IMG/VR virus record: IMGVR_UViG_3300045256_000050
Span: 180,987-244,986 of that record
Length of the DNA stretch: 64,000 nucleotides
Direction: 5' to 3' (one strand)
The translations under genes and the position numbers were made by a program. The notes under the pieces were generated by a model. The model made no database searches. It saw nothing but the letters and a program-made list of their open reading frames with translations, and was not told the origin of the DNA. This document shows, piece by piece, positions 1 through 64,000 of the stretch (position 1 is the stretch's first letter; the number at the start of each line of letters is the position of its first letter).

Positions 1-149
1 TTGCCCTCGTTCCACCAGTAGGTGTTTTTCTGGTCGTCTTCGGTCTTGGCGTTCGTTGTCTTCACCAACTTGTTCAGACAGAGACAGCCGACGATGACGG
101 TTCCCAGAATCCCGCAGACGATCCCCATCCAGAAGTCCGGCGAGTTCAT
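1..149 (-). CDS. Small membrane protein, partial (runs off window start)
   Basis: Read manually: ATG at 149, MNSPDFWMGIVCGILGTVIVGCLCLNK..., one hydrophobic helix, follows the thg1 stop. Confidence 0.4.
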   Translation of the reverse strand, partial: MNSPDFWMGIVCGILGTVIVGCLCLNKLVKTTNAKTEDDQKNTYWWNEG

Positions 150-183
150 GACCCCGCCGGACCCGTAGGTTGCGAACAGCATC

Positions 184-791
184 TCACTCCTCCTGAGTAA
201 CTGGTTCCGACTCCGTTTTGAGAACCGGGGTGGCCCCCTCGAACATTACCTCTTCCCGGTTGGCGATCCGCTTGAGCGGCGGGATGTCCAACGCCACCAC
301 TTCCTGACGGGTGATGGTGAGGTTCGGGTTCTTCCGGGCGGCGTGCATCGGCGGGAGCTTGTCCAACTCCTCGGTGCTGAACGGCCGCTCGGTCTTCCGT
401 CGAGCGAGGTAGGTGCCCCGCTTGAAGAAGTCCGGGTAGTTGTTCCAGTTGACCCCGTGGGTCTGGAACATCATCTCCTGCATCATGCTGCTCGACTTGT
501 TCTGCAACTCCTTGTGCGAGAACATCGACTGAGCCGCCATGCTGACGCTGTTCCGGGTGGCATCCATCTCCCGCCAGATCAGGTAGTTGGTCGCCTCCCA
601 ATCCGTCGGCACGTTGTACACCCGTGCGTCGAACAGGGGCATCCGGTCGGCCTTCTCTGGGAGGTAGTCCTTCAGGTTGCGGTTGAAAAACGCCGTGGTC
701 ATCGACGCCAACACGGAAGTCATCTTCAACAACTTGGCGTCGAAGAAGTGTTCGGCGTCGATCTCGTCGGAGTACCACACGAGCGAGATTT
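184..791 (-). CDS. thg1: Thg1-like tRNA(His) guanylyltransferase, exon 2
   Basis: EISLVWY...KMTSVLAS...FDARVYNVP...NYLIWREMDATRNSVS...GVNWNNYPDFFKRGT are Thg1/TLP motifs; frame joins exon 1 across the intron (G|AA = Glu). Confidence 0.92.
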
Positions 792-3150
792 GTCGGGTAA
801 GGGCGGAACATCGCTGCCCGCCCTCCCCTAAGAACCGTGCGTGTAAGTTTCCCTTCACACGGCTCAAGCAATCGGCTTAGCCACCAATCACGCCTTCTTC
901 CCGTGCTTTGCCAGATGGCAGTACAAGTGAAGAATGCGGAGGTTTGCGAGGCTGTCGTCCCCACCTTCCGAACGAGGCTTCACATGATGCTCATGTAACT
1001 CCTCGCCGTTGTTGAGGCTTTCGCCGCACTCAGGACACAAGAAGTTCTGTTGTTTGGCGACCTGACGCTTCTTGACAGTCAAGAGGTCGGACGCCTTTTC
1101 AGCGTCCCGCTCCTCCCAATACTGTTCAAGGGCGGGGTCGTCCCAGCAGGCGAACCGCTGGACAACAACGTGCCTCTTGATGAGAACCCAAGAAGGTTTC
1201 ATCATGTAGCATTCGGACGTGCCGAACACCCATTTTGCACCCTTCCGGTAGTTCCCCCAATACCGCTTCAGCCACCCCCAACTCTTGTTGGCGTGACGCC
1301 GCCTGACCCAACGGTATTGCAGTTGGACCAGATAGTTGTCGAGGCCGTCAAAAGTTCGGGACGCCACCGAGCATCGGAAGTAGTTGCACCACCCACGGAT
1401 GATCGGGTTCACTCTGGAGATCAGTTCTTCCAAAGGTCGCCCGTCATACTTGCGGAAGGTTTCCTTCAGCTTCTGCTTGATGGCCTTCACGGACTTCTTG
1501 CTGGGCTTGATGAAGAGCTTGTCGCCCTTCTTCGAGGTCAGCGTCTTGTACCTCCTGATGTTGAACCCAAGGAAGTCGAAACCTTCGTCCAGATGGGTGA
1601 TACGGGTCTTTTCCTCAGAGAGTTCCAGACCACGTTCCTTCAACCAGACAACTAGCTTCGCCCGAATTGCTTCGGCTTCCTCCTTGGAGTGACACAACAC
1701 CACGAAGTCGTCGGCGTACCTGACCAGCCCAACCGAGTTCGGAGCCAGTTCGTAGGTGGTCTTCCCGGTCCCCTTGCGGGTGTTTTTCCGGTACTTGACG
1801 CCCAGAACCTCCTCCATTCCGTGAAGAGCGATATTCGCCAACAAGGGACTAATCACTCCACCTTGCGGCGTACCCGCATGGGTGTCGTGGTAGCTGCCGT
1901 CGAATTCGACGTAACCCGCCTTCAGCCATTGCCGGATCAATTCCCTTGCGGGAAAATTCCCGATCAACTGCATCAGCTTGTCGTGGTCGATGTTGTCGAA
2001 GGCTCCCTTGATGTCAGCGTCCAGCACCCACAATTTCCCACCTTGGCTGGTGAGTTTGAAGATGCGAGCGATGGCATCTTGGCAAGAGCGTTTCGGTCGG
2101 AAACCGTAGGACGAGTCCTCGAACTTCGCTTCCCAGAACGGTTCCAGTGCGTTAAGCACCATCGCCTGAACAGCACGGTTCGTGATGTCAGGGATGCCCA
2201 AAGGACGGAGCTTGCCGTTGGCTTTCGGTATATAAATCCGTCGTGCGGGACACTTCTTGGCGAGTTGGTATTCAGCCAACTCGTCCACGAGGCGTCCCCT
2301 TGCTTCGGGGGTTTTGACAACGATCTTGTCCACCCCCGGCGTCGTCCTCCCTTTGTTCAACTGCGTCACCCGTCGAACCGCCAGACAGCGGTTCTCGTAG
2401 CTCCGCAGCATAACATGCTGAAGACTTCGCACCCTCTTGAGGTTTCCCTCTTTGGCGGCACGGAAAATCTCTTGGCGAAGGCGGCGTACAAAAGTGACGA
2501 CGTGGGACCAGTCAATGCTGTTCCAGTCGCACTTTTGCTGGGAACTTACGCTTTGCTTTTCGTTCTCCATTTATCCCTCCTTCCCTTGAAATCTTCCGTC
2601 CGATCACCTGTCGGAATTCAGCACCCTTTCGGGTCGGGCATTACCCTATCCAGCCGGTTATGGATTCCCGTTGCCTTTCGGCTGCTGGCATTCGCTTGAT
2701 CCGACATCCTTTACCTGCTGGGGAGTCCAGTGTTGCTCACGCTTCACTTGCTTTCGGGCCGAAACCTTCAAGACCCCAACAGGCTTAACACGTTCCGCAG
2801 AACCGAAGGTACGACTGCCGTAGGTAGTTCCTATACGCCGGGGATCGGAGGGGTGTTACTGGCCGTTGCCAGACGAAGACAGCCAGCCCTTCTGTGATCC
2901 CAGATAACCCGGCGTCAATTGCATTGCCGAGCCTACTCATCACGACGCTTCAAATGGAACTTCGCTTTCGCTTACCGTAGCAGTCTTTCCCCCGCCCCGG
3001 CTTTCTCCCGCAATTTGGGTACTCGCCGTTGGGCATTCTTGCTCCCAGCTTCACACGCCTCCGTTGCCAGAGACGCATGTGGGATGGGGAAAAGGTTTAA
3101 CACAAACCTTGGAGTTACCTCCACTTCAGTTCAGCGACCTCGTGTCGCAC
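792..3150 (-). mobile_element. Group II intron (IIB-like), 2359 nt, inserted in thg1
   Basis: 5' end GTGCG at 3150; domain V/VI GAGCCGTGTGAAGGGAAACTTACACGCACGGTTC...CCCTTACCCGAC with terminal AC at 792; encodes an RT ORF; removal restores an uninterrupted 279-aa Thg1 frame. Confidence 0.95.
888..2570 (-). CDS. Group II intron reverse transcriptase/maturase with C-terminal HNH endonuclease
   Basis: RPLGIP, SYGFRPKRS, DADIKGAFD, GTPQGGVISPLLANI, RYADD, FDFLGF, maturase X (NPIIRGWCNYF), CPECG...HEHHVKPRSEGGDDSLANLRILH. Confidence 0.97.
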   Translation of the reverse strand: MENEKQSVSSQQKCDWNSIDWSHVVTFVRRLRQEIFRAAKEGNLKRVRSLQHVMLRSYENRCLAVRRVTQLNKGRTTPGVDKIVVKTPEARGRLVDELAEYQLAKKCPARRIYIPKANGKLRPLGIPDITNRAVQAMVLNALEPFWEAKFEDSSYGFRPKRSCQDAIARIFKLTSQGGKLWVLDADIKGAFDNIDHDKLMQLIGNFPARELIRQWLKAGYVEFDGSYHDTHAGTPQGGVISPLLANIALHGMEEVLGVKYRKNTRKGTGKTTYELAPNSVGLVRYADDFVVLCHSKEEAEAIRAKLVVWLKERGLELSEEKTRITHLDEGFDFLGFNIRRYKTLTSKKGDKLFIKPSKKSVKAIKQKLKETFRKYDGRPLEELISRVNPIIRGWCNYFRCSVASRTFDGLDNYLVQLQYRWVRRRHANKSWGWLKRYWGNYRKGAKWVFGTSECYMMKPSWVLIKRHVVVQRFACWDDPALEQYWEERDAEKASDLLTVKKRQVAKQQNFLCPECGESLNNGEELHEHHVKPRSEGGDDSLANLRILHLYCHLAKHGKKA

Positions 3151-3382
3151 CGTCGCTCTGGGTGTAACCGACCCGTGCGTTCGTCTCTTGGACGAGGAAC
3201 TTGGTGGTCGCCACCATGAGCCGGGACAGCCGCTCGTCGAACGGCCGCTTCAGACCCGCAGTGAAGGTGTGGAACGCCTTGCCGTCCATCCGGGCCACGA
3301 TGGGAATGAGCGGAAGGAGTTGTTGGCCTGAGTATTGGAACTCGTAGCCCTTCATGCGGTCGCCGAGACTGTCCTTCTTCAT
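3151..3382 (-). CDS. thg1: Thg1-like tRNA(His) guanylyltransferase, exon 1
   Basis: LGDRMKGYE...IVARMDGKAFHTFT...PFD...GYTQSD is the conserved Thg1 N-terminus with both metal-binding Asp. Confidence 0.92.
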
Positions 3383-3495
3383 GTCTTCTCCCTGTTTCAG
3401 TTCGATCAGTCTACCTCGGAGTTTTCCCGCTGTAAACCACTTCTGTCCTAAAATTGCGTCCGAAATGCCAGTACATACGGGTGGAGGAACTACCC

Positions 3496-3792
3496 ATGAT
3501 TATTTGTATTCTGGCACCCAACGACAAGGTTGAAGTGGTGCGGGAGCGGGCTAAGCAAATCCCCAAGTTTGCCAACCACACCGCCCTGTCGGTCCCCGTT
3601 TCGGCAACCGGCGATCTCCCGGCGACTCATTGGTTCTGCACTTTCAGCACAGACGAGGAGTTGTACGCACAGATCAAAGCCCTACAGGAATTCAGTGAGG
3701 TTGTCGAGGCCGACCCGAAGGCGTTCCTCGAAGGCAAGAAGCTTAAGCCAATTCCGCTACGCAAGGTCATCGCCGCTGGAAAGGTACAGTAA
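3496..3792 (+). CDS. Hypothetical protein
   Basis: ORF with GGAGG SD before ATG 3496; TAATG coupling to next gene. Confidence 0.7.
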   Translation: MIICILAPNDKVEVVRERAKQIPKFANHTALSVPVSATGDLPATHWFCTFSTDEELYAQIKALQEFSEVVEADPKAFLEGKKLKPIPLRKVIAAGKVQ

Positions 3793-4409
3793 TGAAGTTT
3801 GTCGTGCAGCCCGACTTCATCACGCAAGATGAAGTCGGGATCATCAAGTCGTATGAGAAGCCGCAGATCGGCGAAATCCAGAACTACCACATCAAGTCTG
3901 TGAACGATGCGGCTCGGGGCTGGACGATCATGAAGGACTTCAGCCGGACCGACGCCTCGAAGGAAGTCACCCGCTTCCAGGGCGACGGCACGCTCGTCGA
4001 AGAAGTGCCGGTCTACTTCAAAGACCTGGGCCACAGGATCGCTCGGGCCGTTGGCGTGAGCGACGAACACATGTTCTTCCAGTACATCGTGATTGGTCCC
4101 GGCGGCGAGATTCGCAAACACTACGACGCCGGGAAACCGGGTTACATCACTTACAAGTGCAACGTGTGCGTCGAAGGCCCAGCCGACGACTTCATCTACG
4201 TCGGCGACGACGTGCTGTCGGCCAAGCCACTCGGCCTGTACTGCTTCGAGGCCAACCTGTATAAGCACTGGATGGACACGAGCGACGTGACCCGCATCGT
4301 CTTAAGCTACGGGTTCCTCGTCCCCTACGACTCCCTGGGATGGGCCGAGGACAGCCCCCGCATCCGGTTGAGCAACCGCATCTGGCAGGCTTACATCGGT
4401 CGGGGCTAA
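3792..4409 (+). CDS. 2OG-Fe(II) oxygenase superfamily protein
   Basis: HxD (KHYD), distal His (KHWM) and Arg (RIVLS) in jelly-roll order. Confidence 0.7.
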   Translation: MKFVVQPDFITQDEVGIIKSYEKPQIGEIQNYHIKSVNDAARGWTIMKDFSRTDASKEVTRFQGDGTLVEEVPVYFKDLGHRIARAVGVSDEHMFFQYIVIGPGGEIRKHYDAGKPGYITYKCNVCVEGPADDFIYVGDDVLSAKPLGLYCFEANLYKHWMDTSDVTRIVLSYGFLVPYDSLGWAEDSPRIRLSNRIWQAYIGRG

Positions 4410-4712
4410 GAACTTGGTCTTGAACTCGTGGTAAGCAAGGATGGCGGGGTTGAGGATGGCACAGTCCGCCCCCGTCAGGTACTTGCAGGTCATGAACGTC
4501 GGGTAGTCCTTGACCTTGTGCCTAGACGCCTTGTCGATGTACTCGTACATGCACCAAACGTCTTCTGGCAGCTTCTCTCCCGCCTGCTTGAATGCCAGGG
4601 GCAGGAAGATCACCGCCAGGAGACGCTTGTCGTCTTCGGGAATCATCCAACTCCCGAAGACCTTGCCGTCTACGACATCAACCGCCAGTTGTTTGAGTTC
4701 CGCTTCGGTCAT
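4302..4712 (-). CDS. Hypothetical protein
   Basis: ORF from MTEAELKQLAV with AGGA SD; 3' end overlaps the oxygenase tail-to-tail. Confidence 0.6.
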   Translation of the reverse strand: MTEAELKQLAVDVVDGKVFGSWMIPEDDKRLLAVIFLPLAFKQAGEKLPEDVWCMYEYIDKASRHKVKDYPTFMTCKYLTGADCAILNPAILAYHEFKTKFLAPTDVSLPDAVAQPDAGAVLGPSQGVVGDEEPVA

Positions 4713-4956
4713 CCGATTCCTTCGGTAGTGGCGGGCACGGGTTGCCGTCCTCGTCCACGAATCCTGTCTTGTAAAAGTCGTACTCGATGTAGCCGCAGAA
4801 GCCAAGTCCGCAGAACTTCCAGTCGTCCTTGAACTGCTGGGGCACGTCCACCTTCACCCCATTCTCGTACAACTCAACCTCATGGACATTGAGGTTCTGC
4901 ATCTCCCGGTACTTCTGGATCAGTGCCCGGACTTCTTCTACGTCTACTCGGATCAT
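4678..4956 (-). CDS. Hypothetical protein
   Basis: Start MIRVDV overlaps the Nudix stop (ATGA). Confidence 0.6.
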   Translation of the reverse strand: MIRVDVEEVRALIQKYREMQNLNVHEVELYENGVKVDVPQQFKDDWKFCGLGFCGYIEYDFYKTGFVDEDGNPCPPLPKESDDRSGTQTTGG

Positions 4957-5606
4957 GTGGGTGGCAACATGTAAGAGGTTGAGATACGGCCCATCTGCCG
5001 GATCATGTACAGCATGGGCCACGCCTTCGCAGCGATCACCACGCCCTCGAACTCGTCGGTCCGGTCGCAGAGCCGCTTGACGCCCTCGTAGTCGAGTAGC
5101 ATCGGCTCGATGATTTCTTCTTCTTCGTGGCCTTCCACGTCGAGCTTGCCGCTCGCCAGACAGAAGACCATCTGCACCGACTCGTCGCTCAGCCCGGCGG
5201 ACGACACGATGGGCGGGCTGACTTGCAGCACACGCTCCAGCGTCAGCCCGGCCTCTTCTTTCAGTTCACGACGGGCGGCTTCGACCGGACCCTCGTCGCC
5301 GTCGATCAGTCCCGCAACGAACCCATACTCGAAGTTCTGGATCGGGTGCCGCCACTCCTTCGTGACGAGCAGCTTGAGTTCGTCCTGGCCTTCGACTGCG
5401 ACGAAGGCCATGCAGATCACGGCGTCCGGTTGGATGTTCTGGAAGCTCTTGGAGAGGGCCGGGAGCTTCTTGCGGGAAGCCATCAGCCACGAACCCTTCT
5501 TCAACGTCCCGTTGCCTTCATCCCCGGTCTGGTAGTCCATCCGGTAGACGTTGAGCCAGGGGGTGTTGAGCAGGGTTTCCATCCCGGTGAGGGTCGTCGG
5601 CTTCAT
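4953..5606 (-). CDS. Nudix hydrolase (ADP-ribose pyrophosphatase-like)
   Basis: Nudix box GLIDGDEGPVEAARRELKEEAG; SAGLSDE downstream. Confidence 0.9.
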   Translation of the reverse strand: MKPTTLTGMETLLNTPWLNVYRMDYQTGDEGNGTLKKGSWLMASRKKLPALSKSFQNIQPDAVICMAFVAVEGQDELKLLVTKEWRHPIQNFEYGFVAGLIDGDEGPVEAARRELKEEAGLTLERVLQVSPPIVSSAGLSDESVQMVFCLASGKLDVEGHEEEEIIEPMLLDYEGVKRLCDRTDEFEGVVIAAKAWPMLYMIRQMGRISTSYMLPPT

Positions 5607-5607
5607 C

Positions 5608-5835
5608 TCAGTCGTCTCCGAAAAGTTTGCGGGCATTAGCGATGGCGGGCACGAGGAGATCGAAAGCCTTCTTCTGGCTCTCGATCTCACGCTCGTGCCC
5701 GTCAGTGACGACCCCCGTCGGCGTCAGTACGCCGACGGTGCCGTAGGTATCAAGGTGCTTGTAAGCGTGTTCCGCCGCCTCCAGCAGCTTCAGGAACACA
5801 ACGTCGTCACCCACGTTCTTCTGTTGCTTAGGCAT
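5608..5835 (-). CDS. Hypothetical protein
   Basis: ORF in same-strand operon with SD. Confidence 0.55.
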   Translation of the reverse strand: MPKQQKNVGDDVVFLKLLEAAEHAYKHLDTYGTVGVLTPTGVVTDGHEREIESQKKAFDLLVPAIANARKLFGDD

Positions 5836-5850
5836 CCTTGCCGCTCCTTC

Positions 5851-6948
5851 TTAGTGGAACTCGGTCCCACCCTTCCGCTCGTGGTAGTCCACCGAGATCG
5901 ACTTCAGGATAACACGCCCGAAGTTCGGCAGCAACTCGGAATACCGTTCCTTAACAGGCGTGACCACCACGCCCTCCCGGCCCTTGAACTTACTGGTGTT
6001 CTCCTCGGCCGAGCAGACGGTCGTCGTGCCGTCCGTGTGCTGCGTCAGCACGTCCATACTGAACGGCCCACGGTACAGGATCGGCACCATGTCGATCCCG
6101 TGCTTCTTGAACAACTCCACTTTCACGTCGAAATCCAGGTACTTGCCGTTCACGGCGATGTCGAACGCCCGGTAGGCGGCGGTCTTCACCCCGTAGGCCA
6201 TGTCCTGAATGCCCGGTCCGTAGATTTCTCCGTACACCACCACGTTGTTCTGGTGGGCACAGAGTTCCACGAGCAGGTTCTTCATGTTGTCGGTCATCGG
6301 CAGCCAGTAGAGCGACTTCACGCCCTTGTCGTTCTGCGGCTTCCGACGGGTGCCGTGCGAACCGGCGACGAACGTCCACTCCATGCTGCCGTCCGTGTCG
6401 TTCGGCTGCTGGACGATCCCGACCCGGCTGTTGGTGCCGTGCAGCTTCTCCGTGAAGATCACTTCCTCGCCGTCCACCAGCACGCCGGGGAAGTTCCCGA
6501 TGTTCTCGATGTCGGTGTAGGCGTGGAACGTCCCGATGGGCGGGGCGGCATCGCCGTCCATCGCCTTGACCGGCGGCTCGTACTTCTTCACGCCCCAGGC
6601 TTCGACCATGCTCGTCCCGACGGGGAGGCTCTGGTCGTCGAGCGGGGCGAGGAACCCCTGCGACCGCTCACCCCGGAGGCGGGCCGCACGGATACGCTGG
6701 CCCGGTGGCCGGGTGCCGTCGATCTGCTTGGCGAGCGGGGCGGTGTACTTCGTGATGCCCCACTTGTCCGTCAGAGCTTCACTGACGACAGAATCGGGCG
6801 GCAGGTACACGCCTTTCTGGCCGACCTGCCAGTTGCCGGTCCCGCTGATGACCCACCAGTTTTTGACCCGAACGAGTTCGAGTCGGTCGGCACCGGGGTG
6901 CTTCTTGACTTCTTCGACCTGAACTACGTCAACGATCAGGGTACTCAT
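5851..6948 (-). CDS. ATP-dependent RNA ligase (DRB0094/Rnl2-like family)
   Basis: N-terminal KHPGADRLELV domain; nucleotidyltransferase motifs TEKLHGTN, YGEIYG, YRAFDI, REGVVV, LKSIS. Confidence 0.88.
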   Translation of the reverse strand: MSTLIVDVVQVEEVKKHPGADRLELVRVKNWWVISGTGNWQVGQKGVYLPPDSVVSEALTDKWGITKYTAPLAKQIDGTRPPGQRIRAARLRGERSQGFLAPLDDQSLPVGTSMVEAWGVKKYEPPVKAMDGDAAPPIGTFHAYTDIENIGNFPGVLVDGEEVIFTEKLHGTNSRVGIVQQPNDTDGSMEWTFVAGSHGTRRKPQNDKGVKSLYWLPMTDNMKNLLVELCAHQNNVVVYGEIYGPGIQDMAYGVKTAAYRAFDIAVNGKYLDFDVKVELFKKHGIDMVPILYRGPFSMDVLTQHTDGTTTVCSAEENTSKFKGREGVVVTPVKERYSELLPNFGRVILKSISVDYHERKGGTEFH

Positions 6949-6992
6949 CGTGCCCTCCTTTCGGCAGTAAGACACTGCCCAGGAGGGCAGGT

Positions 6993-7202
6993 TCACATCT
7001 TGAAGGAATCGCCCTTGTGGCGGATTTCAAAGTCAGTGGCTTCTCTCACCAGCACTGACTCAAAATACCCTGGATATGCGTGTTGTAAAGCGTCAGAGAT
7101 GGATTCTGCGTAACGGAGGATGGGGAACTGGTCCCCATCCTCTTTCTCCAGCATGATGTACCACCACCGCCAGCGACCGACACGCCCTAGCATGCTGGTC
7201 AT
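6993..7202 (-). CDS. Hypothetical protein
   Basis: Short ORF with ATGA coupling to the upstream gene. Confidence 0.4.
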   Translation of the reverse strand: MTSMLGRVGRWRWWYIMLEKEDGDQFPILRYAESISDALQHAYPGYFESVLVREATDFEIRHKGDSFKM

Positions 7203-7735
7203 TGGCCCTCCAGCTTCTCCCCAAGCGACTTGAAGAACCCGCCCAGCACCTTTCCGGCCCGCTGGCCCAAGTCCTTCGTCCGCTCGACGGCCTGCTCGCC
7301 ACCGGCCTTGATGTTGGCGGCGACCTGCTCGGCCCCGGACTGCACCTTGCCGGTGAACTCGGCCAGTTGCTCGTCGGTGACGCCGAGACGCTTGAGGGCT
7401 TCGGCGACGGTTTCTTTCACAACCCGGACGCCCTCATCGAACCCCTCACGGACTTCGTTGAGCAGGTCGTCCTCGGCGGTGACGTAGCCCGGACGGACGC
7501 CGGTGCCGCACGACCCGCCGCAGCAGGTCGGGCCAGCCTCGGGCACGTTTTGGGCAGAAACCTGGGGCTGCTCGCCCTTCAGGTGCTTCTCCAGGTCGCA
7601 GAGCGACTGGACGGAGAGGAGGGTGGAACCCTCGTGTTGCGTGAATGCGAAAGCCGCAACGGGGCGGTCCTTACCGAAGTGTAAGACCGCCCCATCACGG
7701 ACGACTGCGTACCACAGACTCATGTTATTCCTCAC
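7199..7735 (-). CDS. Hypothetical protein with C-terminal amphipathic helices
   Basis: ORF coupled to the AAA gene; helical low-complexity C-terminus. Confidence 0.6.
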   Translation of the reverse strand: MRNNMSLWYAVVRDGAVLHFGKDRPVAAFAFTQHEGSTLLSVQSLCDLEKHLKGEQPQVSAQNVPEAGPTCCGGSCGTGVRPGYVTAEDDLLNEVREGFDEGVRVVKETVAEALKRLGVTDEQLAEFTGKVQSGAEQVAANIKAGGEQAVERTKDLGQRAGKVLGGFFKSLGEKLEGQ

Positions 7736-8999
7736 TGGTTTCGACCGGCTCTTTCTTAAGGTCTTCCTTCTCCAGCCGGTGAATCGTAAGGATATCCTCT
7801 TTGTACTTGTCGGTCAAGAGACGTTCCCCGCCGTCGAGGTACGCCAGCACGATGCGGGGGTCGTTGGTCCCCACTTCGTCGGCGATCTCCAGCGCCTTGT
7901 CCGCCCACAGCGGGTTTCCGCCGTAAAGCTTGATGTCACGCAGGAGAATCCGCCGCATCGTGTCCCGGCTCGGCCGGGGGACGTACAGGGGCTTGGTGAA
8001 CCGGCTCGACAGCGCACCGGGGTGGCCGGGACGCCCGCCCATCAACCTGTCGAACAGCACCTTGTCGTTCGCCGTGGCGAAGCACAGCACACGGGTTTCG
8101 GCCCGGCTCGCCTCGTTGTTCGTCACCTTGCGAACTTCCGCCCGCTCGTCCATCATGGAGAGCCAGACGGTCAGGATCGTCTCCAGCGTCTTCTCGATTT
8201 CCTCGATGAAGACGACGGGCGGCACGCCGGTCTGCTTGAGCCGCCGCAGGAAGATCGCCTCGATGCCCGCACGGGTTGCGGAGTTTGCATTCAGTGCGAG
8301 GTAGCCGCCGTGGCCCAGCACCGTCTGCACGCCCTTGAACAGCGACGACTTCGCACAGCCCGGCAACCCGTGCAGCAGGACGTGGTTACGCCGCATCCCG
8401 CCGGTGTCCTTCATCGTCTTGATGGAGGAGAACATGACCCGGATGTGCGCCGCCCGGCCGTAGATGCCCTGGAACGCCGGGTGCTTCTCGATGTCGGCGT
8501 CGGTGCCGTTAATCAGCACGTCCGGGATTTCGATGTCTTCGAGGGACAGTGCCCGGTCGAAGTCCACCAGTTCACTGAGATCAACGTTGTCGCCGCCCCC
8601 GCCGTCCGGCACGTCGGCCTTCGGGTTCTCGACGGCCTTCCAGCCGTGGGTCTTCGCCGGACCGCCGAGCGTCCAGGGGTAGTCCCCGAACCGGCCGCTC
8701 TGGCCGGACTCCTGAAGGACGCCGAGGATGGCGTTCATCTCGTTGGTGAGCCGGTTGGCGTCGGCGTTGCGGTTCGTCCGCCGCTCGTAGGTGAGGCTGG
8801 TCTTGTAGAGGTAGAGTCCGTCGCCTTCGGGAGCTACCGGGGCGATCACCTTGCACGGCTTGACCGTCCAGTTGCTCCGGGTTCCCGATGTACTGCGGTT
8901 GATGATCGGGGTAAGATTGTTCTGGATGACCCCCGTGTCCACCCGCTTGCCGTTCTTCCGCTGGAGGGTCACGGTGAAGCTGGGCATGCCGTCCGCCAT
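7725..8999 (-). CDS. AAA+ ATPase
   Basis: Walker A GLPGCAKSS, Walker B VVFIEE, sensor FATAN, ALSSRF arginine finger; GGAGA SD before ATG 8999. Confidence 0.88.
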   Translation of the reverse strand: MADGMPSFTVTLQRKNGKRVDTGVIQNNLTPIINRSTSGTRSNWTVKPCKVIAPVAPEGDGLYLYKTSLTYERRTNRNADANRLTNEMNAILGVLQESGQSGRFGDYPWTLGGPAKTHGWKAVENPKADVPDGGGGDNVDLSELVDFDRALSLEDIEIPDVLINGTDADIEKHPAFQGIYGRAAHIRVMFSSIKTMKDTGGMRRNHVLLHGLPGCAKSSLFKGVQTVLGHGGYLALNANSATRAGIEAIFLRRLKQTGVPPVVFIEEIEKTLETILTVWLSMMDERAEVRKVTNNEASRAETRVLCFATANDKVLFDRLMGGRPGHPGALSSRFTKPLYVPRPSRDTMRRILLRDIKLYGGNPLWADKALEIADEVGTNDPRIVLAYLDGGERLLTDKYKEDILTIHRLEKEDLKKEPVETSEE

Positions 9000-9163
9000 G
9001 TCGATCTCCCCTTGAGTACCCGGCTCCTGCCACAGAGCCGGTCTGCCTGAGAAACTACCACGAGACGCACCCCTATTATAACCGCTGCATTCTTTGTGTA
9101 AAGGGGAAAATTTATGAGAATTCGGTGTACATCCGTACACAAAAGAGAAATGTTGGAGAAAAA

Positions 9164-9187
9164 TAGGCCCGGTGTTAACCGGGCCTA
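9164..9187 (-). terminator. Rho-independent terminator
   Basis: TAGGCCCGGT-gtta-ACCGGGCCTA hairpin followed by a T-run on the minus strand, just after stop 9192. Confidence 0.75.
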
Positions 9188-9191
9188 AGAG

Positions 9192-9761
9192 TTACTTCAG
9201 AACGACGAAACCGTCATCGCTCGGCGACTCGTTGAGCAACACAGGTTCTTGGGGCTGGTTGCCAGTCTCGTTAAGCTTGACCTTGCCGGTAGCCTTGTCA
9301 ACGACGTGTTCGGTCTTGCCCTTCGTCGTGACTCGTTCCGGTTGATCCAGCAACAACTTCTGCTCGGACATGGTATTCTCCTTTTGGGACTTGGGTTTCT
9401 TCTTCGGCTGCGGGGCCACGGCCTCGCTCAACACTTCTTCTTCCTTAACTTCGCATACCGCCGTGCAACACGGTTGTGGGGCGGCTTCCACGACCGGCTC
9501 GGGCTTGGCCTGACCGTCGTCGATCACCTTGACGAGAATCAGGTCGCCGGACCGGACCATTTGGATGTAGTAATCGTCGCCCTGGAACTCTTTCTCCGGG
9601 CCGACCACCCGGACGCCGCTCGCCGTCGGGCGGGGCAGGGTGAGAGTGGCGTTCTTCGACTTGTTCTTGAAGAGGAAAACACCCTTACCGGACAAGGCGT
9701 TTTTCACCTTCGTCTGGTTGATTTCCTTCTTCTGGAACTTGTTGAACTTGGCGTATTTCAT
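9192..9761 (-). CDS. Hypothetical protein
   Basis: 189-aa ORF with SD; palindromic TATATA upstream at 9815. Confidence 0.7.
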   Translation of the reverse strand: MKYAKFNKFQKKEINQTKVKNALSGKGVFLFKNKSKNATLTLPRPTASGVRVVGPEKEFQGDDYYIQMVRSGDLILVKVIDDGQAKPEPVVEAAPQPCCTAVCEVKEEEVLSEAVAPQPKKKPKSQKENTMSEQKLLLDQPERVTTKGKTEHVVDKATGKVKLNETGNQPQEPVLLNESPSDDGFVVLK

Positions 9762-9849
9762 GGGACTCCTGTTACCTAGTTACGTCTTGCAAAATGACGT
9801 GGCTTTCGCTACCATATATAAGCAACCGCCTAATAATCTTGGAGCAGTC

Positions 9850-10236
9850 ATGAAAAAGTTGAAGAAGTGGTCTGAGGTTTACCCCCAGGGCACAAAGGAG
9901 GGGAACGAGGAGCAGAAGTTTTTCATCGCCCTCGCCCGTAACCCGAAGTTCGAATGGCGTTCTACCGGAATGATCGCCAAAGAGTCTGGCCTGACCCGTG
10001 AGCGGGTCGAAGAGATCATCCAGAAGTACGTTCAAATGGGACTCGTCATTCCTTCACCGAGTAAAGAGGAACATTGGGCCTATTGGGAGCGTGTTCCGAA
10101 CATGGTTAAGGACGACAGCAAGTCCCTCACCCAGAAGGATCAGAAGAAGCGGATCGAAAAGCAGATTCAGGGTTCGCCCGACATGTGGGAAGACGACGAC
10201 AAGGACGACACGGACCTTCTCGACGACGTGCAGTAA
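9850..10236 (+). CDS. Winged-helix/HTH-like protein with acidic tail
   Basis: WRSTGMIAKESGLTRERVEEIIQKYVQMGLV resembles a wHTH; GGAG SD. Confidence 0.55.
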   Translation: MKKLKKWSEVYPQGTKEGNEEQKFFIALARNPKFEWRSTGMIAKESGLTRERVEEIIQKYVQMGLVIPSPSKEEHWAYWERVPNMVKDDSKSLTQKDQKKRIEKQIQGSPDMWEDDDKDDTDLLDDVQ

Positions 10237-10241
10237 AGCAA

Positions 10242-10271
10242 AAAACCCTGGGGTGCGCACCCCAGGGTTTT
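10242..10271. terminator. Bidirectional terminator
   Basis: Perfect palindrome AAAACCCTGGGGTGCGCACCCCAGGGTTTT between convergent genes. Confidence 0.85.
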
Positions 10272-10293
10272 CGTATGAATGTGAAGTATGATA

Positions 10294-10521
10294 TTACTTC
10301 AACGGCGAATCGCCGGTCTTGTCCTTGACGGTCTTGACGCCCTTAGCGTTCTTCAAGTCAAGGTAGGCCGAAGCCGAAGTCGGTGCAAAGTATGCGTCCG
10401 GGTACTGGCTGCGAACGTAGCCGTCCGGGTACTGACCACGGATACCAGAGCGGTGCGTGTTTTCCACGGTCGCAGGCAAGGTCAGGTTGTTGGCATCGCA
10501 CCATTGGTGGAAATCTAGCAT
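10294..10521 (-). CDS. Small putative internal virion protein (CTS-like N-terminus)
   Basis: Starts MLDFHQWCDAN; GAGGGAG SD; TATATA upstream at 10557. Confidence 0.6.
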   Translation of the reverse strand: MLDFHQWCDANNLTLPATVENTHRSGIRGQYPDGYVRSQYPDAYFAPTSASAYLDLKNAKGVKTVKDKTGDSPLK

Positions 10522-10587
10522 GCTACTCCCTCATTGGTTTGTGTAAGCTTACCTTTTATATACGGCTCTCAGGAATTTTTTTCGACC

Positions 10588-11532
10588 ATGACCAATAATC
10601 CATCCGTTGAAATCGAGGAAATCAACGAGGAGACTCCGATCACTACGGGCTGCGTGTTCTGCGAGAAAACCGTCTCGATTTTCAAGGAAGAATACGATCA
10701 GAACCGGGCGGTCGGTCACGGCAACTTCTACTGTGCCTTCTGCATCCGTAACGGGCACCACCACGCCGACGCCCTGAAACACAAGCTGATCCTGTCCTTC
10801 CGAGGCGTCATCGGGTTTTACTACTGGCAGTTGTACCAGAACCCGAACCGCACTATCTATCTCTCTGAGATCGAATCTTGCGTGAGAGATCATGCGAACG
10901 TTGGATTACAGCACCCGGCCTTCGCCTACGACCCGGAGACGCTGAACTGGTACATCGATTTCCGCCTCGTCGGCAACACCCGGCACAAGTTCCCGATCAA
11001 AACCGTCCACGACAACATCGACTTCATTATGGAATGCTTCCAGTTGCAAAAGCGTGTCCCGCACCTGCACGTCAAGACGTTCCACGAGAAGTTCACCCAG
11101 GCCATCGACCTGTACCACCAGCAGCGACAGCGGCCGAAGGGCAAGAAGGTTCTCTGCCCGACCTTCGTCAACTGCGGCTCCTTTCGAGCCGATATGGATT
11201 TCGAAAGCACAAAGACCCTTCCCACTTTTTTTTTTAGTACAGACGTAGCGGGCGAGAACGCCGTCAACCTCACCGCCGTCAACGCCCACGAAGAGGGCGT
11301 GAAAGAGAAAGAGGCGGGCCAGCCCCGGATCGTCATCAACGTCAAAGAGAAGGACGGCTGTTTCGAGGCTCTTGTGGAACTACCCGGCCTGAAGGCTACC
11401 AAGCTCGTCCGGTCGGACGGCAACACCGTGTACCCGAACAAGGCGTCCCTGACCAGCGGCATCCGTGCCCTGGAACGCAAGATGGGGATGAAGTTGGAAG
11501 TCAGCTACCCGAAGCGGGTAGCTGCGAAGTGA
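10588..11532 (+). CDS. Hypothetical protein with CxxC pairs; internal T10 tract
   Basis: CVFC and CAFC near the N-terminus; homopolymer at 11226-11235. Confidence 0.6.
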   Translation: MTNNPSVEIEEINEETPITTGCVFCEKTVSIFKEEYDQNRAVGHGNFYCAFCIRNGHHHADALKHKLILSFRGVIGFYYWQLYQNPNRTIYLSEIESCVRDHANVGLQHPAFAYDPETLNWYIDFRLVGNTRHKFPIKTVHDNIDFIMECFQLQKRVPHLHVKTFHEKFTQAIDLYHQQRQRPKGKKVLCPTFVNCGSFRADMDFESTKTLPTFFFSTDVAGENAVNLTAVNAHEEGVKEKEAGQPRIVINVKEKDGCFEALVELPGLKATKLVRSDGNTVYPNKASLTSGIRALERKMGMKLEVSYPKRVAAK

Positions 11533-12363
11533 TTACTTGTACGCCGTCATTTCCTTGATCGCCTGAGCCATCCGCAACCGTTCCCAGCCCTTACGGCTGC
11601 CGAGGATCGCCTTGCCTTCCGGCCCCATCGTCTTCTCGAACTCTTGGATCAGGTACTCAATCGCCCAATCCTCCATCATCAACATGTTCGCCTGACCGGA
11701 GAAGGTCATGTCCAGGTGACAGGCGGCTCCCGGAATCGGCACGATCAAACTCCGACTCTTCTCCCTCAACTCGGTGAAGATTTCGTGGTCGTGCGGGTGG
11801 TCGCCGCTCGTCCACTTCTTCCAGATGTCGATGTCCTCCAGCAGCGTCTTAACCTTCACCCCGAACGTCATGCAAGTGCTGATCGTGTACCGCCAGTGAC
11901 CCAGGGCCGTGCGTAACACCCTGGACGACTCGCCGCCGCCGTAAGCCTTCGTGTACTTGTCTGGGTGGTCGTAAAGCGTAACGTAGTCGGACATCTTCAA
12001 GCCTTCTTCGATCAGCTTGACCGCCCGGCCTTGATGCAGGTAGTCGTCTTCACTGAAGTAAACGATGTCGTCGTAGTCCAGGTTGTCCACAGCGAGTTCG
12101 ATGGCGTGGAAGGCCGACCCGGCGTTGCCGAGTTGCGTTTCCTCAATCGGAAGGCCCGTCTCGTTCACCATCTTGAACGTCTCACGGGTGCAGTTGTCGG
12201 CTATGATCGTGATGGGAGGGGTTTTGCCCTTCTCCATCACGTCCTCGGTGAAGATCAGGTCGGCGAAGCATGAGAGGAAGTTCTTTAAGCAGACTTCCTT
12301 CGTGGCCCCTGGCATCTTCGGCTTGACGTAGCTCTTATCGCTTATTCTGTAAAACAAGTGCAT
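11533..12363 (-). CDS. GT-A fold glycosyltransferase (GT2-like)
   Basis: ITIIADN, GNAGS, YFSEDDYLH (DxD-like), VTLYDHPD. Confidence 0.75.
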   Translation of the reverse strand: MHLFYRISDKSYVKPKMPGATKEVCLKNFLSCFADLIFTEDVMEKGKTPPITIIADNCTRETFKMVNETGLPIEETQLGNAGSAFHAIELAVDNLDYDDIVYFSEDDYLHQGRAVKLIEEGLKMSDYVTLYDHPDKYTKAYGGGESSRVLRTALGHWRYTISTCMTFGVKVKTLLEDIDIWKKWTSGDHPHDHEIFTELREKSRSLIVPIPGAACHLDMTFSGQANMLMMEDWAIEYLIQEFEKTMGPEGKAILGSRKGWERLRMAQAIKEMTAYK

Positions 12364-13849
12364 TGAGTTCTCCTGCGATTTCTTCGGCCACACTCTTCCA
12401 GTCGCCCGGAGATGGCTGGCGGAATAGACGAACATCCTTATACCATTCCGTCTTGCTTCCTTCAAGCTGCCATCTCCAGTCCGGGTTGTAAGGGATCATC
12501 ACCCAGGTCGGGATGCCCATCGCACCGGCCAAGTGGACCGGGGCCGTGTCACAGGAGATTAACAGATCGAGGCCGGACAGGATCGTCGCCGTGTCCTCGA
12601 AGTTCTTCATGAGCGGCGTCATGTCCACCATCTTCACGTTCTCGCCACCGGCCGAGAAGTCCACGACCTTCTTACCCTTTGCGTAGATTCGGGTCGGCGG
12701 GGCGATCTGCAAGCTGAACAGCTTGACGTTAGGCACGTTGTAGATCGACTCGAAGAACCCCAGCGGGATCGAACGGTTCACGTCGTTCGGGTGGGCCGGG
12801 CTGCCCGCCCAGCAGACGCCCACGTTGAACGTGCCCCGGTACTTCTCCGGCAACTCGAACTTCACCTTCGGCGTGATGTACAGGTCGTTCGGGATGTACT
12901 TCAATGCCAGCAGGTGCGGCAGGCTCATGAGGGAACACTGGTAGTCGTACTGAGGGAACTCGTCGCCGGTGTTGTTGATGATGTCACGGACGACCACGGC
13001 GTCCACGCCTTGCACCCGCCGCACCAGATCGGCCAGGATGTCGGCACAATGTACCACAACGGTTGCCCCGTACTCCTTCAGGTAACGGCAGTAGCGGACG
13101 AACTGGATCACGTCGCCGTGGCCCTGCTCGCCGTAAAGCAAGATGGTCTTGCCCTCCAGCCGGTCGCAGCCGTTCCACCGCTTCTTCTGGTCGTAGGCCC
13201 GGAGGTAGTGCTTCAGTTGCTTGTAGTAAAGGAATCGGTGTTCGTACTCCTCGAAGCCACGACGCCAGTCGCCCATCAGGTGATAGGTGAAGGCGAGATC
13301 GACGTGGGCCGGGACGAAGCCGGGGTCCAGCACGAGGGCTTGCCGGAAACACTTCTCGGTCTTCTCCAGGTCTTTCAGGTCGCCGTAGATGCCGCCCAGG
13401 TTGCTCCACAGTTCGGGCGACGGGCTGATCTCCAGAGCCTTCTTGCAGTATTCGATGGCCTTATCGTGCCGCTTCATGTGACGGAACTGGAGGGCGAGGT
13501 TGTTCAGGAACAAGAAGTTGTTCGGGCTGAGTTCCAGGGCTTTCTCCAGGTACTCCTGGGCCTTGTCGAACTCGTCCAGCCCGGCGTGCGACAGGGCTAG
13601 GTTGTTGTAGTTGTCGGCACTGTTCGGCTCGATTGCCAGTGCCTTCAGGGCGAACTCCTTCGCCTTGTCGTACTGCTCAAGCTGCTGCTGGCAGATGGAC
13701 ATCAGTTGCAGGGCACTGTGATGCTCAGGGAAACACTTCAGGGCTTGATTCAGAATGACTTCCGCTACGACCGGGTTCGTGACAAGGGTGTCCTTAGCCT
13801 TGTCCAGAGCCTTGTTCATGATTTCATCGACGTTGATTTCCAAACTCAT
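12335..13849 (-). CDS. TPR-repeat protein with C-terminal GT9 (heptosyltransferase-like) domain
   Basis: About 6 TPR units (YNNLA, LNNLA, WSNLG, HVDLA); EQGHGDVIQF and LDLLISCDTAPVHLAGAMG motifs; GGAGGT SD. Confidence 0.88.
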   Translation of the reverse strand: MSLEINVDEIMNKALDKAKDTLVTNPVVAEVILNQALKCFPEHHSALQLMSICQQQLEQYDKAKEFALKALAIEPNSADNYNNLALSHAGLDEFDKAQEYLEKALELSPNNFLFLNNLALQFRHMKRHDKAIEYCKKALEISPSPELWSNLGGIYGDLKDLEKTEKCFRQALVLDPGFVPAHVDLAFTYHLMGDWRRGFEEYEHRFLYYKQLKHYLRAYDQKKRWNGCDRLEGKTILLYGEQGHGDVIQFVRYCRYLKEYGATVVVHCADILADLVRRVQGVDAVVVRDIINNTGDEFPQYDYQCSLMSLPHLLALKYIPNDLYITPKVKFELPEKYRGTFNVGVCWAGSPAHPNDVNRSIPLGFFESIYNVPNVKLFSLQIAPPTRIYAKGKKVVDFSAGGENVKMVDMTPLMKNFEDTATILSGLDLLISCDTAPVHLAGAMGIPTWVMIPYNPDWRWQLEGSKTEWYKDVRLFRQPSPGDWKSVAEEIAGELNALVLQNKR

Positions 13850-13901
13850 GTTACCTCCACTAAATACAGTAGTGATTTCCACTATGAATCGGAGGTAACA
13901 T

Positions 13902-14144
13902 ATGGGTTGTGGTTGCAGTGGCGGTCGTCGGACCGGCCCGTCGAGAACGCCTGCTCTCCGTCCGGCGGCGGCAACGCCCCGTCCGGTGAACACTGGTCTT
14001 ACGTCAGCGGCCAGCCCGGCTGAGATTCGGGCGTTGGGCCTTCAGCAGAACACCGCTCCGAAGTCGGCCGTCCGCATGGACGCCGAGCGTCGTCGCATCG
14101 AGAAGTTGAAGCGGGACGCCATCCGGGCGAAGTTGCAAAAGTAA
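13902..14144 (+). CDS. Small basic protein with MGCGC N-terminus
   Basis: GGAGGT SD; TAAATA at 13861; first gene of a virion-type operon. Confidence 0.7.
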   Translation: MGCGCSGGRRTGPSRTPALRPAAATPRPVNTGLTSAASPAEIRALGLQQNTAPKSAVRMDAERRRIEKLKRDAIRAKLQK

Positions 14145-14151
14145 GGTGAAC

Positions 14152-14466
14152 ATGAGCGAAGGACAACAAAAAGGCTTCCGGCCCCGGCCGGACAGCGTAC
14201 CGAGATATTTCCCCCGTGGGCTGCGGACGAAAGAAGTACAACCCACGGCTTTGCAGAAGACCACCGTCCTCAAGGGGCACAGCACCGGCGTGGTCGCATC
14301 CGCACGGCAGGAAGGTCACGTCGCCCCGAACGGCAACACCTACGCCGAGAGGATGCAGCAACGTCTCCAGGTGTGGAATAACAAGCACAGCAATGCAGAC
14401 AAGGTGAGACGGCGGGCGTTACCGCCGAGAAAGTTGAGCAACACCAACCGCTACTACATGCCTTAA
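14152..14466 (+). CDS. Hypothetical basic protein
   Basis: ORF in operon with AAGGTG SD. Confidence 0.55.
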   Translation: MSEGQQKGFRPRPDSVPRYFPRGLRTKEVQPTALQKTTVLKGHSTGVVASARQEGHVAPNGNTYAERMQQRLQVWNNKHSNADKVRRRALPPRKLSNTNRYYMP

Positions 14467-14476
14467 GTGAGGAGAC

Positions 14477-15565
14477 ATGGCCCTACTATTCATCGAAGGC
14501 TTCGACACAATGAATTCCCCGTCTACCGACCCGGCTAACCACACCGGGTTGAAGTGGGACTTCACGCAGATCAACGTCAGCACCAGCAACCGATTCACAG
14601 GTAGCGGCAATTGCATCGCCGACGGCTCTCGTGGCAACTTCGTCGCACGCAACATCGGCCAGAACCTCTCCGCAGGCGTGATTGGCTTTGCTTACAATCC
14701 GGGCATGTCCCTGAGCAACCTGTACAAAGCCAACATGGTCGTGTTCATGGACGGCGACCTGACTTCGACCGTACAGTTCGGCCTGTACATTGACAACAAC
14801 CGTAAGTTGAACTTGTTCCGGGGCGACCACAGCAACACGCTGGGTACGACCACTTATGTCTTGACTCAGAACCAGTGGCACTTCATCGAGTTGAAGTTTG
14901 CGATCAACAACAGCATCTCGACGGGAGACGTGATTCTTTACGTCAACGGGTCGAACGTCCTCCAGTTGGCGAACGGCACCAACACCCGTGCTACCGCCAA
15001 CAACTACGTCACCGGCTATCGCTTCAACGGTGCGGTGCCCGCTTTCGGCAGTGCAGGTGATTCGGTTTGGGCTATCGACGACCACTACCTCTTAGACTTG
15101 ACCGGATCGACAAACAACGCTCCGCTCGGCAACTGTCGTGTGATTACCCTTCGGCCGAACGGGAACGGGAACAGCAGTCAATGGGTCGGCAGTGACGGCA
15201 ACTCGGTTAACAACTACCAACAGGTAGACGACCCGACCGGCCCCTTCGACTTCGATTCGACTTATAATGAGTCGGGCAATGTGGGCGATAAGGACACCTA
15301 TTCGTTCGACGACCTGCCCGCCACAACCAACACAGTGTTCGGGGTTCAGTCCAACATCTTTGCTAAGAAGACCGATACAGGAACGAGGACGATCAATCAC
15401 GTCACCCGCATCGGCGGTACGGACTACGACGCCACGGCGACGGGAGATTTAACTTCGGGTTACTTGGACTACCGCACGGTCATGGACGTGAAACCTTCCG
15501 ACGGTACAGCGTGGACTGTATCTGATATCAACAATGCTGAGTTCGGAGTTAAGGTAAATAGCTAA
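14477..15565 (+). CDS. Virion protein with ConA/LamG-like beta-sandwich
   Basis: MALLFIEGFD start, QWHFIELKF, LYVNG, IDDHYLLD; N/T/G-rich composition typical of phage tail lectins. Confidence 0.7.
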   Translation: MALLFIEGFDTMNSPSTDPANHTGLKWDFTQINVSTSNRFTGSGNCIADGSRGNFVARNIGQNLSAGVIGFAYNPGMSLSNLYKANMVVFMDGDLTSTVQFGLYIDNNRKLNLFRGDHSNTLGTTTYVLTQNQWHFIELKFAINNSISTGDVILYVNGSNVLQLANGTNTRATANNYVTGYRFNGAVPAFGSAGDSVWAIDDHYLLDLTGSTNNAPLGNCRVITLRPNGNGNSSQWVGSDGNSVNNYQQVDDPTGPFDFDSTYNESGNVGDKDTYSFDDLPATTNTVFGVQSNIFAKKTDTGTRTINHVTRIGGTDYDATATGDLTSGYLDYRTVMDVKPSDGTAWTVSDINNAEFGVKVNS

Positions 15566-15567
15566 AC

Positions 15568-17340
15568 ATGACCGCCAGGATAACAGAAACTACGGTCGAA
15601 GTCCTGGCGGCTGGTGACGCTAAGGCCAGGACGACAGACGTTGCGGTCGAGATTTTGGCCGCTGGCGATGCGAAGGCACGCACCACCGAAATCACGGTGG
15701 AGGCTCTTACTGCTGGCGATGCGAAGGCACGCACCACCGAACTCTCTGTAGAAGTTCTCCTCATTTCGGAAACCCGTGCCCGTGTTACCGAGGCTACGGT
15801 CGAAGTTCTAGCCGTTACGATTAACGAATACAGCGACACTGGCTCGGGCGGTGCCGCTGTTGGCGGCGTGGCACTCCTGCCGACCCGTTGGTTCAACACG
15901 GCGTCCGGTGGTGCTGTCGTAGCCGGTGCCGCCAACGCAGAGTTCATTCTGACTGCATCTGGCGGCGTGGTCGCAAGTAGTTCGGCAACGAACACTGTTA
16001 TCCTCACGAGAACCGCTTCCGGCGGTGTCGTTGGCGGGGCTACCACTACTGTTCGACTCATCCGCCCGACGATCATTGCTTCGGGTGGTGTGGTTGGTGC
16101 GGGCGTTGCTTTCGTTAGAACCTACATCCCAGGCCGGGGCGGTGCGGTTGGCGGGGGTACGGCTCTTGTTCAATCCGCAGTTGCTTACATTAGTGCATTC
16201 GGCGGTGCCCGTCCGGGCGGGCGTGCCCTGAATGCTCAAGTCTACGGCCCCTACCGTCCCACCGGCGGTGCCCGGTTGGGTGGTACGGGCGTGCCACTTA
16301 TCTTCATCTTGGCACAGGGCGGGGCTGTCGGTGCCGGTGTTGCAAGAGTTGGCTGGTACGTCAAGCTCCGAGGCAGTGGCGGCATAGTCGCTGCCGGTTC
16401 GGCCGACAACAACATCTACGACTCTGCCCGTGGTGGAGCAGTCCTCGGCGGCACAGGTCGGGTCGCCTACCGTGCCAACGTTCAATTCGCTGCCGACGGG
16501 ATCAAAGGCGGCGGTACAGCCCGTGTTTACAAATGGGGCGATGATATCGGTCAAGGCGGTGCCCGCCCCGGTGGTTCGGCACGGGTCACTCACTTCCTTT
16601 ACCGAGTCGGCAGCGGCGGTGCCCGACCGGGTGGGGCCGCACGCTTGCTGTCTCGGACCTTCGATGTCGGGACTGGCGGTGCCGTGTGTGCGGGTCAGGC
16701 ACGAGTGGGTAAACTTTACGTCAACGTTGCCACCGGCGGTGGCGTGTGTGGCGGTATTGCGATCCAGGCTCTTACATCCGACAACGGCGTCATCAGCGGC
16801 TCGGGCGGTGTGCGTGGCGGTGGGATTAGTCGAAATACTGAGTACATGTACCGGACCGCCTCTGGCGGGGCGGTCAGCGGCAGCACGGCCACGATCCGAA
16901 AGATTACGAGACTCACGGCGACTGGCGGCGTAGTCGTTAGCGGTTTCAGTCTGTCTGAAGTAAGAATCTACGGTAAGGGCGGGGCGGTCCTGGGCGGGTC
17001 GAACGTCAACAACCACTTCATGTATGTAACGGCGAGCGGCGGGGCTGGTGTTCTGAGCGGTCAGAACATTAACACCGACATCGACTTCACCCCGAAGGCA
17101 TGCCGTCCGCCTCAGAACGAGGCTGGCATGTGTTGCAAGAAGGACAAGCGTGTATCGACACGGGTGTCGAAGCTGGAAGTGACGAATGGTCTGGCAGACG
17201 GCGTGGTGGCAGCTTCCGTCAACTGCGTCCTGCGTCGGCGGTTCAAGCTCGCCAACTCGATCTACAGTAACTCGGATAAGTTCCAGAAACGGAAGCGGCC
17301 TCCGCAGCGGTTGAGAAATACAATGACTTATTCGTCTTAA
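15568..17340 (+). CDS. Gly-rich repeat virion/fibre protein
   Basis: Five 17-aa ARxTExxVEVL repeats, then about 21 (S/T)GGAVxGG units of 18-23 aa, then a Cys-containing C-terminal domain. Confidence 0.8.
   Translation: MTARITETTVEVLAAGDAKARTTDVAVEILAAGDAKARTTEITVEALTAGDAKARTTELSVEVLLISETRARVTEATVEVLAVTINEYSDTGSGGAAVGGVALLPTRWFNTASGGAVVAGAANAEFILTASGGVVASSSATNTVILTRTASGGVVGGATTTVRLIRPTIIASGGVVGAGVAFVRTYIPGRGGAVGGGTALVQSAVAYISAFGGARPGGRALNAQVYGPYRPTGGARLGGTGVPLIFILAQGGAVGAGVARVGWYVKLRGSGGIVAAGSADNNIYDSARGGAVLGGTGRVAYRANVQFAADGIKGGGTARVYKWGDDIGQGGARPGGSARVTHFLYRVGSGGARPGGAARLLSRTFDVGTGGAVCAGQARVGKLYVNVATGGGVCGGIAIQALTSDNGVISGSGGVRGGGISRNTEYMYRTASGGAVSGSTATIRKITRLTATGGVVVSGFSLSEVRIYGKGGAVLGGSNVNNHFMYVTASGGAGVLSGQNINTDIDFTPKACRPPQNEAGMCCKKDKRVSTRVSKLEVTNGLADGVVAASVNCVLRRRFKLANSIYSNSDKFQKRKRPPQRLRNTMTYSS
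15661..15741 (+). repeat. Intragenic direct repeat, 30 nt x2, 51-nt period
   Basis: GCTGGCGATGCGAAGGCACGCACCACCGAA at 15661 and 15712. Confidence 0.9.
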
Positions 17341-18170
17341 TCCTTGCCCATGTCAACTTGGGGTTGGATGTTCGGCCTGTTGAACAGCGACGGGTCGATG
17401 GGCACATTCGTCTTTGGGTTCTTCAAGTCCATCAACATACTCAGGTTCTCTTCGGCCCAAACGTAGAGAATCTGTTTCGGCAGCCCGTCCTTGTATTCAG
17501 TAACTTCACCCGAGGCGATCACACTCCCGGCCTCGTTGCAGATGGTGAACCCGTCGATGAGCTTCGTCTTCTTGTTGATGAAGGTCATCCGTGAGATCGG
17601 CTGGCCGATGGAGTTCTTCCCCGGCTCGACCCAGATGTAGCTCTTGTTAGTCTCGACGATCTTTCCCGTGTCCACGTTGAGGTTGCTCATCCCGAGCGAG
17701 TCCATCAACAGGAACGGGCTGAACGGGGTTCGCATCCGGCTCTTGGCAAAATCTTCGTGCTTGGCGAAGTACAGTGAGGACGGGTTCATCCTTTTCGACC
17801 AGAACCAGAACTCCTTGTCGTTCGAGCCAACGTCTACCTCCTGGCCGACGATGCTCGTCACGGTGTACCGGAACTTCCGATCCTTCTCGTAGTACAAGCG
17901 GCCATTCAGACGCAGCTTGATCCCTTTCTGAAGGAAACGGATACTCACGTCTTCGCAAACAAAGGATTTGATCTGAGCGTTTCGCTCGTTAACTTCAGCA
18001 ATGACTGGTGGCGGGGCGGGCAGCGTGATCGCCGTCCGCATGTCTTCTTCGACGGCCTCGGTGGTCAGGTTGGAGTCCGGCAGGTCGCCGAACTTAGTGA
18101 AATACAAGAACCCGCCGATGAGGGGTGTCAGGATCAAGGCGAGCATTAAGAATCGCTTCGTCCATTTCAT
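17337..18170 (-). CDS. Membrane-anchored exported protein, LolA-like beta fold
   Basis: N-terminal TM helix (FLMLALILTPLIGGFLYF), beta-rich body with VGSNDKEFWFW. Confidence 0.6.
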   Translation of the reverse strand: MKWTKRFLMLALILTPLIGGFLYFTKFGDLPDSNLTTEAVEEDMRTAITLPAPPPVIAEVNERNAQIKSFVCEDVSIRFLQKGIKLRLNGRLYYEKDRKFRYTVTSIVGQEVDVGSNDKEFWFWSKRMNPSSLYFAKHEDFAKSRMRTPFSPFLLMDSLGMSNLNVDTGKIVETNKSYIWVEPGKNSIGQPISRMTFINKKTKLIDGFTICNEAGSVIASGEVTEYKDGLPKQILYVWAEENLSMLMDLKNPKTNVPIDPSLFNRPNIQPQVDMGKD

Positions 18171-18255
18171 AGTGCCTCCTTCGGGACGTAAAAAATCCCC
18201 ACGGCATAGAGAGGAGTATACCGTGGGGATTCCGAAACTACAAGCCAGTAACGAC

Positions 18256-18675
18256 TTAGTTTTCGCTGTTCAGCGTGAACTTCGGCGTCAGGTTAAGAAC
18301 GTCACCGTTAGCCAGAACACGGCTCACGGAGAAGAGTTCGGCCCACAGAGCCACACCCGACGTAGCACCGATGATCCAGTAACCGAAAATGGTCTGGCCG
18401 GTGCCCGTACACGTCCACGACTGCGGTGCGGTGCCGTAAGACGATTCGGCCTTGTTGGATACCGTAACAGCGGTGTTCCAGTTGGCACGAGAGAGGGTCT
18501 TGGCAGCGTAACCCGTGAACGTCGCTTCGACGAACGAGTTGGCACCGGAGTTCTGGTCCGGGGTGTAGTTGTTGGTGTACAACTTAAGGATGTAGTTTTC
18601 ATCGACGGACAGGGCGTCGGACAACATCTTGTCCAGAAGCTCAAGTTCGCCGAGGTTCGGTACGACTAATGGCAT
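18256..18675 (-). CDS. Phage virion/minor tail-like protein
   Basis: LKLYTNNYTP...EATFTGYAAKTL...IFGYWI...VLANGDVLNLTP pattern of small tail beta proteins. Confidence 0.65.
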   Translation of the reverse strand: MPLVVPNLGELELLDKMLSDALSVDENYILKLYTNNYTPDQNSGANSFVEATFTGYAAKTLSRANWNTAVTVSNKAESSYGTAPQSWTCTGTGQTIFGYWIIGATSGVALWAELFSVSRVLANGDVLNLTPKFTLNSEN

Positions 18676-18738
18676 ATGCAATTCTCCCAAACGAGGTTTG
18701 TAGGAATAGATATGCCTCGCTTTAATACTTTCGAAGCG

Positions 18739-18772
18739 TTTTGTAACTTGACACGCATTTTGTAACTTGACA
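18739..18772 (+). promoter_or_regulatory. Tandem 15-bp direct repeat containing TTGACA, candidate operator
   Basis: TTTTGTAACTTGACA at 18739-18753 and 18758-18772; the second copy ends on the A of the HTH gene ATG. Confidence 0.65.
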
Positions 18773-19092
18773 TGCCCAGCCCAGAAGACTTGAAGCCGTT
18801 CGTGAATGACATTGCCAATGCGGCGGTGCATTTCGGGGTTTCGGAACGGACGGTGCGTCGGTGGCTCCACGCCAGCGGGTTGACCGAGAAGAAGAGTGGC
18901 TGGGGGCCGAAGCTAAACAAGTCTCAGGTGAACGAGGTTCACCGGCTCGACCGGGAGGGCGTCAGGATCGTCGATATCGCCAAGATCATGAACGTGTCCC
19001 ACGTTGCCATCAGTAAAATCCTCAACGGCCGGACCCACACCCCGAAGGGCACGGACACGGCCATCGTTTCTGTTATCTACAACACGAATTAA
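18772..19092 (+). CDS. Double HTH DNA-binding protein
   Basis: AAVHFGVSERTVRRWL and IVDIAKIMNVSHVAISKILNG. Confidence 0.8.
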   Translation: MPSPEDLKPFVNDIANAAVHFGVSERTVRRWLHASGLTEKKSGWGPKLNKSQVNEVHRLDREGVRIVDIAKIMNVSHVAISKILNGRTHTPKGTDTAIVSVIYNTN

Positions 19093-19580
19093 CGGCCCGG
19101 CGGCTGGTACGGACCCTTGCGGGCGTCCTGTTCCGACTGCGGCGGCAGGTAGAGGTATTGGACGCAGGCGGTGATGGCCGGTAGGTACGCCCCCGTGCTG
19201 GCGAACGACTTCGGGAAGATGTTGCGCTTCGGGGCGGTGTAAAACCCGGCCTCGAAGCACTGTTGGTATTTGTTCGGGAAGCTGATCTTGCAGCCGAACC
19301 GCTTGGGGTGGCCGGTGCGTTCGCACTGGCGGTCTTTGTATACCCGGCGGACGATGGCCGTCCCGGAGATGTCGAGGACGCCGCCGTCTGTGGTGGCCGT
19401 CTTGTTGGCCGAGATCACGTTCACTTCGGCTGTGCCGCTCATATTCGCTCCCCCATCACCGTAAAAGTAGCCGTGACCGGCAAGCGAAGCGATGAGGGTC
19501 GTCCGTTGCTGTTGGGTTTGGCTCGCTGCCAAGAGGACGAGCAATTGAAGAATCGTTGCGTATTCGCTTGCGGTGGGCAT
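19089..19580 (-). CDS. Short member of the Gly-repeat virion protein family
   Basis: Two GG-repeat units plus Cys-rich C-terminus with GAYLPAITAC; TAACTA 4 nt before ATG. Confidence 0.6.
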   Translation of the reverse strand: MPTASEYATILQLLVLLAASQTQQQRTTLIASLAGHGYFYGDGGANMSGTAEVNVISANKTATTDGGVLDISGTAIVRRVYKDRQCERTGHPKRFGCKISFPNKYQQCFEAGFYTAPKRNIFPKSFASTGAYLPAITACVQYLYLPPQSEQDARKGPYQPPGR

Positions 19581-19678
19581 ACTTTAGTTACTCGGAAAAG
19601 GCAGAAATTCGGGTTGAGCGGATAAATAAACTGTCAAGCGGTATATAGAAACAGCGTCCGATGAAGGAGACACAATCT

Positions 19679-20926
19679 ATGATGAGTTACAAAGCATGGC
19701 GGACCATCAACCAGAAGTTGATGAATGAGTCTGCTCTTGGTACTTCGACCCTGGGCCTCAAGACGCCTGCTTCGTTGGGCATCACTGGAAGCAAGCTTGC
19801 TGAGATGGGTTTCCCACCACCCGAGGGCGAAGACGATGATGACCTGATGGGTCATGATGACGGCACCGAGTCGGACATCGACCCGGATGGCGACGGCGAC
19901 GTGGATGTTCCGGGTGCTGGCCCGGACCTAGACCCGGATCAAGATGCCGATGAGCTTCACGGCATGGACGACCCGGCGATGCTCGCTCTCTTGGGTGACG
20001 ACGACGGCGAACAGGGCGATGATGAAGTTGCACCGGAAGGTGACGACGCATCGGCTCTCGGCGGCGACGACGGCATGATGGGCGGCGACGAGGACGAGTT
20101 CTCGTTCGACCCGGCCGACCTGGGTGACGACGCTCACGCAGTTCCCGACATGGGCAAGTCGGCCGACCTGAGCAACCTGCTCGGCGGCATGGGCGTGTCC
20201 CCGCATGACCAAGCCCCGGACATGGGCTTCGGCGACGAAGGCGATGAGGGTGCTGACATCAGCAGCCTGTTCGGTGGTGCTGGCGACGAAGGCGATGAGG
20301 GTGGCGAAGACGCCGCTCCGGCTAAGGGTGCCAACCCGTTCGGCGGCGAAGACGAGGGCGACGATGACTCCGCTCCTCAAGGCGAAGCCGACGATGACAA
20401 CATCGAAGACGAACTCGACAGCGACATGGACGACGACGATTCCGACGACGCAGAGTCCGACGAGGGCGGCGACAAGGAGTCGGAGTCCGATGACGACAAG
20501 AAGTTCATGGGCAAGGGCTGGTGCAACAAGATGATGAAGAAGGAAGGGAAGGAGTTCCCGGCTTTCTTGAAGAAGGGTAAGGACAAGGACGACAAGAAGG
20601 GCGGTAAGAAGGCTCCCCCGTTCGCCAAGAAGGGTGAGAAGAAGAAGGACGACAAGGGTCCGAAGCCGTTCGAGTTGTTCAAGAAGGGTGGCAAGAAGAA
20701 GGAAGAGAAGGTTGACGAAACCTCGTTCTTCCGCAGCCTCACCAAGCAGGCCGCTGGCGACGTTCGCAAGCTGAAGGAAGACTCCCTGGTGGCGTCCCCG
20801 AAGCAAGCCAAGCGTGAGCCGGGTCCGGGCGAAGTGGGCTACGCCCCGAGCGGTCGGGTTGGTCAACTCCCGAGCGTTGCGTCCTACAACGAGTGGAAGG
20901 CCAAGAACTTCCCGAAGAAGAAGTAA
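19679..20926 (+). CDS. Acidic disordered protein with Lys-rich tail; putative prohead core/internal protein
   Basis: MMSYKAWRTINQKLMNES leader, long D/E/G tract, K-rich block; AAGGAGA SD; TAAATA 19623 and TATATA 19642. Confidence 0.7.
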   Translation: MMSYKAWRTINQKLMNESALGTSTLGLKTPASLGITGSKLAEMGFPPPEGEDDDDLMGHDDGTESDIDPDGDGDVDVPGAGPDLDPDQDADELHGMDDPAMLALLGDDDGEQGDDEVAPEGDDASALGGDDGMMGGDEDEFSFDPADLGDDAHAVPDMGKSADLSNLLGGMGVSPHDQAPDMGFGDEGDEGADISSLFGGAGDEGDEGGEDAAPAKGANPFGGEDEGDDDSAPQGEADDDNIEDELDSDMDDDDSDDAESDEGGDKESESDDDKKFMGKGWCNKMMKKEGKEFPAFLKKGKDKDDKKGGKKAPPFAKKGEKKKDDKGPKPFELFKKGGKKKEEKVDETSFFRSLTKQAAGDVRKLKEDSLVASPKQAKREPGPGEVGYAPSGRVGQLPSVASYNEWKAKNFPKKK

Positions 20927-20942
20927 CCTTCACCAAATGAAG

Positions 20943-20968
20943 AAGCCCGGCGAAAGCCGGGCTTTTTT
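20943..20968 (+). terminator. Rho-independent terminator
   Basis: AAGCCCGGC-GAAA-GCCGGGCTT followed by TTTT, 17 nt after the stop. Confidence 0.9.
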
Positions 20969-20992
20969 CGTTTACAGTTCTTCGGAGCCGAA

Positions 20993-21080
20993 AGCCCCTA
21001 CAGTGAAACTGCTACCCCCACAAGCGAGCGACCGAAGGGAGCGAGACGTGGGGGTAGCCCTTTAGGGTAGGGGATGAAGG
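20993..21080 (+). mobile_element. IS200/IS605-type subterminal hairpin region (candidate left end)
   Basis: Nested stems CCCCTAC/GTAGGGG and CTACCCCCAC/GTGGGGGTAG plus CCC-TTTA-GGG...GGGGATGAAG; the TTTA loop also occurs in the right end at 24161. Confidence 0.45.
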
Positions 21081-21174
21081 CGATGGGCTAAAGATGGGCT
21101 TAAAAGTTTCTATCCCTCAAAGCACAAACACAACACAGTACCACAGGACACAATCAGGACTACGACCACCCCGC

Positions 21175-21420
21175 TCAAGAGTTCCTACATTTTTCCTGAC
21201 CTTCCAGTTCGTACAACTGGAACAATACCTCCTGATACTTCCCCTCGTCCGTATCAGGGTACACGTCCTTGAAGTGCTTCATCCCCACGTCGGACTGGAC
21301 GTACTCCAACAGCCGCATCCGGGCTTCGTTCTCGTCCCTGCCAGCAGGACCGTAGAACTCACCGATAGTACCGACTACCAATTTAGGTTTTCCGACGTAA
21401 ACCGGGCAAAACTCAACCAT
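21175..21420 (-). CDS. Hypothetical protein
   Basis: GGAGG SD, lies just downstream of tnpA. Confidence 0.55.
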   Translation of the reverse strand: MVEFCPVYVGKPKLVVGTIGEFYGPAGRDENEARMRLLEYVQSDVGMKHFKDVYPDTDEGKYQEVLFQLYELEGQEKCRNS

Positions 21421-21447
21421 ATCTTCCTCCACCTTATCTTAGTGTAC

Positions 21448-21861
21448 TCAACCCTGTTCTTCGATGTACTTCTTGATCGTCTCCGTACTGGCGTCTCCAG
21501 TGGTACACACGAAGTACCCGTCACTCCAGAAGGTCTTCTCCTTCCAGAAGTGATACGCCAAGAAGTTACCAAACTTCTTCCAGATGTGGAAGGTCGATTG
21601 GCTCTTGAGCCGGGTGGCGATACTGGTCGGGGACAGGGTGGGTGGAGCGTCTACGAGAACGTGGATGTGGTCGATGTCCACTTCCATCACGTCAATGGCG
21701 AAACCGCTTTTGTAGGCGATGTCGGTGAACAGCGTCTTGATCTCGTCAGCGATGTTCTGCTTGGCGAGCAGCTTCTTCCTGTACTTGCAGGCGAAGACGA
21801 AGTGGTACTTGAGCAGGTACTTGCTGTGGCTGGCGTGGTGGTACTTATCTTCCTTCGGCAT
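21448..21861 (-). CDS. tnpA: IS200/IS605 Y1 (HUH) transposase
   Basis: YHFVFACKYRKK, DHIHVL (HUH), LKSQS, FWSDGYF, IKKYIEEQ (catalytic Tyr). Confidence 0.95.
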   Translation of the reverse strand: MPKEDKYHHASHSKYLLKYHFVFACKYRKKLLAKQNIADEIKTLFTDIAYKSGFAIDVMEVDIDHIHVLVDAPPTLSPTSIATRLKSQSTFHIWKKFGNFLAYHFWKEKTFWSDGYFVCTTGDASTETIKKYIEEQG

Positions 21862-21877
21862 GACACTCTCCAGAAGT

Positions 21878-21908
21878 GAGACAAGCCCGGCAGAGCCGGG
21901 CTTGTCTC
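21878..21908. repeat. Perfect 14-bp hairpin upstream of tnpA (IS end or terminator)
   Basis: GAGACAAGCCCGGC-AGA-GCCGGGCTTGTCTC. Confidence 0.8.
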
Positions 21909-21923
21909 TGTTCGAGAGCCAGA

Positions 21924-22304
21924 TCAGACCCGAACCGGCTTGCAGTTCAGCGGACCCATCAGACCGGCTGGCTGCGGGAAGTACCCCCACGGCTTGCTAC
22001 CCCAGATGCTCGCCCCAGCGTCCCCGTCCTTCCAGCGGATGACCACGAACTCCTCCTCCCGCTCCACCGAGAGGTAGGTGATCCTGCCCGTCATCTGGTC
22101 GTCCGAGAACTTGTCTACGAGCGACTTGGCGTTGTCCCACGACCCCTTGATCCTGAGCATGTTACACCCGGCGTCCGGGTCCGTGGCATCAGTCGCCGTC
22201 CGGCTGATGTGAATGTGGCTCTGACCCGCCACCAGTCCTGCCGCTGGAATGGCGATCCCAAAACTTGTTCCCGCCATCGCTTTCAGTGCGTTCCGTCTGT
22301 TCAT
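21924..22304 (-). CDS. Putative Tat-exported protein
   Basis: MNRRNALKAMAGTSFGIAIPAAGLVAG twin-arginine leader. Confidence 0.6.
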   Translation of the reverse strand: MNRRNALKAMAGTSFGIAIPAAGLVAGQSHIHISRTATDATDPDAGCNMLRIKGSWDNAKSLVDKFSDDQMTGRITYLSVEREEEFVVIRWKDGDAGASIWGSKPWGYFPQPAGLMGPLNCKPVRV

Positions 22305-22391
22305 CTTCTTGCTCCTGTTTCTCGCCGTATCTGAACCGGATGCCGAACACCAGTCCGAGGGGCGGTTTCAACGGCTCCACCCTGATAAGAG

Positions 22392-22877
22392 TTAACTCAA
22401 ACACTTCATGTTCTCCCAAACGTGGTACTCGTCGTCGTCTTGCACCACGCCTACCTTCCTCATCCCCGCCTTTCCGAACAACCTGTCGTAGATCGCCGCC
22501 CTCTGGTTCGTTGGCTCCTTCTCCACCCCATCCACCGTCTTTCGCTTCTCCGGGGTGTACACCATCCTCAAGCCCGCCTTCGACAACTCCCCTCCGAACT
22601 CTTGCAACTTCCGCATGAGCGGCATGGTACTCGGCTGAACCGACTTCGACACGGTACTCAGGTCTGCACCCAAATCGTCAGTGTTAAAGAACGCCACGAT
22701 GACGTAGGGGATGTTGCTGGCGTTGTCCGGTCCTCGGAGTTGGGCGTAGATGGTTTTGTCGAGGAACGGTATCCAGTACACGTCGTTTTCGGGCTGGATG
22801 TTGCCGAACACCTTCTGGACGACGGCGTGGAGTCGGTCTTGCTGCTCCTCGTTTTCGAGCCATGTCTTGAAACGCAT
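22392..22877 (-). CDS. Putative internal virion protein (CTS-like N-terminus)
   Basis: Starts MRFKTWLENEE; TAGATA 4 nt before ATG. Confidence 0.7.
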   Translation of the reverse strand: MRFKTWLENEEQQDRLHAVVQKVFGNIQPENDVYWIPFLDKTIYAQLRGPDNASNIPYVIVAFFNTDDLGADLSTVSKSVQPSTMPLMRKLQEFGGELSKAGLRMVYTPEKRKTVDGVEKEPTNQRAAIYDRLFGKAGMRKVGVVQDDDEYHVWENMKCLS

Positions 22878-22972
22878 ATCGTATCTATCCGGTCGGGTCT
22901 GTCAATCCCCGGCGAATAAAAATTTCCGGTTTTCCGTCCGAAAACAGAACCCAGCCGACTAACTAATACCAG

Positions 22973-24136
22973 ATGGCAAACCGGCATAACTACTCGTACC
23001 GTTTTCGGCTAATGCCGAACCAAGAACAACGAGTGCTTCTCGCAAAGCACTTCGGGGCGATCCGGTACGCCTACAACCACTTCCTCGCCGCCCGCAAGGA
23101 CAAGTACCTCACGGCGAAGAAGTCCAGCAACTACTACGGCGACTGCAAGGACTTGACCGAGTTGAAGAAGACCCTGCCGTGGATGAAGGAAGTGTACTCG
23201 CAGTCCTTGCAGTTCTCGCTCAAGTGCTTGGATGCTGCCTACAACAACTTCTTCGCTGGCAGAGGCAAGTTCCCGGTCTTCAAGGCGAAGCACGCCCACC
23301 AGTCCTTCCGTGTCCCACAGAACGTCAGGGTGGTCGAGAACAAGTTGGTTATCCCGAAGTTCCTTGAGGGGATCAGGATGGTCAAGCATCGGGAAGTCGA
23401 GGGCGAAATCAAGTTCTGTACTATCAGCAGGAATAAGGCGGGGCAGTACCACGTCTCGATCACCGTCGAGCGAGACATACCGCAGTTGCCGGTGGTCGAT
23501 ACGGAAGTCGGTGTCGATCTCGGCATCAAGACGCTGGCAACGTGCAGCGACGGCAAGGTGTACGAGAACAAGAAACCGTACCGGAGGTTGAGCCGCAGGA
23601 TCAAGATGGTACAGCGGCGGTTGAGCAAGAAGAAGAAGGGAAGCAAGAACAGGCAGCGAGCGAAGTGTCGGCTCGCCAAGATGCACCTGAAAGTCAAGAA
23701 CATTAGGAACGACCACTTGCACAAGACGACGACCAAGATCATCCGTGAGAACCAAACGGTGTACTTGGAGACGTTGAATGTGCAAGGCATGATGAAGAAC
23801 CGCTGCCTTGCCGGGGCTATCGCTGACGCTGCGTTCTACGAGACACGCAGGCAGTTAGAGTACAAGGCGGGCTGGTACGGGAGGGTGGTCAAGTATCTTG
23901 ACCGTTGGTTCCCGTCCAGTAAAACGTGCAGTGGTTGTGGCTTCATCAAGCAAGACCTTCGGCTGTCGGATCGAGAGTGGTCGTGTCCTCGTTGTGGCGA
24001 GGTACATGACCGTGATTTGAATGCGGCGAAGACGATCTTGCAGCAGGGTAAAATTGAGAGTAAACTACCGTTGGAACGACGGGAAGTAAAGCGTGTGGAC
24101 TCAGGAAGAACTCCGACTGAACTTTTGGTCGGCTGA
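22973..24136 (+). CDS. tnpB: TnpB RNA-guided endonuclease (IS605/IS1341 type)
   Basis: N-terminal HTH (YRFRLMPNQEQ...FGAIRYAYN), RuvC I VGVDLG, II YLETLNV, III DRDLNAA, Zn finger CSGC/CPRC. Confidence 0.96.
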   Translation: MANRHNYSYRFRLMPNQEQRVLLAKHFGAIRYAYNHFLAARKDKYLTAKKSSNYYGDCKDLTELKKTLPWMKEVYSQSLQFSLKCLDAAYNNFFAGRGKFPVFKAKHAHQSFRVPQNVRVVENKLVIPKFLEGIRMVKHREVEGEIKFCTISRNKAGQYHVSITVERDIPQLPVVDTEVGVDLGIKTLATCSDGKVYENKKPYRRLSRRIKMVQRRLSKKKKGSKNRQRAKCRLAKMHLKVKNIRNDHLHKTTTKIIRENQTVYLETLNVQGMMKNRCLAGAIADAAFYETRRQLEYKAGWYGRVVKYLDRWFPSSKTCSGCGFIKQDLRLSDREWSCPRCGEVHDRDLNAAKTILQQGKIESKLPLERREVKRVDSGRTPTELLVG

Positions 24137-24148
24137 GGTTGATACACG

Positions 24149-24181
24149 AAGCCGCTCCCCTTTAGGGGAGCGGTAGTTCAC
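24149..24181 (+). mobile_element. IS200/IS605 right end (3' end of the omega/reRNA scaffold)
   Basis: AAGCCGCTCCCC-TTTA-GGGGAGCGG-TAGTTCAC, the hairpin plus TCAC terminus typical of tnpB right ends. Confidence 0.85.
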
Positions 24182-24474
24182 CAACCCCAGCCGAAGCCGA
24201 AGCCGAAGCGATACTGGTACTGATATTGGAATCCGTAGTTGAAGCCGTAGTTGTTGTAGAGGTACGGGTTGTAGTACGGGTTGACGTATGGGGTGTACGG
24301 GTTGTACGCTGGGAACGCCGGGCGGTAGAGGTACGGGTTGACGTAGTTCGGCTGGAAGAAGTAGTTGTTCACTACGGGCCGAACTTGGGGCTGCGGGTGG
24401 ACGCCGGGACGGGGCTGGGCAGAGGCCACGAGGCCGAAGCACAGAACGGCCGCAAGAGCTACGAGATAACGCAT
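24178..24474 (-). CDS. Secreted Tyr/Asn/Pro-rich low-complexity protein
   Basis: Sec signal MRYLVALAAVLCFGLVASA; YNPY repeats; ends FGFGFGWGW; AGGAGAA SD. Confidence 0.7.
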   Translation of the reverse strand: MRYLVALAAVLCFGLVASAQPRPGVHPQPQVRPVVNNYFFQPNYVNPYLYRPAFPAYNPYTPYVNPYYNPYLYNNYGFNYGFQYQYQYRFGFGFGWGW

Positions 24475-24567
24475 TTGTTCTCCTTCTTTCTAAACGAAAC
24501 TGGCTTCCGGCCAGTCCTTCTGGTATAGTAGTACCACTCCGACCGAAGCCCTTTACAGGATAACTGC

Positions 24568-25272
24568 ATGAGCATTCTTCAGCAATACGACATCTACTGC
24601 GAACACGGGTTCAAGGTCATCCCTCTGATCGAGGGGCTGAAGCGTCCCATGTGCAAGGACTGGACGAAGTACGATGCCGACTTCAACCGGATGATGGTCA
24701 GGAAGCACCCCAAGTGCAACCTGGGCCTTTTACTCGGTGAAGTCATGGACGTGGAGGGCGACACCAAACATGCTAACGATCTAATCGATCAACTCGTTGG
24801 CGACTATCCGCACCCCGTCTACAGAAGCGCCAAATCCCGCCACCACTTGTTCGTAAATCCGGTGCCGGGTTTCCGAATCCTCAAGTTCGAGGGCGTCGAG
24901 TTCCGTGCCGAGCGGCACCAGTCGGTCATGCCACCCAGCACGGTGAAGGCCGTCCAGTACACCTGGGAGAACAGTCTGTGGCTCGACGGCATCCCCAGGA
25001 TGCCGGAACGACTGCTCGCTTTCTTTATGAAAGTGAAGAACAAGAAGCACGTCGTCAAGCCCGGCCACATGCGGCTGTACTGCGGGGCTTGTGGCGAACC
25101 GTGCTTCATCCACAAGAAACGGTTCGACCTGGAACTGGAATTGTTCAAGCAGGTCAAGCAGAAGTGGCAGTGTCAGGACTGCCGGGAGTTCGACCTGCGG
25201 GACGCCTGCCGGTCACTCCGTAAGCAGCGACGGCACGATAGCCCGTTCGTCAGTCGTCTGGCGGTTGGTTAA
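24568..25272 (+). CDS. Bifunctional DNA primase/polymerase (Prim-Pol) domain with C-terminal Zn finger
   Basis: GFKVIPL...KRP...W, NLGLLLG, MDVEGD, HHLF, EFR...QSVMPPS; CGAC...CQDC. Confidence 0.8.
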   Translation: MSILQQYDIYCEHGFKVIPLIEGLKRPMCKDWTKYDADFNRMMVRKHPKCNLGLLLGEVMDVEGDTKHANDLIDQLVGDYPHPVYRSAKSRHHLFVNPVPGFRILKFEGVEFRAERHQSVMPPSTVKAVQYTWENSLWLDGIPRMPERLLAFFMKVKNKKHVVKPGHMRLYCGACGEPCFIHKKRFDLELELFKQVKQKWQCQDCREFDLRDACRSLRKQRRHDSPFVSRLAVG

Positions 25273-25923
25273 GAAGCCCATAGACTTCAGGAACATCTCG
25301 ATCTGCTCGATGTCCTCGACGTACATCGAGTGCCCGCCGTCGTCGATCAACTCGAAGGTGTTGTAGTTCTTCAACAACAACGCCTTCTTCATCGGCACGA
25401 ACCGCTCCTCCCACTCGAAGCAGTCGTCGTTGGTGTTGTGGAACAGGATGACCGGCGTCCTGTTCCTCGCCTCGGGCACGTTCCACGGCTGGAACACGGC
25501 CCCGGAGTGGGCGACCACGGCGGCGAGCCGCTTCTGCGTCTCGAAGAGGTACTGGAGGGCCATGACGGCACCTGCCGAGAACCCGATGATCGCCACGTTG
25601 TCGTCCATGATCCCGTACTCTTGCTGGATGTCGGCCAGTTCCTCCTGAATGGAGAACACGGCCGCAGGCTGGCCGTTCACCGCAGCGTCCTGGTCTTGGG
25701 CGTTGCGGGGGAGCGGATACCAAGCGTAACCGTGCGGGGTGAAGGACACCAGCATGGTATTCTCAAACTGGCAGTGGGTGAGTAACCCCTGCATGAACTG
25801 CGTGCCGCTCTGTCCCCGGCCCGGCAGACAGAGGATGGCGTGTGTCGGGTGGTCTGGGGTAACGATCTCGATGTGATTGACGACCCCTCGGCCCCGCTTC
25901 GTGTACGTTCTCAGACTACTCAA
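25213..25923 (-). CDS. Alpha/beta hydrolase (phospholipase/carboxylesterase family)
   Basis: LPGRG oxyanion motif, GFSAG nucleophile, DDC and GGHS catalytic Asp/His; TTG start. Confidence 0.85.
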   Translation of the reverse strand: MSSLRTYTKRGRGVVNHIEIVTPDHPTHAILCLPGRGQSGTQFMQGLLTHCQFENTMLVSFTPHGYAWYPLPRNAQDQDAAVNGQPAAVFSIQEELADIQQEYGIMDDNVAIIGFSAGAVMALQYLFETQKRLAAVVAHSGAVFQPWNVPEARNRTPVILFHNTNDDCFEWEERFVPMKKALLLKNYNTFELIDDGGHSMYVEDIEQIEMFLKSMGFLTNRQTTDERAIVPSLLTE

Positions 25924-26854
25924 TTCCCCACTCCTTGTAGAAATCGTATTGCTTGTTGCTCATGGCCTTGCAGAACTTCGACCACAGTTGTCCCGGATAG
26001 CTGGACTTGATGATCGGCATGAACCGCTTGGCCGCTTCCTTGTCACACTTGTCCAACGTGTTCCTCAACACCTTCACGTCGTAGCCGTGACACTTGTACG
26101 CTTTCTGCAACTGCGTCGTCGTCCAGTACAATTCCTCGTCGAACGACCACAGCGTCTCCCACCGCTTGTCCTCCACGAACCCCACGGCGAAGTCGCACAT
26201 CTCGAAGATCAGCTTCGCCAGCGTGGGCGAGGCCAGCCAGAAGTTGCCGAGCGAGCGGTACTCCATGCCGTAAGACTTCGGCCGGTAGCGTCCGGCCTGC
26301 CCGTACACGACCCGGCGTCGGGCGGATGTCGGGTCGTGATCCATAAACAGACTCGGAATCCCCACGAACAGGTCGAGCATGTAGACGACGATCCACGACT
26401 CCCAGGTGGTTTCCTTCAGTACGCTGTCGCCGCTGGCACCCAGGTGGATGTGCCCGCCGCCGGTCCGCAGACTGGTCTTCTGGATGATGTTACCGGGCGG
26501 CTTCTTACTCTTGCCGGTGTAGACGCAATAGTCCTTCGCACACCCGGCGATGCGTGACCGCTCGTCGAGCAGTTCGCTCTCCGGGTACTCGCACGACGCC
26601 TGGGGCGTGAGCCGACACGGGGCGACGATCTCGGCGTAGGTCTTGAAGCACGACCGGAAGTTCTCGATGGCCTCGTCGTGCCCCTTGCCGGGGGCGATGG
26701 CACACTCGGCCAGCACGTTGTCCCAATAGAAGCTGTGACCGTTTTTAGTGTAACGCTCCTCGGCGGTGCCGGGGACTCGGGGAATGGCACTGACGTGCTG
26801 CCCGTTCAGCAGCAGCATGAACTCAGGGTCAGAGCCGTAGGTTTCGATTGGCAT
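25916..26854 (-). CDS. phiEco32-like COOH-NH2 (amido)ligase type 2
   Basis: GSDPEF, DNVLAE, GGHIHLG, RRVVYGQAGRYRPKSYGMEYRSLGNFW. Confidence 0.85.
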   Translation of the reverse strand: MPIETYGSDPEFMLLLNGQHVSAIPRVPGTAEERYTKNGHSFYWDNVLAECAIAPGKGHDEAIENFRSCFKTYAEIVAPCRLTPQASCEYPESELLDERSRIAGCAKDYCVYTGKSKKPPGNIIQKTSLRTGGGHIHLGASGDSVLKETTWESWIVVYMLDLFVGIPSLFMDHDPTSARRRVVYGQAGRYRPKSYGMEYRSLGNFWLASPTLAKLIFEMCDFAVGFVEDKRWETLWSFDEELYWTTTQLQKAYKCHGYDVKVLRNTLDKCDKEAAKRFMPIIKSSYPGQLWSKFCKAMSNKQYDFYKEWGIE

Positions 26855-27621
26855 GGTTCTCCCATCTTGTACCAAGTTGGCATTTCGTACTTCGGCGATC
26901 CTTCACTAAAGCCAACGATCCCGAAGCGGTTGTGCATGTCGCCAATCGGAATTTTGGCCGGGTAGTTGTCTTTGATGTTGCCGCCGAACAGCTTCCGGTC
27001 GCCAAACTTCATGATGTGGTTGATCCCAGGCATCGCATCCGAAAGCTGTTTCTTGTCGTAGATTTGGTAGGGGTTGACCCGTTCTTCAAGGATGTCCTCG
27101 ACGGTCTTCCGCCACGGCGTTCCCCGCTGGTGCATCAGCCCGGTGCGGAGGAGCAGCGTGTACATCGAGATCAGCGGGGCGGATTGCATCCACCGCTTGC
27201 TGCCCTGGAACAGCCAGATACCGGCCTTCCGGTAGATGGCCGGGGCGTCCAACCCCTCGAACACTTCCGTCTTCTTCATCTTCAGTGAAGTCTCGACTTG
27301 GTTGATGAACTCCACCGCCGCCGGGATTTTGGTTCTAAACGTCTTGTCCTTGTAATTGGATAAGATGATCCTCGTCGTGTCCATGCACAACGGAAGGTCG
27401 TTGATCGGCGAATAGATAAAGTTGTAGATTTCGACGTACTTGTTGTTCAACAAGGCGTAGATGGCGTCCTGCAAGAAGTCCTTGCAGTAGACCATCTGGT
27501 GAATCTGTTTGTTATCCTTCGTGACGAAGGCGTATTCAAGACCCTCGGAATACACCTGGGAAATGCGGGACTTCTTCGGCTTCCACTCGATCTTGATCTT
27601 ACGGATTTGGCCCTCTGGCAT
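26806..27621 (-). CDS. Hypothetical protein co-transcribed with the amidoligase
   Basis: 271-aa ORF, GAGGT SD. Confidence 0.65.
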   Translation of the reverse strand: MPEGQIRKIKIEWKPKKSRISQVYSEGLEYAFVTKDNKQIHQMVYCKDFLQDAIYALLNNKYVEIYNFIYSPINDLPLCMDTTRIILSNYKDKTFRTKIPAAVEFINQVETSLKMKKTEVFEGLDAPAIYRKAGIWLFQGSKRWMQSAPLISMYTLLLRTGLMHQRGTPWRKTVEDILEERVNPYQIYDKKQLSDAMPGINHIMKFGDRKLFGGNIKDNYPAKIPIGDMHNRFGIVGFSEGSPKYEMPTWYKMGEPCQSKPTALTLSSCCC

Positions 27622-27676
27622 CGTTACCTCTTGGGAAATCTTACTTAACTACAATAGAAGCGTCAAGGTGATTTGA

Positions 27677-28522
27677 ATGACAATAATTCCATCCGACTTG
27701 TCCCTGGTGTACTCCGGCGGCACGAACAACAACGACCCGAACGCCTCCCTGGGAGGCGAGCCGTCGTCGTTCCGTGTGGCGACGAACGTCATCAACAACC
27801 TGTTCGACGACGTGCAGCCGGAGGAGTCCACCGAGGGGGCCGAGGACTACCGCTGCGTGTACCTGTTCAACGACTCCGGGGAGACGTGTTACGACATCAC
27901 CCTTTGGATCGCCGAGGAGCAGGCTGGCGGCTCGACCATCGAAGTCGGGATCAACGGCACCGACGAGTTCCAGCGGCTCATCGTATCCGGCGGTTCTGTA
28001 ACAGGCGGGTCCGTTCGCCTCTCGTTTGCCGGGGTTGAATTTGATTCAAACTACAACCCGGACCTTGCCGTCTGGGCCACCGCTTTGCAAACTAGCCTCC
28101 GGGCCGTCGAAGTGGACGGGGCGACTGTACTGAGTGATGTCACCGTGACCGCTCAGAACTCTGGCGGTGGTACGACCATTTTCGACATCGGGTTCGGTGG
28201 CGAGGACGGCAAGCGTGCCCAGCCCCAGATCATTGTCGTCAGTAACGACCTAGAACCGCTCGGGACGATTGAGGCCACGGTCACAACCCTCCAGGGCGGC
28301 TCGCCGGTCAACACCGTGGCCCCGCAGATTGAAGTAGAGGGCAGCCAACCGCCAGACGTGGGGTTCTTCGTACCGACCCAAATCTCTCCCATTACGATTC
28401 CGAGACTTGACCCGAACGACGGGTTTCCGTTATGGTTTAAGAGAGTAACACCGGCGGGCACGGCTGCCCTCGCCAACGATTTCATCACCTTGAGAATTAG
28501 GGTAACATCCTTTGGCTCCTGA
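27677..28522 (+). CDS. Phage virion structural protein
   Basis: LVYSGG...NASLGG, NNLFDDV...EDYRCVY, LWFKR pattern; TAACTA upstream at 27646. Confidence 0.65.
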   Translation: MTIIPSDLSLVYSGGTNNNDPNASLGGEPSSFRVATNVINNLFDDVQPEESTEGAEDYRCVYLFNDSGETCYDITLWIAEEQAGGSTIEVGINGTDEFQRLIVSGGSVTGGSVRLSFAGVEFDSNYNPDLAVWATALQTSLRAVEVDGATVLSDVTVTAQNSGGGTTIFDIGFGGEDGKRAQPQIIVVSNDLEPLGTIEATVTTLQGGSPVNTVAPQIEVEGSQPPDVGFFVPTQISPITIPRLDPNDGFPLWFKRVTPAGTAALANDFITLRIRVTSFGS

Positions 28523-29282
28523 TAACATTCCTCTCTGCCCGATGACTGGAAAGCCGTGTTTCCATCAGAAAACACTGCAAGTCACCGAAGTGAAAGATAA
28601 CCAGTCCCAGGTGGTACACAACATGTGCCAGGGGTGTGCCCCGACGTACATGCAACTGTCCCAGATCGGCCAAGAGCCGATGCTGTTCTCTCCCCAAGCC
28701 CCGGTCGAACAACCGCCTCCTCCGCAAAAGAAGCAGGTGGTGGTGAAGGACAACGACAAGCCCACGTCCGTCCCGGTCAAGAAGGGGAAGAAGAACCCGA
28801 AGTACATCGAGACGGCCGAGGAGTTGTTCGAACTCTTCATGATGAAGCCGAAGAAGAAGGAAGTGGCGTGCCCGAGTTGCGGCATGACCCCGACCGACTT
28901 CCAGAAGAAGGGCAAGATGGGCTGCCCGGAGTGCTACAACTTCTACAAGGACGACGTTCCCGACGTGCTGGCCGGGTGCCAGGAGGGCGGGACGAAGCAC
29001 GTCGGGAAGAAGCCGAAGATGCCCGTCGGCAACCCGGTCGAAGTCCTCAAGATGTTGAAGCTGAAGAAGGCTCACGCCATCGAACAGCAGAAGTACGAGG
29101 AAGCCGCCGAACTGAAGAAGCAGATCGCCGCCATCGAAGAGAAACTGCCGAAGGAGAACACCGATGAGACTCAGGAAGATAATCAGCGGGGGACAGACGG
29201 GGGCGGACCAGGGGGGACTGTGGGCGGGACGGATCACGGGGATGGAGACGGGCGGGACGGCCCCGAAGGGGTGGATGACTGA
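28512..29282 (+). CDS. mcsA: McsA-like protein (CxxC motifs + UvrB/C domain)
   Basis: CPSCGMT..DF.K.GKMGCPECY, KHVGKKP, AIEQQKYEEAAELKKQI. Confidence 0.8.
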   Translation: MAPDNIPLCPMTGKPCFHQKTLQVTEVKDNQSQVVHNMCQGCAPTYMQLSQIGQEPMLFSPQAPVEQPPPPQKKQVVVKDNDKPTSVPVKKGKKNPKYIETAEELFELFMMKPKKKEVACPSCGMTPTDFQKKGKMGCPECYNFYKDDVPDVLAGCQEGGTKHVGKKPKMPVGNPVEVLKMLKLKKAHAIEQQKYEEAAELKKQIAAIEEKLPKENTDETQEDNQRGTDGGGPGGTVGGTDHGDGDGRDGPEGVDD

Positions 29283-29736
29283 AGACGGGCCGCAGAAGGA
29301 ACTCCTCCAGTCGTTCGGCCTTGTTGAACACCCGGTCCCCGGCTACCCGCCGAGGACGGAGAAGAACGTTACCGACGGCACGGCCACCATCCGCTTCGCA
29401 GTTGACTTCGGCACGGCGGGCGAGCGATGCACGCTGAACTTCTGCAAGAAGCACGACCGGCATGTACTGAGTATCAACGTCCTCGAACCCGAGCCGGTTG
29501 AGGAAGTCGTCGAGTGGCTGGAGCGCCACGACGTAGAAGTCCTCAACGTGGCGGGGAACCGGGAAAAGACCTGCCCTGGGTTGTGTAAGTTTGTCGCCGG
29601 GTATCTGGCGACGGTCATCTGGAAAATGAAAGGGATCGAGAAAGGCTTCTCGATCCCCGAATTGACTGCTCACATCAAGGCGTTAGCCGAAGGCCCGTCC
29701 GTTACTGAATCCCATTCTTCTCCTGAGACTCCATGA
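29164..29736 (+). CDS. SLOG-family nucleotide-binding protein (MoCo-carrier/cpYpsA-like)
   Basis: KIISGGQTGADQGGL, GGTAPKGW, RTEKNV, LNVAGNRE. Confidence 0.85.
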   Translation: MRLRKIISGGQTGADQGGLWAGRITGMETGGTAPKGWMTEDGPQKELLQSFGLVEHPVPGYPPRTEKNVTDGTATIRFAVDFGTAGERCTLNFCKKHDRHVLSINVLEPEPVEEVVEWLERHDVEVLNVAGNREKTCPGLCKFVAGYLATVIWKMKGIEKGFSIPELTAHIKALAEGPSVTESHSSPETP

Positions 29737-30679
29737 ACTTCCGTGGGTCGATGATCCCGAACCCGTAGTAGAACTTCGGGTCTTGGTAGTTCCCGTTCAC
29801 GACCGGAGTCGTATATTGGCGGAACAGCGTCCGATAATCTTCGGCCGTGTCCAGCTTCAACGTGTTCCCGTGAGCCTTATTGTAACTCTTCACCAGGGCG
29901 GCTACGCCGCAGGCGAACGGGCCAGCCATGCTGGTGCCCGAGAGCTTGGCGTACCAGTCGTCCGGCACGGTGGACAGGATGTCCACGCCCGGTGCCATGA
30001 AGTCCAACCGATTGCCGGTGTTACTGAACTTCGCCCGGCGCATCGACTCGTCGATGGCCCCGATGCTGATGCACTCGGGGTATGCAGCCGGGTAGAACAC
30101 TTCCTTCGTGTTACCGGCGTTGCCCGCTGCGACGAAGGCGATGCAGCCCTTCGAGGCGGCGTAGTCGATGGCATCCCGGACCTGTTGTACAGGAACCGGA
30201 GCGCCCAGCGACATCTGGATGAAGTCGCAGCCGTCGTCGGCAGCCTTGCGGACTGCGGCGGCTACGTTCTTCAAGTTGCCGTTGCCCTTGTCGTCTAGGG
30301 CTTTGTACGGCCGGACCTTCGCACCGGGGCACACGCCCACCACGCCGATGTCGTTGTTCTCGGCCACCAGGATGCCGGTGACGTGCGTGCCGTGGCCGTT
30401 CCCGTCCATCGGGTCGTTGCTGTTCTTGACGAAGTTCCAGCCCGGTAGCAGGTTGTCTACCAAGTCCGGGTGGTCGGTGTCGCAGCCGGTGTCGATGACG
30501 CCGATGACGACGCCCTCGCCCTGGCTGAACTTCCAGGCGTCGGGCAGGTTGAATGCACTGATGTGCCAACCCGACTGTTGTGTTACTTCTTGGATCGAGA
30601 AGACATCTTCCCGCTCGTAGGGGAACAACGAGCAAACGATGTCGCAGTCCCCGACTGTTCTTTTGAAACGCTTAGCCAT
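29702..30679 (-). CDS. Subtilisin-like S8 serine protease, no signal peptide
   Basis: VIDTG (Asp), GHGTHVTG (His), AAGN, SGTSMA (Ser); GAGGAGG SD; TAGATA upstream. Confidence 0.95.
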   Translation of the reverse strand: MAKRFKRTVGDCDIVCSLFPYEREDVFSIQEVTQQSGWHISAFNLPDAWKFSQGEGVVIGVIDTGCDTDHPDLVDNLLPGWNFVKNSNDPMDGNGHGTHVTGILVAENNDIGVVGVCPGAKVRPYKALDDKGNGNLKNVAAAVRKAADDGCDFIQMSLGAPVPVQQVRDAIDYAASKGCIAFVAAGNAGNTKEVFYPAAYPECISIGAIDESMRRAKFSNTGNRLDFMAPGVDILSTVPDDWYAKLSGTSMAGPFACGVAALVKSYNKAHGNTLKLDTAEDYRTLFRQYTTPVVNGNYQDPKFYYGFGIIDPRKFMESQEKNGIQ

Positions 30680-30726
30680 AGTCTTCCTCCTCACGTTAGA
30701 CTTGTCCAGCGTGTTATCTATGGCTA

Positions 30727-31857
30727 TTAACGTAGGCCCAGAGCCTCCTCGAACGAATCGGCGGCGTCCAGGTCGTAATAGACGTGGAAGGTGCGGTTAG
30801 AAACCAGGGCTTCGTCAGTGACGATACGGTCCAGTCCGACCCCTTCCAGTTCCTCCGGCTTGTCTGTGAAGAAGATGACCGACGTGTCCTTCGACTTGAG
30901 GCGGGAGGCCGCTTCCCCGGCCAAACGCACCCGGTCGTTGAGCTTCTTTACTAAGATGCGTTTCGGCCGGGTGCCGGTGAGCTTGCCGCTGGCGATCCAC
31001 TTGTTGTAGTATCTGGTCAGGTCGATGCCGTCGCACAGGCGGTAGGGCTTGCACACCGTCACGATGGCCTCCGGGTTGATGGCGATGTCCCGATTGGTGG
31101 TGTAGTCGGACAGCATGCCGCCCACGGTTTCATAACTCGTGTCCAGCCGATTCAAGTCCTCGGTGCGGAGGGTCAGGCCGTTCCAGTCCACCAGGGTGTG
31201 TTGACTCAGTGAACGGTACTCGCCGGGAAGGTTACGGATATCGTGCGGCTTGGGCATGAGCATGCCGTTCCAGAACTCCCGCCCGATGTGGACGAACTTG
31301 TTGTTGTGCCAGTCCACCCCGGCCGAGTAGACGCACTGGTCGAACACCCGGTCACGCCAGACGAGGAGCGGGGCGGACGGCTGCTTCTTCATCAACGCCA
31401 CGAGCCAATACTGGTCCGGGAGGGCTTCCGGGTGGAGGAAGGAGACGAGTTCGCTGGCGACGTTGGAGGCGACGGAGCGGATGTTCGAGCCGAAGTGGGT
31501 GATCTTGAAGATACGACCGACGGGCTTCTTGGGCTTCCGTCGCTCCCAGGTCTTCAGGACTTGGATGGCTACTTCGTCGCTAGTGACGAGGTAGTGGACG
31601 GCCACGCTGGGCTTGGGGCGTACCGGGGTCATGTCGATGGATTTCGACACGGCGGGGTTGAATTCAGTAACGGGAACGATGACGGAAATGTCACACCCGC
31701 CGCTGTGTGTAAACCAAGCCGGAGTAGGATACTCCTGGCAGGGTAAATCAACAGCGGCGGGTGTACTGAGGAGTTTGTCCAGACCCATGTCTGGTTGGCT
31801 TCTACGGTCTACCTTGAGGGCTTTCTGGGGTTGGGATCGGGTGACAGGCTTACGCAT
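30727..31857 (-). CDS. Degenerate glycosyltransferase-like protein
   Basis: DISVIVPV start of a GT-A-like domain, FLHPEA, YSAGVDW; weak similarity only. Confidence 0.45.
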   Translation of the reverse strand: MRKPVTRSQPQKALKVDRRSQPDMGLDKLLSTPAAVDLPCQEYPTPAWFTHSGGCDISVIVPVTEFNPAVSKSIDMTPVRPKPSVAVHYLVTSDEVAIQVLKTWERRKPKKPVGRIFKITHFGSNIRSVASNVASELVSFLHPEALPDQYWLVALMKKQPSAPLLVWRDRVFDQCVYSAGVDWHNNKFVHIGREFWNGMLMPKPHDIRNLPGEYRSLSQHTLVDWNGLTLRTEDLNRLDTSYETVGGMLSDYTTNRDIAINPEAIVTVCKPYRLCDGIDLTRYYNKWIASGKLTGTRPKRILVKKLNDRVRLAGEAASRLKSKDTSVIFFTDKPEELEGVGLDRIVTDEALVSNRTFHVYYDLDAADSFEEALGLR

Positions 31858-31863
31858 GCCATA

Positions 31864-32070
31864 TTAGATCAACCCCGTCTTGCTTCTTTCCTGCTTGTGA
31901 GTCAGTTTCTTGCGTAGCTTCGGGCTGAACCGCATGTTGCCGAAATACTTGTTGGCCGTGAAGTCGTCGCCCACGCCGCAGGCGGCACACGGGGCAGCCT
32001 GCGCCATCATGGCGTTCTCACGGAGGTTTTGTTGCAGAACCTTGTTTCTGTATGTGTTGAAGTCTTCCAT
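31864..32070 (-). CDS. Small protein, CTS-like N-terminus
   Basis: MEDFNTYRNKVLQQNLREN. Confidence 0.55.
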   Translation of the reverse strand: MEDFNTYRNKVLQQNLRENAMMAQAAPCAACGVGDDFTANKYFGNMRFSPKLRKKLTHKQERSKTGLI

Positions 32071-32447
32071 TATCGCCCCTTCTTTCCAAATGGACCCATG
32101 TTAGCCGTCGTGACCGCTCCGGTATCCCCGGTCGGAAGCATTTCCTGCTTTTCTTCGTTCTCCCCGTCCGGGGTCTTGTTGTGACGGTCCAGATCGCTCT
32201 GTGCGGCCCGAATCTTCTTCGGCCACGATGTCACCTGCTCCCGCCGCACCCCGAGGAGTTCGGCGAGGCCGTCGCTGTTGGCACACAACTGGATGAAGTC
32301 GTCCCAAAAGGACGGACCTTCATCCCCACGGAGGTTGTCCCCGGCACGGACCGCCTGGACAGCCTTTGTTTCCAAACCGCTGTCCATAAGGGGCGATCCT
32401 GCCGCCTCTTTATCGAGTTGTTCCCATAGCTGACAGAAAGAAACCAT
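32070..32447 (-). CDS. Hypothetical protein, CTS-like N-terminus
   Basis: MVSFCQLWEQLDKE; acidic. Confidence 0.6.
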   Translation of the reverse strand: MVSFCQLWEQLDKEAAGSPLMDSGLETKAVQAVRAGDNLRGDEGPSFWDDFIQLCANSDGLAELLGVRREQVTSWPKKIRAAQSDLDRHNKTPDGENEEKQEMLPTGDTGAVTTANMGPFGKKGR

Positions 32448-32451
32448 TATG

Positions 32452-32754
32452 TTACTCGGAAGCGTAGGTTTCCTCGACGATGGTCAGGTAGCCCAGCTTG
32501 GTGACGTATTCCGCCTTCAAGTGGTGGGCACGCAGACCGTAAGCCGTGAACTGGCCGCTCTGCTTTAGCTTAACGTTCTCGGCTGCCGTCAGACCCGGAA
32601 GCCATACGGACTTCAGGTTGTCGTGTGCGGCGGCTTGCGTAACTGCCAAGTCCTGATCCGTCTGGTGACGGTCCGGGTGCAGAAGGGTGATCTTGTCGGC
32701 CGGTACATTCACGGCGAACGTGATGATCGGGTGTTTGATGTTGGCACTGCCCAT
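32452..32754 (-). CDS. Hypothetical (late) protein
   Basis: AGGAGG SD; TAAATA at 32777-32782 on the minus strand. Confidence 0.65.
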   Translation of the reverse strand: MGSANIKHPIITFAVNVPADKITLLHPDRHQTDQDLAVTQAAAHDNLKSVWLPGLTAAENVKLKQSGQFTAYGLRAHHLKAEYVTKLGYLTIVEETYASE

Positions 32755-32802
32755 GAGTATTCCTCCTAAGATACGTTATTTATCCTCAACCGGCTCAATC
32801 TT

Positions 32803-33528
32803 CTAAGTGTATACCGCAGGTCTTTCGATTGGTTTTTCCATATCGTCCTGCACCGGGCTGGGAATCGCTTCGATCTTTTTCCACCGTCTCTTCTTCTTGC
32901 CGATGAAGTCAGCCGTTTTGATGTGCTGCTTCTGCTGGTTCTCTTCAGTCTCGTCCGGCCCCAGGAGGCGGCTCGGGATGCCCATCTTGTCGTTGGCGAA
33001 GTTCCGGGTGCCCGGCCCGAACACCTGATACGGCGTGATGTTCTCGTTGTGAACCCACGGCTCGTCGAAGTTGTCCGGCAGGGTCGGGTACTTCGGCTTG
33101 AACTCCCCGAACAACTGGTTCAACTTCTCCTTCATGTCGAGCAGGTGGTTGCAGACCGTCAGTTTGTTAATGTGGCGACTGTGGTTGCCGTAGCCCCGGA
33201 GTTCCAGGTCGGCGTCCGTGTCGATGGTCAGGTTCGGGCGGTTGTCCGGCCGGTGCTTCCAGCCCTCGCCGTGGGCGGCGGGCATCGTCTCTGAGTGGAC
33301 GGCGGTGAATTTCGTCTTCAGTACGCTGTCCAGGTCGAGGTTGTGGAACTTACGGCCCTCGTCCCGCTCCCGGTCCCACCGGCTCTGGAGGAATTTGAAG
33401 TCGGCCGGGTGTGGCTGTGCGTATGCCCAATCGAAAGCGTCCGACGGCAGCAGCATGTTGCCGTAAAACCAGTCGCTACCGGCGTCGGAGAACCCGTCTT
33501 CGAGTAAGAGCCATTCCTTGAAACCCAT
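32803..33528 (-). CDS. Putative internal virion protein (CTS-like N-terminus)
   Basis: MGFKEWLLLED; TAGATA 5 nt before ATG. Confidence 0.7.
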   Translation of the reverse strand: MGFKEWLLLEDGFSDAGSDWFYGNMLLPSDAFDWAYAQPHPADFKFLQSRWDRERDEGRKFHNLDLDSVLKTKFTAVHSETMPAAHGEGWKHRPDNRPNLTIDTDADLELRGYGNHSRHINKLTVCNHLLDMKEKLNQLFGEFKPKYPTLPDNFDEPWVHNENITPYQVFGPGTRNFANDKMGIPSRLLGPDETEENQQKQHIKTADFIGKKKRRWKKIEAIPSPVQDDMEKPIERPAVYT

Positions 33529-33541
33529 GAGGGTATCTACG

Positions 33542-34354
33542 TTAGTAGTTCATCCAAATGCACTCGATCCGGCGAGCTTTTTTCTTCCCCTGGCCCGAAT
33601 GGTTCGCCATGTCCTTCTTGGACATCCGCCACCCCTTGAAGAACTTGTTGTACAACGGGGACGGGTAGCCGCTGACGATCACCTTCGCCCGTGCGTCCTT
33701 CACCAAGTTCAACAAGTCCAGGTGGTCTTCCTCGGACATCTCGAAGTCGTAGGCGGACGTGGCGGTGCGGGTTTCCGGCAGGTACGGCGGGTCGATGTAG
33801 ATCAGGACGCCCTCCTCGTTCCACATCTTGATGGCCTTACGGAAGTCGGCGTGCAGGATGGAGACGTTCTTGATCCGCTCGGCCAACATCGGCAGGTGCT
33901 TAATCATCGTCTCCCAGGCGTTCACGTCGCCGGGCTTCCCGCCCCGCATTCGGTCGCTCCAGGCGAAGGCTTTCTTCAGCCCGCCCCGGCTCATCCGACG
34001 AAGGGTGTATTCATTAACAGCTTGATCTACATAGTCGTCAAACTTGTGTTCGGCCTTCTCCAGAGCCTTCTCGAACGACGCCTCGCTGTACTTGATCTTC
34101 TTGAGCCGGTCGATGAACTCCTGTGGCTCGTCCCGGACCGCCTTGAAGATGCACAGGAGGTTCTTGTCGATGTCTGAGATCACTTCTTCGCTGGCCGACT
34201 CCTTGTTGAACAGCACGCTCGCCGCCCCGCAACAGGGTTCGAGGTACTTGAGTTCGGTGTAGTTCTTGGGGAAGTGTTCGATAACCCACGAACTGAGATA
34301 AGCTTTGCCTCCGTGCAGCTTCACAATCGGTCTGAGTTTATTCTTGTTCGTCAT
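33542..34354 (-). CDS. dam: DNA adenine methyltransferase (Dam/D12 class)
   Basis: GGKAYL, YLEPCCGAASV, ISDID, YIDPPY, VIVSGY. Confidence 0.92.
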   Translation of the reverse strand: MTNKNKLRPIVKLHGGKAYLSSWVIEHFPKNYTELKYLEPCCGAASVLFNKESASEEVISDIDKNLLCIFKAVRDEPQEFIDRLKKIKYSEASFEKALEKAEHKFDDYVDQAVNEYTLRRMSRGGLKKAFAWSDRMRGGKPGDVNAWETMIKHLPMLAERIKNVSILHADFRKAIKMWNEEGVLIYIDPPYLPETRTATSAYDFEMSEEDHLDLLNLVKDARAKVIVSGYPSPLYNKFFKGWRMSKKDMANHSGQGKKKARRIECIWMNY

Positions 34355-34565
34355 GTTCCTCTTGAGGGCTGTGGAGAACTTTCCGACAGCTATGGCATAG
34401 ATACTGGTAGGGACCGTAGCCCTGCTCGGACCCTTCGTAGAACCAACCGGCGTCCGGGTAATGCTGATCGTGGCATTCCACGCACAGGCACCGGATCACA
34501 CGGTCTTCTTCGTTCACAACTTCCATGTCCATATCCACGAAGAAGTAACAATCCAAATCGTTCAT
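34338..34565 (-). CDS. Small Zn-finger-like protein
   Basis: CLCVEC...CHSC; AGGAG SD before ATG 34565. Confidence 0.55.
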   Translation of the reverse strand: MNDLDCYFFVDMDMEVVNEEDRVIRCLCVECHDQHYPDAGWFYEGSEQGYGPYQYLCHSCRKVLHSPQEEHDEQE

Positions 34566-34619
34566 CTTGACTCCTTGACTACCTATATTAGTCAGATTCT
34601 TACTAAATGAGAGGCCGAT

Positions 34620-35006
34620 ATGCCCCAACGATCCCGCTGTTCCGTCTTTGAAAGACTGTCCAAAAAGACCCTTCTGGCCCTGGTCAAAGCCCCGTCCGTC
34701 ATCCCCGTCACCGTCGGGGAGCGGGTCCAGTACACCGACGCCAACGGGCGGACCGGCCGCTACCGGGTTGCGGCCGTCGGGTCGGGCGGGATCACACTGG
34801 AGGTTAACGGGGATTTGCTGGTCGTGCAGCGGTCACAGATTAAGACCAACGACCCGCCGTTCCTGTTGGACAACATCCCCGAGGAGAACTGGCACATCAC
34901 GAGCTTTGATTCGAAGACGAGAGTTGCTTGCGTTACCATTCAAGACGAAGCGGGCACCAGAACTCTGTCGATCACGGTGCCCGCAGTTAGACCTACCAAT
35001 CCTTAA
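34620..35006 (+). CDS. Hypothetical protein
   Basis: ORF with GAGAGG SD. Confidence 0.55.
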   Translation: MPQRSRCSVFERLSKKTLLALVKAPSVIPVTVGERVQYTDANGRTGRYRVAAVGSGGITLEVNGDLLVVQRSQIKTNDPPFLLDNIPEENWHITSFDSKTRVACVTIQDEAGTRTLSITVPAVRPTNP

Positions 35007-35038
35007 CCAGTAAACTACTGGAGAATGACGATGCCCGG

Positions 35039-35743
35039 TCAGCAGTTGCCCGGCGGCTGCTGGCGGCGGAACGGCTGACGCCGGTCCGGTTGGGTGGGCT
35101 GCGTCGGTTGCGTCGGCGGTTGAGGTTGGGTCGGCTGTGCCTTCGGCTGGTTGTACAGACTCGGGTTGTTCAGCCAGTTCACGAACGTCCGTGCGTCCAT
35201 GTACTTGCCCTCAAACTTCAGCTTCTCTTCTTTGCTGTTCGTGATGAGGAAGCTCGGCAGGCCGGTCACGCCGAACTTGCGAACGGCGTTCTTCTCCTGA
35301 TCTGCGTCGATCATCGTGAACAGGTAGTTCTGGCAGGCTGCCTTGACACTCGGGTCAACCAGCACTTCCTTCTTGAACTTCGTACACCAGTTACACCAGG
35401 ATGCGGTGAACATCACCAGCACCGGCTTGCCTTCCTCGGCGGACTTCTTGATCGCCTCGTTGTACCCCATCAGGGTGATCTCAGCGGGCGGCGTCGGTGC
35501 CGGAGGTTGGACTTCTGGCTTGACCCGAACACCGTTCGGGCCAATGGGTTTCGATACGTCCGGGCGGGAGCCGTCGTCGAACGTCGGACCCGTCGGGTTG
35601 CTCCAGTCGTTGCTCCACTGCCAGTTGGTAGACGGGGCAGATGGGCGAACGCCCGGTAGCGCAATGTGGTTCTTCTTCGCATACCAGACTAAGCCGGTAA
35701 GGATAGCCATGACAACCATCATGGCCCCAAGAATCTTTTTCAT
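35039..35743 (-). CDS. Membrane-anchored thioredoxin-family protein
   Basis: N-terminal TM, FTASWCNWC active site, GVTGLPS cis-Pro; Pro/Gln-rich tails. Confidence 0.88.
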   Translation of the reverse strand: MKKILGAMMVVMAILTGLVWYAKKNHIALPGVRPSAPSTNWQWSNDWSNPTGPTFDDGSRPDVSKPIGPNGVRVKPEVQPPAPTPPAEITLMGYNEAIKKSAEEGKPVLVMFTASWCNWCTKFKKEVLVDPSVKAACQNYLFTMIDADQEKNAVRKFGVTGLPSFLITNSKEEKLKFEGKYMDARTFVNWLNNPSLYNQPKAQPTQPQPPTQPTQPTQPDRRQPFRRQQPPGNC

Positions 35744-35784
35744 AAGGTGCCTCCTCCTCCCGAGAAAAGACACCTTATCTATGC

Positions 35785-36282
35785 TTATCTACCGGCAATC
35801 TTCCCGAACACCTGGGTGTAGTACGGTTCGCCCTCTTCGTTAAGGGAGCAAGCCACCCCAATATGCGTGTAATTCCCGAGGATATTGCGGCGGTGGCCGC
35901 TGGAGTTCATCCACCCCTCGACGACGGCGGACGGCGGGTAATTCCAGGCGATGTTCTCGGCGATGCCGCTCCACGGGAAGCCAGTCTTGTTGACACGTTC
36001 CGTGACGGTACGCTCGCCGGGCACGTTCAGTTCGTGCGACAGCTTGCTCAGCCGGGCCATGTTGAACGACTGGATACCAGCCGCTTCCATCAGACGTGGG
36101 TCGATCTCAAGCGGTGGGAGGCCGTGGTGTGCCCGGTTCTGGTTGGTTTCACTGACGCAAGCCTCCACACTGAAGGCGGCGTTAGTCGTAACCTTGTTTT
36201 CTTTGCTTTTGCAGCCGGGGAGGACGGCCAGTGAAGTTCCCGCTGCGATCACAGCGAGAACGAGGAAGAGTTTCTTCATCAT
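35785..36282 (-). CDS. CAP/SCP-domain lipoprotein
   Basis: Lipobox-like LPGC; NQNRAHHGLPPL, AENIA, WMNSSGHRRNIL. Confidence 0.92.
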   Translation of the reverse strand: MMKKLFLVLAVIAAGTSLAVLPGCKSKENKVTTNAAFSVEACVSETNQNRAHHGLPPLEIDPRLMEAAGIQSFNMARLSKLSHELNVPGERTVTERVNKTGFPWSGIAENIAWNYPPSAVVEGWMNSSGHRRNILGNYTHIGVACSLNEEGEPYYTQVFGKIAGR

Positions 36283-36320
36283 AGAGATACCTCTTGCTAG
36301 AGTCGAGGTATCTACGCTTG

Positions 36321-36659
36321 TTAAGCGTTGAAGCTGGAACCGCACCCGCAACATCCCTTGCTGTTCGGGTTGTTGAACTTGAAGCCACGACCGTTGATGT
36401 CGTCCTTCCAGTCAACCTCGGTGCCGTTGAGGTACAGGTCGCTTCGGCCGTCCACCGTCACGGTCAGCCCGTCGATTTCGGTTGACCAGTCGTTCAGCCG
36501 GTCGATCTCCGACTTGTTCACGAACTCCATGTGGTACTGGAACCCGCTACAACCGCCGCCACGCACACGGACGGCGATGGCTTGTTCTTCCAGCTTCATC
36601 CCCTGGTCGGCGATGACGCTCTTGATTTCGGCGACAGCCTTCGGTGTTAGTGTAATCAT
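36321..36659 (-). CDS. HesB/IscA-family Fe-S cluster carrier
   Basis: GGGCSG, GFKFNNPN, CCGCGSSF. Confidence 0.93.
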   Translation of the reverse strand: MITLTPKAVAEIKSVIADQGMKLEEQAIAVRVRGGGCSGFQYHMEFVNKSEIDRLNDWSTEIDGLTVTVDGRSDLYLNGTEVDWKDDINGRGFKFNNPNSKGCCGCGSSFNA

Positions 36660-36913
36660 TGTTTCTCCTTGATGATAATGCCCGTGCGGCCGTTGGCCGA
36701 GACGCCCAGGACTTCGATGTTCACTACGCCCGTTTCATCAATGACAAGAAGGCCGCTGACGGGTTTGGCGTAGAAAATGTCGTCGGTGAAGTTAAAGGAC
36801 AGCTTGTTCTCGTTGTTGATCTGAAATCGAAGGGCGTACTTGTCCCGGTCCAGTCCGGCCTGCCGCATAGCCTCGAAGATCATGCCTGTGGCGGTTGGGT
36901 CGAATTCAATCAT
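36656..36913 (-). CDS. Degenerate HesB-like paralogue lacking Cys
   Basis: IEFDPTA...LRFQI...GLLVID echoes the IscA N-terminal fold; ATGA coupled. Confidence 0.45.
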   Translation of the reverse strand: MIEFDPTATGMIFEAMRQAGLDRDKYALRFQINNENKLSFNFTDDIFYAKPVSGLLVIDETGVVNIEVLGVSANGRTGIIIKEKQ

Positions 36914-37094
36914 GTTTTACTGGAGTATCTTTCTTCTCATTGTGCAGTGCGAGCCAGCCTCCGAGAACGAATCCCAAGACCGCTCCGCAGAACACGCACC
37001 ACCCCAGGGCGTCGAACAGGACGGCCATGCACAGCATGCCGCCCGCTCCGGTTCCGAAAACGTGCATCACTTTACAGCAGTTGCAGCTTTGCAT
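36906..37094 (-). CDS. Small membrane protein
   Basis: Two short hydrophobic segments; coupled to neighbours. Confidence 0.4.
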   Translation of the reverse strand: MQSCNCCKVMHVFGTGAGGMLCMAVLFDALGWCVFCGAVLGFVLGGWLALHNEKKDTPVKHD

Positions 37095-37357
37095 TTCTTC
37101 CTCTTCTTCACTTTGACCCAGCAGTATTCCTCGCCTGGGAACAGGCCGATGGAGTGGTACTCCCAGCGGCCTCGGCGGAAAAACTTGCAACTGAACCAGG
37201 GGAACCCGTCCACGATGCGGCTGATCCTCAGTGAACGCCGCCGCTCGATCAACTTCTTGAACACCCACTTGGTATCCCGGTGGATGTAGTAGCCCTCGAT
37301 GCCCTCGCCGGGGATGCCGACGATTCGCACACGGTCCCCGATCTTCAGCTTGCCCAT
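37067..37357 (-). CDS. Hypothetical protein
   Basis: MGKLKIGDRVRIV (KOW/SH3-like start); AAGGAG SD. Confidence 0.6.
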   Translation of the reverse strand: MGKLKIGDRVRIVGIPGEGIEGYYIHRDTKWVFKKLIERRRSLRISRIVDGFPWFSCKFFRRGRWEYHSIGLFPGEEYCWVKVKKRKKCKAATAVK

Positions 37358-38409
37358 ACCAGTTCTCCTTTCGCTCGGGAGGCCGACGTGTAGGCCCACC
37401 GCTTGTGGTCCCACAGGTCGCACTTCTGCTCGATGACCAGCACCCGCTCGAACTCGTCGCCCTGTGCTTTGTGTGCAGTAATACAGTAAGCGAAGTCGAA
37501 AGGGATCGGGTGGTCTTTACCGAAGTAGTCGAACACCGGCTTCTCGACGCCGAACCACCGCTGGTCGTACATGATGTCCGGGTACACCTGCCCGTCGAAC
37601 TCGAAGTCCAGCCGGGGGATGCCGTTCATGTCGTAGCCGACGTTCTTCACCACGCCCTGCATGCCGTTGAACAGGCCGAGCGTCTTGTTGTTCTTCAGGC
37701 AGATGATCCGCTCGCCGACGTTGGGTGCCTTGCCCTCGTACCCCAGGGCGGACCGCACCCGGTTGTTCATCTCAACACGGGTCTTGTTGAAGGCACAGAT
37801 GATCTGGTCGGTGTTCACTAAGTCATCGTCCGAGAGCCGTTTCCCCTTGAACTTCACGATGTCCGACTGGCCCCGGAACGAGGACGCCTTGTAGCCGTGC
37901 CGGAGGCGTTCGGCGAACACGGCGATGTCGCCTGCGTTTCGGTGAATCTCTTCGAGGGTGATGTCGGGCTTCTGCATCAGGTTGAAGTCGGTGCCGATGG
38001 GTTCTAGCTGCCCGTGGTCGCCGACGAAGATGCACGGGTAGTTGTAGGACAGCAGGTCGTGGTAGATTTCACTCGATACCATCGACGCCTCGTCCACGAT
38101 GAACCCCTCGCAGCCGAGTTCGGTCGGGCAGGCAAGGTCGAAGCCGACGAGCTTGCCCCACTCCATGACCGGCTTGTAGATGCGGCTGTGGATCGTGGTT
38201 GCGGAACCCAGACCTTTCTTACGCAAAACGTTCGCCGCTTTGCCGGTGTAGGCACAGACGCCGTAGTTTGGGAAGAACTTGGCGAGGTAGGTTACGAGAA
38301 CGGACTTGCCCGTCCCGGCGTACCCGCCGAGGGTCTGGCGGATGGTTCCGGCCCGGACTTTCGCCACAATCGTCCCCAGGGCCACCTTTTGTGTCTCTGT
38401 CAGTTCCAT
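37345..38409 (-). CDS. SF1B DNA helicase (Dda/RecD2-like)
   Basis: GYAGTGKS, YTGKAA, TIHS, VDEASM, GDHGQL, EIHR, YCITAHKAQG, YTSASRA. Confidence 0.93.
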   Translation of the reverse strand: MELTETQKVALGTIVAKVRAGTIRQTLGGYAGTGKSVLVTYLAKFFPNYGVCAYTGKAANVLRKKGLGSATTIHSRIYKPVMEWGKLVGFDLACPTELGCEGFIVDEASMVSSEIYHDLLSYNYPCIFVGDHGQLEPIGTDFNLMQKPDITLEEIHRNAGDIAVFAERLRHGYKASSFRGQSDIVKFKGKRLSDDDLVNTDQIICAFNKTRVEMNNRVRSALGYEGKAPNVGERIICLKNNKTLGLFNGMQGVVKNVGYDMNGIPRLDFEFDGQVYPDIMYDQRWFGVEKPVFDYFGKDHPIPFDFAYCITAHKAQGDEFERVLVIEQKCDLWDHKRWAYTSASRAKGELVWAS

Positions 38410-38506
38410 GACAAGTTATCGCCTTTTCCGTAAGGAATCTTGAGTTTGCGTCGAAAAGCTCCCCAGCAAAGTAAATAGAGTACACAGAGTTTGGAGGAGA
38501 AGCAAT

Positions 38507-39268
38507 ATGACTCGTGACGTTGCTTTGAAAATCATCGCCGCAACGACCTTACTCGTGGGGTTTGCATTTCTGGCGGTGGTCGCTGCGAAGCAGCAGTGGA
38601 AGATTAACAAGCCTTGCGAAGTATACAGCGTAACGGCTATCGAGGAAAGACCTTCACCGGCGGCGGGATCGACCGAGAATGCTGCCTTGAAAGACGACAA
38701 TCACTTTGTTATCATTTTTGCTTACGACGCCAAAGGCGTAGTGCGGAAGCCCGCCAAGTCTCACGTCTTCGCCTTGTTTTACGAAACAAGCGACGGCGGA
38801 CTCCGCAAGGACTTTGGCATCAGTTGGGGACAGGCCAGCGGACAGTTCAAGCCGGGCATTTGTAAAGGAAAGAACTTCACGGTAAAAGAAACCCTGGAGT
38901 ACGCCTCGAAGAACGACCTGGAAGTCCAGATGTGGGGGCCGTATGCAATCGACGAGAAGTTCTATAAGAACGCCGTCCTTCGGTACAACGACCTGGAGGC
39001 GGGGAAGTACGCCTACCGCACCTGGGACGCCTCGAACCGGACCGACCCCGGCTATCCCGCAGTGAACAACATCCACGCCGTCAGCGACATCGCCGGGTGC
39101 ATCGACACTGAAGGTCGGTACGGGCGGGACGCCGCACAGAAGATCGTGGAGAAGTTTGAGAACCACTCCATCGTGAGCCAGCAGAACAACGGTCGTGACA
39201 CATGCCACGACGAGATCGTTCAGAAGCTCGGGATGACGGTCAAGCCGATGAGCGCCCGGAGGCGGTAA
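38507..39268 (+). CDS. Exported/membrane-anchored hypothetical protein
   Basis: N-terminal TM; GGAGG SD; TAAATA at 38472. Confidence 0.7.
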   Translation: MTRDVALKIIAATTLLVGFAFLAVVAAKQQWKINKPCEVYSVTAIEERPSPAAGSTENAALKDDNHFVIIFAYDAKGVVRKPAKSHVFALFYETSDGGLRKDFGISWGQASGQFKPGICKGKNFTVKETLEYASKNDLEVQMWGPYAIDEKFYKNAVLRYNDLEAGKYAYRTWDASNRTDPGYPAVNNIHAVSDIAGCIDTEGRYGRDAAQKIVEKFENHSIVSQQNNGRDTCHDEIVQKLGMTVKPMSARRR

Positions 39269-39591
39269 TGCAGGGAATCCCGTTCTTCTCTCTGAAAAAC
39301 GACACGACGGTTCAAGTCGTGACTTGTAATTCAACCTACCAGATTCGCCGGGAGAACGCCGAGTTCACCTGGATGCTGGGCGGGACGAGAAAGGACGGGA
39401 GTACCCGTTACCCGATTTGGTCGCCGATCATGCTCATGGGTTCCACCTGGGGTGGGAGCGATCTGAAGATCGGTTACATCGGCAAGGCGATGCTGTTGGA
39501 CTTCTACGACATCGAGCGGGATCGGACCATCACCACGAGTCCGATCCGCCAGATTGCCTTAATCTACCCGACGGGTCCGCTCTACCTTTAG
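39268..39591 (+). CDS. Hypothetical protein
   Basis: TAATG coupling to the upstream gene. Confidence 0.55.
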   Translation: MQGIPFFSLKNDTTVQVVTCNSTYQIRRENAEFTWMLGGTRKDGSTRYPIWSPIMLMGSTWGGSDLKIGYIGKAMLLDFYDIERDRTITTSPIRQIALIYPTGPLYL

Positions 39592-40016
39592 AAGCCAGCG
39601 TTCCAGTTGCTCCGCTCACGGTCCTCGGCGATCTGGGCACCGATGTGGCGTTCGTGTTCCTGAATCAACGCCCTCTTTTCCGGCGTGATCTTCGGTTTGC
39701 CCACATCCTTCTCGGCATCGTAGTGGTAGAACTCGGTCTTATTGGCGAATCCGCCGAACTCGCCGATGGTGTTCAAATGCTCCGGCGGCAGGTAGTCCGG
39801 GTCGAACCCCCACTTCTTCGAGAACGCACGCAAGTCCTTCAACTCACGTTCCGTCACCGGCTGGTTGATCGTTTTGAAGTTGGACTCCATCTCTCGCAAC
39901 TTCTGGACGTGTTCGCCGGTGAGAACCTTTGCACTGTTCTCGACCTGCGTCCATTCCTGGGCGTGGGCACCGTCGTTGTGGAAGATGACCCACCCTTTCT
40001 CTCTTTTTTCTGACAT
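39588..40016 (-). CDS. Hypothetical protein
   Basis: ORF with GAGGT SD. Confidence 0.6.
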   Translation of the reverse strand: MSEKREKGWVIFHNDGAHAQEWTQVENSAKVLTGEHVQKLREMESNFKTINQPVTERELKDLRAFSKKWGFDPDYLPPEHLNTIGEFGGFANKTEFYHYDAEKDVGKPKITPEKRALIQEHERHIGAQIAEDRERSNWNAGF

Positions 40017-40146
40017 GGGACTTTACCTCTGTTACCTGTTGTGTTATAAAGTAGTGCAAGCAGGGACGCCTGTTCCTGCACTAATGACGCATGTTGCTAT
40101 GGTTCGGGCGCACAAGGGGGTGACACCAAATGCCTGACCGCCAGCG

Positions 40147-41034
40147 TTAAACCCTGCCCAGGTACTCGACGTACTCTGGAATAGCAGTTTCCACAAACCG
40201 CTTGGGAGTGTAACCCAGGCGGTTTGTTATTTTATCTAGGCCGCAGCAGGTAAAGCTCTGATACTTATCTGCGAATGGACATTCGACCCATTCCACTTCA
40301 TTCCCGATCAATTCCGCCAGTCTTCCGAAACTCACCGGGCTTCCGCTGCCCAAGTTGAACACGTCGTTGTGATCGTAGGTCATCGCCAGGATGTTCGCAT
40401 CCACCACGTCCTGAACGTGGACCCAATCCCGCCGCTGCGTGCCATCAGTGAACAATTTCACCTTTCGACCCATCAGCTTGTGCCGGATCATCTGGTGGAT
40501 CATGCTTGCCCGCCGACCCTTGTACTCCTCGCCCGGCCCGTACACGTTGCAGTAACGGAAGCCGATGAACGTGGCCTCCGGGTAAGTGTGTCCGGCCGCA
40601 GCCATCTCGACTTCCATCTGGGCTTTCGACTCGCCGTAGACGTTCAGCGGGTTGATCGCCGTCTGCCCCTCGACGTAAGGTGCGGGTTCCGCCCCGTAGA
40701 TGGCGGTGGAACTGGCGTAAACGAAGTGGCGGCACTCGTACTCGTCGTGCAGTTTCTTCACAACCCGCATCGGCTCGTAGACGTTGGTCTGGAACATCTG
40801 GTCACGGTCGTGACAGAGCGTGTCGTTGTTCGCCCCCTGGTAGAAGACGCAATCAATCCGGCTGGGGAGGACGTTCCAGTTGAGGCCGAAGTTGGATCGG
40901 TACACGACCCGGCAGCCCTTCAGGTCGTTGCCGCCGCCCGAGGACGTGGCCCACACCTGATGACCCAACTCAACGAGACGTGCAGCAAGGTTGCTGCCCA
41001 CGAATCCCGATCCGCCAAGTACCAGTACGTTCAT
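40147..41034 (-). CDS. NAD-dependent epimerase (extended SDR; HldD/RfaD-like)
   Basis: GGSGFVGS, YASSTAIYG, PLNVYGESK (YxxxK), FRYCNVYGPGE.YKG. Confidence 0.88.
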   Translation of the reverse strand: MNVLVLGGSGFVGSNLAARLVELGHQVWATSSGGGNDLKGCRVVYRSNFGLNWNVLPSRIDCVFYQGANNDTLCHDRDQMFQTNVYEPMRVVKKLHDEYECRHFVYASSTAIYGAEPAPYVEGQTAINPLNVYGESKAQMEVEMAAAGHTYPEATFIGFRYCNVYGPGEEYKGRRASMIHQMIRHKLMGRKVKLFTDGTQRRDWVHVQDVVDANILAMTYDHNDVFNLGSGSPVSFGRLAELIGNEVEWVECPFADKYQSFTCCGLDKITNRLGYTPKRFVETAIPEYVEYLGRV

Positions 41035-41035
41035 G

Positions 41036-41683
41036 TTACATCTTTCTGAAAGCGTAAGCGTAGATGCTTTCACGTCCCGCCAGGGTTTCGTTGTCGCTCA
41101 TCGCTTCCAGCTTGAAGCCGGAGTCGGTCATGAACCGGATGAACCCTGCGGAGGTAAAGTAGTAATAGTGTTCGTTCGGCTTGTAGTGTTTGCTCTGCCG
41201 CACGGCCAGGATGTTTTCGAAGATCGGCAGCGAGATGAAGAGGTACTGGCCCGGCCGGACGTGGACGAACATCTCCTGTGGTTCCGGGACGTGTTCCAGC
41301 GTGTCCCACAGCGTCCAGCCTTCGATGTCGTCGGGCTGGGAGACGTAGGGATCGACGTACATGTTCCGGGCCTTCAGCCACTCGACGGCCACCGGGTTGA
41401 TGTCGAAGCCGTACATCTTGGCGTGCGAACTCTCGATGAACTCACCCGACCCGATACCCACGTCGAGCAAAACCTTACAGAACTGGTGCGAGAACGCAAC
41501 CCGGCCTTTGTTCAGCTTGATTGCGATGTCGGAACCCTTCCGGTGAATGTAGTTGTCGAAGTATGACTGGTCGTAATCGACCGAGACGTTCATGTCGGCT
41601 TGGTACATGATGCCCTGCTGCGGGCAGTAGCGAAGATCGGAGCCATAGGGAACGCTCCAATACGATTTAACGACGTTTTGCAT
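41036..41683 (-). CDS. SAM-dependent methyltransferase (glycan-associated type)
   Basis: LLDVGIGSG, GFDIN, WDTLEHV. Confidence 0.85.
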   Translation of the reverse strand: MQNVVKSYWSVPYGSDLRYCPQQGIMYQADMNVSVDYDQSYFDNYIHRKGSDIAIKLNKGRVAFSHQFCKVLLDVGIGSGEFIESSHAKMYGFDINPVAVEWLKARNMYVDPYVSQPDDIEGWTLWDTLEHVPEPQEMFVHVRPGQYLFISLPIFENILAVRQSKHYKPNEHYYYFTSAGFIRFMTDSGFKLEAMSDNETLAGRESIYAYAFRKM

Positions 41684-41712
41684 GATACCCCTTTTGTGTA
41701 GAGGTATATAGC

Positions 41713-42651
41713 TCAACCCGTCGTTTCGTGTGCCCTCAGCCGTTGATAATCTACGCTCCGAGAGATGAACGAAAAGTCCGTTTGCGGGGCGTAGTAGATG
41801 TCCTGGTTGCTGTAACAGTGGGCGTTCCTGCTCCGAACCGCAAGTCTGTCTTTGGTGAAGACTTTAGCGGCGATCACGCTCACCGACGAGTCGATTCCCA
41901 CATACCCGCACCCCTTCTTAAGCACTTCCAGGGCTTGCACTACGGACGTTTTACCGCTCAGGTCCGTAACGAGCGGATCGGTCGGAACCTTCTCCTGCTT
42001 GTCGTTCAGGACGACGAGCGGGAGGCCGTGCAACCGAGCATAACGTAACAAGTCGTTCCAGTCGGCTTCCTTGAAGTCCCGCTCGCTGTTCCTCTTGTCA
42101 GAGGAGTAAGGGGCAACGGTCAGGTATCGGCCGGGGAGTGCAAGGTGGCTGATATCGGCGAGGGTGTGGTTCACGAAGGACGACCCGTTGTAGGCCAAAT
42201 CCCCTTTGCGGATACGAGGGAACACCACGTTGATGCTGTAGTCCTGGGCCATGTAAAACTCGACAGGTGCCCGCTTGGGGCCGAGTTTGGCCTGGACTTC
42301 CGCCTTGTTGTAGAAGCACCAGAAGTTTGTGAAGTCGGACCAGACGACGAGCGGCACTGCCTTGTAGGTCGGGACGGCCTTGAAGCAGGTCTGGATCAGG
42401 TTCGACTTGTGGGTTGCGTAACAGATCGTTTGGAGTTTGTTACGCAACCCGTCGGAGAAGAAAGCCTCGATGGCGAGAACGTCGCCGAGTCCACCTGTAA
42501 GGAGAATCGAAGTTGAAGAAGTCTTGGTTTCGTCGAAGACGACGTTCTGCCGTCGAACACGCTGCGGCCGGACGTTCGGGTTACGAACTACGGTCGCCCG
42601 CTTGGCCTCCTTCATCTGAAGGAGTCGTTGCTTGTAACGCTCGCTTTGCAT
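41713..42651 (-). CDS. GT9-like (GT-B) glycosyltransferase
   Basis: GGLGDVL, YLTVAP, DLSGKTS, YVGIDSSVSVIA. Confidence 0.7.
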   Translation of the reverse strand: MQSERYKQRLLQMKEAKRATVVRNPNVRPQRVRRQNVVFDETKTSSTSILLTGGLGDVLAIEAFFSDGLRNKLQTICYATHKSNLIQTCFKAVPTYKAVPLVVWSDFTNFWCFYNKAEVQAKLGPKRAPVEFYMAQDYSINVVFPRIRKGDLAYNGSSFVNHTLADISHLALPGRYLTVAPYSSDKRNSERDFKEADWNDLLRYARLHGLPLVVLNDKQEKVPTDPLVTDLSGKTSVVQALEVLKKGCGYVGIDSSVSVIAAKVFTKDRLAVRSRNAHCYSNQDIYYAPQTDFSFISRSVDYQRLRAHETTG

Positions 42652-42654
42652 CCA

Positions 42655-43050
42655 TTATTTAGCAGCGGCTTTGGCGGGTTTGGCTTCTTCGAGGATCGCA
42701 TTGACGTTGTGAATCTCGATCAGGGCCAGCTTCTTGTCGGTGAACTGCTTGGCTTCCTGCAAGAGCTTCGGACGGACGCCGAGGAGAACACGGTCGCCGA
42801 CGTTGAGCTTCACGTCTTCCTGCTTGACGCACGGGCCGAAGGCCACGATGTAAGCCTGCTCGCTGCCGACCTTAGCGTCTTCCTTCAGGTAGAGCTTGGT
42901 CGCCAGTACGGCTTCCGGGTTAATGAGTTCTACGAGAATCGTAGAGCCAGCCGGGCGGATGCCGGTGATCGCCGGGACGCTTGCTACGCTCGTCTCTTCC
43001 TTGTCATTCTTGCCGGGGAGGAAGACGCCACCATCTGTTTTTTTAACCAT
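42655..43050 (-). CDS. groES: GroES/Cpn10-like co-chaperonin with N-terminal extension
   Basis: IRPAGSTILVE, AYIVAFGP, LNVGDRVL, VNAILE match the Cpn10 strand order. Confidence 0.7.
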   Translation of the reverse strand: MVKKTDGGVFLPGKNDKEETSVASVPAITGIRPAGSTILVELINPEAVLATKLYLKEDAKVGSEQAYIVAFGPCVKQEDVKLNVGDRVLLGVRPKLLQEAKQFTDKKLALIEIHNVNAILEEAKPAKAAAK

Positions 43051-43118
43051 GTTGCATTCCTTTCTTTAGGGTCGGACGTAACTAATATAAGTAAGGCGAA
43101 CAGCATTTAGGAGACGGC

Positions 43119-43991
43119 ATGCCATTTTATCTGAATCCATTTTCCTCGGACTTCACCGGAGCTTGGGTGTTGTCCGACAGGAAATACAGCATCGACTTCA
43201 AGGTTCCACGGAACTCCGGGCGGGGCGACGAGTACGTTGTTTCGTATGCCGGTCCCGGCCCGTTCGATCTGAACGGCAACGACCGGGACGGCAACAGCAA
43301 GGACGTTCTGGTCGTCGTGTTCGCCCTGAACGACCCGAAAAACTGGACCGAACATTCGGTCACGATCTCGGCTACCGACCTGAGTGCCGTCACCGCAACC
43401 GAGGTTGTTTCTTCACTGAACACCGACCCGCTGTTCTCCGACTTCTTCACCGCCTCTCTGAAGGACGACCAGGGGAACGGGGTCTTCCGTGTTGTGATTC
43501 GCCAGAAGAAGCCGATCCAACAGTTCCGGTTCTACATCAAGCCGGGCCGGGCTGAGGAGACGCTGAAGTTCAACAAGTTCGTAGGCGTGAGTGAGATTCC
43601 GTCGTTCTTCGCCCGCCACACGATTGCCAACCGCTTTACTTACGCTGACAGCCAGAACATGTTGATCGAACTCGTGCCGGGTTCGTCCGACGTGGACGCC
43701 GATGTCATCACCAACGCCGTTGACGCTTACGGCGTCAGCAAGGGCTACGACAGCGGCACGGTTCAGGCCGACTGGCAGTTGCTCCGTGGTCGGGCCGGTT
43801 TGTTCAACTTCCAGAAGATTACTGTTGACGGAAGCGACCGAATCACGCAAATTATTGAATACCCGGCAGGTGCAGTGGCCGGTGACATGGCTCGGTTGAT
43901 CGGTTACACCTACACGGGTGGTAACACCAAGCCGGATACTATTACGGAAATCCCGTACACGCTGCAAACTGGTGATCTCGTAACGCCGTAA
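43119..43991 (+). CDS. Putative virion protein
   Basis: beta/Thr/Gly-rich; AT-rich TAATATAAGTA upstream; AGGAGA SD. Confidence 0.6.
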   Translation: MPFYLNPFSSDFTGAWVLSDRKYSIDFKVPRNSGRGDEYVVSYAGPGPFDLNGNDRDGNSKDVLVVVFALNDPKNWTEHSVTISATDLSAVTATEVVSSLNTDPLFSDFFTASLKDDQGNGVFRVVIRQKKPIQQFRFYIKPGRAEETLKFNKFVGVSEIPSFFARHTIANRFTYADSQNMLIELVPGSSDVDADVITNAVDAYGVSKGYDSGTVQADWQLLRGRAGLFNFQKITVDGSDRITQIIEYPAGAVAGDMARLIGYTYTGGNTKPDTITEIPYTLQTGDLVTP

Positions 43992-44001
43992 GGAGTTTAA
44001 C

Positions 44002-44196
44002 ATGAAGAAGGTATTGTTCGCTGCCCTGTTCCTCGTCGTCGGTTTCGTCGTCGGGGCACACGCCGGGAAGTGCCCGGTGATGAAGGGTCTGTGTCCGTTC
44101 GCTAAGGCCGCTTGTTGCGACAAGGCTGGCTGTTGCGTTGGGAATTGTAGCTGCGGCGACCAGTGCTGCTGCTGCGAAGCCTGCTGCAAGAAGTAA
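44002..44196 (+). CDS. Secreted Cys-rich (metallothionein-like) peptide
   Basis: 21-aa Sec signal ending AHA; 14 Cys in the 43-aa mature part; AAGGAG SD. Confidence 0.75.
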   Translation: MKKVLFAALFLVVGFVVGAHAGKCPVMKGLCPFAKAACCDKAGCCVGNCSCGDQCCCCEACCKK

Positions 44197-44238
44197 TAAC
44201 GCCTGACCTAGATAGTCTAGGTAACAAAAGGCGTTCAA

Positions 44239-44985
44239 ATGGATTACTACACAACATTGGGTGTGGCGAGAACCGCCACACCCGAAGAGATTCACAAAGC
44301 ATATCGCAAGCTCGCCATGAAGTACCACCCGGACCGCAATCCGGGTGATGACGAGGCCGTCGAAAAGTTCAAGGAAGTCGCCAACGCATACGAAGTCCTC
44401 GGGGACGACGTGAAGCGTTCGACCTACGACCGTCAGGGCTACTACGGGCGGCGTCCGCCCTCTCCCCCGCCCCCTCCCAAGAAAGACAACAAAAAGAAAG
44501 AACCTCCTCCGAAGACGCACGTCCACGTCAACCCGGATGAGATTCAGTGCAGCTACTTCGGGGGTACGACCACGGGGCGGAACGTGATGACGCACCTGTA
44601 TCTGACCAAAGAGCAGATGAAGATGGGCGGCAAGCACGAAGTCCACGTCAAGAAGCGGGAGATGTGTTCGAACTGCAACGGCGACGGGAACAGCAACCGT
44701 GTCTGTCAAATCTGCCGGGGTAGCGGTCGGCTCACGCACTTGGTCTACGGCGGGTTTCGGGAGATGGCTCCCGAGTGCCAGATGTGCAAGGGCGAGGGTA
44801 TCATCTACGTCCCATGCCGTCAGTGCAGGGGCGATGGGGTGAACCTCTGGGGCATTCGTTCTGTTACCGTATCCGTGCCGTCGAACTGTCAGAGCGGGCA
44901 ACAGATCACGGTCGCCGGAGAAGGGGAGCTTGCCCCGCTGAAGTCACCGGGCTACCTGAGAGTTGTTGTTTTAGAGAAGCCATGA
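44239..44985 (+). CDS. dnaJ: DnaJ-family co-chaperone (J domain + Zn finger)
   Basis: [21 protein letters not shown]; four CxxCxGxG repeats. Confidence 0.93.
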
Positions 44986-45015
44986 AAAAACAGTTCCGTA
45001 TTACTGTTATATCAC

Positions 45016-45486
45016 ATGGAAAACAAACGCTGCTCCAAGTGTGAAAAAACACTTGCACTGAATGACGAGAACTTCGTGCCGAGGAAGATCGGGAAGATTG
45101 GCTGGTATGCCGAGTGTCGAGCTTGTCGTAACAAGAACATGGCTCGTTACATGAAGAAGAAAAGACAACAAGAACCCGGCATTTGGGCTGAGTCCGACAG
45201 AAAAACCAAAGAGAAGCTTAAGGCCGAAGTGTTCGAGCATTACTGCCCGGACGGAATTAAGTGTGCCAAGTGCCCATTCACTGATCTCAGGGCTTTAACC
45301 ATAGATCACATCAACGGCGATGGTTACAAGCATACCTTCCCAAGTGGCAAGCGAATGACGGGGGCACCACTGTATCGATGGATTAAGAAGCACAACTACC
45401 CTAAAGACCTACAAGTGTTGTGCATGAACTGTCAGTGGATCAAGCGTCACGAAAACCAAGAACACAATCACAAACAGCGGACATAA
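45016..45486 (+). CDS. HNH-type homing endonuclease
   Basis: CSKC/CRAC N-terminal Zn site; LTIDHING...LQVLCMNC; lower GC than flanks. Confidence 0.8.
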   Translation: MENKRCSKCEKTLALNDENFVPRKIGKIGWYAECRACRNKNMARYMKKKRQQEPGIWAESDRKTKEKLKAEVFEHYCPDGIKCAKCPFTDLRALTIDHINGDGYKHTFPSGKRMTGAPLYRWIKKHNYPKDLQVLCMNCQWIKRHENQEHNHKQRT

Positions 45487-45490
45487 AAAA

Positions 45491-45520
45491 TCATAGCCGC
45501 ACCTTGCGGTACGGCTATGA
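45491..45520. terminator. Hairpin between convergent genes
   Basis: TCATAGCCG...CGGCTATGA stem with flanking A-run. Confidence 0.65.
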
Positions 45521-45599
45521 AATAGGTAACAGTGGTATCAGGCGTCTATGATACACCGCCACTTGGGGCGTCCGACCCCAGGTGATTTGGAAAAAGGGC

Positions 45600-45932
45600 T
45601 TAGAGAGCCAGACCCTTCTTGACGATAGCGTACTGGATCACGTCGCTGGACGTACCTGCGAAGGTGATCGTGGTGTCGTTTGCATTGAAGGTCAACACGG
45701 CCTTGACGGCTGCGGCAGCGGTCTTGTCGGTTGCGACTACGATGTAGTCACCAACAACGCCGGACAGAAGCGGAAGCTTGACGGTAGCAGCGCCACCCGA
45801 CAGCGTAACTTCATCAGCAACCATAACACGAGGACCGAGCAGGCGACCAACGCCAACCGTCCAGTGCTTCGAACCCATGTTCGAGCCTTCGACAGAACCC
45901 TGGCCTACGCCAGTTACAGAAGTAGCACCCAT
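45600..45932 (-). CDS. Small virion protein (head decoration-like)
   Basis: G/T/V/A-rich beta composition; AGGAGA SD. Confidence 0.55.
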   Translation of the reverse strand: MGATSVTGVGQGSVEGSNMGSKHWTVGVGRLLGPRVMVADEVTLSGGAATVKLPLLSGVVGDYIVVATDKTAAAAVKAVLTFNANDTTITFAGTSSDVIQYAIVKKGLAL

Positions 45933-46057
45933 TGTATTCTCCTATGTGGAAGTTGGGTTAAGTTTCACAATTCTCGCCTTGCTACAATTAGATACGCACC
46001 ACTTCTAATTCTGTTCTTGTCCTGGGATAATCCCTCGCTCCCTGGATAACTACCTCT

Positions 46058-46918
46058 ATGAGAGCTTTCCGGTTGATTTTCTTTCGCTGCTCCGTCACAA
46101 AACAATACTTCGTACACCTTTGTGAAGACAGGTCGAGCGGCGTTGAAGAAGTGAAGAGATTCTGTCCCACGCCGCTCGACGTGTTGGGCGACGTGTGCCC
46201 GGCCTCGTCGATGGACTACATGAAGATATGTGAGATTTGCGAGAGCCAGCACGGCTGGTTCTTACCCAACGACATAGCGACGGCCTGGGTGGACGGGCTG
46301 ATCTCAGGCGAGCGGACGCTGGACGAGATGTACAGCGGTGGGTCCAACCCGCACGTCAAGGGCATGACTAATGCGACGAGTCAGCAGTGGCAGATCATCA
46401 CGGGAAGCCTGATGGGAGCGGGATACATACAGGAGGTTGGTTCTGGTCACTGTTTCGGAATGACCGAGAGTAAGGACAAGGACTGGCTCGGGTATAAAGT
46501 AGCAGAGCTTTGTGAGTTGGGGAATCCGACGTTCTTCGAGGACGGCGGGAGATTCCGCTGGCGGACCAGGGTGGACGCAATCTCGTTCGACCTGTTCCGG
46601 CAGAACCACTATACGAAGCGTCAAAAAACCATCAGGCCGGTCGTACTTGAGCAAATCATGGACACCGGCTTGATGGTGTGGTACATGGACAAGGGGTTCT
46701 GGCGAACCCCAACGACCATCGCATTTCGCACCAGCTATCTCGACGACAAGGGCAACCGTGCCATCGTGAACTTCCTGAACTCCGTTGACATCAACGCCGA
46801 GTTCAAGAAGTACGAGCGGTCCAAGCAGATTGTGTTAGACAAAGAGGGGACGGAGACGTTCCTGGCGACCATCTCCGGGCGGGTGCCGCACTTCATGGAG
46901 TACCGGCTAGAGTCTTAG
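46058..46918 (+). CDS. LAGLIDADG-fold protein lacking both catalytic acids, N-terminal Cys domain
   Basis: ITGSLMGAG and LMVWYMDKG replace GxLLGDG and LAIWFMDDG; TAACTA 5 nt before ATG. Confidence 0.75.
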   Translation: MRAFRLIFFRCSVTKQYFVHLCEDRSSGVEEVKRFCPTPLDVLGDVCPASSMDYMKICEICESQHGWFLPNDIATAWVDGLISGERTLDEMYSGGSNPHVKGMTNATSQQWQIITGSLMGAGYIQEVGSGHCFGMTESKDKDWLGYKVAELCELGNPTFFEDGGRFRWRTRVDAISFDLFRQNHYTKRQKTIRPVVLEQIMDTGLMVWYMDKGFWRTPTTIAFRTSYLDDKGNRAIVNFLNSVDINAEFKKYERSKQIVLDKEGTETFLATISGRVPHFMEYRLES

Positions 46919-47435
46919 CACAGTAGTCGTACATGGCGATGCTGGAAGCACAGCCTACGTTCAGTGAACGCACGCTGCCGTACTGACGGATGTAAAGAAT
47001 CCGCTCGCACAAGTTCCGCAACTCCGGCACGAGGCCGATGTCCTCCTGGCCGAACACCATGACGACGTGCTTGTCCTTCGGCCACTGGAAAGTCTCCACC
47101 GGCACGGCGTCGTCGCCGGTGTCGAAGCCGACGACGCAGCAGTCCTTCAGGTCGAGTTCTTCAGTGAACTTCACGAACTTCAGGTTCTCGTACAGGTGCG
47201 TGCCGACGGTGCCCCGCCGGTCGAACTGCTTGCGGCCGTAGACGATCACTTCCTTCGCCAAGAAGGCGTTGGCGTTGCGGATGACCGTGCCGATGTTGAA
47301 GTCCTTGAACTGGTTGGAGATCAGGACGCTGAAGTTGTGACGCTTCGTGTCCAGGTTGCCCTTGATCGCCTCCGTCGTCCAATACTTGTAGACATCAATC
47401 ACATTCCGGTGATCGGTCGTTTCGAACTTTGTCAT
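46893..47435 (-). CDS. SpoU/TrmH-family RNA 2'-O-methyltransferase
   Basis: NIGTVIRNANAF, VFGQEDIGL, SLNVGCASSIAMY. Confidence 0.9.
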   Translation of the reverse strand: MTKFETTDHRNVIDVYKYWTTEAIKGNLDTKRHNFSVLISNQFKDFNIGTVIRNANAFLAKEVIVYGRKQFDRRGTVGTHLYENLKFVKFTEELDLKDCCVVGFDTGDDAVPVETFQWPKDKHVVMVFGQEDIGLVPELRNLCERILYIRQYGSVRSLNVGCASSIAMYDYCAKTLAGTP

Positions 47436-47607
47436 AGACCCAGACTTCCCGGTTGGTGGCCGAGTGCCGCTGGAGTTTCCAGCCCAAACACTTCAACTGC
47501 ACCCGATCCTCGATGCTGATCCTTTTACTTGCTTTGACGATCCAGTAAAGGTCGTATTCTTCTGCCTCGGCTTGGTGGCCGAGCATTCTGTACCCAGGGG
47601 GTAACAT
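47395..47607 (-). CDS. Hypothetical protein
   Basis: Short ORF upstream of the SpoU gene. Confidence 0.45.
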   Translation of the reverse strand: MLPPGYRMLGHQAEAEEYDLYWIVKASKRISIEDRVQLKCLGWKLQRHSATNREVWVYDKVRNDRSPECD

Positions 47608-47680
47608 AGAGCCTCACTTTGCTCCAAAATCATAGCACAAGAGCGATATAACTTCAACTCTTATAGATGAAAGGAAACAC

Positions 47681-48052
47681 ATGGCAGTACCAGTCCATCA
47701 CCACCTAATCGTTCGGGCAGAAGTGAAGAAACCCCTGTCCGATGTTGAGCTTACGAAAACTTGGCTGGACGAATTAGTTACGAAAATCGGGATGAAAAAG
47801 GTCAGCGGCCCGCACGCCGCCTACGTCGAGAAGGAAGGAAACAAGGGCGTCACGGGCTGCGTGATTATTGAAACCAGCCACATCGCCCTGCACGTCTGGG
47901 ACGAAACTAACCCGGCCCTCGTCCAACTCGATGTGTACACCTGCTCGTGCCTGCCGCTCGAAGCGGTCTTCGAACACCTGGACGTGATGCAACCTCGGAA
48001 GATCGAGTACAAGTTCCTCGACCGGGAACACGGCCTCAAGTTTGTAAAATGA
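47681..48052 (+). CDS. speD: S-adenosylmethionine decarboxylase proenzyme family
   Basis: GVTG..IIETSHIALHVW (pyruvoyl cleavage site), QLDVYTC. Confidence 0.9.
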   Translation: MAVPVHHHLIVRAEVKKPLSDVELTKTWLDELVTKIGMKKVSGPHAAYVEKEGNKGVTGCVIIETSHIALHVWDETNPALVQLDVYTCSCLPLEAVFEHLDVMQPRKIEYKFLDREHGLKFVK

Positions 48053-48759
48053 TCCACGTCCTCGTCACGTTGTTCAACACCGGCCACGTTTTCGGTCGGT
48101 GCTACGCCTCCCTGACAGCCCAGAAGTCCAAGTTCAAATGCTACGTCGTTGACGACTGCTCCACCGACGACTCGGCACAGGTCGCCGAGTCGTTGACCTG
48201 TTTCGACACCCGGTTCATCGTCATCCGCAACCAGAAGAAGTTGTACCAGTCCGGCTGTTACGACTTCCTGATGAACGAGATGGAAATCCGGGACGAGGAC
48301 GTGTGCGTGGCCGTCGATTCCGACGACTACCTGCTTGGGACCGATGTGTTTGACTTAGTGAAGGAACAGTACGACCGGGGGTGTGTACTCACCCACGGCA
48401 CCTTCGTTCGCACGAGTGGCGGGATCGCCACGCAGCTAGTTCCGCCCTACGACCTGACCCGACTCCGGCGTTACCCTGACGTGCCGTCACACCTGCGGAC
48501 CTGGAAGGCGTGGTTGTGGCGGAAGATGCCCGCCGACGTACTGAAAGCACCCAACGGCTACTACTGGCGTGCGGCGGGCGACTTGGCGTTCATGTACACG
48601 ATGATGGAGATGTCGGGAGGCAGGATCGGATTCATCTCGAAGCCAGTCTACTGTTACGACGACACGTTGCCGACCTGCAACCACAACAGGAACCCAGGCA
48701 TTCAGAAACACAACGACCACATCATCCGCAGTCGGTGTTCCTTGCCCAAGTTATACTAA
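48049..48759 (+). CDS. GT2-family glycosyltransferase
   Basis: VVDDCSTD, VDSDDYL, AAGDLA. Confidence 0.88.
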   Translation: MIHVLVTLFNTGHVFGRCYASLTAQKSKFKCYVVDDCSTDDSAQVAESLTCFDTRFIVIRNQKKLYQSGCYDFLMNEMEIRDEDVCVAVDSDDYLLGTDVFDLVKEQYDRGCVLTHGTFVRTSGGIATQLVPPYDLTRLRRYPDVPSHLRTWKAWLWRKMPADVLKAPNGYYWRAAGDLAFMYTMMEMSGGRIGFISKPVYCYDDTLPTCNHNRNPGIQKHNDHIIRSRCSLPKLY

Positions 48760-49707
48760 ACCACAGATCGGGGCGGACACGTTGGAGAACCAGTCGAATG
48801 CTTCGTCGGGCTTCGGGTTGGCCCACGCCCGGTAGCGGTTGTAAGCGAGGTTGCTCGGTTCGGCGTAGCTTTTCTCCAGTCCCTTGAGAATCCAGGGCAG
48901 GAGCATGAGGCCGGGCTTATTGAACACGTCGGCCAGGATGCCAATGCCGCTGGGGAAGTAGAACCCGTAGTCGATGTCCTGCATGCAGTACAGGGCGGTG
49001 CTGAGCTTTTCGCCGATCACCTTACGGCACGGTGCCCGTTGTTCCATCACGTTCGCCACCGCTTCCGTTTTGTCCCGGTCGTACTCCGCACCGAGGAACA
49101 TGAAGCTGCCTTTGCCTAAGAACCCGTAGACCTTCGTCAAGAAATCGATCCACTGCTGCTCTGACCACAGACTCCATCCGCCCGCTTTCTGTCTGTCCTT
49201 GTCCCGGTTGGAGATGTAGACGGCGATAATCGGCTTGGGCAGGTTTGCCATTAGTTTCGATCTGGCGTCGGCGTCCACGCCGGTGAACTTCAGCCCGTAG
49301 TGATAGCTGATCGGGAATGGCTTGAGCCAGTCGGCGAGGGGTCGGCCGGATTCAAGGTGTACGTTGGCTGAGAGGTTCTGGACCCACGGCTTGTCAACGA
49401 ACCCGAGTCCGCCGATGGTCATGGGCCAATCGGCGGGGAGGCACTGGCTGATGACCTGCCATGCGTTCCGGTCCTCCATGTACCCGCCCCAATGGACGTT
49501 GGGGAGCATCTTAACGAACTCGCCGCCCCGGTTCATTTCGCCCCGTGAGGCGACCGAGACGATGATCTCTTTGCCCAGCTTCTCTTTGAAGTGCATCAGT
49601 TTGGTGTAGACCCAACTGATGTCCCCGATGCCGCACGGGAGGCAGTAGTGACAGCACTTCTCGGGTCCGCCGAAGTCGGCGGGGGTGTAGATTTTGTCTT
49701 CGCTCAT
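48751..49707 (-). CDS. GT9-like (GT-B) glycosyltransferase
   Basis: CGIGDISW, FLGAEYD, FPSGIGILAD. Confidence 0.6.
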   Translation of the reverse strand: MSEDKIYTPADFGGPEKCCHYCLPCGIGDISWVYTKLMHFKEKLGKEIIVSVASRGEMNRGGEFVKMLPNVHWGGYMEDRNAWQVISQCLPADWPMTIGGLGFVDKPWVQNLSANVHLESGRPLADWLKPFPISYHYGLKFTGVDADARSKLMANLPKPIIAVYISNRDKDRQKAGGWSLWSEQQWIDFLTKVYGFLGKGSFMFLGAEYDRDKTEAVANVMEQRAPCRKVIGEKLSTALYCMQDIDYGFYFPSGIGILADVFNKPGLMLLPWILKGLEKSYAEPSNLAYNRYRAWANPKPDEAFDWFSNVSAPICGLV

Positions 49708-50723
49708 TACTTCAGGAACGGGGTTAGATCGAACTTCTTCACGACGGACTCTGGGCTGCTGCTGAACAGGTCGGCGAAGAACTTGGTTTCGATGTTCTCT
49801 TTTTTGCACCATGTATAGGTCATCGGCTTGAGGTAATCGTAATACAACATCACTTGCGGTACATCCAGGTTGTCGGCGATGATGTTCAGGCCGGACTGGT
49901 AGCCGATGAAGAGGCTGCTGTTGTTGATGATGTGACAGACCTTAGCCGGAGCCTCGTTCATGTAGGAAACCGTCTCGATCCGACGCTGGGCGAGTCCCAG
50001 GGACACTTCCTCAATCGCCTCTTTGTCGAATTTCGCTCCGATGACGACGATGGGCAGGTCCGGGTTGTACTTCGAGTAGAGCAGGTCAACGTACTCAAGC
50101 CACTGGTCGATGCTCCAACACGGCAGGTTGCGGTTCTTGGCACTCCCAGAGACGTACAAGGTCATGTAGTTCTCGAACGGCACCTTGATGGGTTCCATCT
50201 TAAGCGGCACGTCGGTCATGACCGTCAGGTCGTCGATCTCGTCCAGGCGGGTGCCGTCTTCGAGCCATTTGTTGACGGCGTAGGGCACGGAATCCAGGTT
50301 GTACGACCCCTGCCAGTTTTTGATAGTAGCGGACAGGTCGTACTTGGTCGCCGCCATTTCGTTGTACAAGTTGCCCTTCACTAAGCGAAGTTTCACTTCG
50401 CCGACCTGCGGCAGCAGTGACATCCAGGGCAGGGAGCGGTTCTGAACGTGGTCGAGGACGACCACGCAAATGTTCAGGTTGATGGTCTTAAAGTGCGGGG
50501 CAACCTTCTGGTAGACCCAGAAGATGTCGCCGAGTCCTTGCACCACGTCGAGGGTGATGTAGTCCTTCGGCGGCGGCGGTGTTGTTTTAACCCGCTTCGG
50601 CGTTACTTTTTGCTGTCTCACAGCGACCGGCTTGCGACTTACCACTTTTCGCCCCATTTGTTGTTCCTTAAGTTTTGCAACACGTCTGTGAAACAAATCT
50701 TGCCTGACCTGATTGTTGCTCAT
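49707..50723 (-). CDS. GT9-like (GT-B) glycosyltransferase, paralogue of the adjacent gene
   Basis: QGLGDIFW, VIGAKFD, FIGYQSGLNIIAD. Confidence 0.62.
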   Translation of the reverse strand: MSNNQVRQDLFHRRVAKLKEQQMGRKVVSRKPVAVRQQKVTPKRVKTTPPPPKDYITLDVVQGLGDIFWVYQKVAPHFKTINLNICVVVLDHVQNRSLPWMSLLPQVGEVKLRLVKGNLYNEMAATKYDLSATIKNWQGSYNLDSVPYAVNKWLEDGTRLDEIDDLTVMTDVPLKMEPIKVPFENYMTLYVSGSAKNRNLPCWSIDQWLEYVDLLYSKYNPDLPIVVIGAKFDKEAIEEVSLGLAQRRIETVSYMNEAPAKVCHIINNSSLFIGYQSGLNIIADNLDVPQVMLYYDYLKPMTYTWCKKENIETKFFADLFSSSPESVVKKFDLTPFLK

Positions 50724-51799
50724 ATCATCATCTTGCTGTTGAATTCCTTCACATTCTCCCGCTTGGATTGCCAGAAGTGCAGGAGTTTACGGCCGACGAC
50801 GAAGTAGCGATTCATTTTCAGTTCAGAGTCGAGGCCCATGTCCCTCAGCAGATCACGGATATGATCGTAGTCCGATGCCGGAACATTATTCGGGACGACA
50901 TAGATTAGCACTTTTCCGCCAGCTTCCTCCTGCAAAAACTGTAGGTTCATGTACGACCCCTTCAGGTCGTTCATCAGACCCGGCATGTAGAACGGCTCGC
51001 CGTGGCTGTTCCGAATCGCCTTTCGGACGTGCGGCAGGAAGTTCAGTTCGCAGGCCGTCGCCCCGCACGGACACTTGAAGAAGTTCTTCATCTCGAACAG
51101 GTCGGACCCGTCGGCGATCTCCCGGTGGAGGTTCAACATGTTGCGGTACTTGCCGCCCTCCAGGCAGGCGAAGGTCGGCAGGACGTGCTTGTTCCCGAAC
51201 CGGCAGGTACGGAAGTTCAGGCCACTCTTCCAGTCGATCATCTGGTCGTTGTGCAGGATCGACCGACGCATCAGCGGTTCCGTGTCGTAGGTCGTCAGGT
51301 ACTTGATCTTGTCGGCGTTGGCTTTGATGTAGTCGGCCAGCTTCGGGTCGGTGGTCGGGAAGATGAAGTCGGCGGGACGGCCGCTCAGCCACACCGAGCC
51401 TGGGGCGGACTCGATGGTGTCGATCAGTGAACCCGGCTTCACGCTCTCCAGGTTGATTTCCGTCTGGGCGTTCTCCGGGTTACGCAACTGGTTGGTGACG
51501 TTCTCACGCCAGTAGTTGTAGTTGCCATCGAAGGCGTATGCGGTCGGCGTCCCGCTGATCGAGCCGTTGGACATCATCATGAAGGCCGGGGCTTGTGTGT
51601 CCACCGCCGTCTTGTTCAACTCCAGGGTGCGGACCGTGGGTTCGAACAGCGGGTTGGCCTCGGCCAGTTCCCGGAGTTTTTCGATGTCCTCGTCGAACGT
51701 GGTGTAGTCGTAGTTCGTGACTTCGGCCAGCAGCTTGTCGGCGGTTTCCGGGTTGGGGTCGCCGTGGTAGTTTTCGTAAGCTTGCGTGAGATTGGACAT
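50720..51799 (-). CDS. Putative AMP-forming ligase-like (PaaK/CapK-like) protein
   Basis: SNGSISGTP resembles the P-loop SSGTTGxP; C-terminal LQFLQE...LIYVV. Confidence 0.4.
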   Translation of the reverse strand: MSNLTQAYENYHGDPNPETADKLLAEVTNYDYTTFDEDIEKLRELAEANPLFEPTVRTLELNKTAVDTQAPAFMMMSNGSISGTPTAYAFDGNYNYWRENVTNQLRNPENAQTEINLESVKPGSLIDTIESAPGSVWLSGRPADFIFPTTDPKLADYIKANADKIKYLTTYDTEPLMRRSILHNDQMIDWKSGLNFRTCRFGNKHVLPTFACLEGGKYRNMLNLHREIADGSDLFEMKNFFKCPCGATACELNFLPHVRKAIRNSHGEPFYMPGLMNDLKGSYMNLQFLQEEAGGKVLIYVVPNNVPASDYDHIRDLLRDMGLDSELKMNRYFVVGRKLLHFWQSKRENVKEFNSKMMI

Positions 51800-52023
51800 T
51801 ACTGTATTACCGCCATGTTTGGCTCGGGCCAGTAAACGGTCCCGTAGCATAAGATGTGATATTTAGTCACGCCGGGTGCTACTTCTTCCGTGATCGTCTC
51901 GCAAGGAATGCGAATGCTGATGTGGTGCGCCAGGGACTCCTGGTTGTTAATAAGTAAACGCCACTTCCGGCCCTGGGGGTCGTCGGAGTGCTTGGTGTTG
52001 AAGCGAATGAGGATTCTGTCCAT
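51799..52023 (-). CDS. Hypothetical protein
   Basis: TAATG coupling. Confidence 0.55.
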   Translation of the reverse strand: MDRILIRFNTKHSDDPQGRKWRLLINNQESLAHHISIRIPCETITEEVAPGVTKYHILCYGTVYWPEPNMAVIQ

Positions 52024-52059
52024 AAAAAAAGGAGGCCGGTTGGCCTCCTTCTCCTTTCT

Positions 52060-52281
52060 TTAGTACCAGGGCTTGCAGCAGTTCTCCATTTTCCGCTCGA
52101 TGTCCTTGAGTTTGTCAAGGATGGCGAGCAGTCCGGCCACTACGAGAACATCCGTCGAGTGCAACGGATGTTCTTTGATGAACTCCCCGACCTGTACGAC
52201 GTATTTCGCTAAGTCCTCTGCTGAGGTTGGCTCACGCAGGTGCTTGCAGCAGGGTTCGTCGCACTGGTCGTGTTCACTCAT
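52060..52281 (-). CDS. Hypothetical small protein
   Basis: MSEHDQCDEPCC; coupled to the upstream gene. Confidence 0.5.
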   Translation of the reverse strand: MSEHDQCDEPCCKHLREPTSAEDLAKYVVQVGEFIKEHPLHSTDVLVVAGLLAILDKLKDIERKMENCCKPWY

Positions 52282-53197
52282 CGCTATCCTCTTGTCGATT
52301 GAAGAAATACTGGTTGATATCGGCGTGCATCCCCGGCTTGTCGGTGGCCCATTCCCACACGTTGTTGACAAGCTTGATGTCCTCAGCAGGATTGTAATCG
52401 TACTTGAGGATGATGTCGTGCCGGTCCATGTACGCACGGTTCTTCAGGCTGCCGTGCCACAGGTGGTAGATATCAATAGGTAGATAGTCAAGAACGAGCG
52501 GTTTCTTCTGGAACTCGTCCCGCCATGCACCCATGTGCTTCTTCATGTGTTCATTAAACTTCTGAGCGTAGCCGTGGATGTCCCAGGAGTTCAGGCAGCA
52601 GTCCACCATGTAGGTGTCGCCGCTTCCGATGATGTTCCGGTCATACACGCCACCCAAGTCCTCGAAGAACTTCCGGTTCGCACCCCAGGCGAAGCCCGGC
52701 GACGAGAACGGCAAGTCCTTCTTCTTCCGGCGCTCCAGCCAGTTCTTGTGGATCAAATACTGCCAAATCACGCCCTGGAACATGAGTTCCTTCGTGCCCT
52801 GCCAAGACCGATGGCCCCGAGGGAGGTAGTTGATCCGCTTGAAAAGCTGGATGATGTGCGCCTTCTTGAACTTCTCGACCGCCTGCTCGACCCAATCGTC
52901 AGCCGAGAACAGAACATCGCAGTCCAGCCAGCCGAAATACTCACAGCTACTCGGCAGTTGGGACAGCCCGTAGTTAATCAACCGCTCTTTTTGCCACATC
53001 ACGCTGTTGCCACGCAGCCGGGCTACGTTGTGGGTGGTCGGAATCTCGAAATCGTTGTCGCCGAACGCCATCTCCACCGTCAGCAAGTTCACACCCTGCC
53101 GCTTCAGGTTTTCTGCAAACGTGAAGTAGTTTTTCAGGATGTTCTTGTACCCCGCCGGGTTGAAGAACGTAGTGATGGCCCAGAATTTGTTGTTCAT
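52274..53197 (-). CDS. GT-A fold glycosyltransferase-like protein
   Basis: ITTFFNP, WQKERLINYG, WLDCDVLF (DxD), PGFAWG, GSGD, HLWH; GAGGAGG SD; TAGATA upstream. Confidence 0.75.
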   Translation of the reverse strand: MNNKFWAITTFFNPAGYKNILKNYFTFAENLKRQGVNLLTVEMAFGDNDFEIPTTHNVARLRGNSVMWQKERLINYGLSQLPSSCEYFGWLDCDVLFSADDWVEQAVEKFKKAHIIQLFKRINYLPRGHRSWQGTKELMFQGVIWQYLIHKNWLERRKKKDLPFSSPGFAWGANRKFFEDLGGVYDRNIIGSGDTYMVDCCLNSWDIHGYAQKFNEHMKKHMGAWRDEFQKKPLVLDYLPIDIYHLWHGSLKNRAYMDRHDIILKYDYNPAEDIKLVNNVWEWATDKPGMHADINQYFFNRQEDSDE

Positions 53198-53294
53198 AGC
53201 TCCTCCTCTGTAAACAACTGCGTTATCTAAGCTTATTACGGAAACAAAATCGGAGGACGCTGACCCCTATATACCTGAACAAGAGAGGGCTTCA

Positions 53295-53720
53295 ATGAGC
53301 GTAATTCAACAACTTTTCAGTGACCCGATTTCGGTGCCGATCCCCCTGGAGTTTCAACCGACGGGTACGTTCACCGAGTCGGCTGTGGTTGACAACACGA
53401 CGGACCGATTTATTTCGGCCGACATCCAGCTTTCCGTTCAGCCGGACAACGGCAGTCCGGGCGGCGACGGATTCATTAAGGTCTACCTGATGCGGTCGCT
53501 GGACAACGTGGAGTGGGACGACCCGACGGAAGACTGCACCCTGTTGGCCGTGTGGACGGCGAACCAGGGCGGGGTGAACTTCACGCACAGCATTGACACA
53601 GACGTGGTGGGCAACCTGCCGCCGTATTGGAAGATTCTGGTCGAGAACCGGACCGGGACGGCTTTCGATGGGACTGGCAACTCGCTGAGTTTCGTCGGAA
53701 AGAAGTTCGAAACCGTCTAA
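53295..53720 (+). CDS. Putative virion beta-sandwich protein
   Basis: TATATA at 53268; beta-rich; heads a virion-type operon. Confidence 0.6.
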   Translation: MSVIQQLFSDPISVPIPLEFQPTGTFTESAVVDNTTDRFISADIQLSVQPDNGSPGGDGFIKVYLMRSLDNVEWDDPTEDCTLLAVWTANQGGVNFTHSIDTDVVGNLPPYWKILVENRTGTAFDGTGNSLSFVGKKFETV

Positions 53721-53732
53721 CCTGGAGATTCC

Positions 53733-55232
53733 GTGCGTTACCACATTCGACCACAGCACCATTACATGCCGAGCTTGGCAAACTACGGTCATTCGTGGGG
53801 CCGGAGCAACGTTGCGTCTGCTGTCCCGGACAGCATCCAGACCGGGCCGTATGAGAATCAGGCCAGATCATTCCGACCGAGAGGCGCACCCGGCAAGGCG
53901 TACTTCCTCTACGATCCGGGAGACAACGGACAACCGGAACACCGCTGGCTCGCCAAGTGGAGTATGTTACCCAGCATGTACGAAGGGACGGGTGCGACCG
54001 TCTCTTTCGGCTTCAAGTGGAGCGGGCAGCAGGGCCACGTCATGTGGTTCGGCGACGTGACTAATGAGTTTCCCCAGGGGATCGAGGCGAAGATCACCTT
54101 CGAATCGGAAATCTCTCAATTCTTCCTACGCTTCGGCATCTTTGTCAATGCTACGGAGTCTGTGGGCACTGTCACGGCTCCGCTGATCTCGGGCGAGGAT
54201 TACCACTTCACGGCTGTGTTTCTGCCGGAGATTGTAAACCTCGGCGAGTTTAGCGGCATCGGGCGGTGGAGGATATACCGAAATGGTCTGCTCGTTGACA
54301 GCAGTTCCACCACTGGCTTCAACAACATCGACATCAGCATCACGACGCCTAGCTCCTTCTACGTCGGGACTGATTACCTGGGCGACCGGCTGTTCAACAG
54401 CCCGATCTACGATTTGAAGATGTTCTACCGGCCTCTCAGCCACAACGAGGTATGGAACAGTTACTTCTACGATTACATCAAGGAACAGAAACAAGTCCCG
54501 CTGACCGCCCTGGCTGTTGAATCAGACGGCCCAGACCGGACAGCTTCCGGCGGGGCAAGGGTTGGCGGTAACGGTGACGTAACGGCCGACTATGACATCG
54601 TTGCTGACGGCGGTGCTGTACTTGCTGGTATGGCCGACGAATTCTACGTCCACAACGGCAGCGTTGTGTATGATGAGTTCGCATCGGGCGGTGCCGTACT
54701 GGCCGGTTCGGCAGTTGTAAGAAAGATCGTCCCGTTCAGTGTAACGGGTGGTGCCGTACTGGCCGGTTCGGCAGTTGTAAGAAAGACGTTCAGACACACC
54801 GCAACGGGCGGGGCGGTGGTAGCCGGGTTCGCACTGAGAACGGCCAACTACTTCGTCCAAACGACCGGCGGCATCGAGGCAGGCGGGTCGCTGACAACCA
54901 TCGCTACCGAATACGCTTCTGGCGGCGTGTCGTGCGGCGGCAGCTTTGTACTGAAGAGAGGCACGGTACGTCCGAAGCGGCAGAGCGAGTGCTTTGACGC
55001 AAAGGTGTGCAAGCTACGGATTCAACAGATTGGTTCACTCAGTCGTCGAGTTTACATTGAAGACCAATGTCGTCGGCCGTTCCGTCTGTGGGATGGTTAT
55101 GTGCCGGGTGCGGCGTCGTGCCCAGGCGAAATACAGTTCACCCGCATTCTGAAGGTTCAGACGGCAGTCGGGTACAAGAACCCGAGGGATAGAGGCAAAT
55201 TGCCTAACAGTAACTTCGGCGACGTGAGATAA
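53733..55232 (+). CDS. Virion protein: LamG/ConA-like domain + Gly repeats + Cys C-terminus
   Basis: DYHFTAVF...IYRNG...FYVG...IYDLKMFYRPLS..EV LamG pattern; TGGAVLAG repeats; GTG start. Confidence 0.75.
   Translation: MRYHIRPQHHYMPSLANYGHSWGRSNVASAVPDSIQTGPYENQARSFRPRGAPGKAYFLYDPGDNGQPEHRWLAKWSMLPSMYEGTGATVSFGFKWSGQQGHVMWFGDVTNEFPQGIEAKITFESEISQFFLRFGIFVNATESVGTVTAPLISGEDYHFTAVFLPEIVNLGEFSGIGRWRIYRNGLLVDSSSTTGFNNIDISITTPSSFYVGTDYLGDRLFNSPIYDLKMFYRPLSHNEVWNSYFYDYIKEQKQVPLTALAVESDGPDRTASGGARVGGNGDVTADYDIVADGGAVLAGMADEFYVHNGSVVYDEFASGGAVLAGSAVVRKIVPFSVTGGAVLAGSAVVRKTFRHTATGGAVVAGFALRTANYFVQTTGGIEAGGSLTTIATEYASGGVSCGGSFVLKRGTVRPKRQSECFDAKVCKLRIQQIGSLSRRVYIEDQCRRPFRLWDGYVPGAASCPGEIQFTRILKVQTAVGYKNPRDRGKLPNSNFGDVR
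54690..54786 (+). repeat. Intragenic direct repeat, 37 nt x2, 60-nt period
   Basis: GGTGCCGTACTGGCCGGTTCGGCAGTTGTAAGAAAGA at 54690 and 54750. Confidence 0.9.
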
Positions 55233-57151
55233 TGAGCGAAGAAGCCCCACTACTCGGATCGGACTCGGCCGTCTTAGGCACGATGTCCATTGGTGAAACG
55301 GATGCCCAGACGGCGTACACCGCCGCCCTGGGTACGTCCGACTCCACGTTCGGGTACATGGTGATGGGCGTCCCGCCGACCACCGACGACAACTTCACTT
55401 CGATCCTCGGTATCGAAGCGTCCCGGCCCGCCAACATTGAACCCGCAGCAGTCGAAGACGCCGCCCGTTATGACGAAGTGGCGTCCGGTGGTGTGGTCGT
55501 CGGCGGTGGCAACCGGATTTACAACGAAGTCGGTTCTGGTGGTGTTCTCGGCGGCGGTACGGCTCGCTTCGGCCGGATCATTAACTCGGCCAACATCGTT
55601 AACGCATCCGGTGTGCGTGGCGGCGGCACGGCCCGCTTCAACTGGTTCGTCTACCGCACGGCGAGCGGCGGTGCCGTCGTCGGCGGGTTCAGCCCGGCCG
55701 AACACGGCATCATTCCGAGCGGCGGGGCCAAAGTCGGTGGCAGCTTCATCAACCAGCACATTCTGGCTCGTACTGCAACCGGCGGTGCCCGACCGGGTGG
55801 TTTGTGCATTAACACCGTTCGTTTGGTGTACACCGCTACGGGTGGTGCTAAGGGTGGCGGTATCGGTGATCCGACTTACACCCCAGGCGTGTTCGTCGGT
55901 GGTACGGCCACGAACACCCAGATCATGCCCCGTGTGGCATCGGGTGGTGGTCGTGTTGGCGGTACGGCCGTTCTCGGCGGTAACACAACCTTCGTGGCGG
56001 CGGGCGGTGCCCGTCCGGGTGGTACGGCTCGGTTCAACACCATCAAACCTGCTTTCGTTGCGAGCGGCGGTGCGGTTGTATCTGGTAGCGGTAACGATAC
56101 TGAAGATCATCCGGGGTTGTTCGGCGATGGCGGCGTGGTCGTCGGTGGTTCCGCAACTCGCCAGTTCTATGCGATGTGGGTCGCTACAGGCGGGGCACGG
56201 GTCGGCGGCTCGGTGCCCACCATTGAGTACATCTCCCAGGTCGCCACCGGCGGCGTGGTGTGTGCAGGTATTGCGGTTGTGGAGGCCGGGACGTTCACCT
56301 TCGGCGGGGCCGACGTGGGCGGATCGGCTACCATCCAGATCACGTCAAACAAGACGGGGACCGGCGGGGCTGTCTGTGCTGGTGTGTCTCTTACCCGACA
56401 CTTGTTACGGTATATCTCTACGGGCGGCGGCGTGTGCAGCGGCCATGCGAATCCGTTCGGCACGGCCCGAGACTACACGGCCACGGGCGGGTTCCGGGCT
56501 GGCGGACCGCTGGTTCTGTTCTCGATCTTCAACATCCGCCCGCAAGGTGGGGCACGGCCCGGCGGCACCGCCATCCCAAACACGACCATCAGAACTTCTG
56601 GTGGAGCGGTGTGTGCAGGTACGGCCCGAGTTGTTAAAGTCCAAGTTGCCCAGACATCGGGCGGCGTGGTCTGCGGCGGTGCTACGCAGCCGATCAGTTA
56701 CATTGGCACCTACGGCGGGGCTGTGGTCAGCGGCCAAGCCACCATCAACAACTTCATGTATCGGACGGCCTCGGGCGGTGCGGTGTGTGGGGGCACGGCT
56801 GTCGCCAGCTTGGTCACTGTTTCTTATGTCGCCTCGGGTGGTGCGGTGGCTGGCGGTTCGGGCGAATTCAAACGAGACACGTCGGGTCGAATCCGGTGTG
56901 AGCCGCCTGCCCTGGCCTGCCCGATCATCAAGGTGAAGCCGCCGGGTCGCCCGTGCGTCAAGGAGAAGGTGCTGCGTGGCGGCATCGTTCTGGCGGCGAC
57001 GGTGTGCAAGTACAACAAGAAGGTCGGGAAGCTGTTGAAAGACCCGGCCAACACCCAGACCATCACCCAAACGGCCATCGGCTTCAGTTCGGGCAACAGG
57101 TCTACACCGTACCAGCCGCCGGGCACCCCGAAACCGGGACAGCCGCTCTGA
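55232..57151 (+). CDS. Gly-rich repeat virion/fibre protein
   Basis: More than 20 (S/T)GGAVxGG units; Cys-containing C-terminus; paralogue of 15568-17340. Confidence 0.8.
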   Translation: MSEEAPLLGSDSAVLGTMSIGETDAQTAYTAALGTSDSTFGYMVMGVPPTTDDNFTSILGIEASRPANIEPAAVEDAARYDEVASGGVVVGGGNRIYNEVGSGGVLGGGTARFGRIINSANIVNASGVRGGGTARFNWFVYRTASGGAVVGGFSPAEHGIIPSGGAKVGGSFINQHILARTATGGARPGGLCINTVRLVYTATGGAKGGGIGDPTYTPGVFVGGTATNTQIMPRVASGGGRVGGTAVLGGNTTFVAAGGARPGGTARFNTIKPAFVASGGAVVSGSGNDTEDHPGLFGDGGVVVGGSATRQFYAMWVATGGARVGGSVPTIEYISQVATGGVVCAGIAVVEAGTFTFGGADVGGSATIQITSNKTGTGGAVCAGVSLTRHLLRYISTGGGVCSGHANPFGTARDYTATGGFRAGGPLVLFSIFNIRPQGGARPGGTAIPNTTIRTSGGAVCAGTARVVKVQVAQTSGGVVCGGATQPISYIGTYGGAVVSGQATINNFMYRTASGGAVCGGTAVASLVTVSYVASGGAVAGGSGEFKRDTSGRIRCEPPALACPIIKVKPPGRPCVKEKVLRGGIVLAATVCKYNKKVGKLLKDPANTQTITQTAIGFSSGNRSTPYQPPGTPKPGQPL

Positions 57152-57208
57152 TTTTCCTTTACTGAGGGCAGATCGAGGGTACAATCCTCCTTAACTGGAG
57201 GGCAAGCG

Positions 57209-58267
57209 ATGCAGTTCCGCATGTACCACACGAGCTACGATTTCGCCAAGATCGTCGGCGACGTTGCCGGGCAGAAGATGCCCGCCGTGGACAACTTCTA
57301 CAAGTTCGCCATCAACTCCGAGTGGCAGCGGCGGGCCGCTCAGCAGTCGCTTCACTCCTTCCTCTCGCCCAACAACCAGAACGCCCGAGCGGCTGAAATC
57401 AATCAGTTGATCGCCGAGTCGTCCTGGTACGAGAACGGCAAGCCGTACTACAACCTGCACCCTCGCATGATCGACGTGTTCGGCCGTGCCAAGCTGAACT
57501 TCCCCAGCAAGTACATCGAGTTCCCGTTCCAGACCGTCGCCGTCAACTTCGCCCTCGAAGACGACACGTTCAAGCTCGACGAGACGCACCGTCTCCAGTC
57601 GTGCCTCGTCTTCCGTGGCAAGGTCCGTGATCCGCTCAAGCCGATCCCGGAACACGAGCCGAACTGCATCATGATCTACATGGACTGGAACGAGCGGCAC
57701 AAGTCGGAGGTTTACAGCGAACACAAGCGGCGCACGTTCACGCTGGGCGAGCCGATCATGACGTGGCGGCGGTGGACGTGGGACGCCGACGAGACGGTGG
57801 ACGACGCCCTGAACCGGCTGCCGATGGATTTGTCGATGGCGAAGGGCATCCGCATTCCCGACGCCATGATCGAGAAGGCGATCAAGCTCGTCGTCTCGGT
57901 GGCTTTCTTGCACAAAGACGAAAGCCCCATCGTCGTCCCGCACCTGCTCAACCGGGACGCCAAGCAGTTGCGTCTGCGTGAGGCGGCGGACCGGACAATT
58001 AAAGAACTCCACGACAAGGCGGCGAAGGAGCGTGGGGCACGGGGTTGGCTGGTCGGGTCGGAGGAAATGTTCGACCACGGGCACATCGGCCCGGCCCCGG
58101 AGCAAGAGGAACACAAGGTCACGGGCCGGGAGCTACAGTTCGCCCACATCGTCTCGGGTTACTGGAAGCTCTGCCGGTACGGCCCTAAGATGGAGTCCGG
58201 CCGGGTGCGGTGGATCATGCCTCACGTCCGTGGCTGGGGCAAACCCTTCAAACACGAAGAGGAATAA
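57209..58267 (+). CDS. Hypothetical phage protein
   Basis: 352 aa; C-terminal H.V.G.W...GP....RWI.PH.RG motif; GGAGG SD. Confidence 0.7.
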   Translation: MQFRMYHTSYDFAKIVGDVAGQKMPAVDNFYKFAINSEWQRRAAQQSLHSFLSPNNQNARAAEINQLIAESSWYENGKPYYNLHPRMIDVFGRAKLNFPSKYIEFPFQTVAVNFALEDDTFKLDETHRLQSCLVFRGKVRDPLKPIPEHEPNCIMIYMDWNERHKSEVYSEHKRRTFTLGEPIMTWRRWTWDADETVDDALNRLPMDLSMAKGIRIPDAMIEKAIKLVVSVAFLHKDESPIVVPHLLNRDAKQLRLREAADRTIKELHDKAAKERGARGWLVGSEEMFDHGHIGPAPEQEEHKVTGRELQFAHIVSGYWKLCRYGPKMESGRVRWIMPHVRGWGKPFKHEEE

Positions 58268-58268
58268 C

Positions 58269-58775
58269 ATGGGGGTCAGCATGCACACCTACGTCGGGCC
58301 TTACGTCGAGTGTCACACGAGCGAAGTCGAAGTGGATGCGAAGATGCGGGCCTGCACTCGTGGGCCGACTTGTTCGCAGCACGAGCGGGAAGTCCACGAC
58401 CGGCAACGGAAGTTCTGCCCTCAGTGCGGCAGCCCGATTGGTGAAGTGACGTACAAGACGAAGCAGAAGAACGTCGTGGCGAACTGGCTGCGGGAGGAGA
58501 TCAACGAAGACCTGTCGAACGTCAGCAACGACACGTTCTTCAACCAGCGGTCACGAGACAACGGCATCGACACCTGGATCGCCAACAAGAAGTTCACCGG
58601 CCGGAACTGCTGGCTGGACGAGGCGTCGTATGTCGGCGAGATCACGATTGACAACATCGTCCGGGAGACGGAAGAGTTCCGGGTCAAGTTCGCCGACGCC
58701 CTCCGGGTGTTCCGTGAGAAGTACGGCGACGGCAAGTGCATCGTGAAGTGGGGTATCGTCCACTACTGGAGTTAA
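58269..58775 (+). CDS. Zn-ribbon-containing hypothetical protein
   Basis: KFCPQCGSPI; GAGGA SD. Confidence 0.65.
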   Translation: MGVSMHTYVGPYVECHTSEVEVDAKMRACTRGPTCSQHEREVHDRQRKFCPQCGSPIGEVTYKTKQKNVVANWLREEINEDLSNVSNDTFFNQRSRDNGIDTWIANKKFTGRNCWLDEASYVGEITIDNIVRETEEFRVKFADALRVFREKYGDGKCIVKWGIVHYWS

Positions 58776-58780
58776 ACGAA

Positions 58781-58816
58781 AAAGCCCGGCCGCTCGGAGG
58801 AGAGCGGCCGGGCTTT
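58781..58816. terminator. Bidirectional terminator
   Basis: AAAGCCCGGCCGCTC...GAGCGGCCGGGCTTT between convergent genes. Confidence 0.85.
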
Positions 58817-58826
58817 CGTAGCGAAG

Positions 58827-59726
58827 TTACTTCGTCTTGGCAGGAGCGGTGACGCCCGTGTCCACGACTCGTTGCAACGCCACTGCAACATCTCGGCCGG
58901 AGGCCGACTGCAACGCTTGGGAGGCAACTTCCTTCGCATCGCTTCTTGCCTGGGCCAGTTGGGCTTGCAGGTCTTTGATCTGGTCTTGTAGGGACGTGAT
59001 CGTCTCGTCCATCGCCGATACCCGAATCTGGTGCAGGTTCTTCTCGGCGTCGAAGTCCTTCTTGAGCAGTGCCATCTCGTGATCGTACTGCTTCTTCAGG
59101 GTGTTGCTGAGGACCGCTTCGGCCTTCGCCACTTCCGTCTTCAACCGCTGATCGAAGCCAGCGACCTGTGCCTGGAGGTTGGTGAACTCCTGCTCCTTAG
59201 CCTTGATGGCGGCATCCCGCTCCTTCCAGCTACGCTCCAGGGTTTCACTGCGTAGAGCCTCGTCCCGCTTCTTCTTGTTCATCTCGGCGTCGAACTCGTC
59301 GTACTGCTTCTTCTTCAGTTGCTCGAAGTTGTAACGGTACTCGTCCTCGGCCCGCTGGAGACGGCGGTTCCGCTCGTTTTCCTCTTCGTCCCACTCCTGC
59401 TCACGCTCGTTACGCTGAGCGTTCCACTCCTGCTGCTCTGCCTCACGCTGGGCCTTCATGTCGTCCAGGGTGACGGCTTCGCTCTCGATGTTGTGGAGTT
59501 CCTTGAGCCGCTGGTTCTTGAGGGCGATTGCCGTCTCAAGGTTCTGCATCTCTTGAATCTTGCTCGACAGGGCACCGCTCAGGTTAGCCAGCGATTCTTG
59601 AACAGAAACCTGCAAGGTGCCGACTTCTGCGATCACGGACTGAAGGTTAAGACCCTTCACTGAATCAAGCACAGCCTGTGCTTCGGTTGCTTCGATCTTT
59701 TTGTTCTTGTTGCCTTTGGTAGCCAT
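58827..59726 (-). CDS. Long coiled-coil protein
   Basis: E/K/Q/R-rich heptads over most of 299 aa; GAAAGGA SD. Confidence 0.8.
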   Translation of the reverse strand: MATKGNKNKKIEATEAQAVLDSVKGLNLQSVIAEVGTLQVSVQESLANLSGALSSKIQEMQNLETAIALKNQRLKELHNIESEAVTLDDMKAQREAEQQEWNAQRNEREQEWDEEENERNRRLQRAEDEYRYNFEQLKKKQYDEFDAEMNKKKRDEALRSETLERSWKERDAAIKAKEQEFTNLQAQVAGFDQRLKTEVAKAEAVLSNTLKKQYDHEMALLKKDFDAEKNLHQIRVSAMDETITSLQDQIKDLQAQLAQARSDAKEVASQALQSASGRDVAVALQRVVDTGVTAPAKTK

Positions 59727-59800
59727 TGTAGTTTCCTTTCGGTTGTTGACAGTTGTAGGTTGTTTTCGTAACATGCGATCAGAAACTTGAGCGGGGGTTG

Positions 59801-59806
59801 TAAATA
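59801..59806 (+). promoter_or_regulatory. T4-like late promoter core (representative of about 20 copies)
   Basis: TAAATA; variants TAGATA, TATATA and TAACTA recur in intergenic gaps upstream of virion-type genes. Confidence 0.6.
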
Positions 59807-59810
59807 AAAC

Positions 59811-60443
59811 ATGACTAGCTTCAAAGAGTTCTTCGAGGCCAACGACCCGATGACGGGCATCCCGCACACCGTCAAGACGGCGACCGTGCCCGCCCCCGCA
59901 ACACCGCCCGCTCCTCGCAACACGATGACGCAACAGATGGATCAGCGTGTCCAGACGGGCAAAGGCTACGAGGCCAAGATTATTCAGAAGCTCATCTCGG
60001 GCGGGCTGAAGATCACGCCCGTGACCGGCCGACAGGACATGTTCGATAAGATCGACGGCATCTGGGAGAACGGCCCGGCCGGGTCCGGCGGGATGCAGAT
60101 CAAGTACCGTGACAGCGGCTACGACATCCTGATGGAAGTTCGGAAGGGTAGCAACCCAGGCCGGGACATGGTGGGCAAGAGCGTGTACTACACGGTCGTC
60201 CCGAAGGACGGTGAGTTCGCCTACATCTTCAAGACGGTGGACTTGAAGAAGCTGGTGCAGGACGCATTGAATGAGCTACAGCAGGACGGCGGCTTCGGCG
60301 GGAAGCGGGAGTTTCATTCGAGCGATCAGGTCGAACTGCGGCAGACCCGTGACCCGGCCGACAACACGCCGAAAATCATGGCCTTCATCCCGATTGACGT
60401 GCCTGTTCCGATTCGCCGCCAGCGAGTCAACCTGTTCAAATAA
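59811..60443 (+). CDS. CTS-like leader + PD-(D/E)xK nuclease-like fold protein
   Basis: MTSFKEFFEAN leader; GYEAKI...DKIDG...MQIKYR; TAAATA 4 nt before ATG. Confidence 0.6.
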   Translation: MTSFKEFFEANDPMTGIPHTVKTATVPAPATPPAPRNTMTQQMDQRVQTGKGYEAKIIQKLISGGLKITPVTGRQDMFDKIDGIWENGPAGSGGMQIKYRDSGYDILMEVRKGSNPGRDMVGKSVYYTVVPKDGEFAYIFKTVDLKKLVQDALNELQQDGGFGGKREFHSSDQVELRQTRDPADNTPKIMAFIPIDVPVPIRRQRVNLFK

Positions 60444-60470
60444 AAAACGCCGGGTTCAGCCCGGCGTTTT
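60444..60470. terminator. Bidirectional terminator
   Basis: AAAACGCCGGG-TTCAG-CCCGGCGTTTT. Confidence 0.85.
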
Positions 60471-60574
60471 CGTTATCATCCAGAGGATGAACAGGCTCAC
60501 CATCCAGAAGATCATTAAGCCCAAGTCCTGTTTCCACGACAGCATTCGGTACAACTCTCGGTCGAGCCAATCCA

Positions 60575-60907
60575 TCATAGCTCCGGCCACTTTTGCCGCA
60601 CGAGAGGGATGTCTATCTTTTTCCATCCTGCCTCCTGGTTGAGTGCCCTGGCTCTTGCTTTCTCCAGCCGCTCGTCTTCGATCTTCGGGACCAACTCGGC
60701 CCACAGGGCGTCCAGGTTCATCTCCTGCCAGTTCTCCACCGACACTTTGAGTAAGCGTGCGGCGTCAACGGCCCGGATGTACCTATTCCCCTTTCGCAGC
60801 ACCATTCCCCAGAGGGAGTCGTGCCACTCGGTCCAGTTCTCTGCGAGGTACTTGTCTTGCTCCTCGGGAGATAGCTTTCTGAAGTCTTCCGGGGTCATCA
60901 TCACCAA
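60575..60907 (-). CDS. Hypothetical protein
   Basis: GGAGG SD; operon context. Confidence 0.55.
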   Translation of the reverse strand: MVMMTPEDFRKLSPEEQDKYLAENWTEWHDSLWGMVLRKGNRYIRAVDAARLLKVSVENWQEMNLDALWAELVPKIEDERLEKARARALNQEAGWKKIDIPLVRQKWPEL

Positions 60908-61320
60908 CCTCCAACATGCGAGTCGTAGTATTCCACCACGACGTTGTACACCTTCTGGTGTCCTTTTAGCTCCGGGAAGCCGCTCACGTCGAACGTGGCC
61001 CGAATGAGGTAGCTCCGGTGCGGGTAGGTCATTCGCTGGTCACGCTGGATGGTGCAGTGCGGTTCGAGGAGTTTTTCCAGCCCGTCCCAATCGTCGTACT
61101 GGCAGCGACTCGTGAAGAGTTCGTAGTTGATGTGGAAGGGTGAAATGGGTGGGACGTGTCCCACGCCCCACTGGCCGTAGCCCTCGTACCTTTCACTAAA
61201 AGCAACGCCGCTAAGCTCCTTCAGCTTAGCGGCGGCTCTAATCGCCCACGCATGGTCGGCGAGTCGTTCGTGTTTCATCTGCTCGTAGGCAGCTTCCAGT
61301 TCTTGTTGCGTAAACATCAC
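60901..61320 (-). CDS. Hypothetical protein
   Basis: Coupled ORF in operon. Confidence 0.55.
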   Translation of the reverse strand: MMFTQQELEAAYEQMKHERLADHAWAIRAAAKLKELSGVAFSERYEGYGQWGVGHVPPISPFHINYELFTSRCQYDDWDGLEKLLEPHCTIQRDQRMTYPHRSYLIRATFDVSGFPELKGHQKVYNVVVEYYDSHVGGW

Positions 61321-61736
61321 TTCAAATGGCGAGCCATTGCCTTTCCAAAAGATTCGTCGCTGTACCAGCCGGTTTCACCCTTGTCGTAGTTGTGGCAGCC
61401 GAAATACTTGTCGGGGTCGCCCTCGACGGTGTACCGGGCCACCCAGCCGGATTCTTCATCCTTGTAGTCCACGTTCGGGTTGTCCCATGTCTCGTAAACC
61501 ACTTCGAGCTTGGCGATCAGGATTTCTTTGCCGTTCCGTTTCTTGAACAGCTTGTCGCCCCGCCGCTTGATCCCCTTCACGCCGTCGAACTCGGACAGAG
61601 CCTTGTCTACGGTTTCTTGGAGCGTCTTGCGACGTGCCTCTTCGTACTTGCGTGAGGCTTCTTCTCTCTCCTCACGCTTCTTCTGCTCGGCCTTCTGCTT
61701 CTTGATCTCTTCTTTGGCGAAGTCCAGTGCGCTCAT
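61317..61736 (-). CDS. Hypothetical protein
   Basis: From MSALDFAKEE; GAGG SD. Confidence 0.6.
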   Translation of the reverse strand: MSALDFAKEEIKKQKAEQKKREEREEASRKYEEARRKTLQETVDKALSEFDGVKGIKRRGDKLFKKRNGKEILIAKLEVVYETWDNPNVDYKDEESGWVARYTVEGDPDKYFGCHNYDKGETGWYSDESFGKAMARHLK

Positions 61737-61990
61737 ACGGCCCTCTTCTTTCCCAGCACTTCGCTGGTGTAGTCGAGCTTGTTGGAGTGCCCGCCGTCGC
61801 TGTGATAGAGCGACAGGAAGTTCCCCTTGATCTCGACTTCGATGTCCTCGGCGGCGAGGCGGTAGTCGGTGAACTCCGACCTGTCCGCCTCGTTGTAGAC
61901 CCGGAAGAAGTATTCCTTGCTGAAGGGGTTGTAGAGTAAGAACCCCGTCACGCCTTCGGCCGACACTTCTTGGAGAGGAATGTTGTTCAT
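61733..61990 (-). CDS. Hypothetical protein
   Basis: From MNNIPLQ; AGGAG SD. Confidence 0.55.
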   Translation of the reverse strand: MNNIPLQEVSAEGVTGFLLYNPFSKEYFFRVYNEADRSEFTDYRLAAEDIEVEIKGNFLSLYHSDGGHSNKLDYTSEVLGKKRAV

Positions 61991-62407
61991 CGTGTACTCC
62001 TGGCCCGCCCGTTTTCGACGAGCCATGCCCAGATTTCGTAGGAATCAACGCCGTTCATCCAACCCGGCACCCAATCCTCGGCAGAGCCGCCACCGGGCGT
62101 CGGGAAGTACCATAGCTGGGCGTTCTCGCCGCAGCCGCAGTATTCGTCGCAGTAGTTAAGGCCGGTTATCGCCGAGATGCTGCATTTCCAATACCGGGGC
62201 AGCACGTCCTTCCGTAAGCTGGAAGAACGCTTCGACGCCGACCTTTTCGATTTCTTGACGGACTTTTTCTTGCCAACCTTTGCGTTGGCGTTCTTTGAGA
62301 TGGTGGAGGAGTTCTTCGGCGGGGATTTCGTACTCGAAGACGACTTCATCGGGGTCCATCCCTTGCAGTGCGTCAAGCAAATCCTTTGCTTGTACTTGAA
62401 CTTTCAT
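61987..62407 (-). pseudogene. Apparently frameshifted hypothetical gene
   Basis: N-half in frame 62156-62407 and start-less C-half in frame 61987-62376; deleting one base near 62219 joins them. Confidence 0.4.
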
Positions 62408-62409
62408 AG

Positions 62410-62483
62410 TGCCGTCGGCGAGAGTTGAACTCGCAACATTCAGATTCTAAGTCTGACGACTCTGCCAGTTGGTCTACGACGGC
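62410..62483 (-). tRNA. tRNA-Leu(TAG) with short variable loop, no encoded CCA
   Basis: GCCGTCG/CGACGGC acceptor, GAC/GTC D-stem with TGG, TCAGA-CTTAGAA-TCTGA, 5-nt variable ATGTT, GCGAG-TTCAACT-CTCGC, A73; 74 nt. Confidence 0.92.
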
Positions 62484-62649
62484 AAGGGCGGCAGTTTTTG
62501 TAACCATCCGGGGCTGAACCCGGCAAGGACGTATGGGGCTTGTCTCCATCTGCCGCCTGTTCTCCCATTATCGGGTCGAGAAAAACTCGATGTTGAACAT
62601 CATTCGGAGTATAGCCGCCTACGTCAATGGCGTACCTTATATTAGCGTA

Positions 62650-62994
62650 TTAGCCGCAGATTGCAACTACAAATACGTCAGCTTCGCCTCGGTGTACTCG
62701 TCCACCAGCAGGCACCACTCCTCCAGTTCCCGCTGGACCGTTTTCTCCCACAAAGTCTGCTCGTCCTGCGACGGCATCTTCTTCTTGCGGTACTCGGCCC
62801 GGACCTGACGCATCGCCACCTTGCCCGCCAACGATGTCTCTTTGATACCGAAAATAGCCGGTCGGGAACTTGGTGCGTGCGGCCTCGCACAACCCGAGAA
62901 TCACCCGTTTGATCTCGGGTTGCTTCTCAAGCCACTCGACTCCTCGACGGAGTTCCTTGTCCAGTGAAGTGTGTTTACCTTTCTTATCACTCAT
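62650..62994 (-). CDS. Hypothetical protein
   Basis: From MSDKKGKH. Confidence 0.45.
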   Translation of the reverse strand: MSDKKGKHTSLDKELRRGVEWLEKQPEIKRVILGLCEAARTKFPTGYFRYQRDIVGGQGGDASGPGRVPQEEDAVAGRADFVGENGPAGTGGVVPAGGRVHRGEADVFVVAICG

Positions 62995-63237
62995 GGCGGC
63001 ACCAGGATGTATTGTAGGAGAAAAACCCGAAATCACAACGCTTCCTTCACCCATTCTACACGATGTTATCGTATAACATCGGCGTCGAACTTACAAAAAG
63101 GAGAGATGTTATGAAAAGGAAGGGTTAGCGAACAGTTGAACCGAAATCTGGGTAAATCTACGGAAACCTCAAGGAAAATCTTTCCAAATTCGTGATTTCC
63201 AGACCAGAAATTCAGGGTTAGCCCTCTAAATAACATC

Positions 63238-64000
63238 ATGCTCGTAGTGGAACGACACCACATTGCCGGAAATGACACGATCATCCGGCTCTGCTCAAAC
63301 TCAAAGGAATTGTACAACCAGTGCAATTTCCTCATGAGACACGCTTGGTTCGGCGGCAACCCACTACCCGACATCAACATCCTTGTCACCGCCGTCAAGG
63401 ACACCGACTGCTTCAAGAACCTCCACAATACCAAGACGGCGAAGCAGACAGTACGCAAGTGCCTGACCGATTGGAAGAACTTTAGGAAGACACTCAACGC
63501 CTACACGAAAGACCCGACCAAGTTCGTCAAGCGACCGAAACCACCATACTACAAGGAGAAGCTGGCTCAGGTCATCTTCTACAACGAAACCATCAAGGGA
63601 GGGCAAAACAAGAAGAAGGCGAAACCCAACACGATCACGCCCACCAATGACTGTTTCGGGATTCAGAGCCAGAGGCAGTACAAGCAGGTGATCCTGACGC
63701 CCAAGAGGTTCGGGTTCGTCGTGGACGTTCAGTATGAACAACCTGCACAACCGAGAAGCAAGGCAAAAGGCATAGCGTGCGTTGACATCGGGTTGAACAA
63801 CTTGTGTGCGATAACATCAGACCAGACAACGACTTCCATACTGGTCAACGGTCGCATCTGCAAGAGCATCAACCAGAAGTTCAACAAGCACAACACCAAG
63901 CGAGAAAGCAAGAAACGGTACTTTAGGTTGGAGAACTACTTTCACCACGTCAGCAAGTTCCTGATCCAATTTTGCCTGAAGCATGGTATCGGGACAATCA
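63238..64000 (+). CDS. tnpB: Second TnpB (IS605 OrfB type), truncated by window end
   Basis: Manual translation MLVVERHHI...SKELYNQCN...RPKPPYYK...ACVDIGLNNL (RuvC I)...NYFHHVSKFLIQFC; absent from the ORF track because it has no stop; TAAATA 5 nt before ATG. Confidence 0.9.
   Translation, partial: MLVVERHHIAGNDTIIRLCSNSKELYNQCNFLMRHAWFGGNPLPDINILVTAVKDTDCFKNLHNTKTAKQTVRKCLTDWKNFRKTLNAYTKDPTKFVKRPKPPYYKEKLAQVIFYNETIKGGQNKKKAKPNTITPTNDCFGIQSQRQYKQVILTPKRFGFVVDVQYEQPAQPRSKAKGIACVDIGLNNLCAITSDQTTTSILVNGRICKSINQKFNKHNTKRESKKRYFRLENYFHHVSKFLIQFCLKHGIGTI

Follow-up and report, generated by a model that had tools for sequence, protein, structure and literature searches.

The window analysed here is a 64,000-nt stretch of a 245-kb virus contig, from an uncultured tailed phage of huge genome size (about 0.5 Mb). 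Such phages are known almost solely from metagenomes, and their surface proteins are mostly unannotated. The contig encodes six members of a family of repeat proteins, defined here by tandem units of 18-21 aa with an invariant GG and the pattern [ST]-G-G-[AV]-x-x-[GA]-G-x-A (SGG repeats); this definition takes in the four ORFs of the window and two further ones elsewhere in the contig, all of them real genes. An earlier, sequence-only reading had placed the four in the window with exactly the coordinates found here, but its figure of four members falls short of the contig total. Coordinates are window positions unless marked as genome positions.

The first member, P0001 (590 aa; 15568..17340, + strand), begins with 17-aa 'AR(I/V)TExxVEVL' repeats (nt 15574-15830), which include a 30-nt exact duplicate (w15661/w15712), and continues with a run of about 20 SGG units (nt 15838-17079) and a basic tail with four cysteines (nt 17080-17337). 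Its start lies 2 nt after the stop of a gene for a 362-aa phrog_2448 protein (14477..15565, + strand; PHROG match E 1.2e-34), and divergent from this operon is a TPR-repeat protein (12335..13993, - strand; Pfam TPR families) that has two paralogues in the contig, carries a weak C-terminal GT9-like signal (Pfam, E 0.0034) and matches PDB entries via its TPR only. Convergent with P0001 is a 277-aa gene (17337..18170, - strand) that matched nothing in Pfam and PHROG searches; it has a homologue (E 6.5e-61) that likewise lies near an SGG gene in the relative phage L035. A 139-aa gene (18256..18675, - strand) shares 67% identity and synteny with a 140-aa gene of L035, and a 106-aa HTH-like gene (18772..19092, + strand), with faint matches to HTH families, is 34% identical to an L035 HTH gene that is convergent with P0088, a LamG-SGG-Cys gene of 980 aa. 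In the window this HTH-like gene is convergent with P0002 and overlaps its 3' end. P0002 (163 aa; 19089..19580, - strand) comprises just two SGG units (nt 19344-19463) and a four-Cys module with the motif 'GAYLPAITAC' (nt 19092-19343). Its locus is syntenic with the P0088 locus, and P0002 is probably the 3' remnant of a full-length LamG-SGG gene, left by rearrangement near an IS200/IS605 element.

The remaining two window members are adjacent. P0003 (499 aa; 53733..55232, + strand; alternative database start w53766) has a LamG/ConA-like head (nt 53994-54452), seven SGG units (nt 54540-54965) and a four-Cys basic tail with 'DGYVPGAASC' (nt 54966-55229). Two adjacent 60-nt units within it (54690..54786, + strand) have in common an exact 37-nt stretch (w54690-54726 = w54750-54786); this is a single pair, where several such duplications had been claimed. 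The ATG of P0004 (639 aa; 55232..57151, + strand) overlaps the P0003 stop by 1 nt, and its long start is supported because the relative P0036 conserves residues 1-17. P0004 carries the longest SGG run of the four, about 24 units (nt 55478-56872), and a four-Cys basic tail with 'GGIVLAATVC' that ends 'PYQPPG...' (nt 56873-57148). Divergent from P0003 is a 307-aa gene (52274..53197, - strand) containing 'WLDCD', whose 309-aa homologue in L035 (8e-38) adjoins P0088. The 307-aa protein gives a weak GT2-like signal (Pfam GT2 E 6e-4, under the cut-off); comparison by hhalign with bona fide GT2s gave no support for a glycosyltransferase. A bona fide GT2 glycosyltransferase (47947..48759, + strand; Pfam PF00535 E 6.5e-13) lies 5 kb upstream of P0003. 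Outside the window are P0009 (genome 164667-166472, - strand), a P0001 paralogue (BLAST 3e-21, tail included), and a sixth member (genome 23379-24428, + strand), in which the Cys motif is N-terminal. The SGG genes are scattered among RNA ligase, Prim-Pol, IS elements and glycosyltransferases, with no clear tail operon.

The repeats had been put at about 18-21 aa, and this holds in all four ORFs: units span 18-21 aa with a mode of 20 aa and the consensus T-[GA]-S-G-G-A-[VR]-[VCGP]-G-G-[ST]-A-x-V-x-x-[IFY]-x-x-x. Similarity between repeats is far above chance (BLAST within the contig family, E 1e-11 to 3e-21), and external matches reach E 3e-75, with one close relative at 2e-79. In total, 183 metagenomic representatives match SGG proteins (E<=1e-3), several of them on contigs of 330-690 kb. 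The longest relatives reach 5,666 aa, and unit number across relatives runs from 2 to more than 60, which bears out the modular architecture of variable length proposed by the sequence-only reading. Its failure to name a family was likewise apt, since neither the repeat nor the Cys module matched one in Pfam or PHROG searches; a tblastn search of P0001 against 50,697 phage records found nothing. The SGG proteins constitute a new, unnamed family.

Predicted strands occur in every unit. In the AF2 model of P0004 each unit forms about three short strands, with a mean pLDDT of 44 that rises to 60-78 across residues 365-550. This low-confidence monomer aligns with single-chain parallel beta-helices over about 280 residues (Z 12-16.8), in agreement with the beta-rich fold proposed earlier, and the structural look-alikes include phage tailspikes and autotransporter adhesins. 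Because model confidence is low over most of P0004, the beta-helix match may reflect a generic solution for repeats; confidence is also low over most of P0002, whose Atlas model has a pLDDT of 0.36. The Pfam Beta_helix, AIDA and pertactin models found no match in the window proteins.

The constant element beside the repeats is the four-Cys module, defined here by two invariant cysteines and A-x-[LV]-P-[AP]-I-[TI]-x-C-[RNQ]-Q, together with a match to a profile built from 22 external proteins. As had been described, all four window ORFs end, after the last unit, in a basic Cys-rich region. The five full-size tails of the contig each contain exactly four cysteines, are 84-93 aa long and have a pI of 9.6-10.4. 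The further claim that one Cys motif aligns across the four C-termini was not borne out as stated. When 2,614 contig ORFs were searched, the profile found P0002 alone among the window tails (E 6e-10; core 1.6e-5; invariant C97 and C139), which carries the canonical external motif A-x-LPAIT-x-C-RQ; it was marginal for the sixth member (E 0.04-0.2) and did not detect the tails of P0001, P0003, P0004 or P0009. On the basis of their position, their composition and a bridging relative, P0047 ('DGYVAASVVC' against 'DGYVPGAASC' in P0003), the P0001, P0003 and P0004 tails loosely resemble the canonical module, but the canonical profile misses them, so that a single module common to all is not established. 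The P0004 module is identical to that of the relative P0034 at 49/50 residues, as against just 57% identity in the repeats, which argues that the module is functionally constrained. The motif itself is a short linear sequence conserved amid otherwise unalignable surroundings, and it recurs in independent lineages; in type B tails the motif Cys is replaced by Asn. A sortase LPXTG-type sorting signal was considered and rejected: the motif reads L-P-A-I-T-x-C, has polar or basic residues and no hydrophobic span after it, and also occurs N-terminally and 100-250 aa from the protein end.

The module also exists on its own. Free-standing four-Cys proteins of 57-63 aa end '..SAWLPAITVCRQxLF', and at every locus examined their genes lie 12-40 nt downstream of a GT2 gene of ~250 aa (Pfam E 1e-11 to 1e-15). 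These loci fall into two lineages with a mutual GT2 identity of only 31%, and most come from a single group of close relatives (66-90% identity); at the loci read, neither transporter nor oxidoreductase genes were seen. As the module can occupy either end of a protein (it is N-terminal in the sixth member) and also stands alone, it is an autonomous, independently folding domain.

At the other end, the SGG proteins are variable. P0003 matches Laminin_G_3 at E 6e-6 to 2e-5, scoring 25.3 bits as a whole protein and 26.9 bits for its N-terminal part, just below the Pfam gathering cut-off of 27.6 bits. Among the heads of 110 relatives, 33 are Laminin_G_3 (best E 1e-57) and seven Laminin_G_2, with CBM96, SPRY, pentaxin, sialidase-N, FG-GAP and beta-helix domains also represented. 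The window had been read as holding two paralogous cassettes, each with a LamG domain. P0003 alone gives such a match, and that near threshold; in the P0001 cassette, Pfam found no LamG, whether in P0001 itself, the 362-aa protein encoded upstream or neighbouring genes, the one hint being a language-model feature lead to a LamG_3 cluster (0.94, 160 shared features). Nor is P0003/P0004 the counterpart of P0001, whose true paralogous cassette lies outside the window, where P0009 is flanked by four paralogues of the 362-aa phrog_2448 protein. The latter belongs to a virus-only family and has a confident Atlas model. In Chi-like, phiCbK-like and Brevundimonas siphophages, its homologues are encoded distally in the tail module, after tip-attachment/tail proteins and before lysis genes. 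The P0001 N-terminus matches phrog_13560. Brevundimonas phage Fanboy likewise has 'ARxT..EVL' repeats, in a lectin-like protein of its tail module, as does the 595-kb phage LR756511.1, next to its phrog_2448 homologue.

Our best explanation, to which we give about an even chance, is that the SGG proteins are modular phage surface fibres or adhesins, in which a beta-solenoid rod joins a variable head to a conserved Cys module. The head would be LamG/ConA-like in P0003 and about one third of relatives, while the adaptor end of P0001 and P0009 would consist of the 17-aa 'ARxT..VEVL' repeats, their genes being paired with phrog_2448 tail-tip-module proteins. Each 20-aa SGG unit may form one three-stranded coil of a parallel beta-solenoid, a fold suggested by the low-confidence model; with one unit per coil, rod length would therefore scale with unit number. 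If each coil adds about 0.48 nm, the two units of P0002 would span roughly 1 nm, the seven of P0003 roughly 3 nm and a run of 20-24 units some 10-12 nm. The opposite end would be the small basic four-Cys module, ending in its canonical form with A-x-L-P-A-I-T-x-C-R-Q. The ligands of the variable lectin-like end would be glycans of the host or the environment, and the conserved module, as the constant end, would dock on or assemble with the particle. In favour of this reading, receptor-binding proteins are typically built in this way, with a ligand-binding end that varies and another end that is conserved. Counting against it are the low confidence of the structure model, the failure of the canonical profile to detect the P0001, P0003 and P0004 tails, the scatter of the genes among non-structural ones, and the GT2 neighbours of the free-standing module. 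Gene context points to a virion location, and an anchoring role for the Cys module is our inference; on our best reading, the module would serve either to anchor the protein to the virion or as a glycosylation tag.

The second of these roles can stand as an explanation in itself, in which the Cys/LPAITxC module serves phage glycosyltransferases as a portable acceptor or recognition tag and the SGG proteins are glycosylated surface proteins. The constant end would then be conserved through being read by an enzyme, not through docking on the particle, and the idea is compatible with the fibre reading. The position of every examined free-standing module gene directly 3' of a GT2, in two lineages, fits a modification substrate no less well than an anchor, and a short linear motif in unalignable surroundings is what an enzyme recognition site would show. 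SGG genes with the motif also have such neighbours: relative P0013 adjoins a GT47-like gene, relative P0007 lies two genes after a GT7C-like gene, and others adjoin weak GT-A-like genes. In the window itself, the GT2 upstream of P0003 and the TPR gene with its GT9-like signal beside the P0001 operon would fit. However, huge phages carry many glycosyltransferases, so that some chance adjacency is expected; homologues of the GT2 and DUF6065 genes found beside the tiny proteins are absent from the contig, and the tiny-protein loci are mostly one close group. The 307-aa neighbour of P0003 is unsupported as a glycosyltransferase by profile comparison, and the Cys-to-Asn replacement in type B tails argues against S-glycosylation of the motif Cys. 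We regard the tag as a rather unlikely explanation on balance. Slightly more doubtful still is a fuller version, in which the LPAIT module is a protein-modification tag, most likely for glycosylation, fused in huge phages to solenoid fibres for a sugar-coated surface and encoded by smaller phages, within a GT2 - peptide - DUF6065 cassette, as a separate 59-aa glycopeptide.

The dispersal of the genes among non-structural genes would also suit proteins outside the virion, produced during infection and then exported, or set free at lysis, to act as free adhesins, matrix binders or surface modifiers (e.g. in receptor masking or polysaccharide binding). Four cysteines without CxxC pairs suggest disulfides, and thus an extracytoplasmic setting, and the best structural look-alikes include the secreted adhesins EtpA, UpaB, the HMW1 secretion domain, TibA and Vag8. 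We consider this improbable: by-eye reading of the P0001-P0004 translations revealed no obvious signal peptide or long hydrophobic segment at the N-termini, and P0001 and P0009 are tightly coupled to a phage tail-tip-module gene family. Least credible is that the repeats are disordered Gly-rich linkers, or spurious GC-rich frames with a chance Cys motif. The low AF2 confidence over most of P0004 and P0002 (with the poor Atlas model of the latter) and the failure of three of the four window tails to match the module profile would be expected of such sequences. We disfavour this explanation strongly, given the strict 18-21-aa period with position-specific hydrophobic residues, the strands predicted in each unit, the 183 diverged homologues (E down to 3e-75), the canonical motif in independent lineages, and close relatives that keep the proteins end to end with a Cys module 98% identical.

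The surface fibre reading can be set against several known systems. Beta-helix adhesins and tailspikes of the pectate-lyase-like fold (CBA120 TSP3, HK620 tailspike, EtpA, UpaB, TibA, AIDA-I) resemble the SGG proteins in a modular surface or adhesin role and in stacked three-stranded coils of ~20 residues marked by Gly, the latter seen here in a low-confidence model; the SGG consensus 'SGGAVxGGxA' is distinct, and the SGG proteins have neither an autotransporter beta-barrel nor a tailspike N-terminal adaptor. TibA and AIDA-I are 19-aa-repeat autotransporters whose repeats are substrates of dedicated glycosyltransferases, a parallel to the glycosyltransferase neighbourhood of the SGG genes. T4 Hoc consists of Ig-like domains, with N-terminal binding domains facing outward and a conserved C-terminal domain holding the protein on the particle; the likeness would lie in this polarity, inverted relative to tail fibres, but there is no relation in sequence or fold and a capsid location of the SGG proteins is purely conjectural. 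In the distal tail modules of Chi-like, phiCbK-like and Brevundimonas siphophages, a phrog_2448 protein is joined by a lectin-like or glycine-rich protein with 'ARxT..EVL' repeats. P0001 has in common with them the phrog_2448 homologue immediately upstream and the 17-aa 'ARxT..VEVL' repeat; those phages lack SGG repeats and the Cys module, as judged from the tblastn search of P0001, and the cassette described here occurs in duplicate, away from any obvious tail operon. The glycocin sublancin SunA and its GT2 enzyme SunS are encoded on prophage SPbeta. The free-standing module is likewise a small Cys-rich peptide beside a GT2 gene on a phage genome; however, genes for a leader peptide, transporter and thiol-disulfide oxidoreductase were not seen at module loci, the GT2s are about 250 aa without the SunS-type peptide-binding extension, and Cys spacing differs. 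Moreover, the module is mostly fused to large fibre-like proteins, those in the window being large proteins and not peptides.

These data define two reusable building blocks, a 20-aa SGG repeat, probably of solenoid fold, and a four-Cys module with a sharply conserved linear motif, which provide a handle for spotting candidate host-recognition or decoration proteins in huge-phage genomes. Repeat number could help predict fibre length. The pairing of the free-standing module with GT2 genes yields a concrete, directly testable hypothesis of phage protein glycosylation; if the fuller version of the tag reading were true, phages would possess a protein-glycosylation system not described before, complete with a sequon domain of its own.

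The glycine-rich repeat proteins noticed from this phage's sequence alone are real, and their family is broader than that first reading described. All four open reading frames that it proposed are present and correctly placed: P0001 (w15568-17340, plus strand; w marks window coordinates), P0002 (w19089-19580, minus), P0003 (w53733-55232, plus) and P0004 (w55232-57151, plus). Cutting them at the invariant GG recovers the claimed units of 18-21 aa with a mode of 20 (20 aa in 29 of 63 intervals, 18 aa in 15, 21 aa in 8) and the consensus T-[GA]-S-G-G-A-[VR]-[VCGP]-G-G-[ST]-A-x-V-x-x-[IFY]-x-x-x. These SGG units number about 20 in P0001, two in P0002, seven in P0003 and about 24 in P0004, and the family's proteins match one another at E 1e-11 to 3e-21. 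The units have diverged in DNA sequence; TRF finds a single array (60 nt, 2.2 copies, in P0003). The exact 37-nt duplications reported earlier reduce to one pair within that array (w54690-54726 and w54750-54786), and a 30-nt exact duplicate lies within the 51-nt N-terminal repeats of P0001.

A membership of four proved too few, as the contig holds two more. P0009 (601 aa; genome 164667-166472, minus) is a fifth full member, sharing with P0001 both N-terminal 'ARxT..VEVL' repeats and a C-terminal tail. A sixth (genome 23379-24428, plus) carries an N-terminal Cys motif, 'RAYLAAVTVCQ', then four units, and its C-terminal region has no Pfam match. This sixth gene belongs to a second adhesin-like cluster outside the window (genome 17942-24428), which also encodes a 665-aa protein that combines repeated Ig/FN3-like segments with a LamG_3 domain (E 5e-10). 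The IMG/VR record, of which the window covers bases 180,987-244,986, spans 244,986 bp at a CheckV completeness of about 48%, and the whole phage genome is therefore probably near 0.5 Mb. The standard genetic code suffices for reading its ORFs. A 1,841-aa ORF looks, by eye, like a tape-measure protein, and the contig also encodes a T4-baseplate-family gene, many glycosyltransferases and an IS200/IS605 element. For one neighboring gene, GenBank's best relative is LR756511.1, an uncultured phage of 595 kb. LAGLIDADG, DnaJ, SpoU methylase and AdoMet decarboxylase genes lie at about 44.2-48.1 kb in the window, near a tRNA-Leu gene (anticodon TAG; w62409-62483, minus).

The earlier view that the Cys domain could not be assigned to a named family holds: Pfam and PHROGs give nothing for repeats or tails, and match only P0003, to Laminin_G_3 near threshold, and the N-terminus of P0001, to phrog_13560 of unknown function. 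No P0001 homolog was found by tblastn in 50,697 GenBank phages, in IMG/VR both P0001 and P0004 led back to this phage alone, and a P0002 search of the Atlas gave nothing usable. A word search matched 27 metagenomic proteins, while the Cys region of one relative, P0007, retrieved only P0007 itself. An exhaustive search of 1.84 billion proteins yielded 183 representatives at E<=1e-3 (35 at <=1e-10), with lengths of up to 5,666 aa. In 110 relatives the N-terminal part is sizeable; among these the head is Laminin_G_3 in 33 and Laminin_G_2 in 7; CBM96, SPRY, pentaxin, sialidase-N, FG-GAP and beta-helix heads also occur. A typical member thus runs from a lectin-like head through SGG repeats to a C-terminal module. 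Several relatives lie on contigs of 164-693 kb with release-factor-like, HNH and PTH2 genes, which we read as other huge phages. Two giants, P0035 with 5,666 aa (from an NCBI contig of 539 kb) and P0037 with 3,460 aa, contain at least 67-74 SGG units and show up to 15 separately matching stretches.

An AlphaFold2 model of P0004 from a 66-row alignment has a mean pLDDT of 44, rising to 60-78 across residues 365-550, with roughly three short strands to each unit. By VIA-align, the model matches single-chain parallel beta-helices, best of all the Ca-dependent beta-helical antifreeze protein 3p4g (Z 16.8, 277 residues, rmsd 3.9), then Vag8, EtpA, UpaB, many phage tailspikes and TibA (Z 12); a PDB sequence search with P0004 found no match. 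Solenoids align readily with one another and this model is weak, so a beta-solenoid fold of the SGG region is likely but no more than that. P0002, modeled from a 23-row alignment, reached a pLDDT of 53; its module region scored 54-75, with a small sheet and a short helix spanning 'AITACVQ'. Unit position 8 is sometimes Cys ('GGAVCGG'), and a glycosylation site there was considered and set aside; since this Cys alternates with Val, Pro and Gly, we read the position as core-facing.

All five tails that follow the last unit in this phage are 84-93 aa long, with a pI of 9.6-10.4 and exactly four Cys. In 22 external representatives a Cys-rich stretch closes with the sharply conserved linear sequence A-[YFILVK]-[LV]-P-[AP]-I-[TI]-x-C-[RNQ]-Q-[KR], and two Cys are invariant when these modules are aligned with P0002. 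Because a second tail type, 'WCDV..C.EG[VC]LPxI[IV]xNRQ...PPK', aligns with this one, the shared core reads LPxI[TV]x[CN]RQ, and Asn can replace its last Cys. The four window proteins had been said to share one alignable Cys motif. A profile built from those 22 external modules alone and run against 2,614 contig ORFs bears this out for P0002 (E 6e-10); the tails of P0001, P0003, P0004 and P0009 went undetected, and the sixth member was marginal. Of the six family members a relaxed pattern finds five, and it matches hardly anything else in the contig, but its 6 matches against 1.9 expected count for little because it was composed after the sequences had been seen. The tail of P0047, a close P0001 relative, reads 'DGYVAASVVC' and bridges 'DGVVAASVNC' of P0001 and 'DGYVPGAASC' of P0003. 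In the 245-kb contig, 'PYQPPG' occurs only within the last 15 residues of P0002 (w19092-19115) and P0004 (w57130-57148); in one close P0004 relative the sequence reads 'PYQLPG'. Between P0004 and its relative P0034, 49 of 50 module residues are identical against 57% of the repeats, which places the module under strong constraint. We read the tails as a single module class; the shared motif is firmly established, and the canonical form demonstrable, only for P0002. The SGG proteins P0007, P0013 and P0021, from the clade of the 693-kb contig, have long basic tails that share one more conserved linear sequence, 'NTPQMA[SK]L[KR]'. Two known C-terminal signals were also considered: LPXTG sorting was rejected for want of a hydrophobic span and for its variable position, and a Peptidase_S74 chaperone tail for want of any match.

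P0002 itself is probably a remnant, judging from gene order in a relative phage (locus L035). That order runs from a 309-aa gene, homologous to w52274-53197 (8e-38), through P0088 (980 aa; LamG, SGG repeats and canonical module), a convergent HTH gene homologous to w18772-19092 and a 140-aa gene 67% identical to w18256-18675, to a 262-aa gene farther along, homologous to w17337-18170 (6.5e-61). P0002, which retains only two units and the module, thus occupies the place of the 3' end of a full-length gene, and a rearrangement apparently split one ancestral locus between both window cassettes. IS200/IS605-type genes, a Y1 transposase and TnpB/OrfB (w21448-21990, minus, and w22973-24136, plus), lie 2-4 kb from P0002.

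The 362-aa gene upstream of P0001 (w14477-15565, plus), with which it forms the first cassette, ends 2 nt before P0001 starts and belongs to phrog_2448 (E 1e-34). In Chi-like (YSD1_33), phiCbK-like (gp103) and Brevundimonas phages, phrog_2448 homologs are located after tip-attachment or large tail proteins and before lysis genes; the YSD1 and Chi-like phage literature searched makes no mention of YSD1_31 to YSD1_35. The Atlas offers a confident model of the 362-aa protein, within a family confined to viruses, and a PDB sequence search with this protein found no match. A LamG domain had been ascribed to each cassette; the second has the near-threshold match in P0003, and the first did not bear the claim out, its one link being a feature-level hint in the 362-aa protein. 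P0009 is flanked by four phrog_2448 paralogs with 32-47% mutual identity, a tandem run of three on its upstream side and a fourth downstream (genome 163633-169516, outside the window): a tandemly amplified cassette of tail-tip type. A 17-aa 'AR(I/V)T..(V/L)E(V/A)L' repeat (w15574-15830; L009:11060-12442; LR756511.1 430897-431088) recurs across three unrelated phage lineages, each time next to phrog_2448 genes. In P0001 it is N-terminal; in phage Fanboy it ends a lectin-like, glycine-rich protein encoded two genes after the phrog_2448 homolog; and in LR756511.1 it lies beside such a homolog. It may be a docking repeat. The phrog_2448 pairing and the shared repeats link P0001 and P0009 to tail-tip-type modules.

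The Cys module also occurs alone. A strict DNA pattern for LPAITxCRQK had no matches, whereas a degenerate one for A.LPAIT.C.Q found eight places in IMG/VR, all eight real: one is P0002, one the end of a 913-aa beta-propeller (DUF5122) protein with a Cys-rich motif, and the remainder free-standing four-Cys ORFs of 57-63 aa ending '..SAWLPAITVCRQxLFx'. The module is thus an autonomous, conserved mini-domain. The tiny genes form a conserved family (17 clusters, 66-90% identity) with no PHROG family and nothing on record in Pfam. Directly upstream in every locus read is a GT2 gene of about 250 aa (Pfam E 1e-11 to 1e-15), only 31% identical in a second lineage (L028), and in one lineage a DUF6065 gene is convergent with the tiny gene. 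Such cassettes (L031:8994-9956, L028:293-1292, L024, L026, L029, L030, L032:9233-11033) lie on viral contigs of 18-110 kb. In L031 the GT2 gene occupies 8994-9749 and the tiny gene, encoding 59 aa, 9777-9956. For the GT2, PDB sequence searches returned generic GT-A enzymes and nothing else; for the DUF6065 protein they returned no match, and nothing on DUF6065 was found in the literature.

This GT2 adjacency raises a more novel alternative for the module, that it may be a tag read by phage glycosyltransferases. BLAST and HMM searches of the contig found no homologs of the tiny-cassette GT2 or DUF6065, and glycosyltransferase matches near SGG genes range from strong to weak. The window holds a bona fide GT2 (w47947-48759) and a weak GT2-like 307-aa gene (w52274-53197), whose position next to a LamG-SGG-Cys gene is kept in a relative phage; hhalign of this neighbor family against GT2s gave no support for GT2 identity. 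Elsewhere, P0013 has a GT47-like gene as its neighbor, the second gene before P0007 is weakly GT7C-like, and weak GT-A signals occur near other SGG genes. A TPR-repeat protein whose C-terminal half is weakly GT9-like (w12335-13993, minus; paralogs w41713-42651 and genome 55421-57046, both minus) recalls the layout of O-GlcNAc-transferase-type protein glycosyltransferases, and its solved-structure match in a PDB sequence search runs through the TPR part only. Our first choice is that the module may be a constant docking end. Overall, these modular phage proteins make up an unnamed family and are most plausibly beta-solenoid surface fibers or adhesins with lectin-like heads.

Follow-up and report, generated by a model that had tools for sequence, protein, structure and literature searches.

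A 64,000-nt stretch of DNA (the window) within a 245-kb fragment of a giant T4-like phage from a hot-spring mat metagenome carries two tnpB genes. In our most probable reading, two unrelated insertion sequences landed in the phage genome and each tnpB kept a promoter-like box that belongs to its own element. The genes are two separate loci, and the span 22960-64000 is not one feature. A preliminary description of the window had placed both genes directly behind a late-promoter motif of the phage and asked whether they were domesticated RNA-guided nucleases. The geometry it gave is present in the sequence at both loci (TAACTA at 22960-22965, 7 nt, ATG at 22973; TAAATA at 63227-63232, 5 nt, ATG at 63238) and GGAG-type Shine-Dalgarno sequences are absent within 20 nt of both ATGs.

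A complete IS200/IS605 element around tnpB-1

The first gene, tnpB-1, is part of IS-1 (20976-24181), a complete IS200/IS605 (IS608-like) element with the following features.

20971-20975, + strand: TTTAC target site (TAM, TTAC), directly left of IS-1
20976-21174, + strand: IS-1 left end (LE), in which conserved blocks accompany a CCCTTTAGGG hairpin core resembling that of the right end
21175-21432, - strand: orfX, a small conserved ORF downstream of tnpA, within the IS
21448-21861, - strand: tnpA, Y1 (HUH) transposase of the IS200/IS605 type, 137 aa
21865-22898, - strand: passenger cassette of ~1 kb between tnpA and tnpB-1, with ORFs at 21924-22304 (126 aa) and 22392-22877 (161 aa) and a hairpin at ~21886-21912
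22875-22890, - strand: TAGATA-cgat-ATG, a perfect phage-type motif before the 161-aa passenger gene
22960-22967, + strand: TAACTAAT box, promoter-like and element-internal, 5 nt before the tnpB-1 ATG
22973-24136, + strand: tnpB-1, 387 aa, predicted ISDra2-like RNA-guided nuclease with two CxxC pairs
24064-24181, + strand: omegaRNA scaffold and right end, with three stem regions, a terminal hairpin and the element terminus ...GGTAGTTCAC
24182-24201, + strand: right-end flank, putative omegaRNA guide

Homology with the related loci L079, L080, L005, L075, L104 and L105 begins at 20976, and in the window, L079, L080 and L104 the left end comes directly after TTAC. On the right the element stops at TTCAC in six copies with unrelated sequence beyond, and contig loose ends in the source sample fall at this boundary (24178-24183). 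Hairpins of the CCCTTTAGGG type are subterminal in both ends, there are no terminal inverted repeats, and the insertion lies 3' of a fixed tetranucleotide, as is characteristic of IS200/IS605 elements.

The tnpA gene sits 1.1 kb upstream of tnpB-1 and was missed by the preliminary description. Its reading frame is intact and its product matches Pfam Y1_Tnp (E 6.9e-36, 123 bits), contains an HIH motif and, as the catalytic Tyr context, the GYF tyrosine, and shares 90% identity with the L079 TnpA, the gene for which is divergent to an 88%-identical tnpB. The product of orfX shares 75% amino acid identity with that of a correspondingly placed ORF in L079, and L105 also has an ORF there; a Pfam search with orfX gave no match, including to ribbon-helix-helix domains. 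The passenger cassette is missing from L079 (blastn, window versus L079), its read depth is that of single-copy sequence, and a contig variant in the same sample skips 21862-23045. A paralogue of its 161-aa protein is encoded at another place in the phage.

IS-1 is multi-copy in the source metagenome: its left-end read depth is 70-105 versus 10-15 in the flanks, left end and tnpB have 2-7 times the flank depth, and the sample contains several alternative right flanks. The 245-kb fragment itself holds one copy only, and no empty-site contig for IS-1 was seen in the source sample.

TnpB-1, its omegaRNA and its promoter-like box

TnpB-1 contains HTH_OrfB_IS605, OrfB_IS605 and Cas12f1-like_TNB domains and matches ISDra2 TnpB (8H1J/8EXA) with an E-value of 1e-74. 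It keeps the three RuvC acidic residues, as had been noted from the sequence, with D182, E266 and D348 aligned to 8H1J together with C319/C322 and C338/C341. N-terminal homology backs the start at 22973; in the public gene call (P0001) it is at 23012. The right-end hairpin that had also been noted was located at 24151-24174. Among six copies all three omegaRNA stem regions show compensatory changes. These affect 10 of 64 predicted pairs, of which the right-end stems (24064-24174) account for about half, and an Rfam search with the omegaRNA matched no family. The flank at 24182-24201 lies beside the right end and its sequence is unique in the window; by analogy with the ISDra2/IS608 mechanism it would serve as the guide.

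The motif before tnpB-1 lies in the internal tnpA-tnpB spacer of IS-1. CTAnnTAAT is invariant in six aligned lineage-1 copies, variants of the box include TAGATAAT, TATATAAT, TAAATAAT and TATATAAG, and L005 has TATAAT at this place. A box is kept in all nine lineage-1 contexts (9/9). Neither tnpB-1 nor tnpB-2 has a predicted sigma-70 promoter with -35 element upstream.

IS-2 is a tnpB-only element of an IS607-associated lineage

The second gene lies at the end of the contig, with two features in view.

63121-63237, + strand: IS-2 left end, 117 bp, including the TAAATA at 63227-63232
63238-64000, + strand: tnpB-2, first 254 codons, cut by the contig end

L023 and L024 are homologous to the window from 63121 onwards, and the flanks differ. 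Only RuvC-I (CVDIGLN, D183) is visible in TnpB-2 before the contig ends, a truncation that the preliminary description had missed. Its full-length relatives are proteins of 390 aa with OrfB_IS605 and TNB domains and without CxxC zinc-finger cysteines, and all three RuvC motifs are present in L023 and L024. TnpB-1 and TnpB-2 share no BLASTP similarity, in agreement with the divergence first reported for them. We did not find a serine-recombinase TnpA beside tnpB-2 in the window, L023, L024, L096 or L098, and only the 72%-identical relative L097 has such a gene nearby, with a MerR-HTH/resolvase gene 480 bp upstream of it. This makes IS-2 a derivative with tnpB alone, from a TnpB lineage associated with IS607.

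Lineage 2 as a whole shares the block ...AACCCTnnTATATAA-N4-ATG. An exact TA.[AC]TA box stands 5-6 nt before the gene in 20/31 metagenome copies and at 3/5 other loci, and near variants include TATAAT. About two thirds of these 36 other copies keep the motif, mostly as TATATA (the consensus) and sometimes as TATAAT.

A gene-start motif of the phage

The preliminary description had likened the two tnpBs to 'CTS genes' which it did not define, and the motif was therefore tested de novo. TA[A/G]ATA-N4/5-ATG is a real, non-random gene-start signal in the 245-kb fragment. Before candidate ATGs of predicted genes TA.ATA occurs 10 times at a spacing of 4 nt and 7 times at 5 nt, with 0-1 cases at other spacings, and 44-48% of the sense copies of TAAATA, TAGATA and TAACTA lie at most 45 nt upstream of a gene start versus 2-20% for control AT-rich hexamers. 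The ATG-proximal form is found in ~7% of the phage genes and a Shine-Dalgarno sequence in roughly half. Against this background the TAAATA of tnpB-2 is a perfect, modal match, whereas tnpB-1 is off the mode, with a C at position 4 and a spacing of 7 nt at which the phage has only two TA..TA cases, one of them tnpB-1 itself. Both tnpBs carry a version of the signal. In the window a LAGLIDADG homing endonuclease gene also follows such a motif, as TAACTA-N5-ATG.

T4 late promoters are gp55-dependent and consist of an 8-bp -10 element, TATAAATA, without a -35 element. We looked for this 8-bp element and for the absence of a -35, and found that only the 6-bp core TA[A/G]ATA is conserved, with nothing conserved upstream of it. 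The core equals the final six bases of the T4 late consensus. The fragment encodes a T4-like capsid gene and a small gp55-like sigma, the latter a putative protein of 189 aa (genome positions 151027-151596) with Sigma70_r2 only (32-33 bits) and a weak match to phrog_234, 'late sigma transcription factor' (E 7.6e-6).

Relatives in other genomes and mobility

Relatives of IS-1 occupy at least nine non-homologous contexts. By tblastx the flanks of the other lineage-1 copies show no similarity to the phage described here, and their GC spans 35% to 58%. The contigs with other copies of either lineage are non-homologous, giant-phage-like and of 28-58% GC. All of the 54-94% relatives examined are in giant-phage-like contexts; the best matches in bacterial genomes are at most 45% identical. 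Both insertion sequences are apparently still mobile, although some copies may be immobile, since L004 has no left end within 4 kb.

Each tnpB would be expressed from the promoter-like box of its own element, TAnnTA(AT) in IS-1 and TA[T/A]ATA in IS-2. The boxes stand 5-8 nt upstream of the ATG, and neither ATG has a Shine-Dalgarno sequence. IS605 spacers between divergent tnpA and tnpB have been reported as bidirectional promoters (bioRxiv 10.64898/2026.09.24.754181), and in Thermus phages leaderless transcripts begin 6 nt after the -10 box (bioRxiv 10.64898/2026.04.20.719267). The most likely product here would be a leaderless or near-leaderless mRNA, the 3' part of which would be processed into omegaRNA. 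TnpB with its omegaRNA would cut sites made up of TTAC plus the guide sequence; TTAC joined to the 24182-24201 flank is what the donor joint would look like after excision. Cleavage may be directed at this joint once TnpA has excised the element, or, in a genome that is co-infecting or replicating, at the same phage locus without the IS, and recombination after the cut would restore or spread the element, the canonical selfish role. Homing during co-infection, which had been proposed as one function of the TnpBs, is a reasonable one.

Whose promoter is it?

The reading in which the phage placed its own late promoter before two TnpBs independently, in order to use them in phage competition or against host DNA, can draw on the presence of the motif and lack of a Shine-Dalgarno sequence at both genes, on the catalytic residues kept in TnpB-1 and on the unrelatedness of the two TnpB lineages. 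We consider it very improbable and largely refuted, because the motif is conserved within mobile elements. The preliminary description had itself allowed that IS-internal promoters, or a motif forming part of a standard IS left end, would speak against domestication, and the motifs lie in the IS-1 spacer and the IS-2 left end, inside the elements, with which they travel into unrelated genomes. IS-1 retains its tnpA, left and right ends, TTAC target and covarying omegaRNA, it is multi-copy in the sample, and its putative guide is the adjacent flank, which occurs nowhere else in the window. Of the independent recruitment that had been suggested, two acquisitions from unrelated lineages stand, but recruitment by the phage does not, as the motifs belong to the elements.

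It is also unlikely, if somewhat less so, that the box is a translation signal, an AU-rich substitute for the Shine-Dalgarno sequence at the same distance from the ATG, and no promoter at all. TA.ATA does stand 4-5 nt before the ATG, where GGAGG-type sequences in this genome also peak, and half of the motif genes start only -4 to 18 nt after the upstream gene. Set against this, half of the motif genes stand at divergent junctions versus 27% of other genes, one motif directly follows a terminator hairpin, and these hexamers form a second set 12-37 nt before genes, where an ordinary Shine-Dalgarno sequence intervenes, as at the tail sheath gene. IS copies moreover carry TATAAT variants at the same place.

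A third possibility, which we hold tentatively, refines the explanation by element-borne boxes and is not opposed to it. Both lineages may live mainly in giant T4-like phages and be specialised to them, with an internal promoter shaped to the -10-only leaderless class of the phage and its gp55-like sigma. TnpB and omegaRNA would in that case be made while phage genomes replicate and recombine. The 189-aa sigma, the likeness of the core to the T4 late consensus, the giant-phage-like contexts of the relatives and the TAACTA-N5-ATG of the homing endonuclease gene are in its favour, as are the motifs borne by the tail sheath gene and two tail-fibre-like genes. TA[A/G]ATA-N4-ATG is also used by two other IS-hosting phage contigs (40-42% GC), in which the ATG opens 44-140 codons at 9/10 tested sites. 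On the other side, an ordinary host -10 box would explain the TATATA consensus of lineage 2 and the TATAAT of some of its copies and of L005 equally well, a perfect motif was not found at the major capsid gene, most genes bearing the motif are unannotated, and the restriction to phages rests on ~15 contexts and one pattern-based genome scan. Since the IS boxes resemble the phage motif and the close relatives found are all in giant-phage-like contigs, 'IS promoter' and 'phage-type promoter' may be the same thing.

Comparison with known systems

IS-1 resembles IS608 and ISDra2 in its HUH/Tyr TnpA, its TnpB with D-E-D residues and zinc finger, the subterminal hairpins at both ends, its insertion 3' of TTAC (the IS608 target) and a structured right-end RNA with a flank behind it as putative guide. 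It differs in residing in a giant phage, with nearest relatives in bacterial genomes at most 45% identical, in having the conserved orfX and the ~1-kb passenger cassette between tnpA and tnpB, and in the -10-like box 5-8 nt before a tnpB-1 start without Shine-Dalgarno sequence. Arc-containing IS605 elements, in which the spacer is a strong promoter, similarly have tnpB facing one way and tnpA with a small ORF the other (bioRxiv 10.64898/2026.09.24.754181), but orfX has no ribbon-helix-helix Pfam match and the IS-1 spacer is split by the passenger cassette. The IS607 family pairs a serine-recombinase TnpA with TnpB, to which the L097 locus with its MerR-HTH/resolvase gene is similar; tnpB-2 differs in having no adjoining TnpA in the window and relatives without CxxC.

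TldR-type RNA-guided repressors and Cas12 ancestors have the TnpB fold family in common with these proteins, but nuclease residues, transposon ends or both are gone from them, and their loci are fixed and shared with partner genes. Neither holds for the tnpBs here. Assignment to the domesticated TnpBs (TldR-like or exapted) was considered and rejected, with ends, tnpA and catalytic residues intact and copies in unrelated contexts.

The Thermus phages phiYS40 and Lalka27a likewise come from a thermal habitat and have leaderless middle/late transcripts with a -10-only box a few nt before the start and no Shine-Dalgarno sequence. They belong to another phage group, and their motif is TANNNT/TAGGGT as opposed to TA[A/G]ATA here, where the ATG-proximal motif is confined to the small fraction of genes given above and about half have a Shine-Dalgarno sequence.

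T4-like phages have free-standing and intron-encoded homing endonuclease genes, some of which use middle or late promoters of the phage. Like seg, mob and I-TevI, the TnpBs are selfish nucleases resident in T4-like phages, and genes of that type pass from one co-infecting genome to another through cleavage and recombination (review PMC13565253). IS-1 differs from them in its predicted RNA-guided targeting and in having a true transposase as well.

Structure of the two tnpB-bearing elements

The two tnpB genes of this phage record are best read as parts of two insertion sequences of known families, each with its own -10-like start signal that lacks a Shine-Dalgarno sequence, and not as nucleases domesticated by the phage. 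The first element, IS-1, is of the IS200/IS605 (IS608-like) type and houses tnpB-1; the second, IS-2, houses tnpB-2 and is cut by the contig end.

Features of the two elements (window coordinates)
20976-24181: IS-1
21175-21432, minus strand: orfX, a conserved small ORF downstream of tnpA, inside IS-1
21448-21861, minus strand: tnpA, Y1 transposase (Pfam 6.9e-36), HUH and Tyr present
21865-22898, minus strand: two-gene passenger cassette between tnpA and tnpB, missing in the copy on contig L079
22973-24136, plus strand: tnpB-1, 387 aa, all three TnpB Pfam domains
from 63121: IS-2
from 63238, plus strand: tnpB-2, running off the contig end after 254 codons

TnpB-1 aligns with ISDra2 TnpB at E 1e-74, and the three RuvC acidic residues with which the preliminary description of this DNA had credited it are present as D182, E266 and D348, together with both CxxC pairs; N-terminal homology favours the start at 22973 over the public gene call at 23012. 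Its tnpA partner is 90% identical to that of L079, a JGI contig in which tnpA is directly divergent to a tnpB 88% identical to tnpB-1. Over 20971-21862 and 22941-24184 the window runs collinear with L079, and it is about 1 kb longer between tnpA and tnpB. Both boundaries of IS-1 are sharp. The conserved left end starts at 20976 directly after TTTAC, and TTAC with the same left end recurs in L079, L080 and L104, with left-end fragments in L005, L075 and L105; none was found within 4 kb of the L004 copy. On the right six copies are alike up to ...GGTAGTTCAC (24181) and unrelated beyond it. A megablast search of the locus against the phage collection gave no matches.

The last ~120 nt of IS-1 contain three stem regions with compensatory substitutions among copies and make up the omegaRNA scaffold; an Rfam search matched no omegaRNA family, its matches being confined to a tRNA and a group II intron. 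The flank from 24182 onward, which occurs once in the window, would be the omegaRNA guide, and precise excision would join TTAC to this flank, giving the canonical TnpB target. The predicted guide region falls in the 3' end of a 98-aa ORF (24178-24474, minus strand; signal-peptide, Pro/Tyr/Asn-rich) whose stop codon is the TCA of the IS right end (24178-24180). Counterparts of orfX, of 85-100 aa, occupy the same place in L079 (3178-3459) and L105 (4052-4354). In Arc-bearing IS605 elements the tnpA-tnpB spacer is reported to be a bidirectional promoter (bioRxiv 10.64898/2026.09.24.754181); orfX of IS-1 sits in the Arc position and has no recognisable domain, with neither a ribbon-helix-helix nor any other Pfam match.

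IS-2 is homologous to copies on two IMG/VR sequences (protein identity 90% and 75%) from 63121 onward, 117 bp ahead of the ATG, while their flanks are unrelated. Full-length relatives of TnpB-2 have 390 aa and RuvC motifs and lack zinc-finger cysteines, and one relative adjoins an IS607-type MerR-HTH/resolvase gene; no such gene stands beside tnpB-2 in the window. As the preliminary description held, the two TnpB proteins are divergent, with no BLASTP similarity between them. Continuation of tnpB-2 across a circular join of the contig ends was rejected, since the frame across the join reaches a stop after 33 codons and the record lacks a terminal repeat; tnpB-2 is just truncated. Contig breaks within repeated elements are a usual result of assembly, and the assembly probably broke at one inside tnpB-2. 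A tRNA gene (62410-62483, minus strand; Rfam) lies ~640 bp upstream of the IS-2 left end.

A start-proximal motif in the phage's own genes

The window is the final 64 kb of a linear record (58% GC, CheckV completeness 48%; matching public runs are hot-spring or microbial-mat metagenomes), which carries genes for a T4-type major capsid protein (Pfam Gp23, 282 bits) and a tail sheath protein. The preliminary description placed both tnpB genes behind a phage late-promoter motif, and its sequence facts are right: TAACTA-7 nt-ATG (22973) and TAAATA-5 nt-ATG (63238) read exactly as claimed, neither with a Shine-Dalgarno, and the motif in the phage is real. Using a rough gene call on the record (334 genes, 91% coding), we scored the positions of AT-rich hexamers against gene starts. 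TA.ATA lies 4 nt before candidate ATGs in 10 cases and 5 nt before them in 7, a sharp peak, with 0-1 at all other spacings from 0 to 15. That the motif is merely the stop codon of the upstream gene was rejected because TGAATA never occurs at this modal spacing of 4-5 nt; moreover, half of the motif genes stand at divergent junctions (27% of other genes do), and TACATA and TATATA behave alike. Sense copies at most 45 nt upstream of a gene start made up 14/29 for TAAATA, 20/43 for TAGATA, 11/25 for TAACTA and 18/46 for TATATA, against 2-20% for control hexamers. Exclusion of TAACTA from the motif class, on the ground that 3 of its 25 copies are ATG-proximal, was dropped in view of its count within 45 nt.

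Hexamer spacing is bimodal, at 4-5 nt without a Shine-Dalgarno and at 12-37 nt with an intervening one; TAGATA, 32 nt, ATG at the tail sheath gene belongs to the second class. The ATG-proximal motif precedes 22 genes (7%), and a Shine-Dalgarno is present at about half of all genes. Taken together, these observations fit a -10-only promoter that may often give leaderless mRNA. A 'late' class for the motif is plausible because its core matches the final six bases of the T4 late consensus, and because the phage has a gp55-like sigma: a 189-aa protein with region 2 only (genome 151027-151596, minus strand; 1357-1926 of L100, a stretch of the same record), encoded outside the window in the tail and structural gene region and weakly matching the PHROG 'late sigma transcription factor'. 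The 244,986-bp record, itself 48% complete, shows no multisubunit RNA polymerase. Apart from the tnpB genes, the 20 motif genes are mostly blank in PHROG and Pfam; those annotated are two for tail-fibre-like proteins and one for a LAGLIDADG endonuclease, the rest being unknowns. The capsid gene has no perfect motif copy. By these measures tnpB-2 is a model instance of the phage motif and tnpB-1 is off-mode. A simple sigma-70 scan placed a promoter before neither gene; the lone match, at 22905-22878 on the minus strand, was discounted, its -10 box lying against the ATG and the match being at chance level.

The LAGLIDADG homing endonuclease gene (46047-46915, plus strand) has TAACTA-5 nt-ATG and no Shine-Dalgarno, and is therefore a second selfish nuclease gene with the hexamer variant of tnpB-1.

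The boxes travel with the elements

Among relatives of IS-1, each copy examined has TAnnTA shortly before the start codon, with the exception of L105, where the spacing is 36 nt.

Boxes in IS-1 and its relatives
TAACTAAT: window, L004, L079, L080
TAGATAAT: L075
TATATAAT: L005
TAAATAAT: L101
TATATA-5 nt-GTG: L104
TATATA, 36 nt upstream, with a Shine-Dalgarno: L105

The box lies in the internal tnpA-tnpB spacer in L079 and L105 and between left end and tnpB in L080 and L104; in L080 the original ATG is lost and a downstream ATG with AAGGAG is used. The contigs range from 35 to 58% GC, and their flanks have no tblastx similarity to the phage record. Among metagenome relatives of IS-2 (56-100% identity, 28-53% GC), 20 of 31 carry TA[T/A]ATA at 5-6 nt within a conserved ...AACCCTnnTATATAA block, and the remainder include one-base variants such as a plain TATAAT at 6 nt. 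TATATA is found in L023, L024 and L098, and the box is absent from L096 and L097. Since the boxes are kept in other copies, within elements whose flanks are unrelated, sequence comparison indicates that both are element-borne.

Two relatives of IS-2 at 88-89% (L126 and L156) have lost an internal part of the left end, whose start now lies ~25 nt from the ATG; what remains before the gene is TAAATC-3 nt-ATG.

Distribution, copy number and cargo

All relatives at 54-94% whose surroundings were read lie among densely packed and mostly unannotated genes, in the company of phage markers (Gp23, homing endonucleases, DNA polymerases, methylases). In a set with one genome for each bacterial species, the best matches reach no more than 45% identity, and most of them have a Shine-Dalgarno. 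Two other phage contigs hosting these elements show an excess of TA[A/G]ATA-N4-ATG, and at 9 of the 10 sites the ATG begins a reading frame of 44-140 codons, in DNA of 40-42% GC; from this excess the gene-start signal seems common to a group of giant phages.

Read depth in the source sample was 70-105 at the left end, 20-50 over tnpB and 10-15 in the flanks, the cassette being single-copy. One contig of that sample skips 21862-23045, a cassette-less form, and several exit the element at 24178-24183 into differing flanks; no empty site or excision joint was found there. A few contigs of 150-200 nt from wastewater metatranscriptome libraries are identical to parts of tnpB-1 (23279-23768), without 5' end or strand; wastewater right flanks differ from that of the hot-spring-mat phage, and the same element therefore occurs elsewhere.

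The cassette ends in a hairpin and has its own perfect TAGATA-cgat-ATG, before a 161-aa ORF (TAGATA-N4-ATG) with a 27%-identical paralogue at genome 48652-49302 that starts with TACATA-N5-ATG. Its 126-aa ORF begins MNRRNALKAMAG, which looks like a Tat-type signal. Elements of the IS-1 type seem to exchange internal cargo. In L075 (2500-3883), another phage contig, a left end of this type, 100% identical over 45 nt, stands 1.5 kb upstream of tnpB, with a 375-aa ORF of unknown function in place of tnpA.

Interpretation

The preliminary description inferred independent recruitment of TnpB into the late programme and asked whether the nucleases were domesticated. The boxes are element-borne and kept in non-homologous contexts, which by that description's own terms counts against its reading, a tempting one that goes too far: a catalytically intact tnpB that follows a phage-like promoter is no sign of domestication where the promoter is the transposon's own. 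The boxes may be an ordinary host-type -10 box, and adaptation of the elements to the giant-phage gene-start signal is a tentative refinement that we think improbable. Slightly more doubtful is the fuller scheme in which two unrelated TnpB lineages, the IS605-type and the IS607-associated, would be specialised residents of giant T4-like phages that have convergently fixed, within the elements, the phages' -10-only leaderless promoter class, read with a gp55-like late sigma, so that RNA-guided cutting timed to phage replication would drive homing between co-infecting genomes and IS-1 would ferry phage passenger genes under the same promoter.

IS-1 is an IS608-like element whose limits in this hot-spring giant phage are clean and complete; its TAM, ends, omegaRNA and predicted guide can all be read, and it carries a passenger cassette. 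Some IS605 and IS607 lineages are possibly adapted to phage gene expression. If so, TnpB elements would take a place beside homing endonucleases in driving gene exchange and competition among co-infecting giant phages, and the known compact TnpB/omegaRNA pairs would be joined by ones from a thermal habitat that have a simple TTAC TAM.

A third kind of mobile element in the window is a group II intron (792-3111, minus strand), whose Rfam domain matches at 792-867 and 3033-3111 enclose an ORF (888-2570) with RVT_N, RVT_1, GIIM maturase and HNH domains.

What the first reader, a model, noticed from the sequence alone, without database searches (positions are those of the whole stretch)
46047..46918. 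Catalytically dead LAGLIDADG with an N-terminal Cys domain under a late-type promoter
Seen: both motif position-8 acids are replaced (GSLMGAG, D to A; WYMDKG, D to K) while the ORF is intact, with an added ~70-aa Cys-containing N-terminus and TAACTA 5 nt before the ATG. Known: WhiA is a LAGLIDADG domesticated as a transcription factor, and some act as intron maturases. Inference: a repurposed DNA- or RNA-binding regulator or splicing factor.
Basis: partly seen in the sequence, partly recalled or inferred. Interest (0 to 1): 0.6.

Follow-up and report, generated by a model that had tools for sequence, protein, structure and literature searches.

The report
Nuclease-dead LAGLIDADG protein family in huge phages
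This gene of a huge hot-spring phage encodes a protein built from two homing-endonuclease folds that have both lost their cutting residues. It belongs to a large, apparently undescribed phage family that sits back-to-back with a small tail-fibre-like gene, so it most likely works as a site-specific DNA-binding protein, not a nuclease.

Summary
ORF 46058-46918 (+, 286 aa) is an I-SceI-like LAGLIDADG_2 protein in which both metal-binding position-8 acids are replaced (A121, K212). The gene is intact and under strong purifying selection (dN/dS 0.03-0.11 in the LAGLIDADG part).

- The "Cys domain" (aa 1-94) is a degenerate GIY-YIG-superfamily (MUG113/T5orf172) domain that has also lost its catalytic Tyr, Arg and Glu.
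- The protein belongs to one well-supported clade of at least 118 cluster representatives, none with two acids. A clade of 72 canonical D/D enzymes and one acid-less protein lies on the other side of the split.
- Members of this clade sit divergently next to a conserved ~110-aa gene (MGATSVTG... leader, tail-fibre-tip-like beta-sandwich) in 60 of 73 scorable phage loci. This includes members that still carry intact-looking GIY-YIG or MUG113 heads.

TAACTA is real, but it is not a genome-wide or "late" motif. It is part of a clade-specific pair of direct repeats (GGGATAA / GGATAAC) where relatives have -35/-10-like elements, with no Shine-Dalgarno. That fits a short-leader or leaderless mRNA.

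Best reading: a domesticated, non-cutting DNA-binding protein acting at its own divergent promoter region. The target and function are inferred, not shown.

The parts
46058..46918 (+). Whole ORF, 286 aa (P0001): degenerate GIY-YIG-like head, linker, acid-less I-SceI-like LAGLIDADG body.
46058..46339 (+). N-terminal domain, aa 1-94 (beta-beta-alpha-beta-alpha-alpha). It is MUG113/T5orf172-like, of the GIY-YIG superfamily. The catalytic positions are replaced: Tyr to F8, Arg to G28, Glu to G66. C11, C36 and C61 are invariant.
   Evidence: Homologues' N-domains hit Pfam MUG113/T5orf172 above the cut-off. hhalign gives 88% probability, E 3e-6. All structural hits to aa 1-102 are GIY-YIG proteins: Slx1 Z 5.1, HIGLE 5.0, I-TevI 4.2. 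Alignment.
46340..46366 (+). Low-confidence linker, aa 95-103.
   Evidence: pLDDT below 50 at 95-97 and 99-103.
46367..46915 (+). LAGLIDADG_2 (I-SceI-like) domain, aa 104-286.
   Evidence: Pfam 52 bits. I-WcaI Z 21.6; I-SceI Foldseek E 3e-11.
46397..46423 (+). LAGLIDADG motif 1, ITGSLMGAG (aa 114-122). Position 8 is A121 (codon 46418-46420) in place of the catalytic Asp.
46670..46696 (+). LAGLIDADG motif 2, LMVWYMDKG (aa 205-213). Position 8 is K212 in place of the catalytic Asp. The position-7 Asp (D211) is kept, as it is across the family.
46021..46050 (+). Two direct repeats, CCTGGGATAA (46021-46030) and CCTGGATAAC (46041-46050), 19-20 nt apart. They are conserved in all 5 orthologous loci while the spacer varies. 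This is a candidate operator or promoter of the gene. There is no Shine-Dalgarno before the ATG.
   Evidence: Alignment. The motif is rare in the genome. Family-wide layout.
45968..45994 (.). Most conserved intergenic block, CAATTCTCGCCTTGCTACAATTAGATA. It contains TGCTACAAT (extended -10-like) and TAGATA. A TAG[ACG]TA element recurs at this position in distant loci. It is a promoter-like element whose strand is unassigned.
   Evidence: The consensus sigma-70 scan found nothing here.
45600..45932 (-). Conserved partner gene, 110 aa. It has the leader MGATSVTGVGQGSVEG (disordered in the model), a beta-sandwich at aa 35-105 that weakly resembles tail-fibre and tailspike distal (lectin-like) domains, and a strong Shine-Dalgarno. 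It is transcribed divergently from the LAGLIDADG gene.
   Evidence: Synonymous constraint on codons 1-30.

Best explanation
The gene encodes a non-catalytic, sequence-specific DNA-binding protein descended from a two-module homing endonuclease: a GIY-YIG-type cutting head on an I-SceI-like LAGLIDADG body.

In the whole clade the LAGLIDADG body has lost both metal-binding acids, so it can only serve as a DNA-recognition module. In the window's lineage the head has lost its catalytic Tyr, Arg and Glu as well.

The protein is kept by selection at one fixed place, back-to-back with a small tail-fibre-like gene. I infer that it binds an element about 20 bp long in the 125-bp divergent promoter region. 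Here that element would be the GGGATAA / GGATAAC repeat pair lying over its own -35/-10 positions. From there it would set its own expression and perhaps that of the partner gene, much as I-TevI represses its own promoter and as immunity repressors work with their operators.

Shown: the fold, the loss of catalytic residues in both modules, purifying selection, a single clade, the conserved gene pair, and conserved type-specific cis elements.

Inferred: DNA binding, the binding site, and the regulatory outcome.
For: - **Catalytic residues are absent.** A121 and K212 align to the catalytic Asp pair of I-WcaI. Of the 191 tree rows, 118 have no acid at either site and one has an acid at only one. 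A branch with 100% SH-aLRT support separates 118 proteins lacking the acid pair (117 with none, one with a single acid) from a clade of 72 D/D enzymes plus one acid-less protein.
- **Selection.** dN/dS is 0.03-0.11 over near-saturated dS.
- **Basic character is kept.** The acid-less clade has median pI 9.3 and net charge +7, against 9.4 and +11 in the D/D enzymes. A conserved strand carries alternating Arg (RFRWRTR, aa 165-171).
- **The pairing is conserved.** 53 of 75 IMG/VR loci that hold the small gene carry the LAGLIDADG gene divergently upstream, mostly directly adjacent. That is 60 of 73 scorable loci, needing only 5 changes on the small-gene tree. The same holds in L017, L019 and L021.
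- **Types are discontinuous.** Within the window's clade the LAGLIDADG part is 86-91% identical, like SpoU at 90%. Against L017 and L023 it falls to 27-31%, while DnaJ, SpoU and the small gene stay at 50-75%. This is the pattern of specificity or immunity modules.
- **Cis elements follow the protein type.** The repeat pair is conserved in the 5 orthologous loci. A block of about 22 bp, T[TC]GGAAAAAATATTGCGAAA-like, spans the -35 and the spacer in the GA/GS subclade. A divergent orientation is typical of regulator-target pairs.
- **A precedent exists.** Homing endonucleases can act as repressors: I-TevI (PMC10448857, PMC3384342). WhiA is a LAGLIDADG-derived regulator (PMC3384342).
Against: - No binding data exist.
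- The window protein's own LAGLIDADG domain is nearly neutral (pI 7.7, net +1).
- The -35/-10 reading and the 'operator' were recognised after looking at the sequences. The consensus scan found no sigma-70 promoter here.
- Thirteen of 73 loci do without the gene.
- The same facts (fixed position beside a conserved gene, type replacement, nuclease-headed members at the same locus) also fit a selfish homing-element history with no regulatory role.
- In WhiA the LAGLIDADG domain may not be the DNA-binding part at all (PMC3384342).
Confidence: 0.45

Rival explanations
1. It is a remnant or component of a selfish homing element with no host-like function. The family would be a free-standing GIY-YIG/MUG113 plus LAGLIDADG homing endonuclease whose target lies in or beside the very conserved 5' end of the small gene. 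Headless and dead-headed copies, such as this one, would persist because binding the target protects the genome from cutting by nuclease-bearing relatives in co-infections (anti-homing immunity), or simply by linkage.
For: - Members with an intact-looking canonical GIY-YIG head (P0066, 49 bits) or a full MUG113 head (P0083, P0047, P0006) belong to the same acid-less clade. P0066 sits divergent from the small gene (L098, sequence verified).
- The locus is a hot spot for mobile genes: an HNH gene is inserted at 45016-45486 and is absent from relatives, and L002 has a TnpB.
- The LAGLIDADG and small-gene distance matrices agree poorly (Spearman 0.19; L023 is 74% against 24% identical).
- 13 of 73 loci lack the gene.
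- Codons 1-30 of the small gene are constrained at synonymous sites (21/258 against 271/640 differing pairs), as expected for a protein target site.
- Homing-endonuclease genes cluster beside essential or structural genes in phages (PMC10448857).
Against: - dN/dS of 0.03-0.11 over saturated dS, including the dead head at 0.10-0.28, argues for a maintained function, not a decaying selfish gene.
- Most clade members (about 180 aa) have no nuclease module at all, yet are conserved.
- Presence or absence needs only 5 changes on the small-gene tree.
- An anti-homing role is a real function and overlaps the best explanation, since both rest on DNA binding at the locus.
Confidence: 0.28
2. It is an RNA-binding protein, either a maturase-like splicing factor or a translational regulator that binds the 5' part of the small gene's mRNA or its own leaderless mRNA.
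For: - Some LAGLIDADG proteins are maturases (bI3 maturase, 2ab5, is among the fold hits).
- Synonymous constraint on the first 90 nt of the small gene could reflect an RNA element.
- The gene has no Shine-Dalgarno.
Against: - The gene is free-standing.
- No group I intron was found in the 245 kb held, which is about half the genome.
- The only intron found, a group II intron at 792-3111, carries its own RT, maturase and HNH ORF.
- No conserved RNA structure was tested or seen.
Confidence: 0.08
3. It is a partner, chaperone or assembly factor of the small tail-fibre-like protein, with the LAGLIDADG fold reused for protein-protein contacts.
For: - The gene pair is conserved.
- Tail-fibre genes often have adjacent assembly factors.
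- WhiA's LAGLIDADG domain may act through protein contacts (PMC3384342).
Against: - The divergent orientation with separate promoters is unusual for chaperones.
- The family keeps a basic charge like the DNA-cutting relatives.
- The complex prediction gave no answer either way.
Confidence: 0.08
4. It is still a nuclease or nickase with a non-canonical active site, for example one using D211, K212 or the N-terminal domain.
For: - D211 (position 7) is nearly invariant.
- Lys is the commonest residue at position 8 of motif 2 in one half of the clade.
Against: - Position 8 of motif 2 varies freely across the clade (K, S, C, A, G, R, N, T, V), and motif 1 never has an acid.
- D211 is also conserved in D/D enzymes, so it is probably structural.
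- The head lacks the GIY-YIG Tyr, Arg and Glu.
Confidence: 0.05

Closest known systems
I-SceI / I-WcaI (monomeric LAGLIDADG_2 homing endonucleases)
   Same: Same Pfam family (PF03161, 52 bits) and same fold (Z 21.6, rmsd 3.0 A over 187 residues). Both LAGLIDADG helices are present, the position-7 Asp of motif 2 is kept, and the charge is basic across the clade.
   Different: - Both position-8 metal-binding Asp are replaced (A121, K212) in this protein, and both acids are missing across its side of the split (117 proteins with no acid, one with a single acid).
- It is not intron- or intein-encoded.
- It has an N-terminal GIY-YIG-like domain.
- It is fixed beside a partner gene.
WhiA / DUF199 (bacterial LAGLIDADG-derived transcription factor)
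   Same: A LAGLIDADG scaffold without the catalytic acids, maintained by selection. WhiA regulates its own gene (PMC3384342). WhiA is the next-best structural class (8dy9_I Z 12.5, 3hyi Z 12.0).
   Different: [quoted passage not shown]
- No WhiA Pfam models hit.
- It is much closer to I-SceI than to WhiA.
- It is phage-encoded.
- It arose as a separate loss of the acids inside LAGLIDADG_2.
I-TevI and T5orf172 homing endonucleases (GIY-YIG head plus separate DNA-binding module; I-TevI doubles as autorepressor)
   Same: Modular layout with a GIY-YIG-superfamily head at one end and a DNA-recognition module at the other. It is a free-standing phage gene beside a conserved gene, and there is a possible operator over its own promoter (PMC10448857).
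   Different: - The DNA-recognition module here is an acid-less LAGLIDADG, not a helix-turn-helix or zinc finger.
- In this lineage the head lacks Tyr, Arg and Glu, so no cleavage is expected.
Engineered MegaTev-type fusions (I-TevI nuclease domain on a LAGLIDADG scaffold). Recalled from my own knowledge, not checked here.
   Same: Relatives P0066 (GIY-YIG plus acid-less LAGLIDADG) and P0083, P0047 and P0006 (MUG113 with a full residue set) have this architecture naturally.
   Different: - The relatives are natural proteins, and their LAGLIDADG part is inactive.
- The window protein has lost the head's catalytic residues too.
LAGLIDADG maturases (e.g. bI3, I-AniI)
   Same: A LAGLIDADG fold with reduced or absent nuclease activity (2ab5 is among the fold hits).
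   Different: The gene is not inside an intron, and no group I intron was found in the 245 kb held.

Membership tests
LAGLIDADG_2 (PF03161), I-SceI-like fold | Profile match above the curated cut-off, covering both motifs | tested here: met
   52.1 bits against a cut-off of 25, aa 111-268 on profile positions 1-168 of 168.
LAGLIDADG_2 (PF03161), I-SceI-like fold | [quoted passage not shown] | tested here: met
   Model pLDDT 92.6. I-WcaI Z 21.6 with rmsd 3.0 A over 187 residues; I-SceI Foldseek E 3e-11.
Active LAGLIDADG homing endonuclease | Acidic residue (D or E) at position 8 of each LAGLIDADG motif to bind the catalytic metals | tested here: not met
   A121 and K212 are invariant in the 5 close homologues. 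The protein's 118-row side of the split holds no protein with both acids: 117 have none and one has a single acid.
Active LAGLIDADG homing endonuclease | Encoded in an intron or intein, or patchily distributed as a mobile free-standing gene | tested here: inconclusive
   The gene is free-standing with no intron or intein. It is present in 60 of 73 loci with 5 changes on the tree, but its phylogeny is incongruent with the neighbouring gene.
WhiA / DUF199 | [quoted passage not shown] | tested here: not met
   The ORF ends at aa 286 with the last LAGLIDADG helix. No helix-turn-helix or WhiA Pfam hit.
WhiA / DUF199 | LAGLIDADG scaffold lacking the catalytic acids | tested here: met
   WhiA structures match at Z 12.0-12.5.
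GIY-YIG superfamily (MUG113 PF13455 / T5orf172 PF10544), N-terminal domain | Profile match of the domain itself | tested here: not met
   P0001:1-110 gives no Pfam hit even at E 10. Homology rests on relatives: P0006 scores 39 bits, P0009 33 bits and P0047 55 bits to MUG113. hhalign gives 88% probability, E 3e-6.
GIY-YIG superfamily (MUG113 PF13455 / T5orf172 PF10544), N-terminal domain | beta-beta-alpha-beta-alpha core fold | tested here: met
   The model's secondary-structure order fits. All six structural hits covering aa 1-102 are GIY-YIG proteins, but the scores are weak (Z 4.2-5.1).
GIY-YIG superfamily (MUG113 PF13455 / T5orf172 PF10544), N-terminal domain | Catalytic Tyr (GIY), Arg and Glu | tested here: not met
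   F8, G28 and G66 stand at the aligned positions and are invariant or nearly so in the 5 homologues. P0047, P0083 and P0006 keep all three residues.
Group I intron maturase | Encoded within, and acting on, a group I intron | tested here: not met
   No group I intron was found in any of the 245 kb held. About half of the genome is missing (CheckV 48%).
   Only C11, C36 and C61 are invariant.
Transcription regulator acting at its own divergent promoter | Specific binding to the intergenic DNA and an effect on transcription | not testable with these tools
   Only indirect evidence: conserved repeats and blocks, the conserved divergent pair and type discontinuity.

The most novel reading that the evidence does not exclude
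Huge phages carry an old, widespread module in which an I-SceI-like LAGLIDADG scaffold with no active site serves as an exchangeable DNA-recognition unit at one locus.

- With a live GIY-YIG or MUG113 head, it would be a natural 'MegaTev'-type homing nuclease aimed at the conserved 5' end or promoter of a receptor-binding-protein-like gene.
- Without a head, or with a dead head as here, it would be a type-specific repressor or protector.

The module would then work like an immunity system: it would control a tail-fibre-tip gene and shield the locus from the nuclease-bearing alleles of competing phages.
Probability: 0.2. Interest if true: 0.78.

Novelty: new variant of a known kind. Interest (0 to 1): 0.62.

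Why it matters
Domestication of a LAGLIDADG endonuclease into a non-cutting protein is so far known mainly from WhiA and from organellar maturases. This locus shows a second, independent case inside the I-SceI family.

- **Scale.** It is phage-borne, old and large: at least 118 clusters at 50% identity.
- **Mis-annotation.** Databases currently label these proteins "homing endonuclease" (PHROG 11023).
- **Natural intermediates.** The clade holds the whole series: a live GIY-YIG or MUG113 head on a dead LAGLIDADG body, a dead head on a dead body, and a body alone. This makes the path from selfish nuclease to DNA-binding protein directly testable.
- **Possible tools.** It offers natural, compact (about 180 aa), monomeric, long-site DNA-binding scaffolds that do not cut.
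- **A partner worth naming.** The fixed pairing with a tail-fibre-like gene also flags an unknown but widespread virion-gene module of huge phages.

Tried and rejected
- **Phage GenBank search.** A DNA search with 44000-50000 found nothing. The protein search found one distant hit in an unannotated 595-kb phage.
- **First locus scan.** The search for related loci with the LAGLIDADG alignment found no relatives in viral contigs. The partner gene worked as a handle instead.
- **PDB sequence search.** phmmer of the single protein against the PDB found nothing. The 5-sequence profile was needed. Weak Fpg-glycosylase matches (E about 1) were dismissed as chance.
- **NCBIfam.** No family for this protein or 7 relatives. 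The cluster look-up gave no names.
- **Late-promoter idea.** TAACTA, GGGATAA and GGATAAC are rare and not promoter-associated in the 245 kb held. The consensus promoter scan found nothing in 45500-47600.
- **Maturase idea.** No group I intron was found.
- **Complex prediction.** The LAGLIDADG domain with the small protein scored ipSAE 0.06 and 0.00, which is no answer and counts neither for nor against binding.
- **Sequencing runs.** The source is a hot-spring or microbial-mat metagenome. One wastewater metatranscriptome holds contigs of a 90-97% relative over parts of the gene and the intergenic region. Contigs cannot show starts or prove transcription.
- **Small-protein fold.** Fold searches gave only weak tail-fibre or lectin-like matches (best E 1.6e-3). 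The Atlas returned only unnamed viral clusters.
- **Literature.** Five searches found no description of this family.
Full report
**Setting.** The window is the last 64 kb of a 245-kb IMG/VR virus record that CheckV estimates to be 48% complete, so it comes from a huge phage of roughly 0.5 Mb. GC content is 55-60%. Runs that hold the sequence come from hot-spring and microbial-mat metagenomes. The neighbours of the finding are typical huge-phage cargo:
- a DnaJ gene (44239-44985);
- an HNH endonuclease gene (45016-45486);
- a 110-aa gene on the minus strand (45600-45932);
- the ORF in question (46058-46918, +);
- a convergent SpoU methylase gene that overlaps its last 26 nt (46893-47435, -);
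- an AdoMet decarboxylase gene (47681-48052).

**Check of the observation.** The ORF is 286 aa, and its ATG is the first start codon after the upstream in-frame stop.
- Pfam LAGLIDADG_2 matches aa 111-268 at 52 bits against a cut-off of 25.
- A profile of the ORF and its four close homologues aligns to I-WcaI (6x1j). GSLMGAGYI pairs with GNILGDVYI, and WYMDKG with WFMDDGG. A121 and K212 therefore stand where the two metal-binding Asp of I-SceI-type enzymes stand.
- An AlphaFold2 model built on 99 sequences has mean pLDDT 92.6. Its residues 104-286 superpose on I-WcaI (VIA Z 21.6, rmsd 3.0 A over 187 residues) and on I-SceI (Foldseek E 3e-11). WhiA follows at Z 12.5.

Only the length of the N-terminal extension needs adjusting: it is about 100 aa, not about 70.

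**The gene is functional, not decaying.** Four homologues of 77-86% identity exist on separate metagenome contigs.
- Both substitutions, the start codon and the reading frame are kept. Indels are whole codons.
- Nei-Gojobori dN/dS is 0.03-0.11 for aa 101-286 and 0.10-0.28 for aa 1-100, with dS from 0.6 to saturation.
- The neighbouring genes give 0.03-0.27.
- Because dS is near saturation the ratios are rough, but pN is far below pS in every pair.

**The N-terminal "Cys domain".** The model shows a compact beta-beta-alpha-beta-alpha-alpha domain (aa 1-94) joined by a low-confidence linker (95-103).
- P0001's own N-terminus hits no Pfam model.
- The N-termini of more distant full-length relatives hit MUG113 and T5orf172 above the curated cut-offs. 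Both are GIY-YIG-clan families. Scores: P0006 39 bits, P0009 33, P0041 30, P0047 55, P0083 41.
- A profile-profile comparison of the window clade's N-domain with those domains gives 88% probability, E 3e-6.
- Every structural match that covers aa 1-102 is a GIY-YIG protein: Slx1 Z 5.1, HIGLE 5.0, I-TevI 4.2, EF2693 and PD-T4-3. The Z values are modest.
- In the alignment, the window clade has F8, G28 and G66 at the positions of the GIY Tyr, the Arg and the Glu of GEWF. P0047, P0083 and P0006 keep all three residues. T5orf172 nuclease activity depends on such a Glu (PMC10448857).
- Only C11, C36 and C61 are invariant. Whether they bind a metal could not be tested.

The protein is therefore built from two nuclease folds, and both lack their catalytic residues.

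**A large clade, one loss.** An exhaustive profile search of 1.84 billion cluster representatives gave 227 hits.
- The nearest 60 or so lack acids at both position-8 sites, apart from a handful of D/D proteins and P0059 (G/D). Motif 1 has N, G, A, S, T, K or R. Motif 2 has K, S, C, A, G, R or N. Most canonical D/D proteins appear further away.
- A maximum-likelihood tree of 191 domains puts 72 D/D proteins plus one acid-less exception on one side of a branch with 100% SH-aLRT support. The other side holds 118 proteins lacking the acid pair (117 with no acid at either site, one with a single acid).
- The acid-less side keeps a basic character like the enzymes: median pI 9.3 and net charge +7, against 9.4 and +11. 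The window protein's own domain is close to neutral.
- Most acid-less members are about 180 aa, that is the LAGLIDADG body alone.
- Some carry MUG113 heads, and P0066 carries a canonical GIY-YIG head (49 bits).
- D/D proteins with N-terminal extensions carry helix-turn-helix or Ros/MucR domains instead.

**A conserved gene pair.**
- In all five close loci the gene lies divergently beside the 110-aa gene, with a gap of about 120-130 bp. Downstream genes differ: SpoU, TnpB or IMPDH.
- The same arrangement holds for distant relatives on 652-kb, 217-kb and 17-kb contigs. Their small proteins are homologous at 37-61% identity and share the leader MGATSVTGVGQGS.EG.
- Using the small protein as a handle, 75 IMG/VR loci were fetched. 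Of these, 53 carry a LAGLIDADG homologue divergently upstream, mostly directly adjacent, and none of those has an acid at position 8.
- Counting only scorable loci, 60 of 73 have it, and presence or absence needs 5 changes on the small-protein tree.
- The headed member P0066 (GIY-YIG) is also divergent from a gene that starts MTATSVTGIGQGSSDG. P0083 (MUG113) is divergent from a 114-aa gene that could not be read because no DNA was available.
- The small protein's model has a disordered leader and a beta-sandwich at aa 35-105. The sandwich weakly resembles distal domains of tail fibres and tailspikes and H-type lectins (best E 1.6e-3).
- A PHROG tail-fibre family matches at E 1.6e-5.
- One relative, L068, has five tandem paralogues with the same leader.

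The partner is thus probably a virion (fibre-tip-like) protein, but this is a weak inference.

**Type discontinuity.** Within the window's clade the LAGLIDADG part is 86-91% identical, like SpoU at 90% and above DnaJ at 74-77%. Against L017 and L023 it falls to 27-31%, while DnaJ, SpoU and the small protein stay at 50-75%. Distance matrices of the two partners correlate only weakly (Spearman 0.19; 15 of 2000 permutations reach that value). The protein is therefore strongly conserved within a type and replaced between types. Specificity modules such as immunity repressors behave this way, and so do horizontally exchanged homing genes.

**The intergenic region and the "late promoter".**
- In the five orthologous loci the conserved islands are a block at 45968-45994 (containing TGCTACAAT and TAGATA) and two direct repeats. 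The repeats are CCTGGGATAA (46021-30) and CCTGGATAAC (46041-50), 19-20 nt apart, with a variable spacer. TAACTA is the tail of the second repeat.
- GGGATAA occurs 14 times and TGGATAAC 3 times in the 245 kb held. Neither is a general upstream motif.
- Across 44 distinct loci, only 9 have a Shine-Dalgarno-like sequence before the LAGLIDADG start, against 40 before the small gene.
- Nineteen loci have a TAnA[TC]A or TAnAAT hexamer ending 3-8 nt before the ATG, against 3.0 +/- 1.6 in shuffles. That pattern was defined after inspecting the sequences.
- In AT-rich relatives this hexamer is preceded, 16-18 nt upstream, by TTGGAA, TTGGTA or TCGGAA. Some of these loci have a Shine-Dalgarno leader (for example L060: TTGGAA, 18 nt, TATAAT).
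- In one protein subclade a block of about 22 bp that covers the -35 and the spacer is the best-conserved part of the region.

I read this as a sigma-70-like promoter that often gives a leaderless or very short-leader mRNA, overlapped by a longer conserved element that could be an operator. Nothing indicates late timing. The consensus scanner found no promoter in the window's own GC-rich version.

**Other tests.**
- Rfam found no group I intron in the 245 kb. It found one group II intron (792-3111, -) with its own RT, maturase and HNH ORF. A maturase role is therefore unlikely.
- A complex prediction of the LAGLIDADG domain with the small protein gave no answer.
- Contigs from an RNA library of a related phage cover parts of the gene, but they prove nothing about transcription.
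- Among the five close loci the first 30 codons of the small gene are far more conserved at synonymous sites than the rest: 21/258 against 271/640 differing pairs. The pairs are not independent. This points to a nucleotide-level constraint, such as a protein or RNA target, at 45843-45932.

**Interpretation.**
- Firmly supported: this is a non-cutting descendant of a LAGLIDADG endonuclease, maintained by selection. It belongs to an old phage clade that lost the active site once and is tied to one locus.
- Most likely (about 0.45): it is a site-specific DNA-binding protein acting on the divergent promoter region or the adjacent 5' end of the partner gene, as an autoregulator and perhaps a regulator of the partner.
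- Main rival (about 0.28): the whole clade is the DNA-targeting part of a homing element aimed at this locus, and dead copies persist as protectors or passengers.

The two readings overlap, because both rest on binding at the locus. Binding and cleavage assays on the locus DNA, including the headed relatives, would separate them.

**Novelty.** Five literature searches found no description of this family. PHROGs labels it a homing endonuclease. It is a new variant of a known kind, namely domesticated LAGLIDADG proteins, for which WhiA is the precedent (PMC3384342).

Noticed in passing
window 792-3111 (-): A group II intron. Rfam Intron_gpII matches at 792-867 (55 bits) and group-II-D1D4-7 at 3033-3111 (40.6 bits). 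A 560-aa ORF (888-2570, -) carries RVT_N, RVT_1, GIIM and HNH domains. The interrupted host gene was not identified.
   Followed up: partly
window 45016-45486 (+): An HNH endonuclease-like ORF (156 aa; phrog_2255 E 1e-12) lies between DnaJ and the small gene. It is absent from the orthologous loci L003, L005 and L017 and has no tblastn match in 12 related loci. It is probably a recently inserted free-standing homing-endonuclease gene, which marks this region as a hot spot for mobile genes.
   Followed up: partly
window 45843-45932 (-), first 30 codons of the small gene: Synonymous sites are strikingly conserved among the five close loci: 21/258 differing pairs, against 271/640 in codons 31-110. 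The encoded leader, MGATSVTGVGQGS.EG, is the most conserved part of the protein family and is disordered in the model. The cause is unknown: a DNA target, an RNA element or an effect on translation.
   Followed up: partly
L068:236-3336 (+): Five tandem genes of 111-238 aa all start with the same MG/MAAT..G.G.G leader as the small protein, and they have different C-terminal parts. This looks like a set of interchangeable virion or fibre-tip proteins that share one N-terminal adaptor. The 245 kb held of the window's genome contain only one such gene.
   Followed up: partly
L002:1729-3042 (+): In the closest relative (86% identical LAGLIDADG protein), a TnpB/OrfB_IS605 gene occupies the place where the window has the SpoU methylase gene.
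   Followed up: no
window 46893-46918: The 3' ends of the LAGLIDADG gene and of the convergent SpoU methylase gene overlap by 26 nt. The same overlap occurs in L004 and L005. A relative in a bioreactor metagenome has a 264-nt insertion at this junction.
   Followed up: no
L098:202-1077 (+) (P0066); also P0083 and P0047: These are natural fusions of an intact-looking GIY-YIG or MUG113 nuclease head to an acid-less LAGLIDADG body. They are candidates for a new chimeric class of homing endonuclease.
   Followed up: partly
contig positions of L019, L034, L043, L046, L048, L078: In 6 of 25 contigs longer than 100 kb, the small-gene and LAGLIDADG locus lies within about 7 kb of a contig end. That is more than the roughly 2 expected. 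This may reflect assembly breaks at a hypervariable region or proximity to a genome end. The count was made by eye, not tested.
   Followed up: no
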